Virus record (IMG/VR): IMGVR_UViG_3300035498_000404 | Span: 38,895-102,894 of that record | Length of the DNA stretch: 64,000 nt | Strand: one strand, 5' to 3' | DNA from: a virus | Lineage: Duplodnaviria; Caudoviricetes | Part shown: piece after piece, positions 1 to 64,000 of the stretch | How positions within the stretch are numbered: the stretch's first letter is position 1 | How the letters are laid out: each line of letters begins with the position of its first letter | Translations under genes and position numbers: made by a program | Notes under the pieces: model-generated | Seen by the model: the letters and a program-made list of their open reading frames with translations, nothing else | Databases searched by the model: none | What the model was told of the DNA's origin: nothing

Positions 1-51
1 AGAAGTCTGAGAATACTGAAACAAACACAGAAGAAAAGTAAGTGATACCAA

Positions 52-651
52 ATGGCTAAAAAGAGCAGCAAATTAAGCCGCAATTCATACCATACGTTGG
101 GTAATACCAATGCTTATAGAAAACTTACACAAAAGGTACAAGAAAAAGTTGATGAAGCGCAAAAAGAAATTGAAAATGCTCTAACTGATATTGGAGAGTA
201 GACTGTAAAAAAGATAAAAGAATATGTTAAACTTTATTATTACAATGCTTATCCAGAGGGGGACAATTATAATCGACTTGAAGAAAAGGGTGGATTTTTG
301 CATACAATTTCTTACGAAGTAAATGTTTCTAATTTTTCAATTAAGATATATTGTGATTGGAGTTTACTAGCCGTTAGTGATAAACCAGACCCGAAGTTTC
401 CTCACCACTGGGAAAATGGTCAAGCATTTACTTATGGTTTATATGATTATATGATGTATGGTAGTTGGCCTTTTAGCCGTAGTAACCGAGTTATTCAAGC
501 AGGATTTAGAGGCATTGACGAAGATATGACAAAAGAAATTAAAGATTTTCTTGACTGGTATGTTTCTGATTTGGTATCAGCACGATTAGAGAAACTAGGA
601 TTTAATGTTAGTGGACTTAAACATGGTGCTTCTGTCTTGCGGTCTGATTAA
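52..651 (+). CDS. Hypothetical tail-region protein (199 aa), one in-frame TAG read through
   Basis: ATG at 52 is in frame with ORF 298..651. The only interruption is TAG 199-201. Ends TAA just upstream of the tape-measure SD. Confidence 0.7.
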
Positions 652-670
652 TTTTAAGGAGGTGGGTTAA

Positions 671-3600
671 ATGGCTGAAAGTATAATATTTAATATAGGT
701 ATTGGTATTGACGATACTGAAGTAAGACAGGATTTAACAGAAGTTACAAAACAAATACAAGAAGTTTTAAATACAGATTTAAAATTTAATATTAACGCGA
801 ATAATATTGAGGAATTACAACAGCAAGTAGCTAATCTTGGCGGGCAATTAAATATAGTAAGAGACTCTGTAACTGGTCTTGCCACTGGATTTTCTGTAAC
901 GGCAACCTCTATAACTGGGCAACTTGTAAATGTGGCTGGTAGTTTTTCAAATTTAAAAACTAGCGCTGATTCATATGTGGCATCTTTAAGTAGTATGCAC
1001 GACCAAATTTCAGGTCAAACAGGGGAACAAAAGGCAATAGCTCAAATTCAATAGGAGTATATTAGTTTATTACAAAAAGAAACTGACATTAAAGAAAAAC
1101 TAGCTGTTGCAGTTCAAAATCAAGACACTCAACAAGTAAGTTCTTTGGCAAATCAGCTTGATAAAACTTAGACGTTAATGAACTATGATGCAGAACGACT
1201 ACAACAAATACAGGGTATGTCAAATGCTGCAACTACTTTTAACGGTGTTTATGAGCAGATATTTGCAACCACATAGCAATTAGCTAACAGAAATAATGAT
1301 GCAGATGCGTTTTTAGGAACTGATGCTTCTCAAAGAATAATTGATGTTTCTACTAATCTTTCCCAGTTAGATAATACATTACAAGAATATTATTCTCTAA
1401 ATCAACAAGTTTAGAATACTGCTCCGGGAGAATATTGGGATTTATTAGACGCAAAATTAAAACAATTGCAACCAGAATATGATGCTGTTAAAACCAGTAT
1501 GGAATCTTTGGGTGTTGTGTTTGCGAATGGTCAGGCTCAATATACTGGGACAGCAGAAGCAGTTCAACAATTAGTTGAAAGATATAATGAGTTAGAGCAA
1601 CAACAAAAGGAAAACCAAGCTTAGAAAAATCAAGCTGCTACATATAAAGAAATTACAGATGCGGTTAAGGCTTATTATAAAGCGCTAACTGACGTTAAGA
1701 AATCTAATAGCGTAGAAGGCTCTGAAACATACAAAGTATTACAGCAAAATTTAACCGCTGCTGCCAATGCTACTGTAACACTTAATGGGAAAACAACTCA
1801 ATTACAAGATGTATTTTCTGCTCTTGGTATTACTATATCAAATTATGGTTCAAACTTTACTGCTGCATACAGTGGTAAAAGCCAAGAAATCCAAAAGATT
1901 GTTGATTTAATTAATCAACAAAGTCAGGCTTACGCCAAGCTTAATGCTCAAAAAGCAGACCAAGCTTCTGATACTGCATTAATTGAAAGTGCCGTAGCGG
2001 CATATAAAAAGTATAGAGACCAATTAGATGTTGTTTATAAATTAAAGAAAAGTGGGAACACTGACTTTACAAGCAACCTAAAAGAAGAAGAAGAACTCTT
2101 AAAGCAGCTTAAAACTGCGTATGAACAAGAAGAACAAGCTCTTCTTAGTAACGGTCAAGAAGTACAGAAAAATACAACTTATAACCGTGATAAAAACCAA
2201 GTAACTAGAGACTCTATTCAGGCTCAAAAAGAGTTTGATTTAAGTTTAAATACAAATTCGCTACAAAATGCTATTGCCTAGACACTACAATACACTATTA
2301 GCTTGCAGGGCTTAAAGACTGCAATTAAAGAAGTTATAGATACAACTCTTGATTTGAACGAATCAATGACGCAAATTCAGCTTGTTACCCAACAAAATAA
2401 TGATGATGCTAAAGAATTAATTCAATCTTATTCAGAATTAGCTAAAAGTTTGGGTACTACAACTGCTGATATAGCTTCTGCAAGCGTTGAGTGGCTTTTT
2501 ATTAGGTCACTATAAATCCATTTAACTGCGGGAAACCCCTTAGAGATTAACATACTAAAGGACGATAGAAATATACGTTCTGGCGAGAATAATTACCTCG
2601 GTATAGTAAAAACTGTTAATATTGGGCAATCCGCAACCAAGCCTCTAAAATAGAGGAAGGTTCATCGACTATCCCTTGGTTTCTAAAACGAAACAATAGG
2701 AGTACGGCCAATCGTTAAGGTGGGTGAAAATCCCTTAAATGGAAATGATGGATATTTTAAAGATATTTTAAAATTACTTGACAAAAAGTAATTTTTGTGA
2801 TATAATAGAATAAAGATATAGTCAATACTATGTAGAAATATATAGAAAATTCTGTTTACAGAATCTTTTGAAAAGTAACGATTTTCAGAAGTAATATAAT
2901 AGACGGCAGGGCAACAGTATTGAGGAAACTAATGACTTAATTCAAGCGTCTGCAACGCTACAAGTCATTGGTAATATGGAAGCGTCGGATTCCGTAACAG
3001 CATTAACAGCTTGATTTAGGCTGGGCATATAGTAATATATGCAATAATAAATTCTTTTAACTGCGGGAAACCTCTTAGAGATTAACATACTAAAATATAA
3101 TAGGGATATTATATTGGCGAGAATAATTACCTCGGTATAGTAAAAATTGTTAATATTGGACAATCCGCAACTAAGCACCAAGAACTGGTGAAAGCTCAAC
3201 GACCATCCCATAGGTTCTTTTCAGAACAACAGGAGTACGGCCAATCGTTAAGGTGGGTGAAAATCCCTTAAATGGAAATGGAGAATATCCTACTCTTAGG
3301 ATAAAGATATGGTCTTTTCTTATTAGAAATAATAAGGTGTTTATAAACACATATAAGATTAACGACCTTGTATAAAAATTAAAGGCTATCAACGGCTATG
3401 GATTAGAAGCTTCCGACGCAATGCAGATAGTAGACCAATTAACTACACTAGATTTGAAGTTTGCAGCTTCTTCCGGTGATATAGCGACAGCTCAACTATT
3501 AAGGGCTGGGTGTGCAGTAATGTACATAATAATAAATTCTTTTAACTGCGGGAACTTCCTTAGAGATTAACATACTAAAATATGATAGGAATATACATAT

Positions 3601-6600
3601 TGGCGAGAATAATTACCTCGGTATAGTAAAAATTGTTAATATTGGACAATCCGCAACTAAGCACCAAGAACTGGTGAAAGCTCAACGACCATCCCATAGG
3701 TTCTTTTCAGAACAACAGGAGTACGGCCAATCGTTAAGGTGGGTGAAAATCCCTTAAATGGAAATGGAGAATATCCTAAAAATAATTATAAAAGACTTGA
3801 CAAAAAGAAATAAATATGATATAATTACTGTTATAGGATAAAGATATGGTCTTTTCTTATTAGAAATAATAAGGTGTTTGTTTGTATTATGGAGATGAAA
3901 ATGATTATTTCAAAATTTGTAAATATAAGAATGGTTAGTCAAAATATTAAATATTATAGAGATTTGGGGTATGAATTTAATAACGGTGAAACAATTCCTA
4001 TCAAAATTGAAGATATTGGAAATGGAAATCGAGCATCCGTAAAGGTTAAATGTGACTATTGTGGGGATGAATATGAAGCACAATATGCAAATATTATGAA
4101 TGGCAGAAAGATTTTAAACAAAGACGCTTGCAAGAAATGTGGGCATAAAAAGAGAGAAGAAATTTTGTTGCTTTTATACGGAGTAAAAAATCCTATGCAG
4201 TTGCAGGAAATAAAAAATAGGCAACAAGATTCATTGGAAGCTCATTACGGAGTGAGAGTTCCGGCAAAAAATAAAGATATTTCAAAAAAACAAGCAGAAT
4301 CTTTTAAAAAATCTTATGGTATTGGTAGTGATGGATATGACGAGTATCAGACCAAACGAAGAAAAACCTGTATTGATAAATATAGCGTTGACAATGCCTC
4401 GAAATTAGAAGAATTTAAAGATAAAGCTGCGAAAACTTGTTTGGAAAAATATGGTGTAGAGCATCCATGTCAAAATCCAGACATTATGGAGAAATTTATA
4501 GAAACTTGCAATGAAAAATATGGTGTTGATTATTATTTGCTGACAAAGGATAAACAAATAAAAACCACAAAAACCTGTATGGATAAATATGGAGCAATAA
4601 ATATTTCAAAAACTGATTATTGGAAAGAAAAGGTAAATAATTCAGTTATGGAAAGATATGGTACAAAATGGGTCGGAGAATCAAAAGAAATTCAAGATAA
4701 AATAAAGAAAACGAATATGGAAAGATATGGCGTTGAGTGCGTCTTTTCGTTGGAAGAAATTCGTTTAAAGTCAAGAAAAACTATGCTTGAAAAATATGGT
4801 TCAATAATGCCCCAATGCGTTAGTTCTCAACAAAATTATATTCATAGTATATATGGTGGAGAATTAAATAAACAAATTGGAAAATATGTTGCTGACATTT
4901 TATTTACAGATGAACGTATTGATTTTGAATATGACGGTGGAGGACACGATTTAAGTATTAGGCTTGGAGCTATATCTGAAAATAATTTTATAGACAAAGA
5001 AACAATCAGGAATAATTATTTTATAAAAAATGGTTATAAAATTTTTAGAATTATTTCCAAAAAAGATAGATTACCAAACGATTCAATCCTTATCGAAATA
5101 AAAAATAAAGCTTTTGAAGTTTTATTAAATACAGAAAATAATATTTATACTTATAATATAGATAATAACACAGAAGAATACAAACAAATCAATGTGGAAT
5201 AACGACCCACATTAAAAATTTATACTTTCTAAAGTTGCATCTGTGGCCTCACAATCCGGTGTTTCACTGGAAAAACTAGAATCAATTCTGGTTGTCACAG
5301 AAGACCAAACACAGCAATCGGCAGACACCATTAACAAAACAGTGGTGTATAAATCAATTCTAATATTTATGCGAAAATCCAGAGATGGACAACGCTTCGG
5401 AAGGTAAATTACCGCCGACAACGACTGAATGAATTGACCAAATTTATTTTGGATGCAACAGTCTGAACACATAATATAATCGAACAATGAAATATGTGAA
5501 TAGGAGTCATTGGTAATCAGACCAATTAAAGAAGAACTTCTATCGCCTACTATAAAGTAGGTCACAAAAGTAACAGAATGTGGTAATGCTAAATGTTCTT
5601 GGCATGGCACATAGTAATATGTGCAATAATTAATCCCTTTAATTGCGGGAAACCCCTTAGAGATTAACATACTAAAATATAATAGGAATATTATATTGGC
5701 GAAAGTAACTATTTCGGTATAGTAAAAATTGTTAATATTGGGCAATCCGCAGCTAAGTGTTCAGAACGGACAAAAGTTCATCGACTATCCAATAGCTTTC
5801 AAATAAGCAACAGGAGTACGGCCAATTGTTTAGGTGAGTGAGAATCTCTTAAATGGAAATGGGGGACATCCTATTATTTAGGATGAAGATATAGTCAAAA
5901 CTTGTTAGAAATAATAAGAACTTATATTAAAAATATAAATCATTGAAAGAATCTTATTTTTAATATAGGTTGCATAAAAATAACGAACTTATGTTAATTA
6001 ATTGTGGAACAGTATTTTTGCCAGAATGTCGAAAATTGCTGCTGGTAAAGACCTTGAAGACACCGAGGTAACGCTAAATGATGTCGATAAGGTCTTAACC
6101 AAAATGAATATTAGTCTAAAGGATGAACAGGGTCAAATTCGTGACCTTGACGATGTTCTTGACGAAGTTGCAGGTCGTTGGGACACCTTTACGACAAATG
6201 AAAAGAACCAAATTAGTACGGCTATCGCGGGCACACGACAAGCCAACTATTTTAAGGCCGCAATGGCCGACTGGGGAGAAGTTCTTGACGGTACGCAAAT
6301 TGCATTAGACGCAAATGGTACGGCCACAGAGCGTATGGGTATTTATACCGAATCCCTAGGAGGTAAAATTAAGACCTTAAAGGCTACTTGGGAAGAATTT
6401 GTAGCCGATTTAAATTTGGACGATGTTATCTCTAATGTAATTAGTACAGCACAAAATCTATTAGAGATTTTTGATACTATAATAAATAAAAGCGGTGTTT
6501 TAAGTACCGTAATTAAAGGAGTTCTTGTTGCACAAGGACTAAATATTTTATCTGGCGCTGTTGTAAAGGTTCTTGGTACACTAACTGGTAGTGGTGGATT

Positions 6601-9600
6601 ATTAAGCGGCCTTATTAAACTTGCTCAGATAGCCCCTGAACTTTCTGAATTTGCAAGTTCTATAAATAGCGTCGCTGACGCACAAACTGCTTGGGCTTTA
6701 ATTACTGGTGACGGTATTTTAAAAATAATCCCAAATATACTCACTCTACTTGGTGGTTCTGGTGGTCTTGTTGCTATTCTTGGAACTCTTGCTGGTACTA
6801 TTGCGATTGTGGTTGCGGCAGTTGCCGCATTTAAATATGCTTGGGAAAATTGGTTGCCTACGCAAGCAAATGCAAATCGGCAACTAGAAGAAGCACAAGA
6901 AGAATTAGAGAATACCTAGTCAGAACTTAATGATGTAATATCAAAATTAGAAGATGTTCAATCTCAAATTGATGATTTAAATAGTAAAGATACTTTATCT
7001 ATTACAGATAAAGAGCAATTAGATATATTAAAGAAGCAAAGTGAAGAACTTGAAATACAAAAGTCTACACTTGAAGAAATGGAAAGAATCAAGCAGCAAG
7101 GCGTTCTTGATGCCAATATAAATAATCAAAATACCAAGAGTAATTTGTTTAGCTTTAACTTAGAAGATGGCCTAACAATAAATACTGCATATAACAAGAG
7201 CTTAGAAGAGCTTATATCTACATATAAGACATTGCAGATTGTTGTTGATAAAACTGGCGATTCACTTGGAACTTTTGAGATTTATGGTGATGAATTACAA
7301 GACAGATACGATAAAGCTAATGCGACCATAAATCAATATCTCCAAATGGAGCAATCTGGTTTATTAACCACTAAGTATTATACTCAAGCCCAACTTGATT
7401 CTTACCAAGAAGCTTATGATAACGCTATTAATATTCGTAATTAGATTCTTGAAATTTTAAATCCTGAACAATTTAAGAAGCTTAAAATTGAAGAAGCTCT
7501 TGACACAAGTGGTTTCAAGGGTATTGAAACAACAATTAACAACTTAAATATTAAGTTAAAAAATGGCGAAACAACATTTGAAGAATATTCCGAAGCTGTT
7601 CGTGCGGCATTAACAAAATTAGCACAAAACGACGATTTTAAGAATCTTCTTGGTGATATATTTACAGAAGATGAATTAAATGACACAGAAGCTCTCGTAG
7701 AAGAACTTGTTGGGTATCTTGATGTACAAACTAATGCTATTGTTGATGATGTCACTGATGCCCAAAATGAAATTGTCGAATCTTTTGAGGGCTATGCCGA
7801 CGGAATTAAAGAAGTAGAATCTTCTTATGAAACACTAAAAGATGCAGTAGACAGTTATAATAGTAGTGGTACTATTACAGCTAAACAACTAGAAGAATTG
7901 TTGGCACTTGACCAAGATTATTTAAATACTTTAAGTTATGAAAATGGTCAAATTAAGATAAATGGAGAAGCTATTAGTTCTTTAAAAGAAGAACAATTAG
8001 CTCTTTATAAACAACAACTTCTTACCGCTGCTTCTGCTGAAATTTTGGCTCGTGCGCAAGAAGTAAACAATCAAATAGAAGAGGATTCTATTACTGATGC
8101 TTATGAGCTAAGAGAAGCCAATTTCCAATTAAAAAATGGGCATATTGAAGCCGCAACAGGTGCTTCTGTGCAAGCGGTTGCCGAAGCAGATTTACAGACG
8201 CAATTAACTGGTGTTGCTGCTAGTGCTGGACTTACAACTGAGGCAATTCAAGACATTATAGATAAATATACTGCTCTATATGCTTTAGGAGAAAATGTAT
8301 CTGGTTCTGGTTCTTCTTCTAGTAGTAGTTCAACTAACGCTGCTAAAACTGCTTATGAAAATGAAAAAGCCAGATATGAACTGCTTGAAAAAGAAGTAGA
8401 ATTAGAGAAAGACAAATTAGAAGCCCAAAAAGATGGAGTGAAAGCAGAAGAAACTCTGCTTAAAAATAAAAAATCCGAATTAGAGCTTCAAAAACAAATC
8501 AAAGAACAACAACTTGACACTATACAAGATTCCGAGGAAGATATTACTGATTTAATTGAGTATGTCGAAAAGATGCTTAAACAACAGTACGAAGACCTCA
8601 AAACGAATCTTAAAAAGGTAAAAGAGTATGTTACTACTTGGCGTGACGCATTGTCTGATGCAAAAGATAGTTATGACGATATTACGGCTGCTATCGAGAA
8701 GCAAATGAAAGCTCAAAAAGAGCAAAATGACAATGAAAAGGCTCTAAAAGAAAAAGCGGATGCTGTTTCTGACGTTCAGGAACAATTGGCTGCTATTCAG
8801 TATGATACTTCTTCTGATGCTGCTACTAAGCGCGTCGAGTTACTAAAAGAACTTAATGATGCACAAGAGGCACTGACAGAAGAAGCACAAGACCAAGCAT
8901 ATGATTCTGCTCTCGACCAATTAGACGCTGCTCAACAAAAAATTGATGATATTTTCGACTTTATTGACGAAGCGTTGGAAGACGCAGAAGATGCTATTGA
9001 CGATTACGTTGACTATATTTCTAATACTTTAGAATCTGAAGGCAATCTGTATAAAGAGGCGTTGGCAGAAGTTCAATCTGCAATTGACGGTAACAATGAC
9101 GAATTATTGCAAAAGCTTTATAAGTGGAACAGCGCGAAATGAATGCGCTGTATAAATCGGGTTATATGCTGGAACACCCTAAAGACTTTAATACTAAAAA
9201 GTAAAAATTTAAAGTATGTTACAATGGGCAATCAGCAGGGAAGATAAGTTCACCCTCAACGACTATGGGAATATCCCACTAATATATAAGTAATTATATA
9301 TTAGAACCCCGATAAGGCATAAGCCGAATGATATAGTCTGAACTTCCATAGAAATATGGAGAATTGGGCAGAAATGACCCAATATTTTTGTGTTAGTATT
9401 TTAAAAACAAAACCAATTTTATTTTTTAGTATGACACAAAAATTAACAAAATTGATATGGAGACAACATTGCTGAAACCATTACAAAAGCTTGGAATGAT
9501 GCTCTTGACGCTGTTGAAAAATACAAAGATGCAACTGGTGAAACTAATCTGCAAAATATCCGTGAAGGATTACAAATGCAGGATACCACTCTTAGTGCAG

Positions 9601-10730
9601 AAATTGCAGCATTTGACACACAAATTGATGCCTTGCAAAATCAGATTGATGCAAAAGAAATAGAGATTGATGCTCTTGAAGTCTTAATTGATGAAAAAGA
9701 AGCAGAAATTGACCAGATTAAAATGGCTCTTTCTCAGCTTGAAATTAACTACGATGCACAAACTGTCGCAAGTAATAATGCTACAAAAGCTACATGGGAC
9801 GAAGTATATGCTCTTATTGGGCAAACTGCTGCTACTACTGATAATACTACTGCAACAGAAAATAATACCGACGCAACTAGCACCAATACAGATAAGACAG
9901 GCGACAATACTACTGCTGTTGAAGATAATACAACTAAGGTTGAAAACGCAACAGACAAGGTAGAAGATTTGTCTTATAGCACGGATGTTGCTTCTGACAA
10001 AGTTGACGCAGCAGCACAGTCTGCTGATGACGCTTCTGACGCACTGTCTGGTGCTGATAGCCTAGCCGACGCAGCTTCTACGACCAAGGACGCAATTAGC
10101 GACCTAGGAGAAGCCTCTGTTGTTGCGGCAGATAAACTTGCTGGTGGAGATGGAACTGGTAGTTCTAGCGATTCTAGCGGCACTACAACGAGTTCTGAAA
10201 CCAGTGGAATTTTAGACCTTATTAGTTCTGGAGTTTCTTACTTTACTGGTGGAACAGATGCCGGAACTGTTATTGGTAATCTACTAGCGAGATATATTCC
10301 AAAACTGGTTAATACTGGTGTAAAGTACGCAATTAAGAAAGTATCTTCTAACCATGATGGTACAAATTGCGTTGAAAAGAGTGATTCTCCGCTTGATGAC
10401 TTGTTAGGACTTGGCTCTGACGAAACTGCTCGTGTGCTAAAAGTTGGAGAAACTGTTGTTCCTAACTACGCAAGTGATGTTAAGATTCAGCAAACCGATG
10501 AACCGTTTACCACTTCTATTGATTCTCCGAATGCTTCTAATGTTTCTACTAATAATGGTGGAGACTTCAATCTTGACATGGGAGATTTAGATATTTCTGG
10601 AATTGATAGTGACGAGTTAATGAGCCAGTTAAAGAGCTTAAAGAAAGACTTCGCTGATGAGGTTTATTCTACTATTAATAAGCATATTAAAATTGGTGGA
10701 TATAGAAACGTAAAGAATAGTTACATTTAA
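671..10730 (+). CDS. Tape measure protein, spliced from 7 exons (671-2496, 2903-3011, 3385-3492, 5225-5331, 5581-5590, 6005-9135, 9455-10730); ~2188 aa; 8 in-frame TAG
   Basis: Exon lengths sum to 6567 nt (2189 codons). Joining restores tape-measure-type motifs ASVEWL|RQG..ALTA|AINGYGL..DIATA|LSKVAS..SADTI|GNA|WNSIFARM. Long coiled-coil composition. TAG at 1052, 1169, 1274, 1412, 1622, 2279, 6917, 7442 with no in-frame TAA/TGA. Confidence 0.9.
2497..2902 (+). mobile_element. Group I intron 1 of tape measure gene (406 nt, no ORF)
   Basis: P1 UGGCU/GGUCA with U.G at the splice site; core motifs actgcgggaaac..caatccgcaacc..catcgacta..gatatagtc; terminal G2902; removal gives CT+A=Leu in frame. 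Confidence 0.9.
2778..2806 (+). promoter_or_regulatory. Consensus sigma-A promoter inside intron 1
   Basis: TTGACA, 17 bp, TG-n-TATAAT. Confidence 0.8.
3012..3384 (+). mobile_element. Group I intron 2 of tape measure gene (373 nt, no ORF)
   Basis: P1 CAGCU/GGCUG; same core as intron 1; terminal G3384; frame restored (TA|AING). Confidence 0.9.
3797..3825 (+). promoter_or_regulatory. Consensus sigma-A promoter inside intron 3, upstream of the endonuclease ORF
   Basis: TTGACA, 17 bp, TG-n-TATAAT. Confidence 0.85.
3901..5202 (+). CDS. Intron-encoded homing endonuclease, probably EDxHD/Vsr-like PD-(D/E)XK type
   Basis: N-terminal CxxC..CxxC, many T-x-x-E-K-Y-G-V repeats, C-terminal ADI..DFEYDGGGHD. 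ATG 3901 follows GGAG (ORF open from 3874). No TAG. Confidence 0.75.
   Translation: MIISKFVNIRMVSQNIKYYRDLGYEFNNGETIPIKIEDIGNGNRASVKVKCDYCGDEYEAQYANIMNGRKILNKDACKKCGHKKREEILLLLYGVKNPMQLQEIKNRQQDSLEAHYGVRVPAKNKDISKKQAESFKKSYGIGSDGYDEYQTKRRKTCIDKYSVDNASKLEEFKDKAAKTCLEKYGVEHPCQNPDIMEKFIETCNEKYGVDYYLLTKDKQIKTTKTCMDKYGAINISKTDYWKEKVNNSVMERYGTKWVGESKEIQDKIKKTNMERYGVECVFSLEEIRLKSRKTMLEKYGSIMPQCVSSQQNYIHSIYGGELNKQIGKYVADILFTDERIDFEYDGGGHDLSIRLGAISENNFIDKETIRNNYFIKNGYKIFRIISKKDRLPNDSILIEIKNKAFEVLLNTENNIYTYNIDNNTEEYKQINVE
5332..5580 (+). mobile_element. Group I intron 4 (249 nt, compact, unrelated in sequence to introns 1-3/5)
   Basis: P1 ACACCAU/GUGGUGU; P7-like gactg/cagtc; terminal G5580. Confidence 0.82.
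5591..6004 (+). mobile_element. Group I intron 5 (414 nt, no ORF)
   Basis: P1 AUGCU/GGCAU; core homologous to introns 1-3; terminal G6004; GNA|WNS restored. Confidence 0.9.
9136..9454 (+). mobile_element. Group I intron 6 (319 nt, no ORF)
   Basis: P1 ACAGCGC/GCGCUGU; atgctggaac..caatcagcag..caacgacta..gatatagtctgaac; terminal G9454; GC+A=Ala gives WNSAYGDN in frame with 9576..10730. Confidence 0.85.
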
Positions 10731-10740
10731 TTAGGACACT

Positions 10741-10774
10741 AGCCCGCTTTGAAAGATAAGCGGGCTTTTATTTT
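10741..10774 (+). terminator. Intrinsic terminator after tape measure gene
   Basis: AGCCCGCTT/AAGCGGGCT stem followed by T-rich tract. Confidence 0.7.
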
Positions 10775-10784
10775 ATAAAGGTGG

Positions 10785-11699
10785 TTGGAGAGTATGCCTG
10801 TAATGGGGTGTCCATTTATTTTTAATGAAATACCTTCCGAGGCATATAACGCCTCTTTAGTATTTTTGGAAGAACAATATACGAAACGTCCTTCTGGTGG
10901 ACAAAAACAATTTACTACGGATAATGTCAGAGGAAATTCAAGAGCAATTCTATTAGATGTTTCTCAAACAGAACCTTTGAGTTTCGGAATTGAAATTGTG
11001 TTTGATGACCCAGTAGATATTCAAACTTTAACACAAGTTAAAAATTGGTTATGTTCTCCTTTAAAATATTGTAAACTTAGAATTTGTGCAGAGGGTTTTG
11101 AAAATTATTATTATAATTGTTATATAAACCTAGATAATGATTTAATTTATAATGGTGGCTATCGTGGAGTTACTGGTACAGTAACTTGTGATGCACCTTG
11201 GGCTTGGGAAAACGAACAAACTATTGATTTAGAAATTGGGACATCGACTGTCCCTGCTGAAAATAGATTTTTAAATTACTCTCAGGACGCAAATCCGATG
11301 AAACCGATTATTTCATTCACTGTGACAGAATCAAATTCAGATTCATTTTTGGCGATTGAAGATGTATTTGAAGATTCTAATGGGAATATTATATACGACA
11401 AGACTACAATATTTGTTTCTTCTAATGCAAAAACATATAAGCAAAAGAATGGAGAAATTGTAGAATATAGTATAACAAATAATTGTTACAATCTTGTAAG
11501 TGGTGAACAAATAACATTTAATAACCAAACGGCGTTACTGACTTCTTCTGTGAATCAACTTTTTAGAATTAATAATTTTAATAAAGTTTTTCTTAGAATC
11601 CCACAAGGAGTAAACAAACTTTATGTGTCTGGATTAAATATATCTAATTTAAAAATGACTTATACTAATGCTAAGAGATTAGGTGGTGGTTGGTATTAA
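10785..11699 (+). CDS. Distal tail (Dit)-like protein
   Basis: Directly after the TMP; motifs VTCDAPWAW and FLRIPQGVNKL typical of siphophage tail-family proteins; start may be ATG 10794. Confidence 0.7.
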   Translation: MESMPVMGCPFIFNEIPSEAYNASLVFLEEQYTKRPSGGQKQFTTDNVRGNSRAILLDVSQTEPLSFGIEIVFDDPVDIQTLTQVKNWLCSPLKYCKLRICAEGFENYYYNCYINLDNDLIYNGGYRGVTGTVTCDAPWAWENEQTIDLEIGTSTVPAENRFLNYSQDANPMKPIISFTVTESNSDSFLAIEDVFEDSNGNIIYDKTTIFVSSNAKTYKQKNGEIVEYSITNNCYNLVSGEQITFNNQTALLTSSVNQLFRINNFNKVFLRIPQGVNKLYVSGLNISNLKMTYTNAKRLGGGWY

Positions 11700-14600
11700 A
11701 CAGAACTTTGATTTCAATGGTTTATATGAAAATCCTTTATTGGAGCTTTGCAATCCAGATAAGAGACAAATTGGTATCTTAGCTAATGTGAAAAACTTAA
11801 AATTAAGTTTAAGATATAATAATATATCCGAAATGTCGTTTACTATTTATGCTAAAATAAACGATGTAGATTATCCGTATTATGATTTAGTAAGAAAGAT
11901 GCGACTAATTCATGTTGAAAATATGGGATATTTTGTTATTTCAGAAATAAATGAACATTTTGAATATGACGTCCCTTATAAGGAAGTTTCTTGTTATTCG
12001 GCAGAATACTTGTTAAATTATAAACCGATAAATATTTGTACTACAACACTAACATCTAGTTCTAACGCTGTATATAATAAAAGTTTTAAATTCTATGATA
12101 AAACCTATCCTGATGATACATTAATGTATCAATTGTTTAATGGATTTTTTGATTGGAAATTTGACGCAACAGATTTGGATGAAGACTTAATGGGGCAATA
12201 CCGTTCTTTTAGTGATACTGGTGATGGCCTATATGGATTTTTACAAAATTATGTTGCTTCCGCATATGAATGTGTATTTATTTATGATATTGAAACATTT
12301 ACTGTAAAAGCATATAAAACTTCTGAAATTGTGAATTAGACAGATATTCTTTTTACTTTTGATAATTTAATTAAAAGTGTTGACATGAAAGAATTGTCTG
12401 ATGATATTTGTACAGTATTATCTGTTTCTGGTTCTGACCAATTGCCATTGTCTTTGATTAATCCTACTGGAACAAGTAATATTTACAATTTTAATTATTA
12501 CTTACAAGACAAATACGATTCTTGGATTGGTAAAGATGTATATGCGATAGATGATAAAGGCAATACAAGACTTGATTCTAATGGAAATAAGATACTTTTA
12601 AAAGATTATGTATGTGATTGGCAGGAAAAAATAAAGACATTAATTTACAGCTCTAATGAAGAAGGCTCTTATGCGCAATTACTTTCGGACAGAGCATATT
12701 TTAATTCTCAATATAACTTATTGTATGCAAAGTATGTTGAAGCTACTACAATTTCTAATTATCTAACAGAAGCAATTTCAACATTTAAAGAAGAAGAAAA
12801 AACTGCTAAAAAAACTGGATGGGGTATGCTTCTTTTAGGTGTTGCTTTAATTGCTGGTGCTGTTGGAATTTTTGTTGCAACTGGTGGTAGTGGCGCTGAG
12901 GCTTCTGCTGCAATGGTTGAAAAAGGTACAGAAGTTTTGATTAGCTGGGGAGCTGCCGAAGGAACTGCTGCTACAATTGCATCATATATTCCTCTTGCCA
13001 TAAGTACAACTGTTAACGGACTTACTACTTCTGGTTTTATTAGTATAGGAAGCGCGCTTACTACTTATTTTCCGCAAGTACAATCTATTAAGATTACTAA
13101 AGATGAATGCCAAACTCTTCTTAATATAGCAAATGATAACGCTGCATTATTGTTTGGTAATGACAATAATGGATATGTTAAAAATCTTGATTCTACGACC
13201 GCCGCAAATGCTGTTGGCGGTTTATCAACTATCTCTATTGTAAATGAAAACAGTTTATATATTTGCGGAGATTCTTCTGGCATAGTGAACCTATCCCAAA
13301 GAAAACCAGATTTAAATTCTGAAACAAGTATCGCAAAATATTATTCCATGAGCGTACTAGCTCAAAAAATAGCTCAGATAGACGCAAAAATTGAGGAATA
13401 TGTTACAACTTATGGTTACAATTATTATTTTTCTGAATCTGAAAGAAGAATTCTTGAACCATTTTTAATTCAAAGCGAATATACGGACGAGGCATTTACT
13501 GCTACGAGTGATGTTACAATTGATGATGATACTGATTTAACTCAATACATTACAACAACTCAAGGAGTAATGACTATCCAAGAATTTTTGTATAGAGAAC
13601 AAGGATATTATTTTGATTTTTATACTGAATCAAGTACATCAACTTGGAATGCTAATCCTGTTAAATTTATTCAAGAGAATTTTAGAAATTCTGTTGGAGC
13701 AGATAGTAATAGTGAAGGAACTTATATTTTAACTTATAATGGTAAAAGTTGGGATATGACTGGTTCTTTGAAAAGTTCTGGTATGAAAATTGGTAATTCA
13801 GTTGGTATACTAGATAATTCTTCTGCCGCCAATTATAGTTTTGTTTCTGGCGATTATATTGCTATAAGACTATATAATCCAGATATAGAGATGGTTAATA
13901 CGACTACTATCGCAATGCAGCTTGCACAACAAGCATATAGCGTTATAGATACGGTTAGTCAGCCAGCATTTTCTTTTAGTATGAATACATCTAATTTTGT
14001 ATTTCAAAAAGAATTTACTCCTTGGCTAGACCAAATTGGATTTGGTAGTAAAAAAGCCAGAAATGAATATCTTGGTTTTGGTACTGTTGTTAATGTCGAA
14101 TTGGAAAACGGAGAAGTATTACAACCCTTCTTACAGGAAATTGATATTGATTACGAAGATTCGACTTCTATTGAAATGACATTTGGTAATAAATTTAATT
14201 TAGGCACTTCCGAATGGACACTTGGAGATTTGATAAGTGAAAATACTTCTACTATAAACAGAGTAACTCGTGCGCTTATTGGCACTTCTTCTTCTGGAAT
14301 GTCAACTTCTGTTTCTTCTATTTCAAGCGATACAACAAGTACGCTTCAAGCATTAAATGGTGCTACCACACAAATTGTTGCCACACAAGCCGAAATTAAT
14401 TCGCAGATTGAAAATAATGCGGAAACATTCGCTAAAGGTATGGCAAATGGTATGGCATTGTATAGCACAACAAAAGAAGAAGGAACATATTTTCATGATA
14501 ATGAGAATCTTGAAGATAGTAACACCGTATATTTATTTAATGATTTCGGACTTTCTTTTACAAAAAATTATAATCATGGAAATACAGAATGGGACACTGG

Positions 14601-15219
14601 CATTTCGGCAGACGGAAGTATGATATTACATTCTCTTACTGTAAATCAGATTACTGCCGACCAAATAAGTGCTGGGGCTATTGAAGCTGATAAAATAGCA
14701 GCCAATGCAATTACTGCCGGAAAAATTTCTACAAATGCTATATATGCGGACAATCTGAGAAAAGATGCAGTGTTTAAATTATATTGGTCTAATTCCAGTG
14801 TACGTGATTGGAGCACAACTAAAATAACAAATTCAGGTATAGACCTCAATAATTTTGATGGGTGCATTGTATTTTGTTCAGATTATTACGATGGAAAATA
14901 TATCGGTTCTAGTTCTGCAATTGGAGTTAAAGACAAAACAACTGCTGCATTCGGAAAAGATTCAAATGGGTGGTATGGTGGTGGCACTATTACACAAAGA
15001 GGATTCACAATGCGTTCTGATGGAATTTATATGGATAATGGATATTATTTTTCTCATTATGTTCATACTGTTCATTCTTTGAATTGGCACGTAACACAGG
15101 CGTTTGGTATATTTGATGTAATAGGTGATATATTAGACACCGCTGCGCATCCTACATGGCAGAAGTCATCTACTGCTTGTGTTCCACAAGCAGTTTACGT
15201 ATTTAGGATGGGGGTTTAA
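11683..15219 (+). CDS. Tail tip/hub (Tal-like) minor structural protein, 1178 aa, one in-frame TAG (12337)
   Basis: ORFs 11683..12339 and 12385..15219 share a frame and are separated only by TAG; position after Dit; C-terminal ITADKI-type repeats. Confidence 0.8.
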
Positions 15220-15222
15220 TAG

Positions 15223-15396
15223 ATGTCTGATTTTAAAAATTGGATAAAATTAGGTGAAAATGACAGAGTGTGTAGTATTTTAACTACATATAAAGATATG
15301 ACGAATTCTGGTTTTATTCAAGTAGAAGACTATCCAGAAGGAAATTATTATTATTATTTATATAAAAATGGAACGTATATATATAGTCCTAAATAA
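15223..15396 (+). CDS. Small tail-associated hypothetical protein (57 aa)
   Basis: ATG..TAA frame filling the gap, GGGGG SD-like sequence upstream. Confidence 0.55.
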   Translation: MSDFKNWIKLGENDRVCSILTTYKDMTNSGFIQVEDYPEGNYYYYLYKNGTYIYSPK

Positions 15397-15422
15397 TTTT
15401 TAAGATTGGAGTGTGCTTAATA

Positions 15423-17207
15423 ATGAATTTAGATAGTGTTCCAATTAAATATGTGTTAGATTCAAATAACACACTTCATTAGATTGATTACGAAACATTA
15501 GCAAATTTACCTAATGGGTTAAAAAATCCATATGAATTAATAATTTTTGGTACTTCTTATGATGGTTCTAAAGAAATATCAATTGAAAAACAAATTGCTT
15601 CTAATGACTTAGTGGGATTTGTAAAGCCAGTGAATGTTTCTTCTGAAATGACAACTCCCGTTGGCATAAATGAACAAGGAAGGCTATTTACGACAAGTCA
15701 AAAAGTTGATTCATTTTTGTCTAAAGATAGCACAAACTCGGTTTAGAATTCTGTGATTACTTAGAATATTTTTAAACTAGAAGATGAATTAGATAATAAA
15801 ATAAGTGAAGAGAGCTTTAATAAAGTTGTTTCTGAAACGAACAACAAAATATAGAATTTACAAAATGATTATTTAAATAAGATTAGTTCCGTATCTTAGA
15901 ATTTAGAAAATTATAAATCAGAGACAAATGAAACAATTGATTTAATACAATAGGATTCCAAAACAAAACCAATATCATTAGTTTTTGAAGATTATAATTC
16001 ATTGTCTAATTGGTTGTCTATTCAGGACAATTTGTCGAAAATTGAATCTGGCGCTACTTTTTATTTGATACAGGGGGATACAGATTACTTTTGGGACGGA
16101 AATACAATAAGAACCATTAAAGGCTCTGGCAATAGTAATTCAAATGGTTTATAGGACTATTTATCTCAAGTTAATCCAACAGGAATTGGTAGTTTTCAAA
16201 TGAACTCTTCTGGCGCTATTGGAAAATATTCTGTTTCTCTTGGATATAATTCGGTAGCTTCTGGAACTTGTTCAACTGCAATCGGTTTAGGAGTAATATC
16301 TTCTTAGAATAACCAATTTGTATGTGGAAAGTATAATATTGAAGATACTGATAACAAATATTTATTTATAGTTGGTAATGGAGCTTCTGATAATAATAAG
16401 AGCAATGCCTTTTCTGTTACTTCTGATGGAAATATAAGTTCGTACTAGGATGTTATAGCATTTTATTCTGATAAATATTATGCGAATGATACATATTGTA
16501 ATTTTACATATAATATTTCTTCATTTAATGGAACGTTAAATATGTCGTGGGATGGATTTGCTCTTGCGGTTTCCGGTGTTTCTGGTGATTATAAATTTGA
16601 ATATACTGGTGAGCATTGGTATTGTTCTTAGGTTGACTTATCATATATTGCAGATGAAACAACACAAGAAATAGGATGGTTTCCAATAAGTATAATTGGC
16701 ATTTCTTTTGTTGATGAAAATGAAGAAGAGATAAACGAAGATACCATATCTTTTTCAAAAGGAGACTATATATTTGTTCATTTTCTTGCTCTCGAAGCTA
16801 TAAGCTTGCGAGAATTGTATAATTATACTCATTTTGGATTAAGTTCTTCTACTGAAAATATTACAAAACTAGAAGAAAATGTCTCTACTTTACAAGAAAA
16901 TTCAGAAAAATATATTTCAGAAATATCTTAGGCTATAAACGATTCTGAAAAAATTAAATATAGTATTAAAAATATAAATGATATAGAATTATCAAATATC
17001 ACATTAAATTCTGTTACCAGTGAAAAAGCTGGTCTAATGTCCTCTACTGATAAAAACAATTTAGAACAATTAATAAAAGATATTGAATCCATAAAAAAAG
17101 AAATTGAATCAATCAAAGAAAGATTAGATAAGCTTGAAAATCCAGATTCAGATAAAGATACTGATTCCGGTGAAGAATCTACTGATAAATCAAATACTAA
17201 TAAATAA
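15423..17207 (+). CDS. Tail fibre/adhesin-like protein (594 aa) with 11 in-frame TAG
   Basis: Manual translation shows no TAA/TGA for 594 codons. YadA-head-like repeats (SVSLGYNSVASG) and a GKYN..IVGNG..SNAF fibre motif; GLMSSTDK motif shared with 25061..26245. Confidence 0.85.
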
Positions 17208-17227
17208 ATAACAAAGGGGCGTTCAAT

Positions 17228-17602
17228 ATGAATGAGAATTTAGATTCTATTATAGAAAAATTAAGCAATCAAATTGAAGAAATTAAAATAGATTTTCAAA
17301 ATAAAATTGAAGACATATATGATGCTTTAAATATAGTAGAAGAAGATTTAGAAAAAAGACCAGCTACATTTGTATTTGAAAATTATAAAGCTATGTGCGA
17401 ATGGTTTTCTATTGAAGAAAATGTAAGAAGTCTTGATATTGGCGCTACCGTATATTTGATTCATGGACATACAAATTACTTTTGGGACGGAGAGATTTTA
17501 AAGAGTATTAAAGACCCTGATTCATACCCATATTATCCTCCGAATTATGTATATAAAACAAAATATGATATTGAAACCATTGAAAATACTGATGAAAATT
17601 GA
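17228..17602 (+). CDS. Hypothetical tail protein, paralogous to an internal domain of 15423..17207
   Basis: FVFENY..W.SI..N...GATVYLI.G.T.YFWDG matches LVFEDY..W.SI..N...GATFYLI.G.T.YFWDG. Confidence 0.7.
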   Translation: MNENLDSIIEKLSNQIEEIKIDFQNKIEDIYDALNIVEEDLEKRPATFVFENYKAMCEWFSIEENVRSLDIGATVYLIHGHTNYFWDGEILKSIKDPDSYPYYPPNYVYKTKYDIETIENTDEN

Positions 17603-17617
17603 TTGTGGTGATTTTTA

Positions 17618-18004
17618 TTGCAGAAAGAAGCAACTTTAATTGCCGCACAACAAATCCCTAAAATGCACATTATATAGGGTGATAGCCTTATGTTTGCTAT
17701 ACAATTCATTGATGCAAACTAGACTATAATAATTCCCAGTGCGTCAGATGAAGTTCAATGGTTTTTATATCCATTTAGAGTTGATTCTGACCCAATATTA
17801 ATGTATTCTAATAAGAATAATTCTGGATATAAAAACAATATATTTGTTGCTGATAATGGAGTAATATATATTAGTATAGATTCTGAAGATACAAAGCTAT
17901 TAGATTCAGAAAAGTATATTCAAATCCCAGTTTTGAAATATAATAAAACTACATATACAAAAGCATATGGCGAAATAAATGTTATAAAAGGAGTTGGTAA
18001 TTAA
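17618..18004 (+). CDS. BppU-N-like baseplate/adaptor protein (128 aa), 2 in-frame TAG
   Basis: TTG start; QIPKMHII*GDS aligns with QIPDIEFISGDT of 19426..19773; TAG at 17675 and 17720. Confidence 0.7.
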
Positions 18005-18522
18005 TGATTAATAAAGACTTTGCGAATACAATAAATTATATCATATTTGGTTAGCAATCAGCCAGCTCTATTTATAACTATTATTATATTGGAATATGTT
18101 CTGAAAAAATAGAAAATGGAATTATTAATTCTGAAATATTTCCACAAGACGGGAAAAGAATAAGAATACCAAATAGTGCGGATTATTTTCATGTTGAATA
18201 TGATAATTCTTTAGGATGTAGCGTCGTAAAAAATGTTAATGCTATTACTTTTAATTTGAATAAATCTACTGATACCAAAATAAACTCAATATTTGTTGCA
18301 ACTTCACAAGACACCAAAGATGCTATTTTGTGGAAAAATCTATCACAAACTAAAACTGTATCAAGTGGAAATAAATTTGTTATATTAGCAAATGCACTTG
18401 AATTTATTTTAGGAGGCCAAGCTTCTTCTGGCACTTCTGGTGGAGAATTAATTGTTGATGATAATGGATATTTAAGAAGCAGTTCATTTTCGGTAACAGA
18501 CAGTGGAGAACTTGTATTGTGA
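18004..18522 (+). CDS. Tail/baseplate protein (172 aa), one in-frame TAG (18052)
   Basis: ATG overlaps the previous stop; in frame with 18256..18522; similar to 18771..19205. Confidence 0.7.
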
Positions 18523-18532
18523 CGGTGTAAAT

Positions 18533-18736
18533 ATGGATAGCAATACAAATGAATATATTATTGGATTACCAGATATTAACATTTCAAATTCAATTATTGG
18601 ATATACTAATAAGAATTATAATATGACTCCGTATAGAATTTTTATACCAGAACTTAATAGACGTGCAACAGGTGCGGCTGATTTAAATTATTATTTTGAT
18701 TTTCAGATAATTGAATCTTTATTATAGGAGAAATAA
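18533..18736 (+). CDS. Small hypothetical protein (TAG at 18725 read through to TAA)
   Basis: ORF track 18503..18727; TAA three codons after the TAG. Confidence 0.45.
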
Positions 18737-18770
18737 CGCAATAATCATTGTATGAAAGGGCGTGATGTGA

Positions 18771-19205
18771 ATGATTAGTTCTTCTCTTGCTAAACAAGTA
18801 AATCAATTGTTATTTGGTGGTAACTCACTAAGCGTTCCGGGGTATTGGTATCTTGGTCTAAGCACCTTTGAAATAGACTCTGACGGAAGAGTAATAGAAC
18901 CAGACCATGTTTCTACTGGTTATTCGCGTGTAAGAATTGCAAATACTACTGATAATTTTGAAACAGGTGTTTATTCTAATCCGACTACGAATAAGATTGT
19001 TTATTCTTAGAATAAAAATAAAATAGCGATTTCCAGTATTACAAAAGGTAGTGCGGTTACAGTTAAAGCTGTATTTATATGTTCTACTCAAACTGGGACT
19101 AATGCAGACTTTTGGATTAATTTAACAAATCCTGTTACAATTCAAGTTGGTAGTACAATGTATATAAATGCTGGCTCATTAAGATTTACTTTAGGTTCTT
19201 TGTAA
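18771..19205 (+). CDS. Tail/baseplate protein (144 aa), one in-frame TAG (19008)
   Basis: YLGLST..EP..GYSRV motif; frame continues past the TAG to TAA 19205. Confidence 0.75.
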
Positions 19206-19217
19206 TGAGGTGGATAT

Positions 19218-19412
19218 ATGAGAGATTTTGAATATACACCTAAATTTACAGAGACTAATATAGGAATTCTCGGTAGAGTTTATCGTGACGGATATTTGTA
19301 TTAGAATACAAAAGATGAACCATTTACAATAAATATCTCTACTTTATATTTAAATTCTTATGTAACTGGCGAACTTGGTATTTGTTTTGGTATGGAAGTT
19401 AGTTTTTCATAA
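19218..19412 (+). CDS. Small hypothetical protein (64 aa), one in-frame TAG (19302)
   Basis: GAGGTG SD; fills the gap up to the next SD. Confidence 0.6.
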
Positions 19413-19425
19413 GGAGGTGTAATTT

Positions 19426-19773
19426 ATGGGCAACTTCGTTTCAAAATATGTTACGCAGATTCCAGATATTGAATTCATCTCTGGTGATACAATTACCATA
19501 CCGTTTAAGTTCACAGATGCTAATGGTACTGTGATTCAAAGTTATACACTTGTATGGAAATTATGTCCATATAATGATACAAAAAATACGGTAATAACAA
19601 AAACATTAACTGTTACAGGTGGTTCTGCTAATGTTGTTTTATCTTCTGAAGATACTAAAAAATTAAAAGGAAAATATGTGCAGCAGCCTGTATTAAGATA
19701 TACAAGTGGTGGGACTACGACAGACTATATTCGTGCTTACGGATATATTAATGTTATTGATAGTATAAATTAA
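19426..19773 (+). CDS. BppU-N-like baseplate/adaptor protein
   Basis: AAGGAGG SD; FISGDT motif; beta-rich. Confidence 0.65.
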   Translation: MGNFVSKYVTQIPDIEFISGDTITIPFKFTDANGTVIQSYTLVWKLCPYNDTKNTVITKTLTVTGGSANVVLSSEDTKKLKGKYVQQPVLRYTSGGTTTDYIRAYGYINVIDSIN

Positions 19774-19808
19774 TTTGAAAATTATTGAGACCCAAAGGTG
19801 GGATTTTT

Positions 19809-20003
19809 ATGTTTAATAATGACGAATATTCTGACATATTAAAAATTATTGAAATGCTAAACAATAATACTAATGAACAATTAGATAATAAGATTAGTAA
19901 ATTTGATTTTGAGTACGCTGTTTCTATTTTAGAATTAAATAATTTAAAGCTAGAAAAGAGAATAAAAGCACTAGAATCATTGTTAGACGTAAAAAGTAAA
20001 TAA
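19809..20003 (+). CDS. Small coiled-coil hypothetical protein
   Basis: ORF 19785..20003; likely ATG at 19809. Confidence 0.5.
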   Translation: MFNNDEYSDILKIIEMLNNNTNEQLDNKISKFDFEYAVSILELNNLKLEKRIKALESLLDVKSK

Positions 20004-20453
20004 TTTAAGAAAGATAAAAACTAAGATAGATTGAAAATAATTTAAATAGTTAAACAATTAATAAATCTATTTTGGCAAAAGCATTCTATTTTTATATAAA
20101 AACAATTGCGCTCTTATTTTTAGAATTACTAAATAATAAGAGATAATGGACTCTATGAAAGCGAAACCCTATGCCCCAGCAAAAATATCAACAGCGAACC
20201 TATACCACTAAATTAGCGACATATCCCAAGTTTTAAATGGGTATTGTTTTGTCTAGGTATAACAGCTATTATTTTAAATTTTGATACAATGGAGAGCAAA
20301 TATCCTTTCAAATAAACCATATGCCAAAAATTAAGTTAATAACCGAATATTAATTTACTAACAAAACAAATTATAAAGGAATAAGATTTTATGAATACAA
20401 TTAACCTATTTAAAATGATTAAAGATATAAATAATTTAGTGGGAGGTTGCTAA

Positions 20454-21629
20454 ATGAAAACTACCAATCCAATGAATTATAATAATATCGGATTAGGATG
20501 GAATAATGGTGGGGGGGGGGGTAAAACCCTTTCGGATTGTTCCGTTGGCAGCACAGTTAAGTTAAAAATAAATGGCGTTAATACAGCATTTATTGTCATT
20601 CAACAAGGAAATCCAGATTCGGATGTATACGATGATACTTGTAATGGAACTTGGCTTTTAATGAATAACTGCATGGAAATTCGTGCTCTTGCTTCTGATG
20701 GGGAAGATACTGGATATTATCCTAGTGAAATTGATACCTATTTGAAAGAATATTATAAAAAATATTTCCCTTCTGATATTCAAAATTTCATATTGCCAGC
20801 TAGAGTTCCTTATACCACATACCAAGATGATAAAACTTCTGTTGTTTCTAAATCGGCAATGTCTTCCGATTATTATACTGGTTTATTTTTACTTAGCGGA
20901 GAAGAAGTTGGGTTTGAGTCTACTGACGATGATTATACTGCCGAAGGAGAACAACTTCCAGACGAAGGTAGTTGTCTAAGATATTTCGCAAGTGGCAATA
21001 GAAGTAATCGTAAGGCAACTTATGGCGGAGAAAATACATAGTGGTGGCTTCGTTCCAAGACTGTATCTAAAACATATCTTTTTATTGATGCTGATGGACT
21101 AAGAAATGACGAATACTCCGAAAAAGAAAAAGGTATCAGGCCAGCGATTATTTTAAATTCGGCATTAAATGTTGATAGTAATGGAAATATAAAAGTACCA
21201 GATATTAAAGAGTGGCAAAAAAATATTTTGTTGTCTGCGCATCCAATTGGAAGTTATTATTGGAGTAATAACAGTACAAATCCTATGACTCTTTTTGGTG
21301 GAATATGGGAACAAATAATTGACAAATTTGTTTATGCGGCGGGGAATAAAGCTGTTGGTGAAACAGGCGGCGAAGAGGAACACACACTTACTGTGAGCGA
21401 GATGCCGAGTCATTATCATAGTAGGGTTTACAATACGAATGGAACTCAATATATACTTACTGGAAATAGTACCGGTAGTGCAAGTAATGGAGCGATGGTG
21501 AAAAATAACACCGATAATACTTCCTCTTCATATAGAGGATATGTACAGACCAATAGTTCTGGCGGCAGCCAGCCCCATAATAATATGCCTCCATATATTG
21601 TTGCTTACTGTTGGTGTAGAGTTGCTTAA
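20454..21629 (+). CDS. Receptor-binding-like fusion (391 aa): DUF6273-like lectin domain plus gp10/collar-like C-terminus; one TAG (21039)
   Basis: LFLLSGEE..*WWLRS..GIRPAI, then HPIGSYYW..GGEEEHTLTVSEMPSH..HNNMPPY; both ORFs share a frame. Confidence 0.8.
20511..20521 (+). repeat. G11 homopolymer in the 5' end of the gene
   Basis: ggt GGGGGGGGGGG taaa in an AT-rich genome. Confidence 0.9.
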
Positions 21630-21753
21630 AAGACTTTATAATGTGAATTTTTAAAGACAGATAGATAATAAATATTGAAAAATAAATAGGGATAAACATC
21701 CCTTATTAAATATAATTTTTATAAAATAAACTATAAAGGGGTGTTTTAAAAAA

Positions 21754-23964
21754 TTGGCTGGAAAATATATCTTTGAAATTCAAGAAAGAACAATTGTTCC
21801 TGCTATAACAGATTAGGTTGCTGTTTATGACGATAACCTATCTCGTTATATTACATTTAAAATACCAGAAGTTATAGACGGAATTGATATAATTGATAAA
21901 TTAATTATCATCCGTTATGTTAATGCTCTCGGTCAATTTGGTCAATTCTATTCGCAAGGTAGAGAGACTATTACTGAGGACGATGAAACATACGTATTAT
22001 TCGATTGGGTTATTGAATCAAAAGTTACTGCCGCAAGTGGTTATGTAACATATGACGTATCTGTTTATGATTCTAACTTTGATGGAATTAATACGGCAAG
22101 TGATATGTATATCTTGCATACACTTCCGACAAACTTAAAAGTTGAAAAAGGACTTCTGGAAGTTAGTCTTGAAGATGAAGACTACAATATGCTTTCTGAG
22201 CTTATTGACCAATTTAATGAGATAATTACACAACATTATCTTGAAGTCAAAAAATCAGAAGAAAACTCTAAGGCTTCCGAAGAGGCCGCTGCTTTAAGTG
22301 AATCTAATGCAAAAGCAAGTGAAAATGCTGCTGCTGAAAGCGAATCTAATGCGGCGAGTAGCGAGAGTGCTGCCTCAAAGAGTGCAACTGATTCTGCCAA
22401 TAGTGCAACAGCAAGTGCTAATAGCGCTACTGATTCTAAGAATAGTGCTAGTGCTGCCTTGAGTAGTCAAAATGCAGCTAAGACCTCTGAAACAAACGCA
22501 AAGAATAGCGAAACTAATGCTAAAACTTCGGAAACCAATTCAAAGACTTCTGAAACAAACGCAAAAAACTCAGAAACTAACGCTAAGTCTAGTGAAACTA
22601 AGGCGGCAACTTCTGAAAGTAATGCGAAAACTTCTGAAAGTAATGCGAAAACTTCTGAAAGTAATGCGAAAACTTCTGAAAGTAATGCTGCCGATTCCGC
22701 AAGTAATGCTGCTGATTCTGCAAGCGCTGCTGCTACAAGCGCAGGGAACGCAAAGACCTCTGAAACTAATGCTAAAAATTCAGAAACAAACGCCAAGACC
22801 AGTGAAACAAATGCAGGAAGTAGCGCTTCCGCTGCTTCTACAAGTGCAGGAAATGCTTCTAGTAGTGCCAATGCGGCTTCTAAGAGTGCTTCCGCTGCTT
22901 CTACTAGCGAATCTAATGCGTCAACTTATGCTTCTAACGCTTCTACTTCCGCATCAAATGCTTCGACGTTTGCAAATACTGCTTCGGCAAAGGCTACCGA
23001 TGCCTCCAATTCTGCTTCTGCTGCCTCTACAAGTGCTGGCGAAGCAGCTTCTAGTGCGTCCGCTGCAAAAACCAGCGAAGATAATGCCAAAACAAGCGAA
23101 GATAATGCAAAGAAGTCAGAAGAAAATGCAGCTACATCAGAATCAAATGCTTCTGATAGTGAAACCAATGCCGCGACAAGTGCTACAACTGCGTCGAATA
23201 AAGCAAGTGACGCTGCTGCTTCTGCAACTAATGCTAAAAATTCTGAAACCAATGCTGCCACAAGTAAGAATGACGCGGCAACATATGCGTCAAATGCTTC
23301 TACAAGCGCAAGTGAAGCACAACAAAGTAATACAAACGCAGAAACAAGTGCAAATAGAGCTGCCGATAAAGCAAGTGAAGCCGCCAATAGTGCAACTGCT
23401 GCCGCAAAATCTGCTGCTGATGCTTTAGAATACTTGAATCAAGTTAAAACTGTGAGTAGCGGAGCGCAAGGTTATTATGAAACACCGGAAAAACTAAAAG
23501 AAAGCGTTCCAGATGGCACTACTGGCTATTGGGCTATTGTAGGCTCTACCGATACAATTTGGGTTTGGGACGATGAAACCTCCGACTGGAAAGATAGTCA
23601 TGATATGACTAAATTTACAGAATATTATACTATCACTCAAATTGACAGTAAATTAAAACAGGTACAGACAGATATTGATACAGCTAAGACAGAAACAAAA
23701 TCGGTTTCTTATACAATTACTGTTCCTGCTAGTGGATGGACTGGAAGCTCCGCCCCGTATAGCAACACAGTCATTGTTGATGGTATTACCGCCGACACAG
23801 TTCTAAGTGATATTAGTCTTGCAAGTTCTAGTATCGGCGTGGCCTCTGCTGAAGCTGCCGCTCAAACTTGGTCGTATCTTGATACAAGTGCCGGAAGGGT
23901 CACTTTTTATAGTAGCACTATCCCCACTGCTGACTTTACAATAGTAGCAAGGGAGGTTAAGTAA
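21754..23964 (+). CDS. Long tail fibre with Stf-like Ser/Ala/Asn repeats (736 aa), one TAG (21814)
   Basis: TTG after AAAGGGG; N-terminal DNLSRYITFKIP..DGID..IRYVNA is in frame with 22105..23964; many SETNAK heptads. Confidence 0.8.
22608..22688 (+). repeat. 21-bp tandem repeat (~3.9 copies) encoding TSESNAK
   Basis: AACTTCTGAAAGTAATGCGAA repeated. Confidence 0.9.
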
Positions 23965-23966
23965 TA

Positions 23967-24653
23967 ATGCACGTCACTAATATATATTTAAATAAATACA
24001 GAGCCATTGTAGAAAATAGTTCAAGAAGTTTAGACCTTGGCACTAACGATAGTAAGGGTAATGAAAAATTAAATATAATTCGCGGAGATGGCTGGGAAGA
24101 CTTAACAATAAAAATTACCTTTTGGCCTTCTCGTGTTGAAATGTATGTTCCAGATGATGGATTAGTAGATGTTCCACCAGAAGCTACTAATTTTGAATGT
24201 CCTCCATTTAGAGGTAAGGTTATTTTTAATGGAGTGTCAAATGGTCGTGTTATAAATACGACCGATTTGACCTATTCTGTTTCCCCTCATGTTCCCTCAA
24301 GGGGAGTAGATACTAGCTATCGTACTCCAAGTGTATGGGAACAGTGGGTTGATGACGCAAAATCTACAGTTGAATCTGCTGAATCTGCTGTGGAAGATGT
24401 TAATAATTCTATCGAAAATGTCAACATTTCAATTAAGGAAGTTGACAGACTAAAAGAGGAATACGAAGAATTAATAGCTAACACGCCTATTAATCCAGAC
24501 TGGACACTAGACCACACAAAATTAACGCATCGTGATGCTGAAAACCAACATCCGATTAGTGCCATTGAAGGTCTTGAAAAGCAATTGGACACTTATGTTA
24601 CTTCAAGTAACACAATGTCTAATAGCGATATTGATAATCTTTTAGGATGGTGA
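23967..24653 (+). CDS. Tail fibre-associated protein
   Basis: RDAENQHPISAIEGL fibre motif; position in cluster. Confidence 0.65.
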   Translation: MHVTNIYLNKYRAIVENSSRSLDLGTNDSKGNEKLNIIRGDGWEDLTIKITFWPSRVEMYVPDDGLVDVPPEATNFECPPFRGKVIFNGVSNGRVINTTDLTYSVSPHVPSRGVDTSYRTPSVWEQWVDDAKSTVESAESAVEDVNNSIENVNISIKEVDRLKEEYEELIANTPINPDWTLDHTKLTHRDAENQHPISAIEGLEKQLDTYVTSSNTMSNSDIDNLLGW

Positions 24654-24657
24654 TTAA

Positions 24658-25041
24658 ATGGCCGATAAATATGTTGATAAAGCTGGTCTTACTTATTTTT
24701 GGGGTAAAATAAAGACTTTACTTGCGGCAAAGGCAGATACTTCTTCTTTAAAAACAGTTGCAACAAGTGGTAGTTATAATGATTTAACAAATCGTCCAAC
24801 TATTCCGTCTGTTGACGCTTCTTTAAGTAGTTCTAGCACTAATGCCATCCAAAATAAAGCAGTTTATTCTGCATTATCTGGTAAACTTAGTACATCTGGT
24901 ACTGCTGCAAGCGCAAGTAAGCTTGTTAATTCTATTACAATAAATGGCACTGCTTTCGATGGAAGCCAAGCTATTTCAATAACAACTGAAAACACTGTTT
25001 ACAGTGCAATTTCAAACGATACGATTGATGGATGTTTTTAA
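24658..25041 (+). CDS. Tail fibre-like protein
   Basis: LKTVATSGSYNDLTNRPTIP, STNAIQNKAV and INGTAFDGS motifs. Confidence 0.7.
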   Translation: MADKYVDKAGLTYFWGKIKTLLAAKADTSSLKTVATSGSYNDLTNRPTIPSVDASLSSSSTNAIQNKAVYSALSGKLSTSGTAASASKLVNSITINGTAFDGSQAISITTENTVYSAISNDTIDGCF

Positions 25042-25060
25042 AATTTAAAAGGGTGATTAT

Positions 25061-26245
25061 ATGTCAAAATTTGTTGACCAAGAGGGTTTGCTTTACTTTT
25101 GGACAAAGCTAAAGACAATTCTGAGCGGCAAGGTTGATACCGTTGAAGGTAAGCAACTTTCGACTAACGATTATACCAACGACGAAAAGGATAAGCTATC
25201 TGGCATTGCTGCAAAGGCTGAAGTAAACCAGAATGCTTATTCGTATATTAGCGTTGGTTCTTCTAAGCTTTCTGCTGCTGGCAAGACCGATACGGTCACT
25301 ATTGCTGCTGGCACAAATGTCACGCTAACTCCTGATACCACTAATGGTAAGATTACCATTGCTGCTACTGATACTACGTATAGCAATGCTACCACCACTA
25401 CTGCTGGTCTAATGAGTTCTACTGATAAGGCAAAGCTAGATACTGTTGCTGAAAATGCTAACAACTATACTCTGCCTACTGCCTCTAAGACCCTCGGTGG
25501 TGTTAAGACTACTAGCGACGTGAATAGTGCCTCTGGTTATACTGCTTCTCCGATTATTGACGGAGTTGTATACTACAAGGACACGGATACTACCTATAAT
25601 GATATGACTGGTGCAACTTCCTCTAAGGATGGTACTAATGGTCTAGTTCCAAAGCCTGTCGCTGGTAATCAGGACAAGTATCTGCGTGGAGACGGCACTT
25701 GGCAAACTCCTACCGATACCACTTATAGCGCTGTTACTACCAGCAAGGACGGTTTAATGATTGCTGCGGATAAGAGCAAGCTGGACGGTATTGCTGATAA
25801 TGCTAACAACTATTCGCTCCCGACCGCTACTAGCTCTGTTATCGGTGGTGTTACCACTACTAGCACTGTAACTAGCACGACTGGTTATACTGCCTCTCCG
25901 ATTATTGACGGAGTTGTGTACTACAAGGACACCAACACTACTTACAATGCTGTTACCACCACCGCCAACGGTCTGATGACTTCTACCGATAAGGCGAAAC
26001 TCGACGCTTTTGGTGCTGCCAGCACTTATGCTCTAAAGAGCGACATTACGAATATGTACAAATATAAGGGTAGTGTTGCTACGACTTCTGACCTTCCCTC
26101 TGGTGCTACTACTGGCGACGTGTATAACGTCGAAGCCAGCGGTATGAACTATGCTTGGGACGGTTCTGCTTGGGATGCTTTAGGCGAAATTTTCACTATT
26201 GACAAAGTTACTAACAGTGAAATCGATACGATTATGGCCTCCTAA
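25061..26245 (+). CDS. Tail/head fibre-like repeat protein
   Basis: LSTNDYT..EKDKL, three GLM..DK.KLD repeats, duplicated YTASPIIDGVVYYKDT. Confidence 0.75.
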   Translation: MSKFVDQEGLLYFWTKLKTILSGKVDTVEGKQLSTNDYTNDEKDKLSGIAAKAEVNQNAYSYISVGSSKLSAAGKTDTVTIAAGTNVTLTPDTTNGKITIAATDTTYSNATTTTAGLMSSTDKAKLDTVAENANNYTLPTASKTLGGVKTTSDVNSASGYTASPIIDGVVYYKDTDTTYNDMTGATSSKDGTNGLVPKPVAGNQDKYLRGDGTWQTPTDTTYSAVTTSKDGLMIAADKSKLDGIADNANNYSLPTATSSVIGGVTTTSTVTSTTGYTASPIIDGVVYYKDTNTTYNAVTTTANGLMTSTDKAKLDAFGAASTYALKSDITNMYKYKGSVATTSDLPSGATTGDVYNVEASGMNYAWDGSAWDALGEIFTIDKVTNSEIDTIMAS

Positions 26246-26268
26246 AATTTTTAAGGAGGTTTTAACCT

Positions 26269-26616
26269 ATGGCATTTTTAGACGAAACAGGTTTGCAATA
26301 TTTAGTTGATAAGATTAAAACTTTGGTTTCCGATAGTATTGCCACTGCGACCACTAAAACTTATACAATTACAGTTCCATCTTCTGGATGGACTGGGAGT
26401 TCAGCACCGTACACAAATACGGTCACTGTATCTGGAATTACTGCCAGTACAGTTTTGAGTGATATTACATTAGCTAATGCTAGTGTTGGGGTGAGTGCTG
26501 CGGAAACCGCCGCTCAGACTTGGACTTATCTCGACACCAAGGCTGACAGCGTGGTTTTTTATAGTGATACGAAACCTACGGCTAATTTTACAATAATAGC
26601 CAGAGAAGTTAAATAA
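26269..26616 (+). CDS. Short fibre/adaptor protein; C-terminus paralogous to that of 21754..23964
   Basis: YTITVPSSGWTGSSAPY..AAQTW.YLDT..FTI.AREVK present in both. Confidence 0.75.
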   Translation: MAFLDETGLQYLVDKIKTLVSDSIATATTKTYTITVPSSGWTGSSAPYTNTVTVSGITASTVLSDITLANASVGVSAAETAAQTWTYLDTKADSVVFYSDTKPTANFTIIAREVK

Positions 26617-26774
26617 TTCTTCTCTTTTTAGAAAAAAATTAAAATATATGTGTACATATTGTACGAATTTTAAGTGCTTTTTGTGCTTTTCTTTGTGCAA
26701 TATGTACATCTTTTTTAACGATTTTTATAGATAAAAGTCAAATTTTATAAAACTACGAATAAAAGGAGAACAAA

Positions 26775-27908
26775 ATGAGTAAAACAAATAATAGTATTAA
26801 TATTAGCGGAGCATATTCTACTGTTTTGCAGCTAATTGCTGCTTCCCCTACATACTATAAACGTCCCTCTTTAATGACCCTAAATAAAACAACTGTAACC
26901 ATCCCAGCTAATACACAAATTAATATTGGCGGCAATGGATATATTAGTTTGAGTAATACTTCTTTAGCTTTATCTGCTGTTGCTACTGCTGCTAATCGTG
27001 CTGGTAAAAATATTTATGTCTACGCGTGTCAACCAAGTAGCGGCATTTCTCCAACATTTGTTCTATCAACAAGCAGCACAGTCCCAAGTGGTTATACTGC
27101 TACTACCAGTCGTAAAATTGGCGGATTTCATTGTCTTTGTGCGGCAGTTGGTACTATTAGTGGACACACGCTAAGTGGATATGCTACTGGTGACGCAATT
27201 CCAAATTCACAGTGGGACTTATTACATCGTCCTGTATCAGACCCGGAAGGAATGGTCTACGTTGAGGGAATTGGTAAATGGGTAGACATCTATTTGACAA
27301 GCTACAATGGTACAAAGCTTGCGAGTGTATATGGTGGCACAATTGCAGATGGATATTCTTCTACACCATTTCATGGAGAAAAGTTTGCCGAATATGCTGG
27401 ACTATGTGGCAAGTCTCTATTAAATAGAGATGAATTTATGGTTGTGGCAAAAGGTAGTAATGAGGGTACAAATATTACTGATTCTGCTGACCCCGGTACT
27501 ACTGGTGGACATACTGATACTGCCGGTCGCCGTATGATTTCTAATTACGGCCTAGAAGATTGCTGTGGAGTTATGTGGCAATGGACAAACGATATTGCTA
27601 TGTTTGGTAACAGTGCCGCTGCTACACTACCTTCCACTTCACAAACTTCTTCTACTGATGGCGCTCAATATCTAAATGGATTCTCATGGCAAACTGATGG
27701 TCGAAGCGTCTCTAATATTTATATTGATAGCACAGCAAGTCTATACGGCCATTCTCACGGTGTTGTGGAGCGTGTCCTCGTCGGCGGTTATTGGTGCAAC
27801 GGCTCGGATTGCGGCTCTCGCGCGGTGGCTGGCCATTGCCTGTCTTCTCTCCGGATTTCCTCTCACGGCTGTCGCTTGGCCTCGGAGTCGAGGGTCGTTT
27901 GCCTATAA
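26775..27908 (+). CDS. DGR target: Mtd-like (C-type lectin fold) receptor-binding protein
   Basis: KIGGFH..WDL.HRP..PEGMVY..WVDIY..GLEDCCGVMWQW; carries the VR at its 3' end. Confidence 0.88.
   Translation: MSKTNNSINISGAYSTVLQLIAASPTYYKRPSLMTLNKTTVTIPANTQINIGGNGYISLSNTSLALSAVATAANRAGKNIYVYACQPSSGISPTFVLSTSSTVPSGYTATTSRKIGGFHCLCAAVGTISGHTLSGYATGDAIPNSQWDLLHRPVSDPEGMVYVEGIGKWVDIYLTSYNGTKLASVYGGTIADGYSSTPFHGEKFAEYAGLCGKSLLNRDEFMVVAKGSNEGTNITDSADPGTTGGHTDTAGRRMISNYGLEDCCGVMWQWTNDIAMFGNSAAATLPSTSQTSSTDGAQYLNGFSWQTDGRSVSNIYIDSTASLYGHSHGVVERVLVGGYWCNGSDCGSRAVAGHCLSSLRISSHGCRLASESRVVCL
27774..27885 (+). repeat. DGR variable repeat (VR), 112 bp
   Basis: Ungapped match to 28040..28151 with 18 mismatches, all opposite TR adenines. 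Confidence 0.95.
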
Positions 27909-27915
27909 GTAAAAA

Positions 27916-27933
27916 TTAACGATAAATCGTTAA
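27916..27933 (+). promoter_or_regulatory. Hairpin just 3' of VR (putative DGR target-recognition cruciform)
   Basis: TTAACGA-TAAA-TCGTTAA, at the position where BPP-1-type DGRs have a cis hairpin. Confidence 0.6.
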
Positions 27934-28039
27934 ATTCTAGTAATTGACACAGAGAGGATTATCGTTTTTTATAAATTGAAAATAACTAAAATTTAATAAA
28001 GGATGTGGTAACAAACCTCGGCTTTTGTATTACTCGTGA

Positions 28040-28151
28040 GTCAACGTCGGCGGTAATTGGAGCAACAGCTCGAATTGCGGCTCTCGCGCAGTGAATGGCA
28101 ATAACCTGTCTTCTAACCGGAATTCCAATAACGGCTGTCGCTTGGCCTCGG
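28040..28151 (+). ncRNA. DGR template repeat (TR)
   Basis: 25 adenines, 22 of them in 11 AAY codons of the VR frame; upstream of the RT. Confidence 0.95.
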
Positions 28152-28347
28152 CTACGGGGGACTAGGATAGTTCTACCCTAAAAACTTTCATAAAATATAA
28201 TATTTCTGTATATTTTAGCCGAACCCTCGGCTGAATACAAGAGCCATCCCTATTAAGGGAAAATACGCGAATGGGTTAATGTGGTGGATAGTAGAGAAAC
28301 CGAAATTCATCACATTTATTTTTTTAATAATAAAAGGGAGAATGTTT

Positions 28348-29379
28348 ATGAAAAGATACGGAAATCTGTATCAAAAAATTATAGATAAAGAAAATTTAAA
28401 AATAGCATTTATGAAAGCCTCTATGGGCAAAAGACAAAGAAAATCAGTTAAAAAGATTTTAGACAACTTAGACTATTATATAGACGATTTATATAATCAA
28501 CTTGCAAACGGTACATATCATACATCGTCATATCATACAAAAGTTATCTATGAACCAAAAGAACGATTGATTTACATCTTGCCTTTTTATCCAGACAGAG
28601 TTGTTCATCATGCTATAATGAATATACTTGAACCAATTCTTGACGGCCTCATGTACGAACATAGTTACGCTTGTCGAAAAAACAAGGGGCAACACGCCGG
28701 AAGCAAATATTGTATGGGGCTTGTAAAGAAAAATAAGTATTGCTTACAATGTGATATATCAAAATTTTATCCAAGTATAGACCATGCTATTTTAAAAGAA
28801 ATTATAAAGCACAAAATAAAAGATAAACAATTGCTTGTTTTGCTTGATGAAATAATTGATAGTATACCCGGAGAAAAGAATACGCCAATCGGCAATTATT
28901 TATCTCAATGGTTTGGGAATCTATATATGAATGAGTTAGATACTTATGTAAAACAGGAATTAAAAGTAAAAGATTATATGAGATATTGTGACGATTTTGT
29001 TTTATTTTCAAACGACAAAACCGAATTAAAAGAATGGGCTGACAAAATAGAAAATTTTGTTCACGAAAAATTAGACTTAAAATTAAGTAAGAAACGAGTT
29101 TATCCAACTTCTCAGGGGGTTGATTTTCTCGGTTATCGACATTTTCCAGACTATATCTTGGTAAGAAAAAGAACTGCAAAAAGAATCAAAAAACACATGA
29201 AGGAACTTGTTTATTTATGGCGTTCTGGCAGAATTACCCAAGAGAAAGCCCTATCGAAAATTGCAAGCGCAAAAGGGTGGTTAAAACACGCTCAAACACA
29301 TAATTTAAAACTTGCAATGAAAATAGACGAGATAGAATTAGAGATACGAGCTAATCAACGTAGCAAAAACAATAAATAA
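28348..29379 (+). CDS. DGR reverse transcriptase (343 aa)
   Basis: MKRYGNLY start after AAAGGGAG; PKER, DISKFYPSI, PIGNYLSQ (DGR-type SQ), YCDD, GVDFLGY; no maturase/endonuclease extension. Confidence 0.95.
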   Translation: MKRYGNLYQKIIDKENLKIAFMKASMGKRQRKSVKKILDNLDYYIDDLYNQLANGTYHTSSYHTKVIYEPKERLIYILPFYPDRVVHHAIMNILEPILDGLMYEHSYACRKNKGQHAGSKYCMGLVKKNKYCLQCDISKFYPSIDHAILKEIIKHKIKDKQLLVLLDEIIDSIPGEKNTPIGNYLSQWFGNLYMNELDTYVKQELKVKDYMRYCDDFVLFSNDKTELKEWADKIENFVHEKLDLKLSKKRVYPTSQGVDFLGYRHFPDYILVRKRTAKRIKKHMKELVYLWRSGRITQEKALSKIASAKGWLKHAQTHNLKLAMKIDEIELEIRANQRSKNNK

Positions 29380-29545
29380 AACTCTGATTTTATGATTAAT
29401 AAAACAACGTAACATCGTAAATTTTTACGACATATAATTTCAAAAATTAAAAATCTTTGTCTAAAAATCTTTATCTAAAATTTTTCCATTATCTTTTCAA
29501 AAATCTTCAAATAATATATAATAAGAAATAAAAGGAGAATTAATT

Positions 29546-29839
29546 ATGGTAGGAATCCCCAAGTATTTAAATTCTAAAGATGATTATGAGTATGTGAGAG
29601 CAAATTACTCAGAAGAAATTTGGAGACCCCAGTATCAAAATCTTCTTGATACAACCTATGATTGGTTTTTTTCAAATAAACTTACCGATGACGAAGACGG
29701 TATTACTGATGATACCCATATTGTTATCGAAGATGAAGAAACTCATGAAAAAAGTCAGTATGAATGGAGATTAAATCCAACTTGTAAATTACTCTCTATT
29801 GGTTATACAATTAATGAGGTTAAAAATATTCTAAAATAA
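29546..29839 (+). CDS. Hypothetical acidic protein downstream of the RT
   Basis: AAGGAG SD; 97 aa. Confidence 0.7.
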   Translation: MVGIPKYLNSKDDYEYVRANYSEEIWRPQYQNLLDTTYDWFFSNKLTDDEDGITDDTHIVIEDEETHEKSQYEWRLNPTCKLLSIGYTINEVKNILK

Positions 29840-29879
29840 ATTAAAATATGATTAACGCTTAAATTACGGTGATTATAAA

Positions 29880-30506
29880 ATGGTAAATAAATATTCTTTA
29901 AAAAAAGATGGAGAAACTTCTCTGTCTACTAATTTTAAAGTTAAAGAATTTGCTTGTAATGACGGCTCTGACGAAATCCTAATTGATAGTGATTTAGTCG
30001 AAGCATTACAAAAAATTCGTGATAAATTTGGCAAACCAGTTACAATCAACTCAGCTTATAGAACTGTCACATACAACAAAAAGATAGGTGGCAGTACAAG
30101 TTCTTATCATACTAAAGGAATGGCCGTTGATATAAAAATAGCTGGTGTATCAGCAGTAGAAATTGCATATTATGCACAAGAAATTATTAATGGAGTTGGA
30201 GTTTATTATTATGGAACTTCCGACTTTGTTCACATTGATACTAGAAAAAATATTAAACATTGGCTTTGCGCAAAGGCTGGCGCTTATGAATATTATGATA
30301 CCGACCTTATGCCCGTATTAAAAAGAGGCCAAAACGTTAATAAGACTACTGCTGTTAAGTTTCTACAAAAGAAACTAGGTTTAAATATTGATGGGCAGTT
30401 CGGAGCAAATACAGAAAAAGTTATAAAAGACTTCCAAAAGGCTAACGGTTTAACTGATGACGGAATTGTTGGTATGAATACGTGGAAAAAACTCTTTTGT
30501 AACTAA
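29880..30506 (+). CDS. Endolysin: peptidase M15 plus peptidoglycan-binding domain
   Basis: SAYR..N..GG...SYH..G.A.D..FVHID; C-terminal DGQFGANT/DGIVGMNTW. Confidence 0.85.
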   Translation: MVNKYSLKKDGETSLSTNFKVKEFACNDGSDEILIDSDLVEALQKIRDKFGKPVTINSAYRTVTYNKKIGGSTSSYHTKGMAVDIKIAGVSAVEIAYYAQEIINGVGVYYYGTSDFVHIDTRKNIKHWLCAKAGAYEYYDTDLMPVLKRGQNVNKTTAVKFLQKKLGLNIDGQFGANTEKVIKDFQKANGLTDDGIVGMNTWKKLFCN

Positions 30507-30522
30507 AAAGGAGTGATTATTC

Positions 30523-31425
30523 ATGAAGAAATGTATCGACATTTCAAAACATCAAACAGCATTTAATGCAACTACTTGTGCAAATTCTGGTGTATCAATT
30601 GTTCTAGGGCGTTTAGCTTACGGTACTACAAAAGATACTAAAGCAATCGAGTATATTAAATCGGCAAGAGATGCCGAATTAAAAATTGGTGGTTATGGAT
30701 TTGCTACTTGGCATTATACAATTAAAAATGCCGGAGATTTAGATTTGGCGAGAAAGCTTATGAAAGAACAAGTCAATACTTGGATTGAGGTTGCTTTGGA
30801 AAACAAATGCAATTCTTGGATTGGCATTGACCAAGAGCTAGAAAAAGGACAAGAAATGTCTTTTTCTATTGAAGACAACACCAATCTTCTTTTAGAAGCT
30901 GCTAAAATGATTGAAGACGCCGGGCTTCACCCTTGTCTATATGCTTCTGCTAGTTGGGTTAAACAATATGTTGATTTAGACAAATTTAAATATCCACTGT
31001 GGATTGCATATTATAAATGGAACAATACTAAAATGAGGTTTGAAGATGCCGAAGTAACATTTCCTGCTGATTCCGGTACTTATGGTTCTTGGATGAACAA
31101 AAATAAAGACCAGATTTGTATGTGGCAATTTACTTCCGTCGGATATGCAGACGAGTACGGCTGTACGCAAGGGTCAAACAATGTTGATAAAGAATTTGTC
31201 TATTTTGAGCCTGAAATTGATACTAGGTACTTCGACAAATATCTTGGAACTTCTGGCAGTATTGTTGATGCACTAATTGCAGTTGAAGCTCCTTCTTCTG
31301 GTTATCAATACAGAAAAAAGATTGCAGCAGCCAATAATATTAAAAATTATATTGGCAGCGCCTCTCAAAATAAATCTATGTTAGCATTACTAAAAAAAGG
31401 TCTTTTATTAAAGCCTATCGGATAA
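30523..31425 (+). CDS. Endolysin, GH25-like muramidase with C-terminal binding domain
   Basis: IDISKHQ, IDQE, LWIAYY, MWQFTS. Confidence 0.8.
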   Translation: MKKCIDISKHQTAFNATTCANSGVSIVLGRLAYGTTKDTKAIEYIKSARDAELKIGGYGFATWHYTIKNAGDLDLARKLMKEQVNTWIEVALENKCNSWIGIDQELEKGQEMSFSIEDNTNLLLEAAKMIEDAGLHPCLYASASWVKQYVDLDKFKYPLWIAYYKWNNTKMRFEDAEVTFPADSGTYGSWMNKNKDQICMWQFTSVGYADEYGCTQGSNNVDKEFVYFEPEIDTRYFDKYLGTSGSIVDALIAVEAPSSGYQYRKKIAAANNIKNYIGSASQNKSMLALLKKGLLLKPIG

Positions 31426-31437
31426 GGGGAATTTATT

Positions 31438-31794
31438 ATGGACATTACTTTAATTCTTAACGAACTTATTAAGATTATTTTTAGTGCCGCTGGTTGCATG
31501 GTCGTGTACGGCCTAAAACAGTACGCTATGCCTTGGTTACAGTCCAAGTTGACTGCTAATCAACTAAACAACATGAAGAGTATTCTTGTTGTGCTAATTA
31601 AGGCTGCACAACAGATGGAAGCCAATGGTGCTTTTGATGAAGTTGCAGACACAAATACTGCAAAAAGAGAATATGTTATCAAACAGGCAAAGGTTGAGTT
31701 TGAAAAGGTTGGCCTTACGTTTGATGAACAGACAATTGAAACTACTCTTGAGGGTCTATTAAAGGACGCTAAAAATTCAATTACAATTGAATAA
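31438..31794 (+). CDS. Holin-like protein (LL-H type)
   Basis: Single N-terminal hydrophobic helix; AAQQ..KREYV pattern; adjacent to endolysins. Confidence 0.65.
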   Translation: MDITLILNELIKIIFSAAGCMVVYGLKQYAMPWLQSKLTANQLNNMKSILVVLIKAAQQMEANGAFDEVADTNTAKREYVIKQAKVEFEKVGLTFDEQTIETTLEGLLKDAKNSITIE

Positions 31795-31802
31795 TAATTT
31801 AA

Positions 31803-31839
31803 ATGGGGAATATCCTTTTTGGATATTCCCCATTTTTTT
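31803..31839. terminator. Terminator at the convergence of the two genome arms
   Basis: ATGGGGAATATCC/GGATATTCCCCAT stem followed by a T run. Confidence 0.85.
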
Positions 31840-31856
31840 GCGTTTAACTTTTTTAT

Positions 31857-32438
31857 TTAGGATTCTACGATATTTCCCATTCGGTCAAATTCAATATTGT
31901 TTTCTTTATTCCATAAATCAATATTTATTTTTAGCTTTTCTTGAATTTCCTCTTCAGTTGGCTTAGAATCAATTGGATTACAATAATCTACCTCAAAATC
32001 ATTGCTATAAAACATAGCATCCAACACCGTTCTATAACAACGCATATTCGGACAGTATCTTGGATTTCCAAAAATCTTCATATCATCGTCATTAAAAAAC
32101 TTCATTAGCGCAGCACCAACTCCTGCTGAACGACTAACTCCTGCGTCGCATTGAACAATAATTCTTTCGTAATTCTCTCTAAAACATTTCAGAACAAAAC
32201 TTCTAATATTCTCAGCATCATCTTTTGTAATGCCGCATTCATATTTAGAATCTTCTTCGCAATCATCAAAGCATAAATACAAAACAGAAAATTTGATATT
32301 ATTACTTTCTTTTTCAACCTTAGAAGTATCTAAAGCAGTGCTTGTATGACTTCTAATAGAAATTATTCCTGTATTTTGTTCAATGGGATATGTTAGCAAG
32401 ACTTCCAATGCTAATTTGCTCATAACAAAAATTTCCAC
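31857..32438 (-). CDS. CX5R (tyrosine/dual-specificity-like) phosphatase
   Basis: FDD and QCDAGVSRS motifs. Confidence 0.8.
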   Translation of the reverse strand: MEIFVMSKLALEVLLTYPIEQNTGIISIRSHTSTALDTSKVEKESNNIKFSVLYLCFDDCEEDSKYECGITKDDAENIRSFVLKCFRENYERIIVQCDAGVSRSAGVGAALMKFFNDDDMKIFGNPRYCPNMRCYRTVLDAMFYSNDFEVDYCNPIDSKPTEEEIQEKLKINIDLWNKENNIEFDRMGNIVES

Positions 32439-32464
32439 TTATGATACCTCCCTTTTGTAAAAAT

Positions 32465-32716
32465 TTACTTTTCTTCCTTATATTCATTAAGCATTTCTAC
32501 TATTGTTTTAACATAACCAAAATAATAATATGTGGCATATATAGGCCAAAACATACACAGCGACATAACTGTTTTAGTTCTAAAATAATTACTCTTATCT
32601 TTAAAATAATTATATAAAGCGTCACTATTTACTGTATTTTCAGCAAAAGCTGCGCCGACCATAATGTACGCCCAAATTACTAAAATGGCAATAATTATTT
32701 TAATTACTATCGACAT
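32465..32716 (-). CDS. Hypothetical membrane protein
   Basis: Two hydrophobic segments. Confidence 0.55.
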   Translation of the reverse strand: MSIVIKIIIAILVIWAYIMVGAAFAENTVNSDALYNYFKDKSNYFRTKTVMSLCMFWPIYATYYYFGYVKTIVEMLNEYKEEK

Positions 32717-32852
32717 TTTCTTTTATTTCCTCTTTCTCGTTTAGCTCTTTAATTTCTGCGTCTTCTGCTTTCGCCGTCTCTGCTAAATTAGAAATCTTAT
32801 CTTTTAAACTTTCAAATATCTTATTTTGTACAAAACGCATATTATCCTCCAT

Positions 32853-33461
32853 TTAGTATTCTTTATATAATCTGTATTTGCAGTTCTCTAATAATTTATC
32901 TTTAGGAACAATAACATTTATGGGTTGTTCTGGAAGTATATCTTCACTATATACAATTTTCACGCCATTTTCTAAATACAAATATCTTTTTCTTCTATTA
33001 TAAGATTGAAAAATTTTCCACTTTTCAACATTCTCTTGCTTAGTTATTTCAAGAAGCTCCTTGTTATTATAACCAATAATGTTATGTATAGCTTCTTTTG
33101 AAATAATTATACATTCTAAAGAAGACAAATTATATATATCATTTGTTTTAGAACGAGGATATATCAAAGCATAATAATCATTTATCATGTTGCTTTTTAC
33201 AAACCATCCAAGTCTGTTCTTATATCTTACCTCAAAAGAATAAGTGGACAAGTCTCTTGTGAGATATTTAATTGCAGCCTTTTCATCTATACATAGTTCT
33301 TCTTTGTTTTGGTCGATTAATACCAAATCTATCCCATGAATTTGTTCAAATCTATCATCTATTCTTCTAATATAAAATCCAGAATCAGCGTAAAGTTTAT
33401 CCATCTCTTTGGCAATAATTTCTTCCCCTAGAGAATCGTTCGCCCTGTCTGATATATACAT
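32853..33461 (-). CDS. Hypothetical PD-(D/E)XK-like protein
   Basis: GIDL..IDEK pattern; ATG 33461 after GGAGG. Confidence 0.5.
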   Translation of the reverse strand: MYISDRANDSLGEEIIAKEMDKLYADSGFYIRRIDDRFEQIHGIDLVLIDQNKEELCIDEKAAIKYLTRDLSTYSFEVRYKNRLGWFVKSNMINDYYALIYPRSKTNDIYNLSSLECIIISKEAIHNIIGYNNKELLEITKQENVEKWKIFQSYNRRKRYLYLENGVKIVYSEDILPEQPINVIVPKDKLLENCKYRLYKEY

Positions 33462-33635
33462 TGGCTCACACCTCCGTATCAAAGTCTATGAATGTTCCAT
33501 CTTCATTAAATAATACTTTTAACTTAGGGCTACCATTTGTTTTTAGAATTTCTATGCCATTTTCAAAATGTGATATATTATATACCAAATCTAATCCCAT
33601 ACTTCGCAAGAATATAAGCCATAATTCAAAATCAT

Positions 33636-34385
33636 TCAAGCCAAACTCTCCTTTAGCTTAGAATATTTGTCTTTAACCTCTACTGCTTTACCACAGGACA
33701 TTCCACCCTCTGTACACGTACCACATACACAATTCGGGCCAGATTTCGCAAAAATATGAGGCGCAATAGGATAAACGAGCTTTAACATTTCGTCGGCCAA
33801 ATTGCGAATTTCAAGCTGTGCTCTGTTACAACAACGCATACTAAAGAAATGATTTAATTCTCTCGCATTCATTGTTAAAACGAGAGAAGTCTGAGTGGCT
33901 TCTGGTAAAACATATCGAGCGTCTTCCTGCGCCTTTTTTTGTGCGTCTCGTTCATTCATACCGTTTTCAATATACTCACGAACGAGTTCATTTTTCAATT
34001 CTTTATAGTAGAATAACGCAGAAGCAGTAGCTTCATTAAAAATTTCATGGGTTGTGCCATTATTTTTGATTGCTTCTGGTTCAACAAATTCAGTAGAATC
34101 CATTGATACATAACGTTGGCTACGAACACTCATACTTGCCAAACGATGTCTTGATAGCTGCGCCAAAAGCGACCTAGAAACTCCACTAATAGAAAATGTG
34201 AATACGGCCATTTCAGTAGGTGAAGCATGACCTAAATTACTCAGTCTATCAAGAAATGTCCCCACTTTTTCGTCTGTTAGTCCCTCCATAAGTTTATCAG
34301 GGTCATAAGAGGAATAACATTCCTTTGCAGCACAAGCAACAACTTTTTCAGGTTCAGGGGTGTAAGCTAATAGTTTAACAGTCAT
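33636..34385 (-). CDS. thyX: FAD-dependent thymidylate synthase
   Basis: GHASP.E, QLSRHR..S..SQRY, EDARY.LP, AQLEIR. Confidence 0.95.
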   Translation of the reverse strand: MTVKLLAYTPEPEKVVACAAKECYSSYDPDKLMEGLTDEKVGTFLDRLSNLGHASPTEMAVFTFSISGVSRSLLAQLSRHRLASMSVRSQRYVSMDSTEFVEPEAIKNNGTTHEIFNEATASALFYYKELKNELVREYIENGMNERDAQKKAQEDARYVLPEATQTSLVLTMNARELNHFFSMRCCNRAQLEIRNLADEMLKLVYPIAPHIFAKSGPNCVCGTCTEGGMSCGKAVEVKDKYSKLKESLA

Positions 34386-34396
34386 ATTTTTCTCCT

Positions 34397-34615
34397 TTAA
34401 GAATTGCGACATCTAGCGTAGATTTCTTCGCATATCATATTATATTGAGCTGTGATAATCTTGAACACCTTATCATACGGATTAATAAACTTAATCTCGT
34501 CATAATAATAGGCCATCAGAGGATAAAGGTCATCTTCTGACATTTCATGAATTTCTTCGTCAGTATAAATTGTATAAGTATGCTTTGTATTATTTGTATA
34601 TTCGATATTATCCAT
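34397..34615 (-). CDS. Hypothetical protein
   Basis: ORF packed within the operon. Confidence 0.5.
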   Translation of the reverse strand: MDNIEYTNNTKHTYTIYTDEEIHEMSEDDLYPLMAYYYDEIKFINPYDKVFKIITAQYNMICEEIYARCRNS

Positions 34616-35246
34616 CTAATTTATTCCTCTTGTTCACTTCGTTACAAGCCAATCTTAGAATTTCAATACGCTTCATATCGTCCAAAGTATTTGCCAGATA
34701 CGTAATTGTTCTAGGCGTATAATTCATGTAGTCCTTCATACACCCCACATTAATTATATTTCCTAGATTACAACAATCAGAATCCGTCCACATTTGAGTT
34801 CGCCACTTAGACAAATAAATATCCTCAGTCGTTACATGAACATGACCACAAAGCATAATTACATCAGGATTATTAGAGTGCTTATAGAGATTAATAGGAT
34901 AATGACACAAAATTACACTCTTGTCGCCATCTGTAATCTCCTTATAAGGTTTAATATCATTCACCCTATTTTTAATTGCAGAAGGGTAAGAATGCAAGTC
35001 ATGATTGCCCTGAATCAGCACCTTATTCCCGTTTAGCGCATCTAACAACCGACACCATTCAGCAATATCTTTGCTCCAACAAAAATCTCCTAAATGATAA
35101 ACTGTGTCTTCATTAGAAACTACGTCATTCCAACGCTTAATAATCTCCTGTTCCATCTCTTCTGTACCAGAAAATGGCCGAGAATCAAAGCGAATTACAT
35201 TCTTGTGACCAAAATGTAAATCACTTATATAAAAATTTTTCCCCAT
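34608..35246 (-). CDS. Calcineurin-like metallophosphoesterase
   Basis: SDLH, LGD, GNHD, GHVH. Confidence 0.9.
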   Translation of the reverse strand: MGKNFYISDLHFGHKNVIRFDSRPFSGTEEMEQEIIKRWNDVVSNEDTVYHLGDFCWSKDIAEWCRLLDALNGNKVLIQGNHDLHSYPSAIKNRVNDIKPYKEITDGDKSVILCHYPINLYKHSNNPDVIMLCGHVHVTTEDIYLSKWRTQMWTDSDCCNLGNIINVGCMKDYMNYTPRTITYLANTLDDMKRIEILRLACNEVNKRNKLDG

Positions 35247-35419
35247 ATTATTCTCCCTTATTATTGTTCAAAGTTTCTTCCTCTATACGAGAAATTGTTC
35301 CAGAAACTTTTAAGCAACAAGCTGTAATGAAAAGAACGAATGCGATAGACCAGCCAATAATTGATGCAATTAAACCAACCATGTTCTCACCTCGTTATAT
35401 AATATTTTGTCCTAATATA

Positions 35420-35448
35420 ATTATATCACAAAAGCCAAGATTTGTCAA
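35420..35448 (-). promoter_or_regulatory. Sigma-A promoter
   Basis: TTGACA-17-TGnTATAAT. Confidence 0.85.
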
Positions 35449-35480
35449 GTGCTTTTGTGATATTTTTCAAAAATATTTAA

Positions 35481-35915
35481 TTACTTTATATAGGTAGAAT
35501 TTGAATTACCCAATCCCATTCTGTGCATAGCCGTGTAATATTCTTCCGTTTTCCCATCTTCCTCTATCTGAACACCAAGGTTCTGAGTGATTTGAGCCAT
35601 AATAGCGTCATAGATTTCCTTAGATTCAGGCGAGAGGACTTTTCTTTGCTTATTTTGAGCCTCATAAATCTGTTTCTGCAAACAGTACCCCTCTAATTCC
35701 CACAGCTTGTTCATAATCTTTTGCTTACAAATGTTTACTCCAACATTTTCGTCATAATTATCAGGAGATACACTGGCACTGGAAGCAGTCAAAACAAAGC
35801 CATTTTTGAGTTTTACAGTCATTACAGTACACTTATCAAACTCGGTAGTCCAAGTAACTTCTGCCTCATTATAGAGGGTATCAATATCATTCTGAGTAAC
35901 ACTGTCTTTTAGCAT
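35481..35915 (-). CDS. Phage Gp49/Gp66-like protein
   Basis: LKNGF..SASVSPDNYD..G..KLWELEGY. Confidence 0.75.
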   Translation of the reverse strand: MLKDSVTQNDIDTLYNEAEVTWTTEFDKCTVMTVKLKNGFVLTASSASVSPDNYDENVGVNICKQKIMNKLWELEGYCLQKQIYEAQNKQRKVLSPESKEIYDAIMAQITQNLGVQIEEDGKTEEYYTAMHRMGLGNSNSTYIK

Positions 35916-35942
35916 ATTTATTCTCCTTTATTCTTAGAACTA

Positions 35943-36728
35943 TTACTTGCCAGTAGAGCCGAATCCACCAGTTCTTTCAGCGGTAGTATTGTCATCATCG
36001 GTCACAAAATACTGAACGAAGATTCCCTGCATATATCTATCGCCAGCATTAATTCGCACGTTGTCCTTTTCTAAATTTTCAATACGAATCTTAGCCATCA
36101 TATGTCCCTCATTATCAGCATTGTAGTAATCCAATTTGTTACCCTAAAGGCTTTTTATCCTCTAGTTCTTATGATTTCTCATAAAGTTCAGCATATATTT
36201 TCAATTCCAAAGAATTGCCGGACACTCGTGGGGAAATTATATTTATTCATTCTCTATGCGTTACGGTGCTTATAAACCTATTCGATATTTTATAAGTTAC
36301 CTCGGTATTACCATGTCAATTTTGATTTAGGCTTCACCGATTTTGCCCAGTTTAGAGACGCCAATTACATATTAAAACATATATAATATGTTTTAATAAA
36401 ATTAAAGTCTAGCGTCTACTAATCCTAAAGTATTTGAGAGCCGCATATAATGCTTCATTCCAAGTCCAGACCGGGGCATTAACAACAATGCCTTATCAGA
36501 ATCCATAGTGACGCGAACGCCAGTAGGAATAGTAATTTCTGTCATGCTATCGAGTGACATACTAAAGGGTGCATAAAAGTCATATCCTGCACTATGCGCA
36601 GTAGACCGAGTAGGAAGTTTCAGATTGTCATAGAACTCTTTAATATCTGTTTCTGATACTTCATCACCGAAAATCTTAATATAATCCTTCTTAAACTGTT
36701 CATAAGAAACCTTTTCAAACTGAATCAT
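35943..36728 (-). CDS. dut: Trimeric dUTPase, two exons (36728-36411, 36131-35943), 168 aa
   Basis: SAGYD, PRSGLG, G.VDA|DYY, QGIF, RTGGFGSTG. Confidence 0.92.
36132..36410 (-). mobile_element. Group I intron in dUTPase (279 nt, no ORF)
   Basis: P1 AGACGCU/GGCGUCU; aatcggtgaa..aataccgag..gtaacgcata..atatgctgaac; terminal G; restores motif III. Confidence 0.88.
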
Positions 36729-36729
36729 T

Positions 36730-37248
36730 TTATTCCTCCACAAGTTCACCATTAATACCATGTAAATATCTTACAAATGATACTGCTTTTTTGTCTAATG
36801 ATTCTAAATCAGAATTGTTATTTAGGACAAAATCATAGTGGGCATATCCTTCGACAAATCTATCAGAATCGTTGCTTATTTCGCTGTCGTTATTTGGTCT
36901 ACGTACAATGAGTGTATAAGCCTTATATTTATTTACAATCCGAGAAATATCATTTGATTCACGGATATGGATAAACATAATTTCTTCTTCACTGTTTTTA
37001 AATTCTTGAATTGCCTCTTCTGTTTTCCTAAACGGAATATCATCAAATCTAGTTAATAATTCTTTTAGTCTACTAAGAAAAAGTCTGGATTTATCTGTTT
37101 TGTTTCCGTCCCATCCTGCAAATTTAGCAACTTCTTTCACAAAATCAACAGAAGAAAAATTCTTTACTTTTGCATATTTTCCGACATATTCTGCAAAAGT
37201 GTCTTTACCACTTTTAGGCAATCCGTTAATTACGATAATAACTTTTAT
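36730..37248 (-). CDS. P-loop nucleotide monophosphate kinase-like protein
   Basis: INGLPKSGKDT; frame extends to an ATA codon behind AAGGAGG. Confidence 0.65.
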   Translation of the reverse strand: MKVIIVINGLPKSGKDTFAEYVGKYAKVKNFSSVDFVKEVAKFAGWDGNKTDKSRLFLSRLKELLTRFDDIPFRKTEEAIQEFKNSEEEIMFIHIRESNDISRIVNKYKAYTLIVRRPNNDSEISNDSDRFVEGYAHYDFVLNNNSDLESLDKKAVSFVRYLHGINGELVEE

Positions 37249-37263
37249 AAGAATCGCCTCCTT

Positions 37264-37500
37264 TTATTCCTCTACAACAATCAAATCATCATTATAGAAC
37301 AACCATTTAACTTCCGAAGGGTCTTCTTCAAGTGTATATAAAATACCAGTAATCTTACCGAAAATTTCTTCTCTCGCAGTAAATGTTTTGTCTTTTGCAT
37401 AGTTCAAAAATTTAATATATTTCTTGGAGAAACTTCTTTTTCTATTTAGAATCTTTCCAATATCAATTTTGACTTTCTTTCCATCAATATTCGTTTCCAT
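37264..37500 (-). CDS. Hypothetical protein
   Basis: GGAGG SD; operon packing. Confidence 0.6.
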   Translation of the reverse strand: METNIDGKKVKIDIGKILNRKRSFSKKYIKFLNYAKDKTFTAREEIFGKITGILYTLEEDPSEVKWLFYNDDLIVVEE

Positions 37501-38251
37501 TTAATTCCTCCATTCGTTCCCTAATTCTATCCTGTGCAATACCAAAATATGCTTCGTCTAATTCAATACCAATAAAACTTCTTTTAGTATTTAGACAGGC
37601 AATACCAGTAGAACCACTTCCCATTGAATTGTCAAGGACTATATCATTTTCATTTGTATATGTTCTAATAAGATATTCTAATAAATCCACTGGTTTTTGA
37701 GTTGGATGATAGCAATTTCTGCCGTGATTTACATTAGAATATTCCAGAACTGTTTTGGGATAGAATAATCCACCATTTGATTCGTGAACATAATTCTTTT
37801 TCTCGCCAGTTTTCTGGAATACTCCATTAGACCTATCATGGTTATTTCTTTGAATTTTAGCACCAGTAAACTCACCATCTGTACGCATTTGAGGATTGTA
37901 CGTTGGGAGTTTTTTATAAAACACAACAATATCTTCCGTCCAATTCATAAATTGCTTTTTGGCATTAAACACATTCGTTGGGCGCGTTTTCAACCACGTC
38001 AATTTTTGTCTATACATTTCCAAATTACTTAGGATAAGATTGCTGGTAAATGGCTCAGTACCAAATAGAACAATTGCACCATTTTCTTTTATAATTCTAT
38101 TATACTGTGTCCACAAAGATTCAAATGGAATTATCACGTCCCATTTACATTTTGTAGTACCATATGGTAAGTCACAAAGAATCATATCAATAGAGCCATC
38201 TGGAATATCTTGCATTGCCTTTAAACAATTGTCGTTTATCAAATTAATCAT
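37484..38251 (-). CDS. N6/N4 DNA methyltransferase (beta class)
   Basis: DLPY, HPTQKP, MGSGSTG. Confidence 0.9.
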   Translation of the reverse strand: MINLINDNCLKAMQDIPDGSIDMILCDLPYGTTKCKWDVIIPFESLWTQYNRIIKENGAIVLFGTEPFTSNLILSNLEMYRQKLTWLKTRPTNVFNAKKQFMNWTEDIVVFYKKLPTYNPQMRTDGEFTGAKIQRNNHDRSNGVFQKTGEKKNYVHESNGGLFYPKTVLEYSNVNHGRNCYHPTQKPVDLLEYLIRTYTNENDIVLDNSMGSGSTGIACLNTKRSFIGIELDEAYFGIAQDRIRERMEELNGNEY

Positions 38252-39029
38252 TGTTTAACGTCTCCATACAACTTTCAATTTTCTTTTGTGCAATATCAAA
38301 ATATTCTTTATTAATTTCACAGCCAATGAAATTTCTACCATTTAATACAGCCATTTTACCAGTTGTTCCACTTCCCATGAATGGGTCAAACACCATATCA
38401 TTTGGATTACTCCACGAAATAATATGGTCTTCCGCTAGTTTTTCTGGAAATACAGCAGGATGTTCTCCACCCTTTTCAGGTGGGATATACCACCAATTAT
38501 TTCTTTTAGAAAATGGAGAAGAAGCTTTTCGCTTTTCAATCTTAAAAGTCCCATCTTTATTTCTTCTGCCAATTCCACTTTTGTCAATACCATAAGACTT
38601 ATTTATTTTATCTTTAATTAAATTTGTGGTTTTTGGCCTACCCTTTGAGAAAACAAACATATATTCAAAATTCTGTGTATAGCACTTGTTGCTTCCAATT
38701 GCGCCGCCACCATCTTTAACCCAAATCATTGTGTTGTGTAAATTAAATCCGCACTTCATAAAGAATAAAGCTTGTCTGAAAGAAATTCCAGTCTCACTCC
38801 CATTAACTGTTGCATCATTTACAACCCACACAACACAGCCGCCACTTTTCGTAACTCGATAGAGTTCTTTAATAATATTTTCGCAAATTTCTGAATTAAA
38901 ATACTCCAAGCTCCCATTATAATCTCTTAGATTATCATATGGCGGTGAGGTAACTGTCAAATCAATAAATTCATCTGGAAAAGTTTTTATTGTTTCCAAA
39001 CAATCTTTGTTAATTAAATTAATCCCCAT
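38244..39029 (-). CDS. DNA methyltransferase (SPPY, likely m4C)
   Basis: TSPPY, HPAVFP, DPFMGSGTT. Confidence 0.9.
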   Translation of the reverse strand: MGINLINKDCLETIKTFPDEFIDLTVTSPPYDNLRDYNGSLEYFNSEICENIIKELYRVTKSGGCVVWVVNDATVNGSETGISFRQALFFMKCGFNLHNTMIWVKDGGGAIGSNKCYTQNFEYMFVFSKGRPKTTNLIKDKINKSYGIDKSGIGRRNKDGTFKIEKRKASSPFSKRNNWWYIPPEKGGEHPAVFPEKLAEDHIISWSNPNDMVFDPFMGSGTTGKMAVLNGRNFIGCEINKEYFDIAQKKIESCMETLNND

Positions 39030-39759
39030 TTAATTCCTCCATACGCTTCTCAATTTTATCTTGGGCTATTTCAAAATAATTTTCATCAAGTTCTATTCCG
39101 ATAAAATCTCTATTAGTATTCAGACAAGCGATTCCTGTATTTCCAGTTCCCATACAATTATCAAGAACGACTTCGCCCTCGTTGGTATAAGTCTTAATAA
39201 GATATTCTAAAAGGTCAACTGGCTTTTCTGTTGGATGAATCCTCATACTCGGAGGCGGCTTTTGAAATGACAAAATAGAAGAAGGATATTTCATATCGCC
39301 AACAGTCTGTACAGAAGAATAATCTCCGTAGTTATTATTATTTTTAGGAGACTTGCCAATTATCGTTCCTTTTGAATGACATGGAACGCCTTTGACTTTT
39401 TGAGGATTGTATGTTGGTTGACTTTTGTAGAACACCATAATGTCCTCGTGTTGTCTAAGAGGCTGTCTATTTGCGTTCAAGAATCCAGACTTTAATTGCT
39501 TGTCCCAAATTAAATTATATCTATGCATTTTCTCATTTGACAGCATCATTTTCGCAGTAAATTTATCCTGTCCAAATAAAAGAATTGCTCCGTTACTTTT
39601 AATGATACGATTATATTGTTTCCACAATTTATCAGGGTCAATAACGGCATCCCATTTGTTTCTAGTAATCCCATAAGGGAGGTCGCACAAAATCATATCA
39701 ATAGATTGGTCTGGAATATTTTGCATTAATTCCAGACAATCTCCACACCACAAATTCAT
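39019..39759 (-). CDS. N6/N4 DNA methyltransferase
   Basis: DLPY, HPTEKP, MGTGNTG. Confidence 0.9.
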   Translation of the reverse strand: MNLWCGDCLELMQNIPDQSIDMILCDLPYGITRNKWDAVIDPDKLWKQYNRIIKSNGAILLFGQDKFTAKMMLSNEKMHRYNLIWDKQLKSGFLNANRQPLRQHEDIMVFYKSQPTYNPQKVKGVPCHSKGTIIGKSPKNNNNYGDYSSVQTVGDMKYPSSILSFQKPPPSMRIHPTEKPVDLLEYLIKTYTNEGEVVLDNCMGTGNTGIACLNTNRDFIGIELDENYFEIAQDKIEKRMEELNGD

Positions 39760-39804
39760 AACTTCCTCCTAAAATAATATTGCATAAAATTGCCATTTTG
39801 TTTG

Positions 39805-42800
39805 TCACAGAACCAACTCATAAGCATTAATATAGAAGTAGCCTTTTCTATTTTTACTCCAATTTTTAATGTTTATAATGTCATTTTCATTAAACTTTTC
39901 TTTTTTATAAACACTATATGGGACTGTATAACTCGATTTCTTACCAGAACCAATAGATTGTGCTTCTATTGCAACAGCCCACGGAGTATTGTCTTCTTTT
40001 GACTTTAAAGTTCTCTTTTCAAGAACTATGACTTTAGGTCTATCCTCTTGTTTTCCAGTTTTAAGAGAAATATAGCCCATGTATTCTTTCTCGTCCTGAA
40101 TTTTCATCTTATAATGAAAATCCGTGACATTCTGACAACGAATATATTCTTCGCATTCTAAAAGAATATTATCACAATTCAATTTATTAAACTGTTTTTC
40201 GGTTTCATTCGCATTTCTTGCAATAATGCTATAAAGAGTTTGGTCTGTGATTTTATCCTTGTTTATTTGTTTTGAATTGCCTTGTTTGAAGAACACAAAA
40301 TTATTATAAATCAGCATCAACTCTCTTGCGTTCCCAAATTCACTAAAATAATCAAGCTTAATAAGAATCCCAAGTTGCCTTGCATCTATTCCTGTTGTTT
40401 GAACCGCCTTTAATACGTCGGTAAAATTATTAAAGGTCATATCACGCAATTCATATAAAGCATCAGAAACGGCGGCATTCATGTATTTGATACTGCTAGT
40501 TCCTTTATAAATGCAATTAGTATCTTCATCAAAGAAATATTCAGCCTTAGAATATCTGAATTTGGGAGAATTGATTTTTATACCAATTTTTTCCGCATAT
40601 TGAGTTGCATCATTTGTTTTATCAACGTCGCCATTCCACGCATTTAAACAAGACGTTAAATATTGTAAAGGATAATAATATCGTAACCACGCACATTCGT
40701 AAGAAATACAAGAATATGAGTAGTCGTGCCCACGTCCAAAAGCATATCTTGTGGCATCCAAAATACACTGCAAAAACGGTTCAATTATTTCGTCAGATTG
40801 CTCTTGTGTCAAATTGTATTTTATTTTGGCGTTTTTTTCAAATCCTTCTTTTATTTTAGGAAGTTGTTTTCTCGTCCCTTTCTTCTTTGCAACACACTTT
40901 CTAAGAGCATCTGATTCCAAGAATGAATATCCGCAAAATTTCTGTACAAATTCCATTTGCGTCTCTTGAAGAATTGGATAGCCCATTTCTGCCGCCAAAA
41001 CATCATCTATGTCTTTTATTCCTGTTTTCCTTACATTGCCTTCGGTAACAATTGGATAGACGTTTTTACCACACGGTCGAATAAGAGCATTAATATATGC
41101 CATCAAATCAAATTTTGTCATATTTGGCACATTTTCTTTGATTTTTGCCCAAATTTTTGGGGAATACATTTTTGACGCAGTTCTTTGTCCATAATTACTA
41201 TTCATTTGGAAAATCAAGGAAGTATCTTCTCTTATCGAATCCCAAACATTATCATCGTCAAATGTAAGATTTCTTGGGGATATTCTTTCAATTCCAGCAA
41301 GTTTACAAGAATCATTTACAATTTGGACAGTATCTAATTGGAGAATATCTTCTTTTACGAATCCAAGCGCATCCAATTGCTTCATGTCCAAACAGCATAC
41401 TTGATATGGATTTCCACTTAACATACAAGTACCAAGTTCTGTAATTATATCATGGTCTGTTACAAGAATTCCAGAGGGGTGAGTTCCTACGCTAACGATA
41501 GTGCCAATTACAATATCAACATATTTGAAAAGCTCTGGATATTTTTCTCGCCATTCATCATCAATTACGGTTTCCTTATTTTCATCGTCATTGATTTCAT
41601 GAACTGCTTTTGCAATTTCATCAACTTCTACTAACGACATATTTAATCCACGGCCAATATCTCTAATCGCTCCGCGTAATGCAATTGTGTTAAATGTGAT
41701 AATTTGTGCTGTTTGAACTTTCTCTAGTCCCAAATGACCATCAAGCATAAATTTTTTAATTTTTTCACTTGAACTTGGAGGCCAGTCTGTATCAACATCC
41801 GGGGCTGAATATTTATCTTTATCAAGAAAACGCCAGAAATAAAAACCATACTTTAATGGATTGACATCTGTAACACCTAACATATATAAAGCAAGAGAAG
41901 AAACCGCACTACCACGTCCCGGCCCGACAAAAATTCCGTTACTATTTGCCCACTGAATAATATAATCAATTAATAGAATATAGTCAACAGAATTAAGCGC
42001 GATAAACGTGTTAAATTCCAAATCAATTCTTTGCACGACTTCTTCCCTAGAAAATCCTTCATTCACAATTTTTTGAATTGCTTCTTCGGAATAAAGTTTG
42101 TTATAAAGAACTTCTTCTGGATTTTCATAAACTTTAGGAAACTTAAAGGATTTATCAAGTTCAAACGGCTCAATCATATCGGCCATAACATTTGTATTCT
42201 CAATAGCAGTCAAAAAAGTTTCTTCGTCTAAAACGCCCTGTATTCTAAAAGAAGAAACTAGCTCTTCGTATGTTTTAAATGTTAAATCCCAACCATCTTC
42301 TCCATCAAAATATACATTTTTGCCATTCTGCAATGCTTGGCGACCAATTTCATGTTCTTTGTTCAGGCAGTGCGTATCTGTTGCTGCAATTAACCGTATG
42401 CCAGTTTGTTTGCCAAGTTCATACATTTTTAAATTATATTCTTTTTGCGAATATGTATTATGATGTTGAATTTCAAGAAAACATCTGTTAGAATTATTCT
42501 TTAGAAAATCAATGAATCTCTTTTGTAATTCTTCGCTCCCTCTTCCCAAAATAGAAGCAATGCAAGCGGTACAAATAATAATATTATCACTTGTTTCAAC
42601 AAGTTCGTCAAATGTAATGCGTGGATTATAATAATAATGTCCATCTTCGCGATTAAATGCGGCACTAGAAAGAACATTTAGTTCTTTTACTCCCTCATAG
42701 TTTTTTGCAATTAAAACACAGTGATAATTGTCACGAACTTGTTTTGGCGTATCGCCTACATTCACAAATAATTTTTCTGTAACATAAAATTCCTGTGCAT

Positions 42801-43005
42801 GAATATACTTCATACCAGCAGATTCTATGGCTTCTTTTTTTGCAGTCCACGACGCAATAGAACCGTGTTCTGAAAACGCGAGTGCGGTCATGCCGCATTC
42901 CTTTGCCTTTTGTATGTATTGTTCATACGTAGTAATAGAATCAATATTTGTAACAATGTTTGACAACATTGTATGACAATGATAGACTGTGTAATTTTTG
43001 TTCAT
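39805..43005 (-). CDS. dnaE: DNA polymerase III alpha subunit (family C)
   Basis: PHP domain (HCHT, SEHG, TDTH), GPGRGSA, PDVDTD, HPSG. Confidence 0.95.
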   Translation of the reverse strand: MNKNYTVYHCHTMLSNIVTNIDSITTYEQYIQKAKECGMTALAFSEHGSIASWTAKKEAIESAGMKYIHAQEFYVTEKLFVNVGDTPKQVRDNYHCVLIAKNYEGVKELNVLSSAAFNREDGHYYYNPRITFDELVETSDNIIICTACIASILGRGSEELQKRFIDFLKNNSNRCFLEIQHHNTYSQKEYNLKMYELGKQTGIRLIAATDTHCLNKEHEIGRQALQNGKNVYFDGEDGWDLTFKTYEELVSSFRIQGVLDEETFLTAIENTNVMADMIEPFELDKSFKFPKVYENPEEVLYNKLYSEEAIQKIVNEGFSREEVVQRIDLEFNTFIALNSVDYILLIDYIIQWANSNGIFVGPGRGSAVSSLALYMLGVTDVNPLKYGFYFWRFLDKDKYSAPDVDTDWPPSSSEKIKKFMLDGHLGLEKVQTAQIITFNTIALRGAIRDIGRGLNMSLVEVDEIAKAVHEINDDENKETVIDDEWREKYPELFKYVDIVIGTIVSVGTHPSGILVTDHDIITELGTCMLSGNPYQVCCLDMKQLDALGFVKEDILQLDTVQIVNDSCKLAGIERISPRNLTFDDDNVWDSIREDTSLIFQMNSNYGQRTASKMYSPKIWAKIKENVPNMTKFDLMAYINALIRPCGKNVYPIVTEGNVRKTGIKDIDDVLAAEMGYPILQETQMEFVQKFCGYSFLESDALRKCVAKKKGTRKQLPKIKEGFEKNAKIKYNLTQEQSDEIIEPFLQCILDATRYAFGRGHDYSYSCISYECAWLRYYYPLQYLTSCLNAWNGDVDKTNDATQYAEKIGIKINSPKFRYSKAEYFFDEDTNCIYKGTSSIKYMNAAVSDALYELRDMTFNNFTDVLKAVQTTGIDARQLGILIKLDYFSEFGNARELMLIYNNFVFFKQGNSKQINKDKITDQTLYSIIARNANETEKQFNKLNCDNILLECEEYIRCQNVTDFHYKMKIQDEKEYMGYISLKTGKQEDRPKVIVLEKRTLKSKEDNTPWAVAIEAQSIGSGKKSSYTVPYSVYKKEKFNENDIINIKNWSKNRKGYFYINAYELVL

Positions 43006-43964
43006 TTCAATTTCTCCAAAATCTTATATTGCACAACATCTAAATCATTTGGGATATTTTTTAGAATAATTTGGTTTATTTTGTCACTATCTTCTCGACC
43101 AAATCCGATATATCTGATGTCTTTTCTAGGCCGACAATTTATTCCAAATTCATTTTTTAGATATTCAACAAATAATTCTTTCTCTTCTTTTGAAAATGAC
43201 GCAATACATATATCCCAAAAGTTTGATTTTGAATTATATCCATCATCCAAAAAGAATATGGCCAATTCAAATTCATTTAAGCCAGAAATAATTTCCGATT
43301 TCGACATACTTCTAATTTCTTTCAAACAATCAAGTTCTCTTGTAGCAACTCTATATTGGTCTTGGCAAACATATTCTTTGCCGTTTATTTTTATTGTTTT
43401 ACCTGTAACATATCTTGGAGTGACGTTGCACAAATTTTTTAATATATCGTATTTCCAAAATAAATAATCTTTTTGATTAACAGCATGATTAACTATAAAA
43501 ATCGGAGAATTTTCTCTTTTGTCTATATGCCCGTCTCCAAGCATAGAAGCCAAAATAAGCTCTCTTTGAGTTTCATTTAATTTAGTATTTTTCTTTATAA
43601 ACCCCTTTGTGAGATGATGTTTTTCTGTACACCATTTTTCAATTACACGGTAAGAACATCCAGCTTCTTCTGCCATTTCATGTGGATTTTTACCTTCCAC
43701 TATTCTTTTTTGATAGCACCAATCATAATTTTGATATATTGCTTTATAACGAGGGTCATTTTTGGCATATGCATAGTTTAGTTCAAATCCATATTTTTCT
43801 TTGTTTCTGCTTATAAAATCAGTGTATACACCCAAGTATTTACACAATTCTATATCTCCTGTGAAATATTTGCTATTATCATTAATCCACCGAACGAGTT
43901 CTTCGTCAATGACCCAATATCCACATTTATCTTTAACCAAATTGGGTTTTTCAATAGAATCCAT
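43002..43964 (-). CDS. Free-standing LAGLIDADG-type endonuclease-like protein
   Basis: LILASMLGDG and AIFFLDDG motifs; HTH-like N-terminal part. Confidence 0.75.
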   Translation of the reverse strand: MDSIEKPNLVKDKCGYWVIDEELVRWINDNSKYFTGDIELCKYLGVYTDFISRNKEKYGFELNYAYAKNDPRYKAIYQNYDWCYQKRIVEGKNPHEMAEEAGCSYRVIEKWCTEKHHLTKGFIKKNTKLNETQRELILASMLGDGHIDKRENSPIFIVNHAVNQKDYLFWKYDILKNLCNVTPRYVTGKTIKINGKEYVCQDQYRVATRELDCLKEIRSMSKSEIISGLNEFELAIFFLDDGYNSKSNFWDICIASFSKEEKELFVEYLKNEFGINCRPRKDIRYIGFGREDSDKINQIILKNIPNDLDVVQYKILEKLK

Positions 43965-43994
43965 ACCGTCACCTCTATGCTATTTTACATATCT

Positions 43995-44023
43995 ATTATA
44001 ACACAAAAATCCGCTTTTGTCAA
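43995..44023 (-). promoter_or_regulatory. Sigma-A promoter overlapping a hairpin (AATCCGCTT/AAGCGGATT)
   Basis: TTGACA-17-TGnTATAAT. Confidence 0.8.
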
Positions 44024-44061
44024 GCGGATTGGGAAAATTTTTATATTATTTTTTATTAGAA

Positions 44062-46044
44062 TTAATACGGACAATGCTCTGTCATCTGCTCATAAGAAAG
44101 CAATCTGTCACCAATGATTTTGCCCCCATTTGCGAACGTGATACCGTCATAATTGATACTTCTATCATCCCAAGAATACCGTCGCATTTTGGCGATATTG
44201 TTATCAAATAGCCTACGAGTTGCCCTGTCATAATACAGGCCAACAGTAGCACCCTTTGTGCCGAGTGTTCTATCCTTAAAAACCATCAACTGGCGGTCAA
44301 ATCCGTCATCAACTAGCGGCTGCAATCTTGCTTTGTCAAGGCCAAAAATTCTATCAGCCATATTTACAAATGAACTTGAACCCAAAATTGAATACTCGTT
44401 CAAGGTTTCCCCAACAGCAAGCTTTCTAGGATGGGCGACAATATGAACTTCTACCTGATTTTTCTTACAGAAATGAATCAGCTTGTTGATGAAATCAACC
44501 TGTTTGCCAGTGATTTCTTCATTTGTCTGACCTTTGAAGTTCATGCACATCCAGTTGTCAATAACAAAAACTTTTGCTCCACGCTTACGGTATGTATATT
44601 CCATTGTGTCAAAAACATCGTCTGCACTGGATAAAAGCAGATTATCGTATACAAAAACCCTATTTCGATAATATTCTTTTATAGCCTGAATTGCTTGCGG
44701 AGTAACTTTATAATAATTAAACCCATTAGGAGAGGTGTATTCAATTGTATGGTATCGACCAGCAGCCTGTGAAATAATCCAATTCAACATCTGAGCACAA
44801 CTAAGTTCCGCATTAAACCAATAGACCTTTTCTCCACGGTCAATGGCTTCAAGAACACAAGATTGTGAAAGAATAGTAGATTTACCAACGCCAGTCAATG
44901 CCGTCCAGATATTTAATGTGCCGTCAACAAATCCATAAATTTCTCTATCAAAAGAACTAATTCCAGAGGGAATATAACCAGTTTTTTCAATATCAAATTC
45001 TTCTGCGTCCATCAGGTCAACAATGTTTTCCAAAGGAATCTCTTCTGCGTTATTAATCATTGCAAGAACTCGGCTTGCGCCGCATCCTAATAAGCAATTA
45101 TTAGCATCGGTTTTACGAATAACCGATTCTGTAAATTGATGGTAATATTTTTCAACAGCGTCTTCGTCTTCGCTCAAAGGCTTAACAATTTTACAACGAT
45201 ATTCTCCAAGGCGCGGAAGAACCTTTTTCGTGCCAGCATCACCAGCATTGTCGTTGTCAAACCAAAGAGTAATTTCTTCAAACTGTTCTAACCAAGAATA
45301 ATTAAATCTAATCCAGTTATCATCATCAGCACCGCCGGGAATAGATACGACATTGGTATATCCTGCTTCAATACAAGCTAAACAGTCATTATAACCCTCG
45401 ACGATAAGTAGTGGCTTTGTTACATCAACTTTATCCATATTATAAAGAGAATGACAAGAACTCGCATTTTTCTGCCAGAACATTTTTGGTTCATCTGCCC
45501 TTAACGCATGGGACGGACGATATTTAACGCCAATAATTTTGCCATCTAAATCACGAAGTTGATAAGCGACATTATTATAAGCATCCATTCGGAGGTCTAC
45601 ATACTGCATAGTTTTTTCCGAAATACCACGCTTTATCATATAAGCCTTGGCAGTACCATCAATCTTTCTAATTTCTTCTTTAGGATAAACATAATTTTTA
45701 AGCCAATTATCCTTATCATCATCTTTGGGATTAAATAATTTAGGATTATACTCAATCTTTGCTAAATCAAGCATTCTGCGAACCGCTTTCATATACGATT
45801 CATCATTTTTAATCATAAAGTAATCAATAAGACCAAATGTTTTTCCGGTAGAGAAATCCTTAAAATAATACTCCTTTTTATTCCACATCATAGATGGGGT
45901 ATTATCATTTACATTAAAAATAGACTTCGCGCTGCCCTTTTCTGGACTCCAATTTTCAAGAGGATAGCCAGTGGCAATTATCTCGGCGGCAGTATCACCG
46001 AGAACTTCTTTTGCTTCTTTAATTTTGTCAAAAAGTTCACTCAC
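44062..46044 (-). CDS. Primase-helicase (Toprim + SF4, T7 gp4/Twinkle-like)
   Basis: IVEGYND, FDNDNAG, TGVGKS, IVAHPRK. Confidence 0.9.
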   Translation of the reverse strand: MSELFDKIKEAKEVLGDTAAEIIATGYPLENWSPEKGSAKSIFNVNDNTPSMMWNKKEYYFKDFSTGKTFGLIDYFMIKNDESYMKAVRRMLDLAKIEYNPKLFNPKDDDKDNWLKNYVYPKEEIRKIDGTAKAYMIKRGISEKTMQYVDLRMDAYNNVAYQLRDLDGKIIGVKYRPSHALRADEPKMFWQKNASSCHSLYNMDKVDVTKPLLIVEGYNDCLACIEAGYTNVVSIPGGADDDNWIRFNYSWLEQFEEITLWFDNDNAGDAGTKKVLPRLGEYRCKIVKPLSEDEDAVEKYYHQFTESVIRKTDANNCLLGCGASRVLAMINNAEEIPLENIVDLMDAEEFDIEKTGYIPSGISSFDREIYGFVDGTLNIWTALTGVGKSTILSQSCVLEAIDRGEKVYWFNAELSCAQMLNWIISQAAGRYHTIEYTSPNGFNYYKVTPQAIQAIKEYYRNRVFVYDNLLLSSADDVFDTMEYTYRKRGAKVFVIDNWMCMNFKGQTNEEITGKQVDFINKLIHFCKKNQVEVHIVAHPRKLAVGETLNEYSILGSSSFVNMADRIFGLDKARLQPLVDDGFDRQLMVFKDRTLGTKGATVGLYYDRATRRLFDNNIAKMRRYSWDDRSINYDGITFANGGKIIGDRLLSYEQMTEHCPY

Positions 46045-46045
46045 T

Positions 46046-46720
46046 TTATATACCCCTTAATCTATTATTAGCTGTATTAAAATACTCTTCATTAATCTCG
46101 CAACCTATAAACTCTCTATTTAATTCTATTGCTGCAACTCCTGTGCTACCAGAACCCATAAATGGGTCAAATACAATTTCTCCTTCATTACTACTATTAA
46201 TAATAAAGTTCTTCAAAATAAATACAGGCTTACAGGTTGGATGATTAAACCGATGCTTGTCTTTTACATTTAATTTAGTAATATAATACGTGGATTTAGT
46301 TGTATAATTACCATAAATTCTCACTCCACGTTCTCTGAAAAATAAGATAAACTCTTTATCCGTAATATATTTATTCCCACAATTGGGAATTGGGTTGCTT
46401 TTAATCCAATCAATTATATTCCAATTACAACCTTTTTCTTTTACAAAATAATCAAGTAATGGAATAATTTGTTTTTGACTGCAAAATATGTAGCAGTTTA
46501 TTTTCTTCATTACCCTACACATTTCATCCAAGGTTTCACGAGAAAATCCATTTTTCATTCCAACAAGCTCTTTTACATAACGCTTATCAGACTTTTTATA
46601 CATTCCTCTGCCATCCGTATAAATTTCATATGGAGGGTCTGTGACGATTAAATCAATGCAATTATCAGGAAGATTTTTCATATATTCTAAACAATCATTA
46701 TTATGTATTTTAAATCCCAT
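46046..46720 (-). CDS. N6-adenine DNA methyltransferase
   Basis: DPPY, HPTCKP, DPFMGSGSTG. Confidence 0.9.
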   Translation of the reverse strand: MGFKIHNNDCLEYMKNLPDNCIDLIVTDPPYEIYTDGRGMYKKSDKRYVKELVGMKNGFSRETLDEMCRVMKKINCYIFCSQKQIIPLLDYFVKEKGCNWNIIDWIKSNPIPNCGNKYITDKEFILFFRERGVRIYGNYTTKSTYYITKLNVKDKHRFNHPTCKPVFILKNFIINSSNEGEIVFDPFMGSGSTGVAAIELNREFIGCEINEEYFNTANNRLRGI

Positions 46721-46729
46721 AATTGCTCC

Positions 46730-47497
46730 TTAATCTTGACATTTATATTTACAACTGTGTCTTATGCCACAGAAATTATAACAAAACCAATCAAATTGAT
46801 TATTATTTTCTTCTAAGATTGGAGCAAACATAAACTCTGATTGAATTGTATTTATTCTATCTTCTGCCCAATCCATAACTTCATTTAACCTATCTAGGTC
46901 AAAATCAACCCAAGTCCATTTATTTATTCTAAACATAAAGAACGCCATTTTCTTAGGATATTCGCCATAGAGTTGTTTTACTGCATACGCATAAAAGTAC
47001 AACTGTTTTTCATACTCTAAACGTTCAGCCTTAGACTTCCAGTTTCCTTTACTTTTATAATCTACAACGATTAACCCGTCTTGGTCTTTATATTTAGCTA
47101 TTAAGTCAATACGCCCATTGATTCTGAATTTATTTTCATATACTAAATCAAAATCTTGTTCCGCATCAACAACATCAAAATCAAATCCTTCAAAATTCTG
47201 AAAAAATTCTAATCCTTTGTTATAGTAATTTTCCGAGAAATCTTTATAAAAATTTTCTGTCATATACATAGTAAAATCAGAAGAAATGTTTTCCCAATAA
47301 TGGTCTATGTAATAATCTAATAATTCAGAAAGTTGAAGTTCCCCTTTGTTCCATTTTTCAAGAATCATATGAACGTAAGTACCAAATTCACTTGTTCCAT
47401 GACTTTCTTCTGGTAAAGTTTTGTCATAATAGTGCATATAATAATAATACTTACAATTTCCAAATGACTTTAACTTAGAAAATGAATATGTTTCCAA
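46730..47497 (-). CDS. PD-(D/E)XK (RecB/Cas4-like) exonuclease
   Basis: SFSKL..C, G...H, GRID, VDYKS, QL.FY, C-terminal Cys. Confidence 0.85.
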   Translation of the reverse strand: METYSFSKLKSFGNCKYYYYMHYYDKTLPEESHGTSEFGTYVHMILEKWNKGELQLSELLDYYIDHYWENISSDFTMYMTENFYKDFSENYYNKGLEFFQNFEGFDFDVVDAEQDFDLVYENKFRINGRIDLIAKYKDQDGLIVVDYKSKGNWKSKAERLEYEKQLYFYAYAVKQLYGEYPKKMAFFMFRINKWTWVDFDLDRLNEVMDWAEDRINTIQSEFMFAPILEENNNQFDWFCYNFCGIRHSCKYKCQD

Positions 47498-47507
47498 ATA
47501 ACCACCG

Positions 47508-48260
47508 TCAATTCTCTAACTCTTTCAATCTATTTTTTGCAATATTAAAATATTCTTCATTTAATTCCATACCAATAAAATTTCTATTAGTATTCAAACA
47601 AGCAACTCCTGTACTTCCACTCCCCATGCAATTATCCAAAACAATATCTCCCTCATTGGAATATGTCTTAATTAAATATTCTAATAAGGCAACTGGCTTC
47701 TGTGTTGGATGTGTCTTTTCTTTGTCCAAATTGAATTTTTGAATAGAACGGGGGTATCTAGTTCCCTCATTTACAGTAATAACTTGTTCAATTTTAGAAC
47801 GTACTGTACTGTTATTCGTAGCCATTTTTTGTTTGCCACTTTTTTGCGTGTAAGACTCCCCAACTTCCATTTGCGGATTGTATATCATATTTCCTTTTTT
47901 AGAATATGAAGTAGCCATTTTACCAAATATCATAATATCTTCATGTACTTTTGCTGGCTGATACTTAAAATTCAAGAAATTCGCCCCACTTGGTTTTTCC
48001 CATTTCCAATCATATTTGTACATCTTAATATTGCTAATTCTAAGATAAGAAGAAAATGGTTCGCAACCGAATAATACAATGGCTCTATCGTCTTTGATAA
48101 TGCGATTATACTGTTCCCATAATTTGTCAAATGGAATAACAACATCCCATTTACAGGCGCTTGTACCGTATGGCAAATCACATAAAATCATATCAATTGA
48201 CTTGTCTGGAATGTTTTTCATTAGTTCAAGGCAATCACCATTATAAATTTTATAACTCAT
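47508..48260 (-). CDS. N6/N4 DNA methyltransferase
   Basis: DLPY, HPTQKP, MGSGSTG; likely ATG at 48260. Confidence 0.9.
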   Translation of the reverse strand: MSYKIYNGDCLELMKNIPDKSIDMILCDLPYGTSACKWDVVIPFDKLWEQYNRIIKDDRAIVLFGCEPFSSYLRISNIKMYKYDWKWEKPSGANFLNFKYQPAKVHEDIMIFGKMATSYSKKGNMIYNPQMEVGESYTQKSGKQKMATNNSTVRSKIEQVITVNEGTRYPRSIQKFNLDKEKTHPTQKPVALLEYLIKTYSNEGDIVLDNCMGSGSTGVACLNTNRNFIGMELNEEYFNIAKNRLKELEN

Positions 48261-48345
48261 ACTGTCTCCTAATAAAAAAATAAAAGGGCTGGGCGTTACC
48301 GCCCGCCCCAATTAGCTTAAAGCATTATAAACTATATTTTGTTCC

Positions 48346-48780
48346 TTAGAACGGAAGGTCAGAAGCGTTGTCAACAGGTGCATGAGTGCTATTTGTATAA
48401 GTACGAGCAGCAGGAGCAGAAGTGACAGTAGAACCGTCAGCAGCTCTCGGCTCAACAAACTCCGCATTGTCAACAACAACCACAACGTCACGCAACTTCG
48501 CAGGAACGCCATTGGAATCGACGAACTTCTTACTGTCGAATTCATTCACCTGTAAATGACCTTGAATTGCAACGCGATTGCCCTTATGAAAATACTTCGC
48601 AAGAAACTCAGCAGTAGCACCAAATGCAGTAAAGTTCACCCAGTCAGTGACGGTATTATCGCTATTGCGACTGCGACGGTCATGCGCCAGAGAAAAACTT
48701 GCGACAGAAGTTTCACCAGCAGTACGCAGTTCAATATCATTGCCGAGACGGCCAATAAAAGTTACATTATTACTAATCAT
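48346..48780 (-). CDS. ssb: Single-stranded DNA-binding protein
   Basis: OB-fold pattern; DLPF tail. Confidence 0.92.
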   Translation of the reverse strand: MISNNVTFIGRLGNDIELRTAGETSVASFSLAHDRRSRNSDNTVTDWVNFTAFGATAEFLAKYFHKGNRVAIQGHLQVNEFDSKKFVDSNGVPAKLRDVVVVVDNAEFVEPRAADGSTVTSAPAARTYTNSTHAPVDNASDLPF

Positions 48781-48799
48781 ATTTTAATCTCCTAATCAA

Positions 48800-49840
48800 T
48801 TACTCAGCGAGTGAATTAAACTCGTTATAGATAGCTGTCAGAACGTCCATGTCCTTAATCTCGCGGATATTAGGTGTTCCATCAGGATTCAAACTACGAA
48901 CGATATTTGCAGCCTGTACACCGCTAACCTTGCCGCCCTTTACAAGAGCATTTCCAAGAGAAGCAACCTGTTCTGCGAAATCAGCAATTTCAACAGCAGA
49001 TGCGACATTACTGGTTTTTGGAGCTTCACTTGCAGCGGTCATAACAGGAGCTTCTGTTTTCTTCTCAACAGCACCACCAGCCAACCAATTAGCAAGTTCG
49101 ATACCAAGTTGCGGAGTAATCAGGAAATACTTGCTGTTATTCTTTGAATACTGTTCAATCACGCCAGAACGGTCTTTGGAAACTTCTGCCATATGATTGA
49201 CATCCAAATCTAAGAACATAGACAATTCATACTCAAATCCATCACGAATCTGAGGTGCTAAACCAACCTTACGAATAGTGGTATGTCCCTTTTCGTCCTT
49301 TTCCTGAACATACTCAGTCTTGGAACGAACAGTCACAATCATGTGCATATCAGTCTGCAAAATTGCATCAACAAACTTATTCCATTGAGGGGTAATATCT
49401 CGCCATGAAGTATATCCATTGCCAGTTCGTTTTGCAACATTGCTTTGCTGCTCAAGCAAACCAGATTTGCCTATCCAAATATGCGAAGCACTATCCAGAA
49501 CGCAAACCTCAATATCATTGTCCTTTGCAAGCTCAATAGCTTCAATATACTTATCGGCAGTAAACGGAGGCTGGAGAGAAATCACATTATACTCTCCAAT
49601 TTTAATTCTACTTTCAGGAACAGTCATACCCACATAAAGTTCGGCAGAACCGTTCTCGGTGTCAATGACACAAATAGAACCCCAAATATCTTCTTCAGAC
49701 CAATCAGGGTGTTCACCCTTTACAATGCCGTAAGCAAGAATAAGTGAACTTAAAGTTTTTCCACCGCCACTGGGAGCGGAAATGCCAATCTTCAACTTAA
49801 CTCGCTTACGCTGGGCGCGCTTAAATTGTAATGAACCCAT
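48800..49840 (-). CDS. Sak4-like AAA ATPase / recombinase
   Basis: PSGGGKT, IDTE, LDS.SH.W; next to ssb and exonuclease. Confidence 0.8.
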   Translation of the reverse strand: MGSLQFKRAQRKRVKLKIGISAPSGGGKTLSSLILAYGIVKGEHPDWSEEDIWGSICVIDTENGSAELYVGMTVPESRIKIGEYNVISLQPPFTADKYIEAIELAKDNDIEVCVLDSASHIWIGKSGLLEQQSNVAKRTGNGYTSWRDITPQWNKFVDAILQTDMHMIVTVRSKTEYVQEKDEKGHTTIRKVGLAPQIRDGFEYELSMFLDLDVNHMAEVSKDRSGVIEQYSKNNSKYFLITPQLGIELANWLAGGAVEKKTEAPVMTAASEAPKTSNVASAVEIADFAEQVASLGNALVKGGKVSGVQAANIVRSLNPDGTPNIREIKDMDVLTAIYNEFNSLAE

Positions 49841-49901
49841 AATTTTCTCCTTTGCTAGTTATTATATTTTATAATCACATAAAATATTATAAACTTTGGA
49901 A

Positions 49902-50225
49902 TTACTTGAACAGACTTGCAACGTGGTCATTGTACTCCTGTTCCATCTCTGCAATCCGCTGATTATGCAGAGCGACAAGATTCTCTTCAACCTCTTTCTG
50001 ATTCTCGCACCATGCAATCAGCTTATTCAGAGAACTAATTGCAGCCTTGTGGGAATCTCGCTTCGCCATCTTTTCGCGAATCTTGTACTTCCGAGTAGCA
50101 AGGTCAATACCTACGTTCTCGTCAAAGTTGTCCTCATTGCAAACTGCAATTGCCTTAATCTTACGACCAGCAATAGAGCCAGTAGCAATAACACGATTGT
50201 TGTCCTTCAAAACCTTAATACGCAT
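49902..50225 (-). CDS. Hypothetical protein
   Basis: A.C..ED.FD..G..LA pattern; first gene after promoter. Confidence 0.65.
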   Translation of the reverse strand: MRIKVLKDNNRVIATGSIAGRKIKAIAVCNEDNFDENVGIDLATRKYKIREKMAKRDSHKAAISSLNKLIAWCENQKEVEENLVALHNQRIAEMEQEYNDHVASLFK

Positions 50226-50277
50226 AATCTAATACCTCTCTTTAAATTTATTTTGTATTTGGATTTCTTACAGTGTC

Positions 50278-50306
50278 ATTATACCACAATTTTTTCTGTT
50301 TGTCAA
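50278..50306 (-). promoter_or_regulatory. Sigma-A promoter
   Basis: TTGACA-17-TGnTATAAT. Confidence 0.85.
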
Positions 50307-50339
50307 GTAAAATTTTCAAATTTCTAAAAATATTTTTGA

Positions 50340-50945
50340 CTATACTCGGCTACGCCGACATTCTAGTTTAAATTCGATTGCCATTTTTTCCAAAACGCTT
50401 TCGACAGCTTTAAAAATTCCATTCTCTGAAAAATGAACTTCGTATTTATCAGAGAGACTAATAATTTCCTTTGTTGCATTGTCATACGATAATCCGGCAT
50501 TCTTGCGTTTCTTTACGTTGCCCTCTCCCATAGCATATATGTAAATCATGTCATTTTTATTACTTGACTTACTTTTGGCGTATTTCAGCATCATAATTCC
50601 AGCAAGAATATTTGTTTTAGGATTATAAAGTTCACTGGCACTTGTTAAAACTCCGTTCTTCTTTAAAAAATTAATTACGTCAGAAGAAGTCGAAATTTGC
50701 ATTAAGCCAACGTATTTAGTACCAACATTGTCTTTAAATCTTGATTCGTGATAAATAATAGCGATAACAACAGAATACGGAATATCATGTTCTTCGCATA
50801 AATTATTTGTATAAGTAATAAGTTCATTATCCCATTGCTCATACAATTCTAAATAATCATCTAAGTTGGATTGTGCATATGCGCACGGCAATAATGCACT
50901 AATTAAAATAATAAATGAAATAAAAATGCAAACAATTTTTTTCAT
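50340..50945 (-). CDS. Secreted lytic transglycosylase (SLT-like)
   Basis: Signal peptide, AIIYHES, GLMQI, NI.AG; ends in TAG (TGA at 50316 if read through). Confidence 0.8.
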   Translation of the reverse strand: MKKIVCIFISFIILISALLPCAYAQSNLDDYLELYEQWDNELITYTNNLCEEHDIPYSVVIAIIYHESRFKDNVGTKYVGLMQISTSSDVINFLKKNGVLTSASELYNPKTNILAGIMMLKYAKSKSSNKNDMIYIYAMGEGNVKKRKNAGLSYDNATKEIISLSDKYEVHFSENGIFKAVESVLEKMAIEFKLECRRSRV

Positions 50946-51149
50946 GCTAACACCTCATAATCGGTGTTGGTACTAAATCCTTGTCTGTAATGGGACTTTC
51001 ACCCACATATACTAAGTGAAATCAATTTTGTATATTAATTTCCAGTATTTAGACAAAAAATAATGCCGTCTTTCCGGCTGTCAACACATCTTTTTGGGAG
51101 TGTTTTGTAAATTAACAATTATACATGAATATAACTGTAATTGGCTAAA

Positions 51150-51365
51150 TCAAAAAACTTTGTCGATTGTCTTACCCTCATTGTTTAATAGGTAAGCCTT
51201 ATCATGGATTGCGAGTACAATGCCCTTATCTTCCCTCATATCAACACAGATACACTCAGAATCCTTATCATAGTAGGTGGAACAATTGTTCAGGCCGTCA
51301 ACATAATTCCAACGGTCAAACGATTCACCATTCTTTTCAACTCTTGTCAAATACTTTAAAATCAT
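51150..51365 (-). CDS. Hypothetical protein
   Basis: AYLLNNEGKTI motif. Confidence 0.6.
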   Translation of the reverse strand: MILKYLTRVEKNGESFDRWNYVDGLNNCSTYYDKDSECICVDMREDKGIVLAIHDKAYLLNNEGKTIDKVF

Positions 51366-51419
51366 TTTGCCCTCTCTCTTTCTATTAGAATTTGATTTAA
51401 TGACTACAAAATGCAGTCA

Positions 51420-51506
51420 TGGTACGGCAGCTCGGAATCGAACCGAGAAAGGTGTAAACCATGACAGTTTAGAAGACTGTTCCTGTGTCCATTGAGGCAC
51501 TACCGC
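51420..51506 (-). tRNA. tRNA-Arg(UCU) with extended variable arm
   Basis: GCGGTAG/CTGCCGT acceptor, ACAGT-CTTCTAA-ACTGT, CTCGG-TTCGATT-CCGAG, encoded CCA. Confidence 0.8.
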
Positions 51507-51596
51507 ATATAAAAGTGGACGAAACCTTTTAACTCGTCCATTAATAATAGTTTTAGAGGATGCACACCCAACATAATCTATTAGAATGTACACAAT

Positions 51597-51712
51597 TGGC
51601 ACTTGGGGTTGGATTTGAACCAACAGTCTACGCCTTGATAATGGAAGACTTTCTTGCTGTTACCGCCTAATAGACGGCATTTCGTCGCTTTAACCAATTA
51701 AGCTACCCAAGT
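51597..51712 (-). ncRNA. tRNA-like RNA (116 nt) with anticodon arm replaced by an ACAGCAA module
   Basis: Perfect acceptor ACTTGGG/CCCAAGT+GCCA, D arm, T arm; ~56 nt in place of the 17-nt anticodon arm. Confidence 0.8.
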
Positions 51713-51720
51713 ATAATATT

Positions 51721-51778
51721 TAGACGCTATTTTCGTTTGAAACCAAAAACAAACCAAAATAATTGCTGTAAGCGTCTA
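51721..51778 (-). ncRNA. ACAGCAA-motif hairpin RNA A
   Basis: TAGACGCT/AGCGTCTA stem, then TACAGCAATT, inner GTTTG/CAAAC stem. Confidence 0.65.
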
Positions 51779-51852
51779 TTGACATATGATTGTTACTGTA
51801 TTCTCTACTTGTTAATGGAATCGAAAACCTGTTACAAACGTCTGTCAATGTG

Positions 51853-51942
51853 TGGCGGTTGTTGGGGGACTTGAACCCTCGCGTCGAAAATCGGCCTAAG
51901 AGGTTAGCAACCTCTCCCCTTCACCAGCTTGGGTAAACAACC
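51853..51942 (-). tRNA. tRNA-Ser(GCU)
   Basis: GGTTGTT/AACAACC acceptor, AGAGG-TTGCTAA-CCTCT, long variable arm, G73-CCA. Confidence 0.9.
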
Positions 51943-51946
51943 ACAA

Positions 51947-52018
51947 AAATAGACGGAATTTTTAAAAAATACAGAATTTGAGTCTGTCCTAAAAAATAAT
52001 TGCTGTCTCCGCCTGTTT
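51947..52018 (-). ncRNA. ACAGCAA-motif hairpin RNA B with anticodon-like stem-loop
   Basis: AGGCGGA/TCCGTCT stem, GACAGCAATT, inner ACAGA-CTCAAAT-TCTGT. Confidence 0.7.
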
Positions 52019-52216
52019 AAGATTCATAATGGTTTAATTTTAAACAACAATCCACGTTTTATGTAATAACATGGGGAAGAGAGCAACTACTTTGCAATCT
52101 TCTATGTAAAAAAGACTAAATTCAATTATTATAAATACACTATTAAATTTGCCTCACCACCCAAAAGACATCATTTATTAGTAATTATATAATGTTTGAA
52201 TCGTCTTTCTATCTAT

Positions 52217-52245
52217 ATTATAGCACAAAATTTTAATTTTGTCAA
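52217..52245 (-). promoter_or_regulatory. Sigma-A promoter heading the tRNA/ncRNA cluster
   Basis: TTGACA-17-TGnTATAAT. Confidence 0.85.
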
Positions 52246-52274
52246 GTGTTTTTTAAAAAAATTCTAAAAAATTT

Positions 52275-52745
52275 TTAATCTTCCTGATGCCGAGGTTTTA
52301 AAACTGCGATTTTATGAGTTTCAAAATATCTGTTAAACTCGTCTCCACTACATAAAGTCATAACCTCAGACAGCTTGTCCTTTGTCGCTTTAAGAGCCTC
52401 TTCAGGCGTAAAAAATTCACTAACTGCATTTTCATTTTCATCTATATTACGCAGCATGAAATAAACAGGAGAACATTCCTCATTAAAATCACCGGTGATA
52501 ACACAAAACCAATTATTGCTTTCTTTCAAACGTTTAATTGAATATTCCAAATAACCGTCTTTATTGAAAATTGTTTCTTTTAAAATTCTAAGAAACAATT
52601 TCAGAAGATTACTTGTCTTATCATCAATTTCGTCATAATAACCCGGCCATAACGGTTGAAAATAAAAATTTCCAACTTCATCCATAAGAACATCTACTTC
52701 AAGGTCTTCATAACCGTCATAGCATAAATTTCCGATAATTTGCAC
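52275..52745 (-). CDS. Hypothetical protein
   Basis: GAGG SD; GTG start. Confidence 0.6.
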   Translation of the reverse strand: MQIIGNLCYDGYEDLEVDVLMDEVGNFYFQPLWPGYYDEIDDKTSNLLKLFLRILKETIFNKDGYLEYSIKRLKESNNWFCVITGDFNEECSPVYFMLRNIDENENAVSEFFTPEEALKATKDKLSEVMTLCSGDEFNRYFETHKIAVLKPRHQED

Positions 52746-52780
52746 TATTAATTACCTCAAATCAAATAATCCAACTCAAT

Positions 52781-53896
52781 TTATTCATAAATCATAAAAT
52801 CTTTCCCATAAATTGAATTGCACATATCAAATACACGCCCCATACCCAAACCAGATTCACTAGGCATCCAAATTTGTTTTGGATTCCAAATATCTTTATT
52901 GGTATTTAAAGAATCATATTGAGGATTGTCTACCCATTGGCCACCATTGATACAATAATCATATTGTTTTGGATGCGTCCAAGCCAATCTCTGAAAGCGT
53001 GTTTCGCCCTTTTCAAGATGTAAACCATAAGCGCAAAAAATACATCCTGTTCTAGTACAACCAGTGCATAAAAATTTTCCAGATTTTTCGTCTTTTATGA
53101 TTTCACCATAAACAGAACAAATTTGAAGCCCATATTTTACAATATATTCAAATATATCCTGTTCTGTCCAAAACGACAAAGGATTACTGACTGGTTCTTT
53201 CATATAGAAGCCATTACAGCCATTTTTTAACCATTGCTGTCTTCTAAGCCATCCTTCTTCTGCCATTTGCCCAGTAATAGGAAAAACTTGTTGTTTGTGG
53301 GCATAATGTTTTACAGGACGTTTTTTCATAACCTTACAGCACTCGGAAGAAATATTAAATGGCAAATCGTAAAGTGGTCTATATTTTTGTATATTAAATA
53401 CGCTATCAATTTCGCCGTCATTTAAACGTCTCATAGATACAGAATAATTTCCATGAGACATACTAACACGAGCATCTTTAATAGCTCCTGACACCTCTTT
53501 TGAAATAATCGGATACCCATAAATAGAAACAACATCTTTAAATGATAAATTATCTATATTAGAATGACCATTTCGCTTTCCGGCATTCCCCCACTTTGGG
53601 TTTAATACAATTACCCCATCAAAAGACTGTGTAAATTTTTGGATTTCTGGATATTCCAGTCCGGTATTTACAAAAACCACTGGGATATTTTTGTCTGGTA
53701 ATGTTCGGCGTACAATATCAAGAAGAACTGTACTATCTTTGCCACCACTAAAACTTACGTATATTCTTCCTTTAAAATGATTATACCATTCTAAGATACG
53801 CGTCTGACTAATTTGAACTTTGCGCTCCAATGGTAGTGCTTGTAATTCTTTAAGACGAGTGGAATCATGAATGCTTGTGTCTCTATAGTCGCCCAT
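52781..53896 (-). CDS. PAPS reductase-family (PP-loop, Fe-S) protein
   Basis: SFSGGKDS, NTGLE, ECC..MKK.P, RTGCIFC. Confidence 0.85.
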   Translation of the reverse strand: MGDYRDTSIHDSTRLKELQALPLERKVQISQTRILEWYNHFKGRIYVSFSGGKDSTVLLDIVRRTLPDKNIPVVFVNTGLEYPEIQKFTQSFDGVIVLNPKWGNAGKRNGHSNIDNLSFKDVVSIYGYPIISKEVSGAIKDARVSMSHGNYSVSMRRLNDGEIDSVFNIQKYRPLYDLPFNISSECCKVMKKRPVKHYAHKQQVFPITGQMAEEGWLRRQQWLKNGCNGFYMKEPVSNPLSFWTEQDIFEYIVKYGLQICSVYGEIIKDEKSGKFLCTGCTRTGCIFCAYGLHLEKGETRFQRLAWTHPKQYDYCINGGQWVDNPQYDSLNTNKDIWNPKQIWMPSESGLGMGRVFDMCNSIYGKDFMIYE

Positions 53897-53908
53897 ATAA
53901 ACCTCAAA

Positions 53909-54328
53909 TTAAAGAAGCTTAATTACTTCAGACACGGGCTTTATCTTCCAATTCTTTGTCTTTTCTGCCCTATTGATAATTTTAATAATATCCCTAGAAG
54001 TAGAGGAAACTGAGCGGTCATTCAGATATTTTTCACGATACGTATTCAGTGTCTCGGAATCAGAACAAGTATTTTCCACCAAATTTTGTTCTACATTCAG
54101 CATCTCCCACATTGTATGTGTGGCGACCGTGTTGTTTCGACAACGACAAGTTACAACGCTAAAAGGAATGTCCCAGTCAGGACAGGCATAAGCGCACATA
54201 TCTCCATCATAAAAATTCTCGACCTTCATCTTCCGTTCGTCCGTAACTCTGCTATCACGCTCGTCAATAAACGTAAAATAAAGATGCTTCTTATCATCCG
54301 GTGTGTCCCATACAAAAATTCTTTCCAT
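53909..54328 (-). CDS. Hypothetical protein
   Basis: AAGGAG SD; follows a promoter. Confidence 0.6.
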   Translation of the reverse strand: MERIFVWDTPDDKKHLYFTFIDERDSRVTDERKMKVENFYDGDMCAYACPDWDIPFSVVTCRCRNNTVATHTMWEMLNVEQNLVENTCSDSETLNTYREKYLNDRSVSSTSRDIIKIINRAEKTKNWKIKPVSEVIKLL

Positions 54329-54391
54329 AGTTGTCTTTCTCCTTTGTTATATTTAAATACACAGGGGAGTTTCCTCCCCTTATGTACCTAT

Positions 54392-54420
54392 ATTATATCA
54401 CATTCTTTAGGATTTGTCAA
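54392..54420 (-). promoter_or_regulatory. Sigma-A promoter
   Basis: TTGACA-17-TGnTATAAT. Confidence 0.85.
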
Positions 54421-54577
54421 GTAATTTCATCGAGTTTTCACTCTTTTTCTTGAAGAATTGACAGTAGTTATCTGGCGCAGTATAATCTGCACACCACTCA
54501 CTTTCTCCGCAGAAACAAACCCAGTTAAAATCTTCGTGCCATTCACAATTGCCACAGCACTCAATCTTTTTAGCCAT
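54407..54577 (-). CDS. Small Cys-rich protein (56 aa)
   Basis: MAKKIECCGNCEWH..CFC..WC..YC; AAGGAG SD overlaps the previous stop. Confidence 0.55.
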   Translation of the reverse strand: MAKKIECCGNCEWHEDFNWVCFCGESEWCADYTAPDNYCQFFKKKSENSMKLLDKS

Positions 54578-54586
54578 TCAAACTCC

Positions 54587-56044
54587 TTATGCCGTAATCA
54601 TTGCATAACGCTCGTCACTCAGAGCTTTAATCATCGCCTCATAGCTGTCATATCCGATAGATTCAAGAACATTCTTGAAAATCGCAGCAGACATACCGGA
54701 GAACTGACGAACTCCTTCTTGCTTTGCTTTTGCCTGAAAATTACCATAGCTATTTACGTTCCAGAACACAACTTCCGGCAGAGTATAGCCATAGGTATTA
54801 TACTTCTGCTTAATCTGGTCGTAGAACGTCAAGCACCCCTTACGGAAACCAGTAACGCAATAATCCATCTGCATATCAGTAACAACTACAATGGTCTTAG
54901 GCAAGTCCTCACTGGCTATGTTATTTTTGATTGCAGTCTTCAACACAAGCTCAAACGCCGCCTCAAGATTTGTATTATTACCCCAAGGGGCGCTTCTGAC
55001 CTTATTAATCTTACTCCGCAGAGTACCCTCACGAAGTTCAATAAACTTAGGCCGCTCAGAGAAAGTCATAAACAGGTTGTGCCAATCTCCCTTATTGCGC
55101 TCGGCAAAATAAATTGCCAAACCAATAGCGGCGTCCATAGGACGGCCATACATAGAACCAGAAGTATCTGCCATTACAAGAATATTATTCTCGCCCTCGA
55201 CATAGTTAGGCAGAGCTTTCCACTGCGCCTCTAAAACATCATCTTCTGCATAACTATTCTCGTATCCTTCAATAATGTCATAAGGGAACAACGTGGAAGC
55301 ATTAATCTTCTTAGCACCAGACTTCACAGCTTCCATGTACTTAGAAAAACCGATGTTGTCATGCTTAGAAAATGCCTTGGCGTAATTCTTCATTGCATAA
55401 GATGGAACAGCTTCGTAATTAATCTTAGACCACTCACGACCAGACATTTTAACTTCCGTAACATCAATATACTTACGAAGTTTTGCAATAGTCTTCTGAT
55501 AGGTGCGTGCGTCCATTCCCAGCTTCTTTGCGGTCAAATGACCAAGACGTACAGACTCCTTGGAACTGGTATTGACAGACTTAACCCACTTAGCAGCCAG
55601 AGAAACAGACTTGCCAGCATTCATAGCCGCAATATCCTCAGAAATCTGCTCAACCAAAATCTGCCACATATCATTTTCAACAGGCGTTCCGATGAAAACA
55701 TACATATCATCCCAACGACCGAAGAAAGGAACGTACTTCAAGTTCTTACGCATGACATCAGTATGGTTCGTAGCCAGCCAACGCCACATCTGACGAGCAG
55801 TCTCACGCTCACCCTGACCACCACGAGCATCACGACAATAGAACATAATCTTCGTCGTTAAATCAGGACTTTCGTTAAAAGCCGCATAAAGCAGACTGGT
55901 CAAATCACTACGATTCTCGCGCATAGCGCCACACTGGGCGAACAAGTCAAGAACCGAACTACCAGTGGTATTAATAGCCAAAGCACCATTAGTCGTAAGA
56001 GTACGAGAAGCTTCGGTACGTGCAGCATCAGTAAAAACACTCAT
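54587..56044 (-). CDS. DUF2828-family protein (helical N-domain + vWA; Ro60/TROVE-like architecture)
   Basis: T.NGA, RDARGGQGER, GRWDD, AAKW, MIDAS DTSGS, TDMQMD, VFWNV. Confidence 0.85.
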   Translation of the reverse strand: MSVFTDAARTEASRTLTTNGALAINTTGSSVLDLFAQCGAMRENRSDLTSLLYAAFNESPDLTTKIMFYCRDARGGQGERETARQMWRWLATNHTDVMRKNLKYVPFFGRWDDMYVFIGTPVENDMWQILVEQISEDIAAMNAGKSVSLAAKWVKSVNTSSKESVRLGHLTAKKLGMDARTYQKTIAKLRKYIDVTEVKMSGREWSKINYEAVPSYAMKNYAKAFSKHDNIGFSKYMEAVKSGAKKINASTLFPYDIIEGYENSYAEDDVLEAQWKALPNYVEGENNILVMADTSGSMYGRPMDAAIGLAIYFAERNKGDWHNLFMTFSERPKFIELREGTLRSKINKVRSAPWGNNTNLEAAFELVLKTAIKNNIASEDLPKTIVVVTDMQMDYCVTGFRKGCLTFYDQIKQKYNTYGYTLPEVVFWNVNSYGNFQAKAKQEGVRQFSGMSAAIFKNVLESIGYDSYEAMIKALSDERYAMITA

Positions 56045-56047
56045 ATT

Positions 56048-56087
56048 AGATACTCCTTTAAATTCATTTTGTAGCTGTTTTGTATCT
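56048..56087 (-). promoter_or_regulatory. Structured 5' leader of the DUF2828 gene with ACAGCUA motif
   Basis: AGATAC/GTATCT stem enclosing AAAACAGCTA and the AAGGAG SD. Confidence 0.6.
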
Positions 56088-56100
56088 TCCGAACATCTAT

Positions 56101-56129
56101 ATTATAGCATATTTTTATTCTCTTGTCAA
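56101..56129 (-). promoter_or_regulatory. Sigma-A promoter of the DUF2828 gene
   Basis: TTGACA-17-TGnTATAAT. Confidence 0.85.
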
Positions 56130-56135
56130 GTGTTT

Positions 56136-57314
56136 TCAAGAATTTTCTTTTAGAATTTTTACAGTATCCACTAAAGCACCTATCAACGTAGAAATATTTT
56201 CAGTGGTAGTATTTTCATCGAAAGAAATTCTAATAGAAGAAGTGGGTATACTTATATCTTTCAAGGAATCATTTGACATTACAATATTTGACAAAACATG
56301 ACTTGCGCTCCCAGCTTCACAAGCAGAACCAGTGGAAACCTTTATGTCGTAAAGTTCATCCAAAGCAAGCATTAAAGATTCTGCATGAACTCCATGAAAC
56401 GCAATGTTAATAATACTACTAACACAATCATGTGAGGGAGAATTTACTCGGAAAGCATCTTTCCCAAGTCCATCTTCCAACCCTCTAATAATTGCTTTTT
56501 TAAAGTCATTATATTTAACGTCTATTTCATCAAAATTTACACAACGTAAATCATTAACGGCAGCGTTAAGGCCAGCAATACCAAGAATATTCTCTGTGCC
56601 ACCACGTATTCCATCTTCTTGCTTGCCACCATAAATAAGAGTTGGTAGATGATAATATCTTTCATACTTCATTCCATCAGAAATCCAGACAACACCAATT
56701 CCTTTAGGAGCATGAAATTTATGACCTGAAAATGTAGCAATATCAACTCCTAATTCCTGCATATTGATTTTCATATGAGGAAGAGCTTGGGTAATATCCG
56801 TATGGAAAATATACCCATGTGCATGAGCCATACTTGCCAACTTTTTAATGTCCTGAATCGTACCAATCTCATTATTTGCCATTATGATTGATACCATTTT
56901 AACATACCATTCACTATCTTCTCCCCAGCTAAGAAATTGGTCGTACATATCAGGGTCTATAAAACCATATTCGTCTGTCTGTAAAATATTATAATTATAA
57001 TCAAAATCTCTCTTATTTCCGTCAACACTCATAACAGAGCTATGTTCGATTCCGCTTATAATTATCTTATCAACACTCTTATTGATAACCCAAGTATTTG
57101 CTTCGCTGCCACTCGAAGTGAAATAAACTTTTCCGCCGCCACCATTTAGTAGCAAATCAATATTTGTTTTAGTATCTTCAATATATTGCTTTACTTCCAG
57201 ACCTTCTTTATATAAATTGCTAGGATTGCAATTCAAGCAATCCATAGCGCGGTCAATTTCTTTTTTCACATTAGGACTTATAAAAGTCGTAGATGCCGAA
57301 TCTAAATAAATCAA
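56136..57314 (-). CDS. Cysteine desulfurase (IscS/NifS type)
   Basis: IYLD..ST, ANNEIG, SGHKFHAPKG, RGGTEN, STGSAC. Confidence 0.9.
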   Translation of the reverse strand: MIYLDSASTTFISPNVKKEIDRAMDCLNCNPSNLYKEGLEVKQYIEDTKTNIDLLLNGGGGKVYFTSSGSEANTWVINKSVDKIIISGIEHSSVMSVDGNKRDFDYNYNILQTDEYGFIDPDMYDQFLSWGEDSEWYVKMVSIIMANNEIGTIQDIKKLASMAHAHGYIFHTDITQALPHMKINMQELGVDIATFSGHKFHAPKGIGVVWISDGMKYERYYHLPTLIYGGKQEDGIRGGTENILGIAGLNAAVNDLRCVNFDEIDVKYNDFKKAIIRGLEDGLGKDAFRVNSPSHDCVSSIINIAFHGVHAESLMLALDELYDIKVSTGSACEAGSASHVLSNIVMSNDSLKDISIPTSSIRISFDENTTTENISTLIGALVDTVKILKENS

Positions 57315-57331
57315 AATTAACCACCAACCTA

Positions 57332-58591
57332 TTACATCTTATTGGCAATCTCCGCAATACGGCTACGATAAATCTTCTGCAATTCAACCTCGCCATAGAT
57401 GTCCTCGCCACGGAAAACCTCGGACATACGACGCATACCATTATTGCTTCCTGCATACTGTGACATATCAACCTGAGTTTCATAGTCACCATCAATAATA
57501 CAAATACTATCAGAAGAAATTCTCTGTAATGCCAATTTCATAAGGGAAATATCAAGATTCTGAGCTTCAGTAATATACACGCCGCACTTTGTACCACGAG
57601 TATCAAATCCACGAATATCACACATAGGAAGAAGCTGAATCTTATGGTCATCAATAGCACGCTGTAATGCAATACTATCACCCAACTTAGAAGTTAGCAT
57701 AGTACCAATGGAGGCATCTGCCAACTTCTCGGAACGTGAGCCGGGGTAATAGCCGAGCTTTGCACTATTAATAGTTGCAACAGTATTACAGAAAATGATA
57801 ATAGTCTCAATCTTATGTTTTTCCAACAAAGCGAACAAATATGCCAGTGATAACAAACTCTTGCCAGTACCACTATCGCCCTTTACCATGTTAATCTGGT
57901 TTGTACAAAGAGAATCAATGAAAATTTCCTGATAAATGTCCTTTGGCTTAATTTCGCCCTTTGCATCTCCAATGGTAGTAGTCTTTAAATTCTGGCGTTT
58001 AATTGCAACAAATTGAGTACCATTCCATTTCATAGCGTCAATTACAGAACCGTCAGGACGCTTCAAAATCAAATACTCATTCATGATACAATTACAGAAA
58101 TTATTATCTAAGTTCTGATAAATTTCAGCAAGAGCTTCATCGGAACTCACAATGACTTCTTCAAATCCTGTATATTTGTCATCTTCATTTTCTCTGATAC
58201 CAAAAACAGGAAGCTCAAAAACATTCTTTGCGATATTTTTACAACTAATATCATCTGTAATAAAGTTTATAAACACGCCATCTTCTTGCTCTTTCTGATT
58301 ATAAAGAAATGCTTCTGCAATAATAATATTATCAGGAGTACATTCAATTCCTTTATTAGAAAGTAATTCAAGAATTGCATTATAATCAAAATTACAGACA
58401 TAATAATTATCGTTATTGTCAAACAATCGAGCAAGTCTACGAGCCTTAAACTTCGTATCTTCGTCCTTGTGTCCAGAAGTTTTAATATGCTCAATTTCTT
58501 CAAGAGTTTTATGAGAACAAACAAAAAAATCTTCAAAAGCCTTTTCTCCGAGATTTAATAGTGCGTTGGTGTCATAAAACTTTTCTACCAT
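57332..58591 (-). CDS. phoH: PIN-PhoH family protein
   Basis: YDTN, DN.II, GDSGTGKS, RG, EAQN, DGD..Q.D. Confidence 0.85.
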   Translation of the reverse strand: MVEKFYDTNALLNLGEKAFEDFFVCSHKTLEEIEHIKTSGHKDEDTKFKARRLARLFDNNDNYYVCNFDYNAILELLSNKGIECTPDNIIIAEAFLYNQKEQEDGVFINFITDDISCKNIAKNVFELPVFGIRENEDDKYTGFEEVIVSSDEALAEIYQNLDNNFCNCIMNEYLILKRPDGSVIDAMKWNGTQFVAIKRQNLKTTTIGDAKGEIKPKDIYQEIFIDSLCTNQINMVKGDSGTGKSLLSLAYLFALLEKHKIETIIIFCNTVATINSAKLGYYPGSRSEKLADASIGTMLTSKLGDSIALQRAIDDHKIQLLPMCDIRGFDTRGTKCGVYITEAQNLDISLMKLALQRISSDSICIIDGDYETQVDMSQYAGSNNGMRRMSEVFRGEDIYGEVELQKIYRSRIAEIANKM

Positions 58592-58617
58592 ACATTCTAT
58601 CCCCTTATTTTTATATT

Positions 58618-59532
58618 TTAATGTGATTCAACATCACAATAATGCAAATTTTGTACCTCTTCGTAAAAATCTTTACCCCACTTTTTCTCATACTTAGAAC
58701 ACTGCCCATTATTCCAGCCATAAGGCTTCATGTGCTGATTTACTAAGAAAAGAACGTGAAGTAATCCCTCTAAACTCAAATCAGAAAATTTCATGAACAT
58801 ACCGTCATACGCACTAATATTTTCGTGATTATAATAATGAGCTTCCTCAGTCTTTACACCGTCTCTATTACAAAATACCTTAGTCTTAGCTTTCCCAATA
58901 TCATGAATCAATGCCGCATATCTCACATACTTGGAAAAATTATTCTTTTCTGCAATCTTATACGCCATTTTCATGTGTGAACCTAAAGACAAGGTATGAT
59001 GGTGATTGTCCTGATTAAAGTCAGTCAAAGAATTTACAACTTCAACAGGGTCATAAGTTTCAAATTCAAGACCATTAACGAAATTAATACTATCCCATCC
59101 CTCATTCCAATAAGGAATGTTGAAGTTTTTGTACATACGATAAATCACATAATCAGGAACATCCTTTGACCGCATATGAGAACGGGCAATGCAATCATTG
59201 TACGAAGTACGCATAATCATGCAGCTTGCATGAATCTTTCCGATACGCTTTTCAAGTCCTCTGACTCTTTGTAAGAGAGCTGTACGATACCGAGAAGAAA
59301 CATTACAAGCATCAAGAATTACGCTATTGCTACATTCAAGATTAACTTTAATGCGTCTTTCTACTTCCTTAAAGACCTCCGAATTATGGTCTTGATTTCC
59401 TTCGTCTCCATAAAATTCCTCACGAATTGCATCAGAAGAAATTACCACAAATCCTTCTTTTCTCCGCAAATTACAATAAGTAGACTTGCCACTTGCAGGA
59501 AGTCCACACATCACAATAAACTGCAAAACCAT
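58618..59532 (-). CDS. Polynucleotide kinase-like P-loop + HD domain protein
   Basis: GLPASGKST, SSD.IR, LDACN, HDIGK. Confidence 0.85.
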   Translation of the reverse strand: MVLQFIVMCGLPASGKSTYCNLRRKEGFVVISSDAIREEFYGDEGNQDHNSEVFKEVERRIKVNLECSNSVILDACNVSSRYRTALLQRVRGLEKRIGKIHASCMIMRTSYNDCIARSHMRSKDVPDYVIYRMYKNFNIPYWNEGWDSINFVNGLEFETYDPVEVVNSLTDFNQDNHHHTLSLGSHMKMAYKIAEKNNFSKYVRYAALIHDIGKAKTKVFCNRDGVKTEEAHYYNHENISAYDGMFMKFSDLSLEGLLHVLFLVNQHMKPYGWNNGQCSKYEKKWGKDFYEEVQNLHYCDVESH

Positions 59533-59544
59533 TTCTATCCTCCT

Positions 59545-60831
59545 TTACTCAAAATTCGCCAATAATTTCACATCACTATCAGTAGTCCCAAAACTACCAT
59601 AAACTTTATAAAAAATGTTTGGATTTTGACCAATCATTTCTTCAAAGAAATTGTCAATGCTACCAGTTTTAATATTATTGCCGTCTTTATACTTTAGAAT
59701 ATTTCCATTTGTCTGGTCTAAATGGCTGATTGCTAAACTATAATCCCACCTAAAATCGCCAGTTTTTGGAAATTTTTCACGACATTTACGAGAATCGGCA
59801 GCAATTCTTGTATACAAACTACTAGGACTAATTAAACCAAATTTTGGTTCTCCACACCATAAAGTTTTTACGTTAGTATCTTCTTTGATTTTATCCGAAA
59901 TAAAAAATTTATTATATTCTTCAAATCTGCCAGTACCATACCTCATATTGTACCAACGGGAACAATAAATAACTTCAATGTCATGGCTACAATCAAGTTC
60001 ATTGTGAGCAATGTATTTATTGAAGAAATTAAGACCAGTATGATACGCACAGCAATCATCTACGCCATAAAAAGCAACAGAATTTCTCAAACCAAGAGAG
60101 CCTTCAAAAATAATATTTTTAAAATTATACAAAATGCAATACTCTCTTTTGTTAGAAACAAGTGTAAATACCGATGAATGAGTAGTTATATGACTAAGAA
60201 AAAACATTAAATCATCAATGTACTTGTCAAGGTTTGAATCACTATACAAATACGAATAATTGTTTAGAATTTCAAGCACTCCATTCGGAGCATTTTTAAG
60301 AACTATCTCATTGATATATCCGTCCCTTAATCCATGCAAATAGTTCTTAAAACTATCAACTGTCATATTAAGACAATCAGAAACTTTCAGCCTATATTTT
60401 GCGTCTCCATTATTACGCTGAATAGTATTAGTGATTCCAAATCCACTTGTGCTTCTTTTTCCTTTATTATAATCATACAAAGTACGACAAATAGCAACAT
60501 CAAAAGGAGTGGTAATTCTGCAATTTTCATTTACATAAATAATTGGCGTTACACCAAGTTTTTCCAACTGCTCCCACTCGCTTCTAAACTCACTTGGATT
60601 AACAATAAATTCATCGGCAAGATAGGTAGGAGCGCCCTTTAACGTACCAGAACCAAAATGATGAAAAATATGGCGAATCCCATTATGACAAACTGTGTGA
60701 CCAGAATTTACTCCACCGTTGCACCTTACAACAAGAGTATCTTTGTCAGTAAAATAATTAACCATATGCCCGACACAAGAATTGCCATATCCAGAATCAA
60801 GAATAATTTTTACAAATCCAGTTCTTGCCAT
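59545..60831 (-). CDS. Divergent adenylosuccinate synthetase-like protein
   Basis: VR.NGG.NSGHTV..HIFHHFGSG, IFEG, TN are recognisable; the GDEGKG loop is replaced by GNSCVG. Confidence 0.7.
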   Translation of the reverse strand: MARTGFVKIILDSGYGNSCVGHMVNYFTDKDTLVVRCNGGVNSGHTVCHNGIRHIFHHFGSGTLKGAPTYLADEFIVNPSEFRSEWEQLEKLGVTPIIYVNENCRITTPFDVAICRTLYDYNKGKRSTSGFGITNTIQRNNGDAKYRLKVSDCLNMTVDSFKNYLHGLRDGYINEIVLKNAPNGVLEILNNYSYLYSDSNLDKYIDDLMFFLSHITTHSSVFTLVSNKREYCILYNFKNIIFEGSLGLRNSVAFYGVDDCCAYHTGLNFFNKYIAHNELDCSHDIEVIYCSRWYNMRYGTGRFEEYNKFFISDKIKEDTNVKTLWCGEPKFGLISPSSLYTRIAADSRKCREKFPKTGDFRWDYSLAISHLDQTNGNILKYKDGNNIKTGSIDNFFEEMIGQNPNIFYKVYGSFGTTDSDVKLLANFE

Positions 60832-60869
60832 TTTGAATCTCCTATCTACTCAGCTTTATTTGTGCTTAT

Positions 60870-60898
60870 ATTATACCACACTTTCTATGTCTTGTCAA
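60870..60898 (-). promoter_or_regulatory. Sigma-A promoter
   Basis: TTGACA-17-TGnTATAAT. Confidence 0.85.
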
Positions 60899-61701
60899 GT
60901 GTTTTCGTTCTTAAATTTTTCAAGATTGTACTCTCGAATAATATCATATGCAATTTGCATAATATCGTAATTTTTTCTGAATCCTTCGGCAGACCATTTG
61001 GCTTGTTCTATTACACCATCCTGAACCATTCTATCAATACTTTCTTTAACCCTACTTAAACCATTATCAACAGCGCTCAAAAAACAAAGATTCAGTTTGA
61101 TTTTTCTTAGAGTAACAGCTATTTTTTCTTCTACCCAAAATGGATTTTGTTTATTTTCTCTATAATAAGCAATATCCTTAAAAAGTTTGGCAGTTCTAAT
61201 AGTAGAAGCAAATTTCTTACCGTCAAAACCATCTTTGTCTATTTTGATATAATTACGGTTTGTTCTCTTTTTAGTTTCTACAATAGTCCTATTTGTTACT
61301 CCTGCCAAAGCACGAAGAAAATTATCTCTATAAGCATTAATAATCTTTTCGCCAGAATCAGGATTGATAAAGTTTGAAATCCAATCATTATTGGTTACGA
61401 AATATTTAGTATAAAACATTTCCAAATCAGACGGAGACCCCTTAGAGGTATTTTTACAAAAATCTCTAATATCATCAACGACACAGATTCCTTCTGGAAA
61501 ATCAACTTGATGAATGTATTTCTTGTTAATAATTAAATCTTCAAAAGTAGGAACAACAATGGCTCTTGCATCAATATCAGAATCTTTTGTGGCTAAATTG
61601 TAATTTTGAGAACCATAAAGTCCAACAAAAACTACATTATAACCCAATTCATTCTGAATATAATTAAAATATTTACGCAGTGTCGGGATTATCAGTTCCA
61701 T
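60895..61701 (-). CDS. Pol-beta-superfamily nucleotidyltransferase
   Basis: GSQNYNL....SDID. Confidence 0.8.
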   Translation of the reverse strand: MELIIPTLRKYFNYIQNELGYNVVFVGLYGSQNYNLATKDSDIDARAIVVPTFEDLIINKKYIHQVDFPEGICVVDDIRDFCKNTSKGSPSDLEMFYTKYFVTNNDWISNFINPDSGEKIINAYRDNFLRALAGVTNRTIVETKKRTNRNYIKIDKDGFDGKKFASTIRTAKLFKDIAYYRENKQNPFWVEEKIAVTLRKIKLNLCFLSAVDNGLSRVKESIDRMVQDGVIEQAKWSAEGFRKNYDIMQIAYDIIREYNLEKFKNENT

Positions 61702-62140
61702 GAATTTTACTCCTTAATGTTAATGTTGTATCAATAAATGTTTGAGGCGACACATCTGCTGGGTCTGGAAATAAATATTCTTTCTTAAATCTATTCTCTA
61801 CCAACTCATATCCCTCAATTGGCAAATTTTCAATAAAGTCATAAATCTCATTTTCATACTCATACACAAGACATGAATGAGGATATTTTAAACATAATCC
61901 GGGGTCTTGGTCAAAAATTTCTTTATCAATTACAGTTCTAAATTCCCACCACTCAGAATTTGTTTTAGAATAGCAATCTTTACACAAATGAATTTCTGTA
62001 CTTGCTTCATCAAAATAACTAGCATATCCCAAAGGTTTGACCTTAATCACAATGAAATCTTTATCATCAACCTTGCGTAAACACTTTACACAAACATTAG
62101 TGGGGTCTTTAATTGCCAAGATTTTCTTGTCCATTGTCAA
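61673..62140 (-). CDS. Hypothetical CxxC..CxxC protein
   Basis: ORF; GY.S.FD motif. Confidence 0.55.
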   Translation of the reverse strand: MTMDKKILAIKDPTNVCVKCLRKVDDKDFIVIKVKPLGYASYFDEASTEIHLCKDCYSKTNSEWWEFRTVIDKEIFDQDPGLCLKYPHSCLVYEYENEIYDFIENLPIEGYELVENRFKKEYLFPDPADVSPQTFIDTTLTLRSKIHGTDNPDTA

Positions 62141-62441
62141 TCACTCCCAATAAGACATTATACAAATTTTTGTCATCACTTACTTTAGTAACTTTTAACC
62201 CTCTGTGAAATTCCAATTTAAGAGCTTCAGAAAACCCTTCCCATCCAATATCATCATTTGTCATATCAAAAAAATCCATATAGGCGGCAGGGGCATGACC
62301 TTCATCCTTAAATTTTCTAAGTTTCACAACTTCCCCATTGCTCATAATACCCATAATATCTATAAACTCATTATTTTCAAAAACAATTGACTTGCCCTGT
62401 TTTACCATTTCAACAATTTCATCAATTGTGTGATAACCCAT
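62109..62441 (-). CDS. Hypothetical protein
   Basis: GGAGG SD. Confidence 0.6.
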   Translation of the reverse strand: MGYHTIDEIVEMVKQGKSIVFENNEFIDIMGIMSNGEVVKLRKFKDEGHAPAAYMDFFDMTNDDIGWEGFSEALKLEFHRGLKVTKVSDDKNLYNVLLGVIDNGQENLGN

Positions 62442-62491
62442 ATTTTTCCTCCATTTATATAAAGGTAGAGCCGCTTACGCGGCTCTTTTTG

Positions 62492-63829
62492 TTAAATCTC
62501 AGACAAAGTATCTTCACTCATATTAGCATTACTCTCAGAAACTTCCGCAACAGCAATACCAGACAGAACTTTAAAGAAAAAATTCTTGGTCTTATAAGCA
62601 GCGAAACTAGGACGGTTCACAATTCGCACAACCACACCCTCACGGACATGATTCTTGCCAATCGGGTCTACACCATCATAGAACTGCTCTGCTACATTTT
62701 TAATCCACTCGCCAGCAGTTACGCCGAGAGAATCCAATACGTCCTGTTCAGGAATATAACCCTTCCACAAAACAGGAACAGTATTCAATCCCATTTGCTC
62801 ACAACGATACCGCATGAAATCAGGCGTATACTCAACACAATCGCCGTCCTCATTCGTCATGGTCATACGGTACACATACATTTTAGATTCTCCGACCTCA
62901 CAACCATAACTAAACGTAGTGGTTTTACCATAAGCCTTAACGAAATCCTTATCCTTTGTTTTAGTATTGTCAACAACAGGCATAATTGTCGTATTACCAT
63001 CAACATAACCAACAATCTCGTAAAAGATTTCCTCGCCCTTTTTCAGACCAGTAATAACACGCTTATGATGCTGCTCACGGAATTTATCATTTCCATACCA
63101 GCCGCCATTCTTATCAAAAGAATCCAAAACTACACGACGAGTACCACACACATCAACCCACTTCTTGCCGATGTTTAACTTCTTCTTAAACCATTTAGCC
63201 AAAGGCGTAGAATTTTCCTCTTTCAGAGTAATAGCAGAACGACCAGAAGTGCCGTGCATTTTCAGAGTAATTTCAATTAAATCTCCGGCCTTAAAAGCAC
63301 TCAGATTATAATTTAATTGTTCTGTATCAATGTGCTCAACAAAATTCGGGAAAGAAATCTTCCGAGCTTTACCCTTTTTATTCTTCTTAGAATTACCAAA
63401 ATTATTAGAATACTTACACTTAGGAATGTACTTGCGACAAACAGGCTCACCAACCGTTGCTCCCTCATTCATATTCTCAATGCTTAATCCAGCCTTTTTA
63501 AGCCCTTCAACAAAGTCATTATAATGAATGAACAAACCGTCAGAACGCTCACCACGCAGCTTGATAGCCTTAATATTAAGCTTTCCTTCTTCAAGGAAGC
63601 CACCAATATTTTTACCATCTTTATCCTTCTTACGAACCAGATTCATAACCTCACAGAACTTAGAATCCAATTGCAAATCAACAGGAAAATACACGCCGAG
63701 GTCTCCCTCTTTATATGACAGGTCAACAACGACAGTATTGCCAAAGCACTCACCAACCAACAGACGGTCAGCATTTTCCATTTTTCGTACATTTTTAATG
63801 CGAGTAATGTAACCACAATGCTCAGACAT
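62492..63829 (-). CDS. ATP-dependent RNA ligase with N-terminal OB-like domain
   Basis: NADRL, LRGERSDG, KMHG (motif I), YEIVG, EGVV, K.K. Confidence 0.85.
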   Translation of the reverse strand: MSEHCGYITRIKNVRKMENADRLLVGECFGNTVVVDLSYKEGDLGVYFPVDLQLDSKFCEVMNLVRKKDKDGKNIGGFLEEGKLNIKAIKLRGERSDGLFIHYNDFVEGLKKAGLSIENMNEGATVGEPVCRKYIPKCKYSNNFGNSKKNKKGKARKISFPNFVEHIDTEQLNYNLSAFKAGDLIEITLKMHGTSGRSAITLKEENSTPLAKWFKKKLNIGKKWVDVCGTRRVVLDSFDKNGGWYGNDKFREQHHKRVITGLKKGEEIFYEIVGYVDGNTTIMPVVDNTKTKDKDFVKAYGKTTTFSYGCEVGESKMYVYRMTMTNEDGDCVEYTPDFMRYRCEQMGLNTVPVLWKGYIPEQDVLDSLGVTAGEWIKNVAEQFYDGVDPIGKNHVREGVVVRIVNRPSFAAYKTKNFFFKVLSGIAVAEVSESNANMSEDTLSEI

Positions 63830-63874
63830 TTAAAATCACTCCTTTTCATATCTGTCTGAATTTCTTACGTCTAT

Positions 63875-63903
63875 ATTCTACCACAAATCCTCCCTCTTGT
63901 CAA
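63875..63903 (-). promoter_or_regulatory. Sigma-A promoter of the RNA ligase gene
   Basis: TTGACA-17-TGnTAGAAT. Confidence 0.75.
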
Positions 63904-64000
63904 GCACTTTCACAATTTTTTTATTAATTCTATCCACTATCCCTATTACCCCCTATGCACTAACGTTAGTCATTCTACCCAACTCCCTCATACTAATCTC

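What the first reader, a model, noticed from the sequence alone, without database searches (positions are those of the whole stretch)
52..21816. Amber (TAG) codon reassigned, probably to Gln, in structural genes only
Seen: about 29 in-frame TAGs in 11 plus-strand genes, never accompanied by in-frame TAA/TGA; read-through produces tightly packed genes. Internal decoding: VDSFLSKDSTNSV*NSVI (TAG 15744) aligns with VDASLSSSSTNAIQNKAV in 24658..25041, so TAG sits opposite Q. The minus-strand genes examined have no internal TAG and all but one end in TAA/TGA. Established: code-15 gut phages exist and recoding is concentrated in late genes. Inference: a translational switch gating virion synthesis. 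No suppressor tRNA, release factor or synthetase lies in this window.
Basis: partly seen in the sequence, partly recalled or inferred. Interest (0 to 1): 0.8.

Follow-up and report, generated by a model that had tools for sequence, protein, structure and literature searches.

The report
Phage late genes read TAG as glutamine
A roughly 103-kb gut phage writes many of its head and tail genes with the stop codon TAG standing for glutamine; this trick is already documented in gut phages, so it is a clean new example and not a new phenomenon.

Summary
Reading TAG as sense joins the plus-strand fragments at 52..21629 into 11 tightly packed genes with 29 in-frame TAGs. A 30th TAG (21814) lies in the N-terminus of the tail-fibre gene.

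TAG = Gln is well supported. Against a 96-98% identical phage contig, 12 sites have TAG in only one genome, and the partner codon is CAA (6), CAG (4), GAG (1) or AAT (1). Domains and homologues run across the TAGs, and third-position substitutions dominate downstream of them.

"Structural genes only" is roughly right:
- TAG sense codons are confined to the plus-strand late block, which also holds TnpB and a RecU-like gene.
- The distal fibre/DGR/endolysin/holin module and the minus-strand replication block (9,252 codons) have no internal TAG.
- TAG is almost never a terminator.

The genome is estimated 97% complete. I found no tRNA-CUA, release factor or GlnRS in it. Published surveys detect suppressor tRNAs in only about 40% of TAG-recoded phages, so this absence is not unusual. 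More distant relatives use the standard code.

Verdict: a new member of the known code-15 phage kind. The decoding agent is unresolved. The scan had already noted this recoding on the same genome from a neighbouring window.

The parts
52..651 (+). Late gene, 199 aa, 1 in-frame TAG (199)
   Evidence: The standard-code relative MT835481 aligns across the TAG.
671..2515 (+). First exon of the tape measure gene, 614 aa open frame, 6 TAGs (1052, 1169, 1274, 1412, 1622, 2279). It ends at the first group I intron.
   Evidence: Four of its TAGs are CAA (2), GAG or AAT in G001, and three of its CAA codons are TAG there.
6002..9142 (+). Last large exon of the tape measure gene, 2 TAGs (6917, 7442)
   Evidence: The PHROG tape-measure match covers residues 30-735 and so spans both TAGs.
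11668..15219 (+). Minor tail protein (YOMG_N domain). TAG 12337 is internal. TAG 11680 probably lies upstream of the true GTG start at 11683.
   Evidence: TAG 12337 is CAA in G001.
15411..17207 (+). Tail-fibre-like protein with YadA-head repeats, 598 aa, 11 TAGs
   Evidence: A 594-aa read-through translation is already present in the protein collection (P0001).
17618..19412 (+). Five small, tightly packed late genes (17618-18004, 18004-18522, 18503-18736, 18771-19205, 19218-19412) with 6 TAGs
   Evidence: TAG 18052 is CAG in G001, and CAG 18704 is TAG in G001. The Pfam Gp80 domain spans TAG 19008.
20454..21629 (+). Baseplate/tail protein (DUF6273 + Gp10_C), TAG 21039
   Evidence: Pfam DUF6273 (residues 64-235) and the PHROG hits span residue 196, the TAG.
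21754..23964 (+). Tail fibre gene. TAG 21814 is in its N-terminal extension, and the rest is TAG-free.
22105..31794 (+). TAG-free part of the late block: distal fibres, DGR (variable region 27774-27894, template 28040-28160, reverse transcriptase 28279-29379), two endolysins (29880-30506, 30523-31425) and a holin (31438-31794)
   Evidence: No internal TAG in about 2,850 codons, p = 3e-5 against the tail block.
31857..63829 (-). Replication, nucleotide and RNA-repair block written to read the same in both codes: no internal TAG, and stops are TAA 23, TGA 7, TAG 1
51420..51942 (-). tRNA cluster: Arg(UCU), an odd 113-nt tRNA-shaped RNA (51600-51712) with a 39-nt insert in the anticodon arm, and Ser(GCU). 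None has a CUA anticodon in a proper loop.

Best explanation
In this roughly 103-kb siphovirus-like phage, TAG is a sense codon for glutamine (NCBI code 15) in the plus-strand late block. The phage has a tape measure, Dit, and a DnaE-type polymerase whose nearest named relatives are Bacillus and Clostridioides phages. The late block holds the head, tail and associated genes and runs from about 21.8 kb upstream of the window to window position 21816.

The early, replication and RNA-repair genes on the minus strand, and the distal fibre/DGR/lysis module, contain no TAG sense codons. TAG is almost never a terminator anywhere in the genome. Those genes therefore read the same under the standard code and under code 15, while full-length virion proteins need efficient amber suppression.

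What is shown: the TAGs lie inside translated, selected frames, and they are evolutionarily interchangeable with CAA and CAG.

What is inferred: decoding is by a glutamine-accepting amber suppressor tRNA working in competition with host RF1, which would make virion assembly depend on that factor. The suppressor is not recognisable in the assembled genome. It could lie in the unassembled ~3%, be non-canonical, or be supplied in trans.
For: 1. Reading TAG as sense merges fragments into 11-12 tightly packed genes with no in-frame TAA or TGA.

2. The comparison genome is G001 (IMG/VR contig, 72 kb, 96-98% identical). It shares 31 in-frame TAGs. At the 12 sites where only one genome has TAG, the partner codon is CAA x6, CAG x4, GAG x1, AAT x1. 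The changes run in both directions, and no site swaps with TAA or TGA. The six TAG<->CAA swaps need two base changes, so a synonymous route through CAG best explains them.

3. Downstream of each gene's first TAG, substitutions by codon position are 157 / 89 / 370, with 294 synonymous against 199 non-synonymous codon changes. This indicates the frames are still under coding selection past the TAG.

4. In an alignment of 13 tape-measure homologues, Gln is 23% at TAG columns. Background is 8.8%, and genuine Gln columns show 21% (binomial p = 6e-4).

5. In the syntenic standard-code relative MT835481, 4 of the 21 TAG columns that align to a residue are Gln, against a background Gln frequency of about 4% measured in the other standard-code relatives.

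6. Pfam and PHROG domains span TAGs: tape measure, DUF6273, Gp80, TnpB and phrog_3314.

7. Distribution: 27 TAGs in 5,844 codons of the tail block and 13 in 6,393 of the head block. There are no internal TAGs in the 9,252 minus-strand codons or in the ~2,850 codons of the fibre/DGR/lysis module. Only one gene ends in TAG.

8. The base after TAG is a purine in 83% of cases and T in 7%, against 66% and 21% after CAA. On my own knowledge of amber suppression context effects, this suggests selection for suppression in competition with RF1.

9. The pattern matches published code-15 phages (bioRxiv 10.1101/2021.08.26.457843; PMC10607447; PMC9523058).
Against: - No tRNA with a CUA anticodon was found by ARAGORN with or without introns at relaxed thresholds, by Rfam, or by my own cloverleaf scan.
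- No RF-1 family protein, class-Ic synthetase or tRNA-splicing endonuclease was found. CheckV rates the genome 97% complete.
- There is no peptide-level evidence.
- In very distant relatives (about 21% identity) the three alignable TAG columns were E, Y and K. In MT835481, N and E are as frequent as Q at TAG columns.
- The lysis cassette is not recoded. This does not fit the published emphasis on recoding as a lysis timer.
Confidence: 0.88

Rival explanations
1. There is no dedicated suppressor. The phage disables or out-competes host RF1 late in infection, and host near-cognate tRNA-Gln(CUG) reads UAG through a first-position G-U pair. TAG is then an inefficient Gln codon that throttles late proteins.
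For: - No phage suppressor tRNA, RF or synthetase was found in a genome estimated 97% complete.
- TAG is exchanged with CAG and CAA.
- The portal and the unannotated head-block genes tested have no TAG.
- On my own knowledge, near-cognate insertion of Gln at UAG is known in RF1-deficient E. coli.
Against: One gene carries 11 TAGs and the tape measure carries 8. Any per-codon efficiency well below 1 would leave almost no full-length product. No RF1 inhibitor was identified. Other code-15 phages that have been examined do carry tRNA-CUA (PMC10607447, PMC6784885).
Confidence: 0.08
2. The odd 113-nt tRNA-shaped RNA (51600-51712, minus strand) is processed into, or itself acts as, the amber suppressor.
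For: - It scores 50 bits against the Rfam tRNA model and has a full acceptor stem, D arm and T arm, discriminator G and an encoded CCA.
- Its insert contains the triplet CUA.
- It is conserved in G001, with one change that keeps a G-U pair.
- The phage encodes an RNA ligase and a Pnkp-like kinase/phosphatase.
- Enigmatic tRNA introns are known in TAG-recoded Lak phages (PMC6784885).

Against: No splice choice gives a 7-nt loop with U33-CUA-R37 on a 5-bp stem (my reading). ARAGORN's best call is anticodon AUC with a non-canonical intron position. No splicing endonuclease was found. Earlier scan notes read this RNA as the Y-RNA-like partner of the neighbouring Ro60-like DUF2828/vWA protein, and I confirmed that protein's domains.
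Confidence: 0.04
3. The TAGs are real stops. The genes are fragmented or decaying, or TAG encodes a residue other than Gln, or the host itself uses code 15.
For: In distant relatives the TAG columns are often N, E, S or K.
Against: - 31 TAGs are conserved between two independent assemblies, and coding-type substitution patterns continue downstream of them.
- 10 of 12 swaps are to Gln codons, and none is to AAG, TTG, TCG, TGG or TAY.
- A host that used code 15 would not explain 9,252 early-gene codons without a single TAG.
Confidence: 0.02

Closest known systems
TAG-recoded (code 15) gut phages surveyed by Borges et al. [quoted passage not shown]
   Same: - TAG aligns with Gln.
- Recoding sits in late structural modules while the replication genes are standard-code compatible.
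- TAG stops are depleted in close standard-code relatives.
- A suppressor tRNA was detectable in only 40% of TAG-recoded genomes, so its absence here is not unusual.
- Group I intron endonucleases are also reported in the Agate clade.
   Different: Here the lysis cassette (two endolysins and a holin) has no TAG at all, whereas that study found lysis-related genes preferentially recoded in crAss-like and Agate phages. I did not test which clade this phage belongs to (no terminase tree).
phAss-1 / proposed Phassvirus (PMC10607447)
   Same: A gut siphovirus-type phage with a long tape measure. TAG interrupts terL, the tape measure, the portal and fibre genes, and it is read as Gln. No dedicated aminoacyl-tRNA synthetase.
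   Different: phAss-1 is 136 kb and carries three tRNA-Sup-CTA genes among its 36 tRNAs. This phage has about 8 tRNA-like genes and no CUA anticodon. There is no detectable nucleotide similarity to any GenBank phage except a 206-nt patch.
crAss-like phages with proteomic proof of code 15 (PMC9523058)
   Same: The same reassignment (TAG to Gln).
   Different: A different virus order (podovirus-like Crassvirales on Bacteroidota). Peptide evidence exists there and not here.
Standard-code relatives of this phage: MT835481.1 (human faeces, DnaE 56% identical) and IMG/VR genomes G002, G003 and G005 (82-85 kb, DnaE 42-46% identical)
   Same: Syntenic late genes, a DnaE-type polymerase and low GC content.
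   Different: They gain nothing from reading TAG as sense. They use TAG as a stop in 2 of 69 genes (MT835481.1) and 6-7 of about 75 (the IMG/VR genomes). Recoding is therefore a recent, derived state in this lineage.

Membership tests
Code-15 (TAG to Gln) stop-codon-recoded phage | In-frame TAGs inside conserved genes, with homology continuing across them and no other in-frame stops | tested here: met
Code-15 (TAG to Gln) stop-codon-recoded phage | TAG positions correspond to glutamine in relatives | tested here: met
   10 of 12 variable TAG sites are CAA or CAG in G001. Gln is 23% at TAG columns against 8.8% background. 4 of 21 residue-aligned TAG columns are Gln in standard-code MT835481.
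Code-15 (TAG to Gln) stop-codon-recoded phage | TAG is abandoned as a terminator | tested here: met
   Only one confident gene (50340-50945) ends in TAG. Relatives use TAG as a stop in 2 of 69 to 7 of 75 genes.
Code-15 (TAG to Gln) stop-codon-recoded phage | Recoding is concentrated in late (structural and lysis) genes, with early genes standard-compatible | tested here: met
   Met for the head and tail genes and for the early genes. Not met for the lysis genes, which have no TAG.
Code-15 (TAG to Gln) stop-codon-recoded phage | Phage-encoded suppressor tRNA(CUA). This is common but not universal: 40% of TAG-recoded genomes in Borges et al. | tested here: not met
Code-15 (TAG to Gln) stop-codon-recoded phage | Phage-encoded RF2 or GlnRS (a rare accessory) | tested here: not met
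   PF00472 and PF00749 searches of the whole genome were negative, and their controls were positive.
Code-15 (TAG to Gln) stop-codon-recoded phage | Peptides with Gln at TAG positions | not testable with these tools
   There are no proteomic data. An RNA run shows only that the late genes are present in RNA contigs and are spliced.

The most novel reading that the evidence does not exclude
This phage achieves efficient amber-to-glutamine decoding without any canonical phage-encoded suppressor tRNA, release factor or synthetase. It would do so through a non-canonical RNA or by reprogramming host tRNA or RF1, perhaps using its large RNA-repair and RNA-modification gene set. The switch would gate virion assembly and not lysis, because the lysis cassette is written in the standard code.
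Probability: 0.15. Interest if true: 0.65.

Novelty: new member of a known kind. Interest (0 to 1): 0.3.

Why it matters
It adds a well-documented code-15 case in a DnaE-encoding, Bacillota-type siphovirus lineage whose slightly more distant relatives still use the standard code. Together with a 96-98% identical sister genome, it shows TAG and CAA/CAG codons turning over in both directions. This pair is therefore useful for studying how recoding arises.

Practically, the genome must be annotated with table 15, or a third of its late genes fall apart. The lack of any recognisable suppressor, together with a standard-code lysis cassette, makes it a good test case for the open question of how the roughly 60% of recoded phages with no detectable suppressor tRNA decode TAG.

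Tried and rejected
Their Gln residues could themselves be TAG-encoded. I relied instead on G001 and MT835481 DNA.
- **The search for related loci with the alignment** failed because it had no conserved stretch.
- **Pattern scans for relatives of the odd tRNA** found only unrelated tRNAs or G001.
- **Loci around PAPS-reductase homologues** were not true relatives and held no suppressor tRNA.
- **Regions around the polymerase of relatives** held no tRNA-CUA.
- **tblastn against distant standard-code genomes** gave only three alignable TAG columns at about 21% identity (E, Y, K), which is uninformative.
- **Prophage and host search** with the portal protein in bacterial genomes found nothing.
- **Two metagenome scans for the contig ends** found nothing, so the ~3% possibly missing could not be inspected.
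- **RNA run X1** covers the region thinly. No listed difference falls on a TAG codon; the one long listed piece that spans a TAG (19008) shows it unchanged.
- **The 'ACAGCAA' handle motif** was not enriched in the window in a simple pattern search.
- **Coding density** cannot decide the question, because reading TAA as sense also raises it.
- **In-frame TAGs listed in minus-strand ORFs** are all upstream of the real start, or in spurious antisense ORFs.
Full report
**Observation.** Under table 11 the plus strand between 52 and 21,629 is a string of short ORFs. With TAG read as sense they fuse into 11 ORFs carrying 29 in-frame TAGs and no in-frame TAA or TGA. The fused genes are tightly packed, with gaps of 35 nt or less from 17228 to 20003.

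Two of the 29 are ambiguous. TAG 11680 lies 3 nt before an alternative GTG start and aligns with a stop in a relative. TAG 18725 is the third-last codon of its ORF. A further real TAG (21814) sits in a 96-codon open N-terminal extension of the fibre gene 21754-23964. This extension translates to a plausible fibre N-terminal domain, and the chance of such an open frame is about 2e-4.

Coding density rises from 0.811 to 0.895 when TAG is read as sense. Reading TAA as sense also gives 0.871 in this AT-rich genome, so density alone is weak evidence.

**What the genes are.** The window is the right-hand 64 kb of a single 102,894-bp virus contig, which CheckV rates 97% complete and linear. PHROG and Pfam annotation gives:

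- 671-2515 and 6002-9142: a tape measure protein.
- 10785-11699: Dit.
- 11668-15219: a YOMG-like minor tail protein.
- 15411-17207: a YadA-head-repeat fibre, with 11 TAGs.
- 18771-19205: a Gp80-like fibre protein.
- 20454-21629: a DUF6273/Gp10_C baseplate protein.

Upstream of the window, the same plus-strand block holds the portal and other head genes, a TnpB, and a RecU-like gene. Some of these also carry in-frame TAGs that fall inside their PHROG or Pfam matches.

The minus strand (31857-63829) encodes a DnaE-type polymerase, a primase-helicase, an exonuclease, several methyltransferases, thymidylate synthase and an RNA-repair set. The polymerase's nearest GenBank matches are an unannotated human-faecal phage (MT835481.1, 56% identical), then a Clostridioides phage and large Bacillus siphoviruses. 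This suggests a Bacillota host.

**Is TAG translated, and as what?** The strongest evidence comes from a sister genome, IMG/VR contig G001. It is 72 kb and aligns to genome positions 26,305-100,178 at 96-98% identity.

- The two genomes share 31 in-frame TAGs.
- At 12 sites TAG is present in only one genome. The partner codon is CAA six times, CAG four times, and GAG and AAT once each, with changes in both directions.
- One of the 12 sites lies in a doubtful ORF (49896-50327).
- None of the other one-step neighbours of TAG (AAG, TTG, TCG, TGG, TAY) appears, and no site swaps with TAA or TGA.
- The six two-step TAG<->CAA swaps are what synonymous drift through CAG would give.

Downstream of each gene's first TAG, substitutions fall 157 / 89 / 370 on codon positions 1 / 2 / 3, with 294 synonymous against 199 non-synonymous changes. 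The frames therefore remain under coding selection beyond the TAGs.

A full-library phmmer search with the first tape-measure exon found two kinds of hit. Some were short table-11 fragments that stop exactly at the TAGs. Others were full-length homologues at 30-39% identity that run straight through them. In the alignment, Gln makes up 23% of residues at TAG columns. Background is 8.8%, and genuine Gln columns show 21% (p = 6e-4). Those homologues could themselves be recoded.

As an independent check I fetched MT835481. It is syntenic and clearly uses the standard code: density is 0.900 under table 11 against 0.903 with TAG as sense. There, 4 of the 21 TAG columns that align to a residue are Gln, and the rest are mostly N, E and S. 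For comparison, Gln makes up about 4% of aligned residues in the other standard-code relatives. This is what a Gln column looks like at 25-49% identity.

**Where TAG is used and where it is not.**

| Block | Internal TAGs | Codons | TAG share of Gln-type codons |
|---|---|---|---|
| Tail block (window 52-21629) | 27 | 5,844 | 9% |
| Head block (upstream of window) | 13 | 6,393 | 6% |
| Fibre/DGR/lysis module (22105-31794) | 0 | ~2,850 | 0 |
| Minus-strand block | 0 | 9,252 | 0 |
| The two other early blocks | 0 | — | 0 |

All TAGs that the ORF finder lists in the last two rows lie upstream of the real start or in spurious antisense ORFs. Fisher's test of the tail block against the minus-strand block gives p = 7e-12, and against the fibre/DGR/lysis module p = 3e-5.

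Across the genome only one confident gene (50340-50945) ends in TAG.

"Structural genes only" is therefore approximately right but needs two corrections. The recoded set is the late block, including TnpB and the RecU-like gene. Many structural genes are not recoded: the portal, Dit, the distal fibres and the DGR target, along with both endolysins and the holin. Part of the TAG-free module (22-28 kb) has 40% GC against about 31% elsewhere and may be a recent import. The lysis genes, however, have native GC content and are still TAG-free.

**How TAG is decoded.** I searched the whole genome for a suppressor tRNA. ARAGORN found Asp, Thr, Leu(UAG), Ser(UGA), Arg(UCU) and Ser(GCU). Rfam added a weak Pro(UGG)-like tRNA and a 113-nt tRNA-shaped RNA at 51600-51712. 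None of the following produced a credible CUA-anticodon tRNA: relaxed and intron-tolerant ARAGORN runs, or my own scan for U33-CUA-R37 loops with a T arm and an acceptor stem. Searches for RF-1, class-Ic synthetase and tRNA-splicing endonuclease domains were negative, with positive controls.

The odd RNA has a complete acceptor stem, D arm and T arm, discriminator G and an encoded CCA. Its anticodon arm carries a 39-nt insert (40 nt in G001). The insert folds into a hairpin, GCCGU-CUAUUAG-GCGGU, followed by a further stretch that includes ACAGCAA. I could find no splice choice that gives a canonical loop with CUA.

Earlier notes of this scan read it as a Y-RNA-like partner of the nearby Ro60-like protein. 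I confirmed that 54587-56044 is a DUF2828/DUF7788/vWA protein. I put its odds of being the suppressor at about 4%.

The contig ends carry a 126-nt inverted repeat with a sigma-70-like promoter, which is probably where the assembly broke. Two metagenome scans for the ends found nothing, so a tRNA in the missing few percent cannot be excluded.

The base after TAG is a purine in 83% of 41 cases and T in 7%, against 66% and 21% after CAA. On my own knowledge of amber-suppression context effects, this weakly suggests selection for suppression in competition with RF1.

**Comparison with what is known.** Borges et al. (bioRxiv 10.1101/2021.08.26.457843) report the following:

- TAG-to-Gln recoding occurs in many gut phage clades.
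- It concentrates in structural and lysis genes, while replication genes are standard-compatible.
- TAG stops are depleted before recoding arises.
- Suppressor tRNAs were detected in only 40% of TAG-recoded genomes.

PMC10607447 describes a siphovirus-type group (phAss-1) with TAG in terL, the tape measure and fibre genes, plus three tRNA-Sup-CTA genes. PMC9523058 gives proteomic proof for crAss-like phages. PMC6784885 reports enigmatic tRNA introns in TAG-recoded Lak phages.

This genome fits that picture, with two differences: the lysis cassette is not recoded, and no decoding factor is recognisable. Complete relatives at 42-46% polymerase identity (G002, G003, G005; 82-85 kb with direct terminal repeats) use the standard code, with 6-7 TAG stops among about 75 genes. 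MT835481 has only 2 of 69. The recoding is therefore recent in this lineage and follows the published route.

**Expression.** One animal-gut metatranscriptome run holds a related strain at low depth. Its contigs cover several late genes, including one across TAG 19008. One contig shows a spliced joint in the tape measure gene, from 5332 to 6005 with nine letters between. This shows transcription and splicing but says nothing about decoding.

**Verdict.** The pattern matches the known late-gene recoding strategy. It is a new member of a known kind, with an unresolved decoding agent.

Noticed in passing
window 2467-5918 (+): Rfam finds four full-length group I introns (2467-2845, 3003-3336, 3460-3873, 5591-5918) between the two large tape-measure ORFs, with a homing-endonuclease ORF at 3874-5202. 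Homologues continue ...EWL|RQG... exactly where the first exon frame breaks. G001 lacks the first intron (window 2498-2903) and the endonuclease. An RNA contig joins 5332 to 6005 with 9 letters between.
   Followed up: partly
window 26775-29379 (+): A diversity-generating retroelement. The reverse transcriptase is at 28279-29379 (PHROG E = 1e-117), the template repeat at 28040-28160, and the variable repeat at 27774-27894 at the C-terminus of tail protein 26775-27908. Of 22 mismatches, 18 are at template adenines.
   Followed up: partly
window 22000-28000: A GC-rich island (0.40-0.415 against about 0.31 in neighbouring late genes). It covers the distal fibre genes and the DGR target and is completely free of TAG. 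It may be a recently imported host-range module.
   Followed up: no
window 51600-51712 (-): A 113-nt tRNA-shaped RNA (Rfam tRNA, 50 bits) with a 39-nt insert in the anticodon arm and an encoded CCA. Default ARAGORN misses it. It is conserved in G001 with one extra A and a C>U change that keeps a G-U pair.
   Followed up: partly
window 54587-63829 (-): An RNA-repair-like gene set: a Ro60-like DUF2828/DUF7788/vWA protein (54587-56044), PhoH (57332-58591), a kinase + HD Pnkp-like protein (58618-59532), an RlaP-like nucleotidyltransferase (60895-61701) and an RNA ligase (62492-63829).
   Followed up: no
window 52781-60831 (-) and 37484-39759, 46046-48311 (-): Possible DNA-modification genes: an adenylosuccinate-synthetase homologue that hits the PHROG family named for PurZ-type enzymes (59545-60831), a class-V aminotransferase (56136-57314), a PAPS-reductase-like protein (52781-53896), and at least five DNA methyltransferase paralogues.
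   Followed up: no
genome 75-200 and 102769-102894 (window 63875-64000): The last 126 nt of the contig are the reverse complement (97.6%) of positions 75-200 at its start. Each copy carries a TTGACA-17-TAGAAT promoter-like site. This is probably where the assembly broke.
   Followed up: partly
L113:4023-4117, L118:2816-2908, L119:2747-2839 (relatives): Standard-code relatives carry a 93-95-nt tRNA with a long variable arm and a conserved UAU anticodon. That is an unusual pairing of a class-II-type body with an Ile-type (AUA-reading) anticodon.
   Followed up: no
genome 14406-14474 (L001, +): A weak extra tRNA-like hit (31.6 bits) at the head of the Asp-Thr-Leu-Ser tRNA cluster. It has a UGG (Pro) anticodon loop and a degenerate T arm.
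   Followed up: no
41 in-frame TAGs, genome-wide late block: The base following TAG is A in 54% and G in 29% of cases, and T in only 7%. After CAA the figures are 35%, 31% and 21%. AAT is the commonest next codon (11 of 41).
   Followed up: partly

Follow-up and report, generated by a model that had tools for sequence, protein, structure and literature searches.

Organization of the tape measure locus

The window (the whole 64 000-nt stretch of phage DNA analysed here) carries a tape measure protein gene that is divided into seven exons by six introns (Table 1). Removal of the six intron segments leaves a 6567-nt frame of 2189 codons including the TAA stop, corresponding to a protein of 2188 aa, with no internal TAA or TGA codon. 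An earlier note on this DNA had proposed the same gene bounds, six introns and a joined frame of this length, all of which are borne out by exon joining together with homologue alignment; the early stops it described for unspliced RNA (TAA ending at 2515, TGA ending at 9142) are both present. The identity of the gene is indicated by a PhageMin_Tail domain, great length and a position upstream of Dit (10785–11699), which is followed by a YomG-like tail protein, and of Tal. The tape measure family phrog_4211 matches exon 6 (E value 6e-25), while PF10145 (PhageMin_Tail) is matched partially in exons 3 and 6. In the colinear protein of the intron-less distant relative L003, the whole PF10145 domain is found at residues 490–696 (E value 8e-30), the very stretch that contains the sites of introns 1–5.

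Two other open reading frames in the region were considered. A minus-strand ORF (5212–5745) has no family matches and overlaps exons, and is therefore probably spurious, while ORF 3874–5202 was ruled out as an exon by its matches to endonuclease families.

Table 1. Features of the tape measure locus (positions are those of the window)
Feature	Position	Strand	Remarks
Tape measure protein gene	671–10730	+	7 exons, 6 introns; PHROG tape-measure families, PF10145
Exon 1	671–2496	+	608 codons + 2 nt; six in-frame TAG
Intron 1	2497–2902	+	RF00028, 70 bits; P1 AGUGGCU/GGUCACU, U-G pair; terminal G; no ORF
Perfect promoter within intron 1	2778–2806		
Exon 2	2903–3011	+	109 nt
Intron 2	3012–3384	+	RF00028, 62 bits; P1 CAGCU/GGCUG; terminal G
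Exon 3	3385–3492	+	108 nt; PF10145 positions 65–99
Intron 3	3493–5224	+	RF00028, 58.7 bits over 3460–3873; P1 CAGCU/GGCUG; terminal A
Promoter TTGACA-17-TATAAT with TG extension, perfect	3797–3825	+	Upstream of endonuclease ORF
Putative homing endonuclease (zinc-ribbon/DUF7487 family)	3889–5202	+	Within 442-codon ORF 3874–5202
Exon 4	5225–5331	+	107 nt
Intron 4	5332–5580	+	Small, divergent, no P2; P1 ACACCAU/GUGGUGU, U-G pair; terminal G
Exon 5	5581–5590	+	10-nt micro-exon, UGGUAAUGCU
Intron 5	5591–6004	+	RF00028, 69.4 bits; P1 AUGCU/GGCAU; terminal G
Exon 6	6005–9135	+	3131 nt; two in-frame TAG
Intron 6	9136–9454	+	RF00028, 49.4 bits, E value 1e-11; P1 ACAGCGC/GCGCUGU; terminal G
Exon 7	9455–10730	+	1276 nt; TAA at end
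Terminator-like hairpin	10741–10766	+	3′ of tape measure gene

Comparison with related phages

The tape measure genes of the distant relatives L003–L006 (2061–2136 codons, with 2–12 TAG codons each) are intron-less and align gap-free across all six junctions; the joined exons are thus colinear with naturally uninterrupted homologues, a comparison that the earlier note had named among its checks. Closer evidence comes from L001, a phage 90–96 % identical to that in the window, which lacks introns 1 and 2 exactly at the predicted junctions, so that at both sites a natural allele free of the intron agrees with the junction base for base. L001 carries intron 3 without its endonuclease ORF and possesses an additional intron at window position 6075/6076, a site that is intact in the window phage. 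Joined likewise, its gene encodes 2185 aa; compared with the joined gene of the window, it gives a dN/dS of 0.175, demonstrating purifying selection on the spliced frame. A scan of metagenomes for phages closer to this one yielded just two relatives, both distant.

Identity of the introns

Class was assessed using the Rfam covariance model RF00028, which covers the core P3–P9 and has a gathering score of 50 bits. The earlier description of all six introns as group I elements held for introns 1, 2, 3 and 5, which passed (58.7–70 bits, E values 1e-12 to 1e-16), and was borderline for intron 6, just under the cut-off, while intron 4 gave no match even when searched alone against Rfam at E values up to 10. 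Rfam's own P1 assignments for introns 1 and 3 (splice sites 2476 and 3468) were rejected, as homologues place these sites at 2496 and 3492.

Introns 1, 2, 3 and 5 represent one family, resembling introns of Staphylococcus and Bacillus phages; intron 2 is 94 % identical to the core of intron 3. [quoted passage not shown] For intron 4, a motif scan and covariation with its homologues (L015 and L016) were used in place of Rfam. A group I topology including the P3/P7 pseudoknot left 93.5 % of cells paired in these three sequences, and 19 of the 50 pairs had changed on both sides, a count reached by none of 500 shuffles and compared with at most 10 in slid controls. The fold and the covariation, albeit among only three sequences, support the assignment of intron 4 as a probable group I intron.

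The splice sites conform largely to the group I pattern: a U-G pair marks the 5′ splice site within P1 in introns 1–5, and a terminal G precedes the 3′ splice site in introns 1, 2, 4, 5 and 6. The exceptions are intron 6, whose P1 pair is C-G where that of the TR-TP1 homologue is U-G, and intron 3, which ends in A. Five of the 10 bases of exon 5 contribute to P1 of intron 5.

The ORF within intron 3 sits in the 3′ tail after P9, outside the ribozyme core, and returned hits to PF24308 (E value 3e-43) and phrog_12131 (E value 3e-50), suggesting a homing endonuclease. A homologue was found in the tape measure intron of MT835481.1, whereas a sequence search against the PDB gave no match. The ORF contains no in-frame TAG, and the ~55-nt promoter element of the intron recurs at eight other positions in the genome.

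TAG codons

Exactly eight in-frame TAG codons were counted in the joined frame (1052, 1169, 1274, 1412, 1622, 2279, 6917 and 7442), the number that the earlier note had given as requiring read-through. TAG alternates with CAA (Gln) at five of the seven TAG positions that vary between the window phage and L001, and the TAG positions of L003–L006 are mostly aligned with Q, pointing to glutamine as the probable decoding. Use of TAG is common to the tail genes of this phage and is not peculiar to the tape measure gene. ARAGORN detected no tRNA with a CUA anticodon among the seven tRNAs of the whole 102 894-bp genome; an odd tRNA-like gene (51600–51712) was considered as an amber suppressor and could not be resolved into one.

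Selfish introns or a regulatory device

The reading that we favour, with a probability of roughly 0.87, is that six mobile group I introns occupy this tape measure gene as selfish, tolerated elements and that UAG is read as glutamine. The host of the introns appears to be an uncultured 103-kb siphovirus-type phage with SPbeta-like features, namely a YonO-type RNA polymerase and the YomG-like tail protein. Five of the six introns lie within the conserved PhageMin_Tail (PF10145) core. The occurrence of splicing, its order and the route of UAG decoding are as we infer them: the primary transcript would self-splice six times, once around a 10-nt exon, and the eight UAG codons would then be read as glutamine to yield the 2188-aa protein. 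Such a protein would have a mass of roughly 240 kDa and, at the usual 0.15 nm per residue, would correspond to a tail of about 330 nm. Introns 1, 2, 3 and 5 all belong to a single family, which has spread to four sites ending in GCU, the guide sequence of each copy fitting its own site, and intron 3 may still express its putative, TAG-free endonuclease from a standard promoter of its own. The introns would be kept since they splice; the presence polymorphism relative to L001, the occupation of four GCU sites by one family and the endonuclease copy argue for selfish mobile elements rather than a phage device.

The earlier note had instead proposed that splicing and UAG read-through form a double lock on tail assembly; on this reading the two would act as checkpoints that delay or dose it. 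Such a scheme would fit a published proposal in which recoding serves to hold back late genes (bioRxiv 10.1101/2021.08.26.457843), the concentration of TAG in tail genes alongside a TAG-free intron endonuclease, and the early termination expected of unspliced RNA. We nevertheless regard it as improbable: a phage as similar as L001 does without introns 1 and 2 and has a different intron elsewhere, indicating that no particular intron is needed, the intron-less L003–L006 retain TAG codons, and the expansion of one intron family together with its endonuclease points to selfish spread. The locus is a dense case of a known pile-up of selfish elements, and a regulatory lock is without support. Less probable still, the phage would be defective and the gene a pseudogene in decay, or the repeated introns would have been created by assembly. 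While four similar repeats within 3.5 kb could mislead an assembler, the arrangement of intron 3, exon 4, intron 4, exon 5 and intron 5 is reproduced in the independent assemblies of L001 and L002; similarly, the two non-canonical splice sites might suggest decay, but the frame runs for 6567 nt without a frame-breaking change under the selection noted above, and the record is estimated to be 97 % complete.

A terminal ωG is near-universal in group I introns, and intron 3 has A in this position in both the window phage and L001. An upstream G as 3′ site is excluded by an in-frame TAA (5213–5215), into which G5204 reads, and use of G5234 or G5245 would shift the frame or lose conserved residues. 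Ligation at 5224/5225 is expected to be poor, since intron 3 ends in A though its core matches that of intron 2, which ends in G. Introns 3 or 6 (the latter because of its C-G pair) might therefore splice poorly, so that the working protein may derive from a minority of correctly spliced transcripts or from exon skipping. Exons 4 and 5 together span 117 nt, a multiple of three, and joining exon 3 to exon 6 would keep the frame at the cost of 39 residues; moreover, group I introns have been described to cause skipping of exons in Twort and in the terminase gene of SIOphi (PMC11878797). This is rather unlikely in our view, as exons 4 and 5 are intact and colinear with homologues, and the sole difference in exon 4 relative to L001 is synonymous, although the latter says little on selection because the two phages share 99 % identity over this block. 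A search of the literature on natural introns without a terminal G yielded nothing usable. For intron 3 itself, we suggest with low confidence that it ligates its exons after the terminal A, its P7 guanosine-binding site being otherwise ordinary, or alternatively that intron 3 is crippled and the phage depends on skipping exons around it.

Relation to known interrupted phage genes

The earlier note had placed phage group I introns mostly outside structural genes, a view that is outdated, as tape measure genes have been called a ‘frequently interrupted gene’ (PMC10448857), and introns in them are already published for Bacillus cereus prophages and ICP1. Six introns in one gene, which it had called exceptional, is a count above the published phage maxima that we found. 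In the B. cereus-group prophages (TMP-IVS1, IVS2 and IVS3a/b; Tourasse and Kolsto 2008, PMC2504315), group I introns likewise lie in the conserved part of the tape measure gene, vary in presence between relatives and include related introns whose guide sequences are adapted to the different sites they occupy; those genes use the standard code and carry at most two introns each, at three sites overall, whereas the present gene holds six introns, with seven sites known in its lineage, as well as a 10-nt exon and eight TAG codons read as sense. The tape measure gene of Vibrio phage ICP1 similarly combines intron(s) with a homing endonuclease whose presence differs between isolates, but it uses the standard code, its introns are fewer and its endonuclease is of the HNH type, and its splicing was demonstrated by RNA-seq and RT-PCR (Barth et al. 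2023, PMC10448857), where ours is predicted.

Several group I introns per gene and a small exon between two of them are also features of Staphylococcus phage Twort orf142, described with three introns (Landthaler and Shub 1999, as cited in PMC11878797), and of the Bastillevirinae (Weglewska et al. 2025, PMC11878797). These accounts give at most three introns per gene, against six here, and document the exon skipping that is only a rival reading for the window gene. Among crAss-like phages, the Zeta and Delta groups have up to 14 introns per genome, with a capsid gene in five pieces (four interruptions) (Yutin et al. 2021, PMC7886860). These gut phages share stop-codon reassignment and high intron density with the present phage, but belong to a different order, have no tape measure protein, and their introns were deduced mainly from endonuclease domains.

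Implications

Because the gene is interrupted by both introns and TAG codons, standard gene finders split it into a dozen meaningless ORFs, showing how much of the structural module of an uncultured phage can stay hidden. The near-identical pair of phages with different intron sets provides natural before-and-after alleles, which let one study the copying of a group I intron family within a gene. How far group I splice-site recognition can stretch could be probed on three features of this gene, namely its 10-nt exon, the A that ends intron 3 and the C-G pair of intron 6; if intron 3 does ligate after A in the two phages, the 3′ splice-site rule in vivo would be looser than textbook ribozymes suggest.

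Structure of the tape measure gene

Read with the standard code, positions 671-10730 break up into many short ORFs. Reading through TAG yields three long frames (671-2515, 6002-9142 and 9456-10730), and the same ORF scan returned a fourth, TAG-free frame (3820-5202). We placed six predicted group I introns (I1-I6) between seven exons (E1-E7) by the rules that the 5′ site follows the P1-paired base and that the last intron base is G. The joined exons (6567 nt, 2188 aa) contain eight TAG codons and are otherwise stop-free up to the terminal TAA, reproducing the numbers of an earlier note (six introns, 2188 aa, eight TAG). The TAG-free frame 3874-5202 was ruled out as an exon; it encodes a putative homing endonuclease (see below). 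A further TAG-free ORF of 177 codons (5212-5745, − strand), antisense to E4-I4-E5-I5, returned no Pfam or PHROG matches and is probably spurious.

Exons and predicted introns of the tape measure gene (window coordinates), with the P1 pairing of each intron
Feature	Position	Strand	Length (nt)	P1 exon / guide	Splice-site pair	Last base
E1	671-2496	+	1826			
I1	2497-2902	+	406	AGUGGCU / GGUCACU	U-G	G
E2	2903-3011	+	109			
I2	3012-3384	+	373	CAGCU / GGCUG	U-G	G
E3	3385-3492	+	108			
I3	3493-5224	+	1732	CAGCU / GGCUG	U-G	A
E4	5225-5331	+	107			
I4	5332-5580	+	249	ACACCAU / GUGGUGU	U-G	G
E5	5581-5590	+	10			
I5	5591-6004	+	414	AUGCU / GGCAU	U-G	G
E6	6005-9135	+	3131			
I6	9136-9454	+	319	ACAGCGC / GCGCUGU	C-G	G
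E7	9455-10730	+	1276			

Comparison with intron-less and near-identical relatives

In four distant IMG/VR relatives (L003-L006, ~38 % protein identity), the tape measure gene is a single frame without interruption, 2061-2136 codons long and containing 2-12 TAG. A search of the window with the L003 protein recovered exons at 2904-3011, 3385-3492, 5225-5338 and 6005 onward, whose matches abut at L003 residues 509/510, 545/546 and 581/582, and multiple alignment with the four intron-less proteins placed gaps at none of the six junctions. The PF10145 domain (PhageMin_Tail) is complete in L003 (residues 490-696, E value 8e-30) and spans the sites of I1-I5, indicating that these introns lie where the protein is most conserved, as is usual for mobile introns.

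The flanking exons of the near-identical phage L001 (IMGVR_UViG_3300035521_000126) are 90-96 % identical to those of the window. L001 is uninterrupted at the sites of I1 (reading GAGTGGCTTCGGCAGGGT) and I2 (reading TTAACGGCTGCTATCAACGGC); hence, both introns are absent exactly at the predicted junctions. It carries I3 minus the endonuclease ORF and promoter-bearing insert, as well as I4, the 10-nt exon, I5 and I6. It also has an extra group I-like intron of ~288 nt (L001 10075-10362) between ACGCT and AAAT, a site uninterrupted in the window (6075/6076), with a CGCU/GGCG P1 containing a U-G pair and the 3′ end AAAAUUG, as in I6. Joined likewise, the L001 gene encodes 2185 aa and includes seven TAG. 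Between the two spliced frames, 142 codons differ synonymously and 89 non-synonymously (dN/dS=0.175), indicating that selection acts on the spliced frame. This ratio, the gap-free junctions relative to intron-less homologues and the exact absence of I1 and I2 from L001 confirm the earlier observation of an intron-split tape measure gene. Identity between the two phages is 97-99 % across the block E3-I3-E4-I4-E5-I5, against 90 % in E1, suggesting recent transfer of the block.

Intron families and mobility

Four regions on the + strand exceeded the 50-bit cut-off of the Rfam group I model RF00028: 2467-2845 (70 bits), 3003-3336 (62 bits), 3460-3873 (58.7 bits) and 5591-5918 (69.4 bits); 9096-9361 fell just below it (49.4 bits, E value ~1e-11). 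I1, I2, I3 and I5 form one family (79-94 % mutual identity) with weaker copies elsewhere in the genome and resemblance to sequences in Staphylococcus, Bacillus and Vibrio phage genomes; each has its own guide, paired with an exon end in GCU. The P1 of the Rfam alignment was wrong for I1 and I3 and was corrected through homologues. I6 belongs to a different family; it shares 77 % identity with an intron that interrupts the DNA polymerase gene of Thomasclavelia phage TR-TP1 and lies beside an HNH endonuclease there.

I4 returned no match to RF00028 or other Rfam models. Its predicted fold contains P1, P3, P4/P5, P6, P8 and P9, with P7 taken from the centroid fold, and motif scanning recovered homologues from two further phage contigs. 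Across these three aligned sequences, 93.5 % of cells are paired, and both sides have changed in 19 of 50 pairs (0/500 shuffles as high; slid controls ≤10), with compensatory changes mostly in P3 and P6; all three retain the U-G pair of P1.

The I3 frame 3874-5202 belongs to a zinc-ribbon/DUF7487 homing endonuclease family (PF24308, E value 3e-43; phrog_12131, E value 3e-50), with candidate starts at ATG 3889, 3895 or 3901 after GGAG. Perfect TTGACA-17-TATAAT promoter motifs with a TG extension occur in I1 (2778-2806) and in I3 just upstream of the endonuclease start (3797-3825). Both lie in copies of a ~55-nt element (TTGACA-17-TGnTATAAT) that occurs at 2752-2807 and at eight other genome sites, each time following the orientation of the local genes. 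Given this shared promoter, I1 looks like an intron that lost its endonuclease and retained the promoter. The standard-code gut phage MT835481.1 has a homologue of the I3 endonuclease in its second tape measure intron (~6270-7468) and an intron at the protein position of I1 (5313-5667).

Upstream of the window, a YonO-like single-subunit RNA polymerase gene (PF05183, E value 5e-11; genome 7696-10487, L011 697-3488) is followed by three RF00028 matches within 1.2 kb; hence, it appears to be a second gene of this phage with multiple introns. Across the genome, RF00028 has at least ten matches.

Splice-site anomalies

The 3′ end of I3 (UAAAAAUUUAUA, followed by CUUUCU) is identical in the window and L001 and terminates in A, which ribozyme work would expect to impair exon ligation. 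Upstream 3′ sites are excluded by an in-frame TAA (5213-5215) with no G after it, and use of a G further downstream would disrupt the reading frame or remove conserved residues. I3 and I2 share one core, P7 (GACCA/UGGUC) included; I2 ends in AAAG. At the 5′ splice site of I6 the pair is C-G (exon base C9135), whereas the I6 homologue has U-G. These two oddities are worth a bench test. Five of the ten bases of E5 form P1 of I5, and skipping E4 and E5 together (117 nt) would preserve the frame.

TAG codons

Homology is unbroken across all eight TAG codons. TAG is matched by CAA at five of the seven TAG positions that vary between the window and L001, and where one of L003-L006 has a TAG, the others mostly have Q at the aligned position. 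TAG codons are concentrated in the tail genes, with hardly any in the replication arm: the tape measure gene has eight and frame 15393-17207 has 11. The latter (+ strand, 604 codons), downstream of the tail genes, has the densest TAG use of the genome.

The whole 102,894-bp genome yielded no tRNA with a CUA anticodon. A tRNA-like gene (51600-51712, − strand; Rfam tRNA, 50.4 bits) has intact acceptor, D and T arms, with 50 nt, including a stable 8-bp hairpin, replacing the anticodon stem-loop; the only ARAGORN call is a tRNA that contains an intron and has a poor anticodon stem. The 87-nt tRNA at 51420-51506 (− strand), called Arg(UCU), carries a long variable arm, a feature that arginine tRNAs do not usually have.

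Relation to published systems

The proposal that splicing and recoding form a double lock on tail assembly is unsupported. Group I introns are reported in tape measure genes of Bacillus cereus-group prophages (three sites, no more than two in any gene; PMC2504315) and of ICP1, with splicing demonstrated (PMC10448857). Twort and Bastillevirinae have three introns in one gene as well as small internal exons, and skipping of exons by group I introns has been described (PMC11878797); crAss-like phages combine high intron density with recoding (PMC7886860). The mechanism in this tape measure gene is a familiar one and the system of a known kind; with six introns in a single gene, seven sites across the lineage and a 10-nt exon, it exceeds the published counts.

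What the first reader, a model, noticed from the sequence alone, without database searches (positions are those of the whole stretch)
51597..56129. Candidate new RNP system: ACAGCAA-stem RNAs plus a Ro60-like DUF2828/vWA protein whose own leader carries the motif
Seen (minus strand): four non-coding elements share a ~6-8 bp helix whose AG-starting strand is followed after 2-3 nt by ACAGC(A/T)A. They are AGGCGG-TA-ACAGCAA (in the tRNA-like RNA 51597-51712), AGACGC-TT-ACAGCAA (51721-51778), AGGCGG-AG-ACAGCAA (51947-52018) and AGATAC-AAA-ACAGCTA (56048-56087). Stem sequences differ but pairing is kept. The fourth is the 5' UTR of the DUF2828 gene and encloses its SD. Established: Ro60 (TROVE+vWA) binds Y RNAs through a terminal stem, and bacterial YrlA RNAs are tRNA mimics linked to RNA repair/decay. 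Inference: this protein binds the motif, represses its own translation, and carries tRNA-mimic cargo RNAs. I do not recognise a named family for the motif.
Basis: partly seen in the sequence, partly recalled or inferred. Interest (0 to 1): 0.9.

Follow-up and report, generated by a model that had tools for sequence, protein, structure and literature searches.

The report
Phage Ro60-like protein with handle RNAs
A 103-kb phage encodes a protein predicted to fold like the ring-shaped RNA-binding protein Ro60, plus small RNAs in its tRNA clusters that share one conserved "handle"; the same pairing recurs in many phages and gut-bacterial genomes, I found no published description, and it is probably a new kind of Y-RNA-like particle.

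Summary
Three non-coding elements in the tRNA cluster at 51597-52018 (minus strand) share a 6-7 bp helix (AGRCNN/NNGUCU), 2 nt, then ACAGCAA. Two more copies lie in the phage's other tRNA cluster, 76 kb away and outside the window.

The helix covaries here and across more than 100 copies from other phages. Each hairpin copy ends 8-9 nt before a tRNA. One copy is circularly permuted inside the anticodon arm of a tRNA body.

The fourth copy, in the DUF2828 leader, is degenerate. It fails my covariance model and position matrix. It is supported by its position, which matches that of clear copies in relatives, and by a chance estimate of about 1e-4.

The DUF2828+vWA protein models confidently (pLDDT 92.8) and aligns over 409 residues to Ro60 (Z 20.4). 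Motif-bearing viral contigs encode DUF2828 in 28 of 39 cases, against 1 of 36 controls. In 80 bacterial-genome loci, 43 of 48 motif hits lie within 550 nt upstream of the gene, on its strand.

No Rfam family or paper describes the motif. The most likely function is a Ro60/Y-RNA-like particle. Binding, expression and autoregulation remain untested.

This scan has already reported the same system on more than 130 other genomes.

The parts
56101..56129 (-). Sigma-70-type promoter of the DUF2828 gene (TTGACA, 17 nt, TG-extended TATAAT). It places the leader hairpin at the extreme 5' end of the mRNA.
   Evidence: 12/12 consensus match with TG; sequence read.
56048..56087 (-). Leader hairpin E4, a probable degenerate handle: AGAUAC-AAA-ACAGCUA-18 nt-GUAUCU. 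It encloses the Shine-Dalgarno sequence, and the ATG lies 3 nt after the helix.
   Evidence: Sequence. It fails model R1 (7 bits) and the position matrix. The relaxed composite has 0.41 chance hits per genome. Clear handles occupy the same place in 17 or more relatives.
54587..56044 (-). Gene for a 485-aa DUF2828 + DUF7788/vWA protein with a predicted Ro60 fold (HEAT-repeat ring plus vWA with a complete MIDAS motif).
   Evidence: Pfam PF11443 4e-44, PF25043 7e-41, VWA_2 5e-9. AF2 pLDDT 92.8. Ro60 matches. Invariant D293, S295, S297, T358 and D390.
52217..52245 (-). Sigma-70-type promoter of the handle-RNA/tRNA operon.
   Evidence: 12/12 match with TG.
51951..52014 (-). Handle hairpin E3: AGGCGG-AG-ACAGCAA ... 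CCGUCU. Its tip (51987-51971) is a 5-bp stem with the 7-nt loop CUCAAAU, which resembles an anticodon arm. It ends 8 nt before tRNA-Ser.
   Evidence: R1 39.6 bits, E 1e-6; MFE fold.
51853..51942 (-). tRNA-Ser(GCU), with CCA encoded.
   Evidence: ARAGORN; Rfam tRNA 50.7 bits.
51721..51778 (-). Handle hairpin E2: U-AGACGC-UU-ACAGCAA ... GCGUCU-A. It ends 9 nt before the tRNA-like RNA.
   Evidence: R1 49.2 bits, E 1e-8; MFE fold.
51597..51712 (-). tRNA body (acceptor, D and T arms, GCCA end) whose anticodon arm is replaced by a 50-nt insert. The insert holds the handle in permuted order (hairpin 51679-51661, then ACAGCAA 51660-51654). It is a non-decoding tRNA mimic.
   Evidence: Rfam tRNA 50.4 bits with a 50-nt insert in the anticodon arm. 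ARAGORN finds it only with introns allowed. Fold. The same architecture occurs in L004, L127 and L145 and in 9/10 loci.
51420..51506 (-). tRNA-Arg(UCU), the last gene of the operon. It is preceded by a different hairpin (GGACGA/UCGUCC) and the shared UUUUAUAU leader.
   Evidence: ARAGORN; sequence.
57332..63829 (-). Upstream RNA-repair-type context: RNA ligase (62492-63829), RlaP-like nucleotidyltransferase (60895-61701, weak), kinase+HD Pnk-like protein (58618-59532) and PhoH (57332-58591).
   Evidence: Pfam hits. These neighbours are not conserved next to DUF2828 elsewhere.

Best explanation
The 485-aa DUF2828/vWA protein is a highly diverged, Ro60-shaped RNA-binding ring. The small RNAs encoded in the phage's two tRNA clusters are its partners, so the system is a Y-RNA-like ribonucleoprotein.

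Each RNA carries the same "handle": a 6-7 bp clamp helix (A-AGRCNN / NNGYCU-U) with single-stranded ACAGCAA 2 nt after its 5' strand. I infer that the protein recognises this handle.

The part between ACAGCAA and the 3' strand is variable cargo. In this window it is an AU-rich hairpin (E2), an anticodon-arm look-alike (E3), or a whole tRNA body. In the last case the RNA ends lie in the acceptor stem and the handle is closed by a loop (E1).

The RNAs are made from one sigma-70 promoter together with the tRNAs. RNase P cleavage at the tRNA 5' end, 8-9 nt after the handle, probably releases the hairpin forms.

A degenerate handle at the 5' end of the protein's own mRNA, wrapped around the Shine-Dalgarno sequence, may let surplus protein shut off its own translation.

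By analogy with Rsr/YrlA and the adjacent ligase and kinase genes, the particle probably acts on damaged or misfolded tRNA-like RNA during infection.

Shown here: the motif, its covariation, its linkage to the gene and to tRNAs, and the predicted fold. Inferred: binding, processing, autoregulation and the biological role.
For: Fold:
- AF2 pLDDT 92.8, pTM 0.92.
- The top 13 Foldseek PDB matches are all Ro60, including Thermus phage Ro60.
- VIA-align gives Z 20.4, rmsd 3.7 A and 409 aligned residues to 1yvr. vWA-only matches reach Z of about 10.
- The MIDAS residues are invariant.

RNA:
- In the 17-copy seed, 5 of 7 helix pairs show double changes. This includes a seventh pair that my search did not require (AU 10, UA 5).
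- In the 126-copy alignment all 7 pairs do, with a covariation score of 0.53 against 0.17 in shuffles.

Linkage:
- The handle recurs in every DUF2828 locus from IMG/VR, at 40-51% protein identity.
- 28/39 motif contigs carry DUF2828, against 1/36 chance-match contigs.
- The handle lies directly before the Shine-Dalgarno sequence of DUF2828 in 17 or more of 30 genes examined.
- In 80 bacterial-genome loci, 43/48 model hits lie within 550 nt upstream on the sense strand. 59 of these 80 loci have no tRNA within 4 kb, among them about 19 of the 32 with a hit.
- No other neighbouring gene is conserved.
- Hits never occur on both strands of one locus.

tRNA link:
- 82 of 286 handles are followed by a tRNA start 4-16 nt later.
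- 101 of 134 embedded-handle matches (overlapping registers counted, about 70-80 distinct sites) have a T-loop 25-38 nt after ACAGCAA.

Precedent: Y RNAs lie within 4 kb of Ro60 genes on the same strand and mimic tRNA, and M. smegmatis YrlA is cut by RNase P (PMC4201824). A phage Ro60 binds phage Yrl RNAs (PMC12135203).
Against: - There are no binding or expression data.
- The protein does not match Pfam TROVE or any Ro60 by sequence, so common descent with Ro60 rests on a predicted fold.
- The handle is unlike the Ro-binding GNCGAAN0-1G helix of YrlA, and YrlA (RF02553) does not match.
- Three contigs rated complete (G001, G032, G038) carry a good handle but no detectable DUF2828 or TROVE.
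- Seven of 30 DUF2828 genes have a different small leader hairpin instead of the handle.
- This window's leader copy fails both quantitative models.
- A handle upstream of the gene could simply be a co-transcribed RNA gene, as in M. smegmatis, rather than an operator.
- The RNA-repair neighbours are not conserved.
Confidence: 0.68

Rival explanations
1. The handles are pre-tRNA leader or punctuation structures used by host RNases (RNase P, E or III) to process or stabilise transcripts of phage tRNA arrays. DUF2828 is linked only because its gene usually sits in or beside those arrays and is co-transcribed.
For: In this genome all four hairpin handles end 8-9 nt before a tRNA. Across loci, 82/286 do so with a tight 4-16 nt spacing. 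Every tRNA here also shares a UUUUAUAU leader. Complete contigs with a handle before a tRNA but no DUF2828 exist.
Against: About 19 of the 32 bacterial-genome loci with hits have no tRNA within 4 kb, yet the handles still lie within 550 nt upstream of DUF2828. Many handles are followed by another handle or by the DUF2828 start, not by a tRNA. An embedded handle inside a tRNA body cannot be a leader. A conserved single-stranded 7-mer beside a covarying helix looks like a specific protein site.
Confidence: 0.15
2. The handle RNAs work without the DUF2828 protein, as decoys or sponges. Their tRNA bodies and anticodon-arm look-alikes would soak up host anticodon nucleases or tRNA-directed defence enzymes. 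The handle would then be a stabilising clamp or a site for a host factor.
For: The cargo includes a non-decoding tRNA body and a Leu(CAA)-like anticodon loop. Some handle-bearing contigs lack DUF2828. RNA ligase and Pnk-like genes nearby fit a tRNA-cleavage conflict.
Against: This does not explain the tight, strand-specific placement of handles at DUF2828 genes in very different genomes, nor why DUF2828 is the only conserved neighbour. A decoy role is also compatible with the particle model rather than excluding it.
Confidence: 0.1
3. The repeats are DNA-level elements, such as miniature mobile elements or recombination sites, and the pairing reflects terminal inverted repeats.
For: ATAGAC ... 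GUCUAU looks like short inverted repeats, and several copies occur per genome.
Against: The inner helix positions differ between copies but stay complementary. The asymmetric ACAGCAA is always on the gene strand, and hits never fall on both strands of a locus. The copies lie in transcribed leaders downstream of promoters. The interiors are unrelated.
Confidence: 0.02

Closest known systems
Ro60/Rsr with Y RNAs: bacterial and phage YrlA/YrlB (Rfam RF02553; Chen et al. 2014, PMC4201824) and Thermus phage phiLo Ro60 with Yrl1/Yrl2 (PMC12135203)
   Same: The protein has the same predicted fold (HEAT ring plus vWA with MIDAS) and a similar size. The small RNAs are encoded on the same strand within a few kb of the gene. 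Each RNA combines a protein-binding helix module with a tRNA-like module. RNase P/tRNA-type processing is plausible, and RNA ligase and kinase genes lie nearby.
   Different: The protein belongs to another sequence family (DUF2828/DUF7788), with no TROVE match. The RNA module is a 7-bp helix plus single-stranded ACAGCAA, not the bulged GNCGAA helix. Many RNAs are plain hairpins placed directly before real tRNAs. The tRNA mimic keeps its ends in the acceptor stem and carries the handle in the anticodon arm, the reverse of the YrlA topology. A copy also lies in the gene's own leader.
Class I RNAs of Dictyostelium (Rfam RF01414; Kjellin et al. 2021, PMC7919456)
   Same: The design is the same: a short covarying stem joins the 5' and 3' ends, a conserved unpaired motif containing ACAGCAA follows the 5' strand after 2-3 nt, the interior is variable, and a U/G-rich tail follows the 3' strand. 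The Rfam consensus reads stem, CUU, ACAGCAA ... stem, UG.
   Different: The scores are far below the family threshold. E5 reaches 18.7 bits against 41.5, with the stem misaligned, and no other copy is reported. Class I RNAs are eukaryotic genes with their own promoter, and their known binder is an RRM protein. No link to DUF2828 is known. The paper reports finding none outside Dictyostelia.
Ribosomal-protein-type translational feedback (an RNA-binding protein binds a mimic of its RNA target in its own leader)
   Same: A copy of the presumed binding site lies between the promoter and the start codon of the protein's own gene. In this window it encloses the Shine-Dalgarno sequence.
   Different: This is untested. 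The leader copy here is degenerate. In relatives it may be a co-transcribed RNA gene rather than an operator.
Small stable RNAs in the T4 tRNA gene cluster (species 1 and 2 / rnaC and rnaD; from my own knowledge, not checked here)
   Same: Non-tRNA small RNAs are encoded among phage tRNA genes and cut out of the same precursor.
   Different: There is no known shared handle or dedicated protein partner. Sequence relatedness was not tested.

Membership tests
Ro60 / TROVE-vWA proteins | HEAT-repeat ring followed by a vWA domain (fold) | tested here: met
   The AF2 model (pLDDT 92.8) aligns to Xenopus Ro60 1yvr with Z 20.4, 409 residues and rmsd 3.7 A. All top hits are Ro60. This is a predicted fold, not a solved one.
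Ro60 / TROVE-vWA proteins | Sequence match to Pfam TROVE (PF05731) or to Ro60 chains | tested here: not met
   There is no TROVE hit for the protein or anywhere in the genome. A profile search of PDB sequences finds only vWA proteins.
Ro60 / TROVE-vWA proteins | MIDAS motif (DxSxS ... T ... D) in the vWA domain | tested here: met
   D293, S295, S297, T358 and D390 are invariant in 62 sequences.
Ro60 / TROVE-vWA proteins | Binds Y RNA on the ring's outer surface and single-stranded ends in the hole | not testable with these tools
   This needs EMSA, RIP-seq or a structure.
Y RNA / YrlA (RF02553) | Covariance-model score at or above the gathering threshold | tested here: not met
   There is no YrlA hit in 51300-52400 even at E up to 10. 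In other loci the best score is 25 bits against 69.
Y RNA / YrlA (RF02553) | Encoded within about 4 kb of the Ro gene on the same strand | tested here: met
   The handles lie 2.6-4.4 kb downstream on the same strand, plus one in the leader. In bacterial loci, 43/48 lie within 550 nt upstream.
Y RNA / YrlA (RF02553) | tRNA-like domain joined to the protein-binding helix | tested here: met
   51597-51712 scores 50.4 bits with the tRNA model and has the handle in place of the anticodon arm. The arrangement is conserved elsewhere. The topology is the reverse of YrlA.
Y RNA / YrlA (RF02553) | Conserved GNCGAAN0-1G Ro-binding motif in the terminal helix | tested here: not met
   The conserved element is AGRCNN-NN-ACAGCAA. 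The YrlA motif is taken from PMC4201824.
Dictyostelium Class I RNA (RF01414) | Covariance-model score at or above 41.5 bits | tested here: not met
   The best score is 18.7 bits, for the copy at genome 14549-14611. No other copy is reported.
Dictyostelium Class I RNA (RF01414) | Terminal stem plus a conserved unpaired motif ending in ACAGCAA beside the 5' strand | tested here: met
   Rfam consensus line and description in PMC7919456, compared with alignments A1 and A3.
tRNA (for 51597-51712) | Acceptor, D and T arms with a CCA end | tested here: met
   Rfam alignment and fold.
tRNA (for 51597-51712) | Five-bp anticodon stem with a 7-nt loop at the canonical place | tested here: not met
   A 50-nt insert replaces it. 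ARAGORN without introns does not call it.

The most novel reading that the evidence does not exclude
The handle (terminal stem plus ACAGCAA) is the same RNA module as in the unexplained Class I RNAs of Dictyostelium. On this reading, DUF2828 proteins, a very large family (6,691 clusters at 50% identity) that also occurs in eukaryotes, are its ancient partner. Phages, bacteria, giant viruses and amoebae would then share one undescribed Ro-like ribonucleoprotein, and Class I RNAs would gain a candidate protein partner and function.
Probability: 0.08. Interest if true: 0.95.

Novelty: new variant of a known kind. Interest (0 to 1): 0.8.

Why it matters
- It would give a first function, RNA binding in a Ro-like particle, to DUF2828. 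This family has thousands of sequence clusters in phages and gut bacteria and, as papers that mention the domain indicate, also in plants.
- It would add a second, sequence-unrelated branch to the Ro60/Y RNA world, with a simple and easily mutated RNA handle.
- It would explain the "tRNAs with introns" and the spacer hairpins that gene callers report in phage tRNA arrays.
- It offers a tractable system for asking what Ro-type particles do with tRNA-like RNAs during infection, for example repair or protection against host anticodon nucleases.
- The handle is short and modular, so it could also serve as an RNA tag.

Tried and rejected
- Rfam at gathering and at E up to 10 over the window and the rest of the genome gave only tRNAs and group I introns. 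The weak RF01414 and RF02553 hits are below threshold.
- The INPHARED phage search found no close relative.
- Sequence and profile searches of the PDB found only vWA proteins, not Ro60.
- Model R1 and a handle-only position matrix both failed to recover the leader copy E4.
- A weak R1 hit at window 36353-36420 has an AGACGC/GCGUCU helix but no ACAGCAA, so I did not count it.
- Searching other DUF2828 loci for this window's neighbouring genes showed that they are not conserved.
- Alignment A2 was too diverse for the genome scan, so I used A4 instead.
- Burroughs and Aravind 2016 and Avesson et al. 2011 are not in the library.
- The protein atlas gave only DUF2828 clusters.
- A literature search for DUF2828 found five papers, none about RNA.

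Full report
**Setting**

The window is the right-hand 64 kb of a single 102,894-bp viral contig with 34% G+C, rated 97% complete. The contig has no close relative among deposited phages.

The finding lies on the minus strand. A perfect TG-extended sigma-70 promoter (52245-52217) is followed by about 195 nt of non-coding RNA. Then come, in order:

- hairpin E3 (52014-51951)
- tRNA-Ser(GCU) (51942-51853)
- hairpin E2 (51778-51721)
- a 116-nt tRNA-like RNA (51712-51597)
- a different hairpin
- tRNA-Arg(UCU) (51506-51420)

About 2.6 kb upstream on the same strand, behind its own perfect promoter (56129-56101), lies a 485-aa gene (56044-54587). It matches Pfam DUF2828, DUF7788 and VWA_2.

**Checking the observation**

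- ACAGCWA alone is not enriched: 24 occurrences against 17 expected.
- The composite is enriched. An AG-start 6-bp helix, a 2-3 nt spacer and ACAGCWA occur together six times in the genome, against 0.41 expected.
- Two of the six lie outside the window, in the phage's other tRNA cluster. One is AGACAG-UU-ACAGCAA ... CUGUCU before tRNA-Asp. The other is AGACCC-GU-ACAGCAA ... GGGUCU before tRNA-Thr (genome 14556-14614 and 14779-14872).
- The four hairpin copies have different inner helix pairs (AG/CU, CC/GG, GG/CC, GC/GC), and all of them pair.
- Each hairpin copy ends 8-9 nt before a tRNA 5' end.
- In the tRNA-like RNA the same helix is present with its strands swapped and closed by a triloop (CCGUCU-AUU-AGGCGG). 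UA and ACAGCAA follow.
- The leader copy E4 is weaker. It has a 3-nt spacer, ACAGCUA and an 18-nt loop that holds the Shine-Dalgarno sequence. It scores 7 bits with my covariance model and below threshold with a loop-independent matrix.

**Is it a family?**

DUF2828 homologues at 40-51% identity in ten IMG/VR contigs all have the same motif on the gene's strand.

- In a 17-copy alignment, 5 of 7 helix pairs show double changes. This includes a seventh pair that my search had not required (AU 10, UA 5).
- Model R1 found further copies.
About 77 of about 118 matches had complementary inner pairs, where about 14% would be expected by chance.
- In 126 model-aligned copies every one of the 7 pairs covaries, with a score of 0.53 against 0.17 in shuffles. 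That alignment is fitted to the model, so it leans towards the structure.
- The consensus is A-AGRCNN-NN-ACAGCAA ... NNGYCU-U-G. This phage's own copies end in UA(U/A) rather than UUG.

**Link to the protein gene**

- Whole-contig searches for PF11443 found the gene in 28 of 39 contigs with a paired motif. It was found in only 1 of 36 contigs that matched the pattern by chance without pairing.
- I fetched 20 of those genes and added the ten earlier loci. A clear handle lies directly before the Shine-Dalgarno sequence in at least 17 of the 30 genes. In L145, L013 and L011 it encloses a T-arm or a whole tRNA-like domain, which is the YrlA arrangement.
- Seven genes instead have a small hairpin with a CUUGUCC loop.
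- In 80 loci from bacterial genome assemblies (mostly Lachnospiraceae and Erysipelotrichaceae, at 44-49% identity), R1 gave 48 hits, all on the gene's strand. Of these, 43 lie within 550 nt upstream of the start, 4 lie just downstream and 1 lies elsewhere.
- 59 of the 80 loci have no tRNA within 4 kb, including about 19 of the 32 loci with a hit.
- None of this window's other neighbouring genes is conserved beside DUF2828.
- Evidence against a strict link: three contigs rated complete carry a good handle, one directly before a tRNA, but no recognisable DUF2828 or TROVE gene.

**Link to tRNAs**

- Among 286 handles in the viral loci, 82 are followed by a tRNA start 4-16 nt later and 61 by another handle within 40 nt. 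No locus has hits on both strands.
- The embedded form is common: 101 of 134 register matches (about 70-80 distinct sites) have a T-loop 25-38 nt after ACAGCAA.
- Rfam's tRNA model finds 113-128-nt "tRNAs" beside DUF2828 in 9 of 10 further loci.
- The hairpin form and the embedded form are circular permutations of one connectivity: ACAGCAA, then cargo, then the 3' strand of the helix.

**The protein**

- The family is very large, with 6,691 clusters at 50% identity at E up to 1e-3.
- With a 62-sequence alignment, AlphaFold2 gives pLDDT 92.8 and pTM 0.92.
- The 13 best Foldseek PDB matches are all Ro60: Xenopus, human, Deinococcus Rsr and Thermus phage phiLo.
- VIA-align gives Z 20.4 over 409 residues (model 9-465 against Ro60 10-536). 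This is twice the score of vWA-only matches.
- The MIDAS residues are invariant.
- By sequence there is no TROVE or Ro60 match. The protein is therefore Ro60-shaped but is not a recognised TROVE family member.

**How it probably works**

The best-supported reading is a Ro60/Y-RNA-like particle. The ring protein would bind the handle, using the helix plus the adjacent single-stranded 7-mer. The cargo would be a hairpin, an anticodon-arm mimic or a tRNA body.

The hairpin RNAs are co-transcribed with tRNAs. RNase P would free their 3' side; this is inferred from the fixed 8-9 nt spacing. M. smegmatis YrlA is an RNase P substrate (PMC4201824).

The leader copy may give feedback control. In this window that rests on a degenerate site, and upstream handles could equally be co-transcribed RNA genes.

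An RNA ligase, a kinase+HD protein and a weak RlaP-like nucleotidyltransferase lie upstream. This fits RNA repair, as in the Salmonella operon that encodes the RtcB ligase and responds to damaged tRNAs (PMC7790460). The context is not conserved, however.

The rival readings are a tRNA-leader or processing signal, protein-independent decoys, and DNA repeats. They are weighed in their own sections.

**Comparison and novelty**

The closest known system is Ro60 with YrlA-type Y RNAs, including those of phages (PMC4201824, PMC12135203). The protein family, the RNA binding module and the topology of the tRNA mimic all differ from it.

The handle has the same design and the same 7-mer as Dictyostelium Class I RNAs (Rfam consensus; PMC7919456). 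It nevertheless fails that family's threshold. I treat this as a resemblance, with a low probability of homology.

I found no Rfam family and no paper that describes the motif or an RNA role for DUF2828.

This scan has already reported the same system on more than 130 other genomes. I retested the central claims here independently.

Four points are specific to this phage:
- It has a minimal set of handle RNAs.
- They are split over two tRNA clusters 76 kb apart.
- Every hairpin copy is fused to a tRNA leader.
- The leader copy is degenerate and wraps the ribosome-binding site.

Noticed in passing
G000 genome 14556-14614 and 14779-14872 (+), i.e. L001, outside the window: Two further handle hairpins lie in the phage's other tRNA cluster, each 9 nt before a tRNA (Asp, Thr). 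They show that the handle RNAs are not confined to the DUF2828 neighbourhood.
   Followed up: yes
window 51507-51515, 51713-51721, 51943-51950; L001 14615-14623, 14873-14881, 14955-14964: Every tRNA of this phage is directly preceded by the same A/U leader, (A/C)UUUUAUAU or a close variant. It may be a shared processing signal.
   Followed up: no
window 52163-52209 (-): At the very 5' end of the tRNA-operon transcript there is an AAGACG ... UGUCUU helix with CAAACAU where ACAGCAA would be (R1 11.8 bits, E 0.47). It may be a decayed handle.
   Followed up: partly
window 36353-36420 (+): A weak R1 hit has an AGACGC/GCGUCU helix around a perfect AT-rich palindrome but no ACAGCAA. Its nature is unknown.
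   Followed up: partly
window 59545-60831 (-): A 428-aa protein matches adenylosuccinate synthetase over its N-terminal half (3e-18). Phage PurZ enzymes of this family make 2-aminoadenine DNA (from my own knowledge), so this is worth checking.
   Followed up: no
window 56136-57314 (-) and 52781-53896 (-): A class-V aminotransferase (cysteine desulfurase type) and a PAPS-reductase/PP-loop protein flank the DUF2828 gene. Together they suggest a sulfur-transfer modification of DNA or tRNA.
   Followed up: no
window 2467-5918 (+); L001 9602-10487 (+): Six group I introns match Rfam in this one phage genome, four of them within 3.5 kb.
   Followed up: no
L001 14100-14520 (+), including 14406-14474: A G+C-richer, apparently structured non-coding stretch lies upstream of the first tRNA cluster. 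It contains a marginal tRNA-like hit (31.6 bits) and two AUUAGACGG words.
   Followed up: no
L134, L135, L136, L138, L139, L142, L144 (leaders of DUF2828 genes): A subgroup of DUF2828 genes lacks the handle in the leader. It has instead a small hairpin, in several cases with a CUUGUCC-type loop, followed by AAGAGAAAAAGGAG. This may be a minimal or alternative operator.
   Followed up: no
G001 (L014 3765-3813), G032 (L091), G038 (L074): Contigs rated 100% complete carry a high-scoring handle but no detectable DUF2828, DUF7788 or TROVE gene. In L014 the handle lies directly before a tRNA.
   Followed up: partly
L148-L158 (bacterial-genome loci): In the Firmicutes loci the embedded handles use a different helix (NNNUCA-UGUYUG-UGANNN) before UG-ACAGCAA. 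The 7-mer is therefore more conserved than the helix sequence.
   Followed up: no
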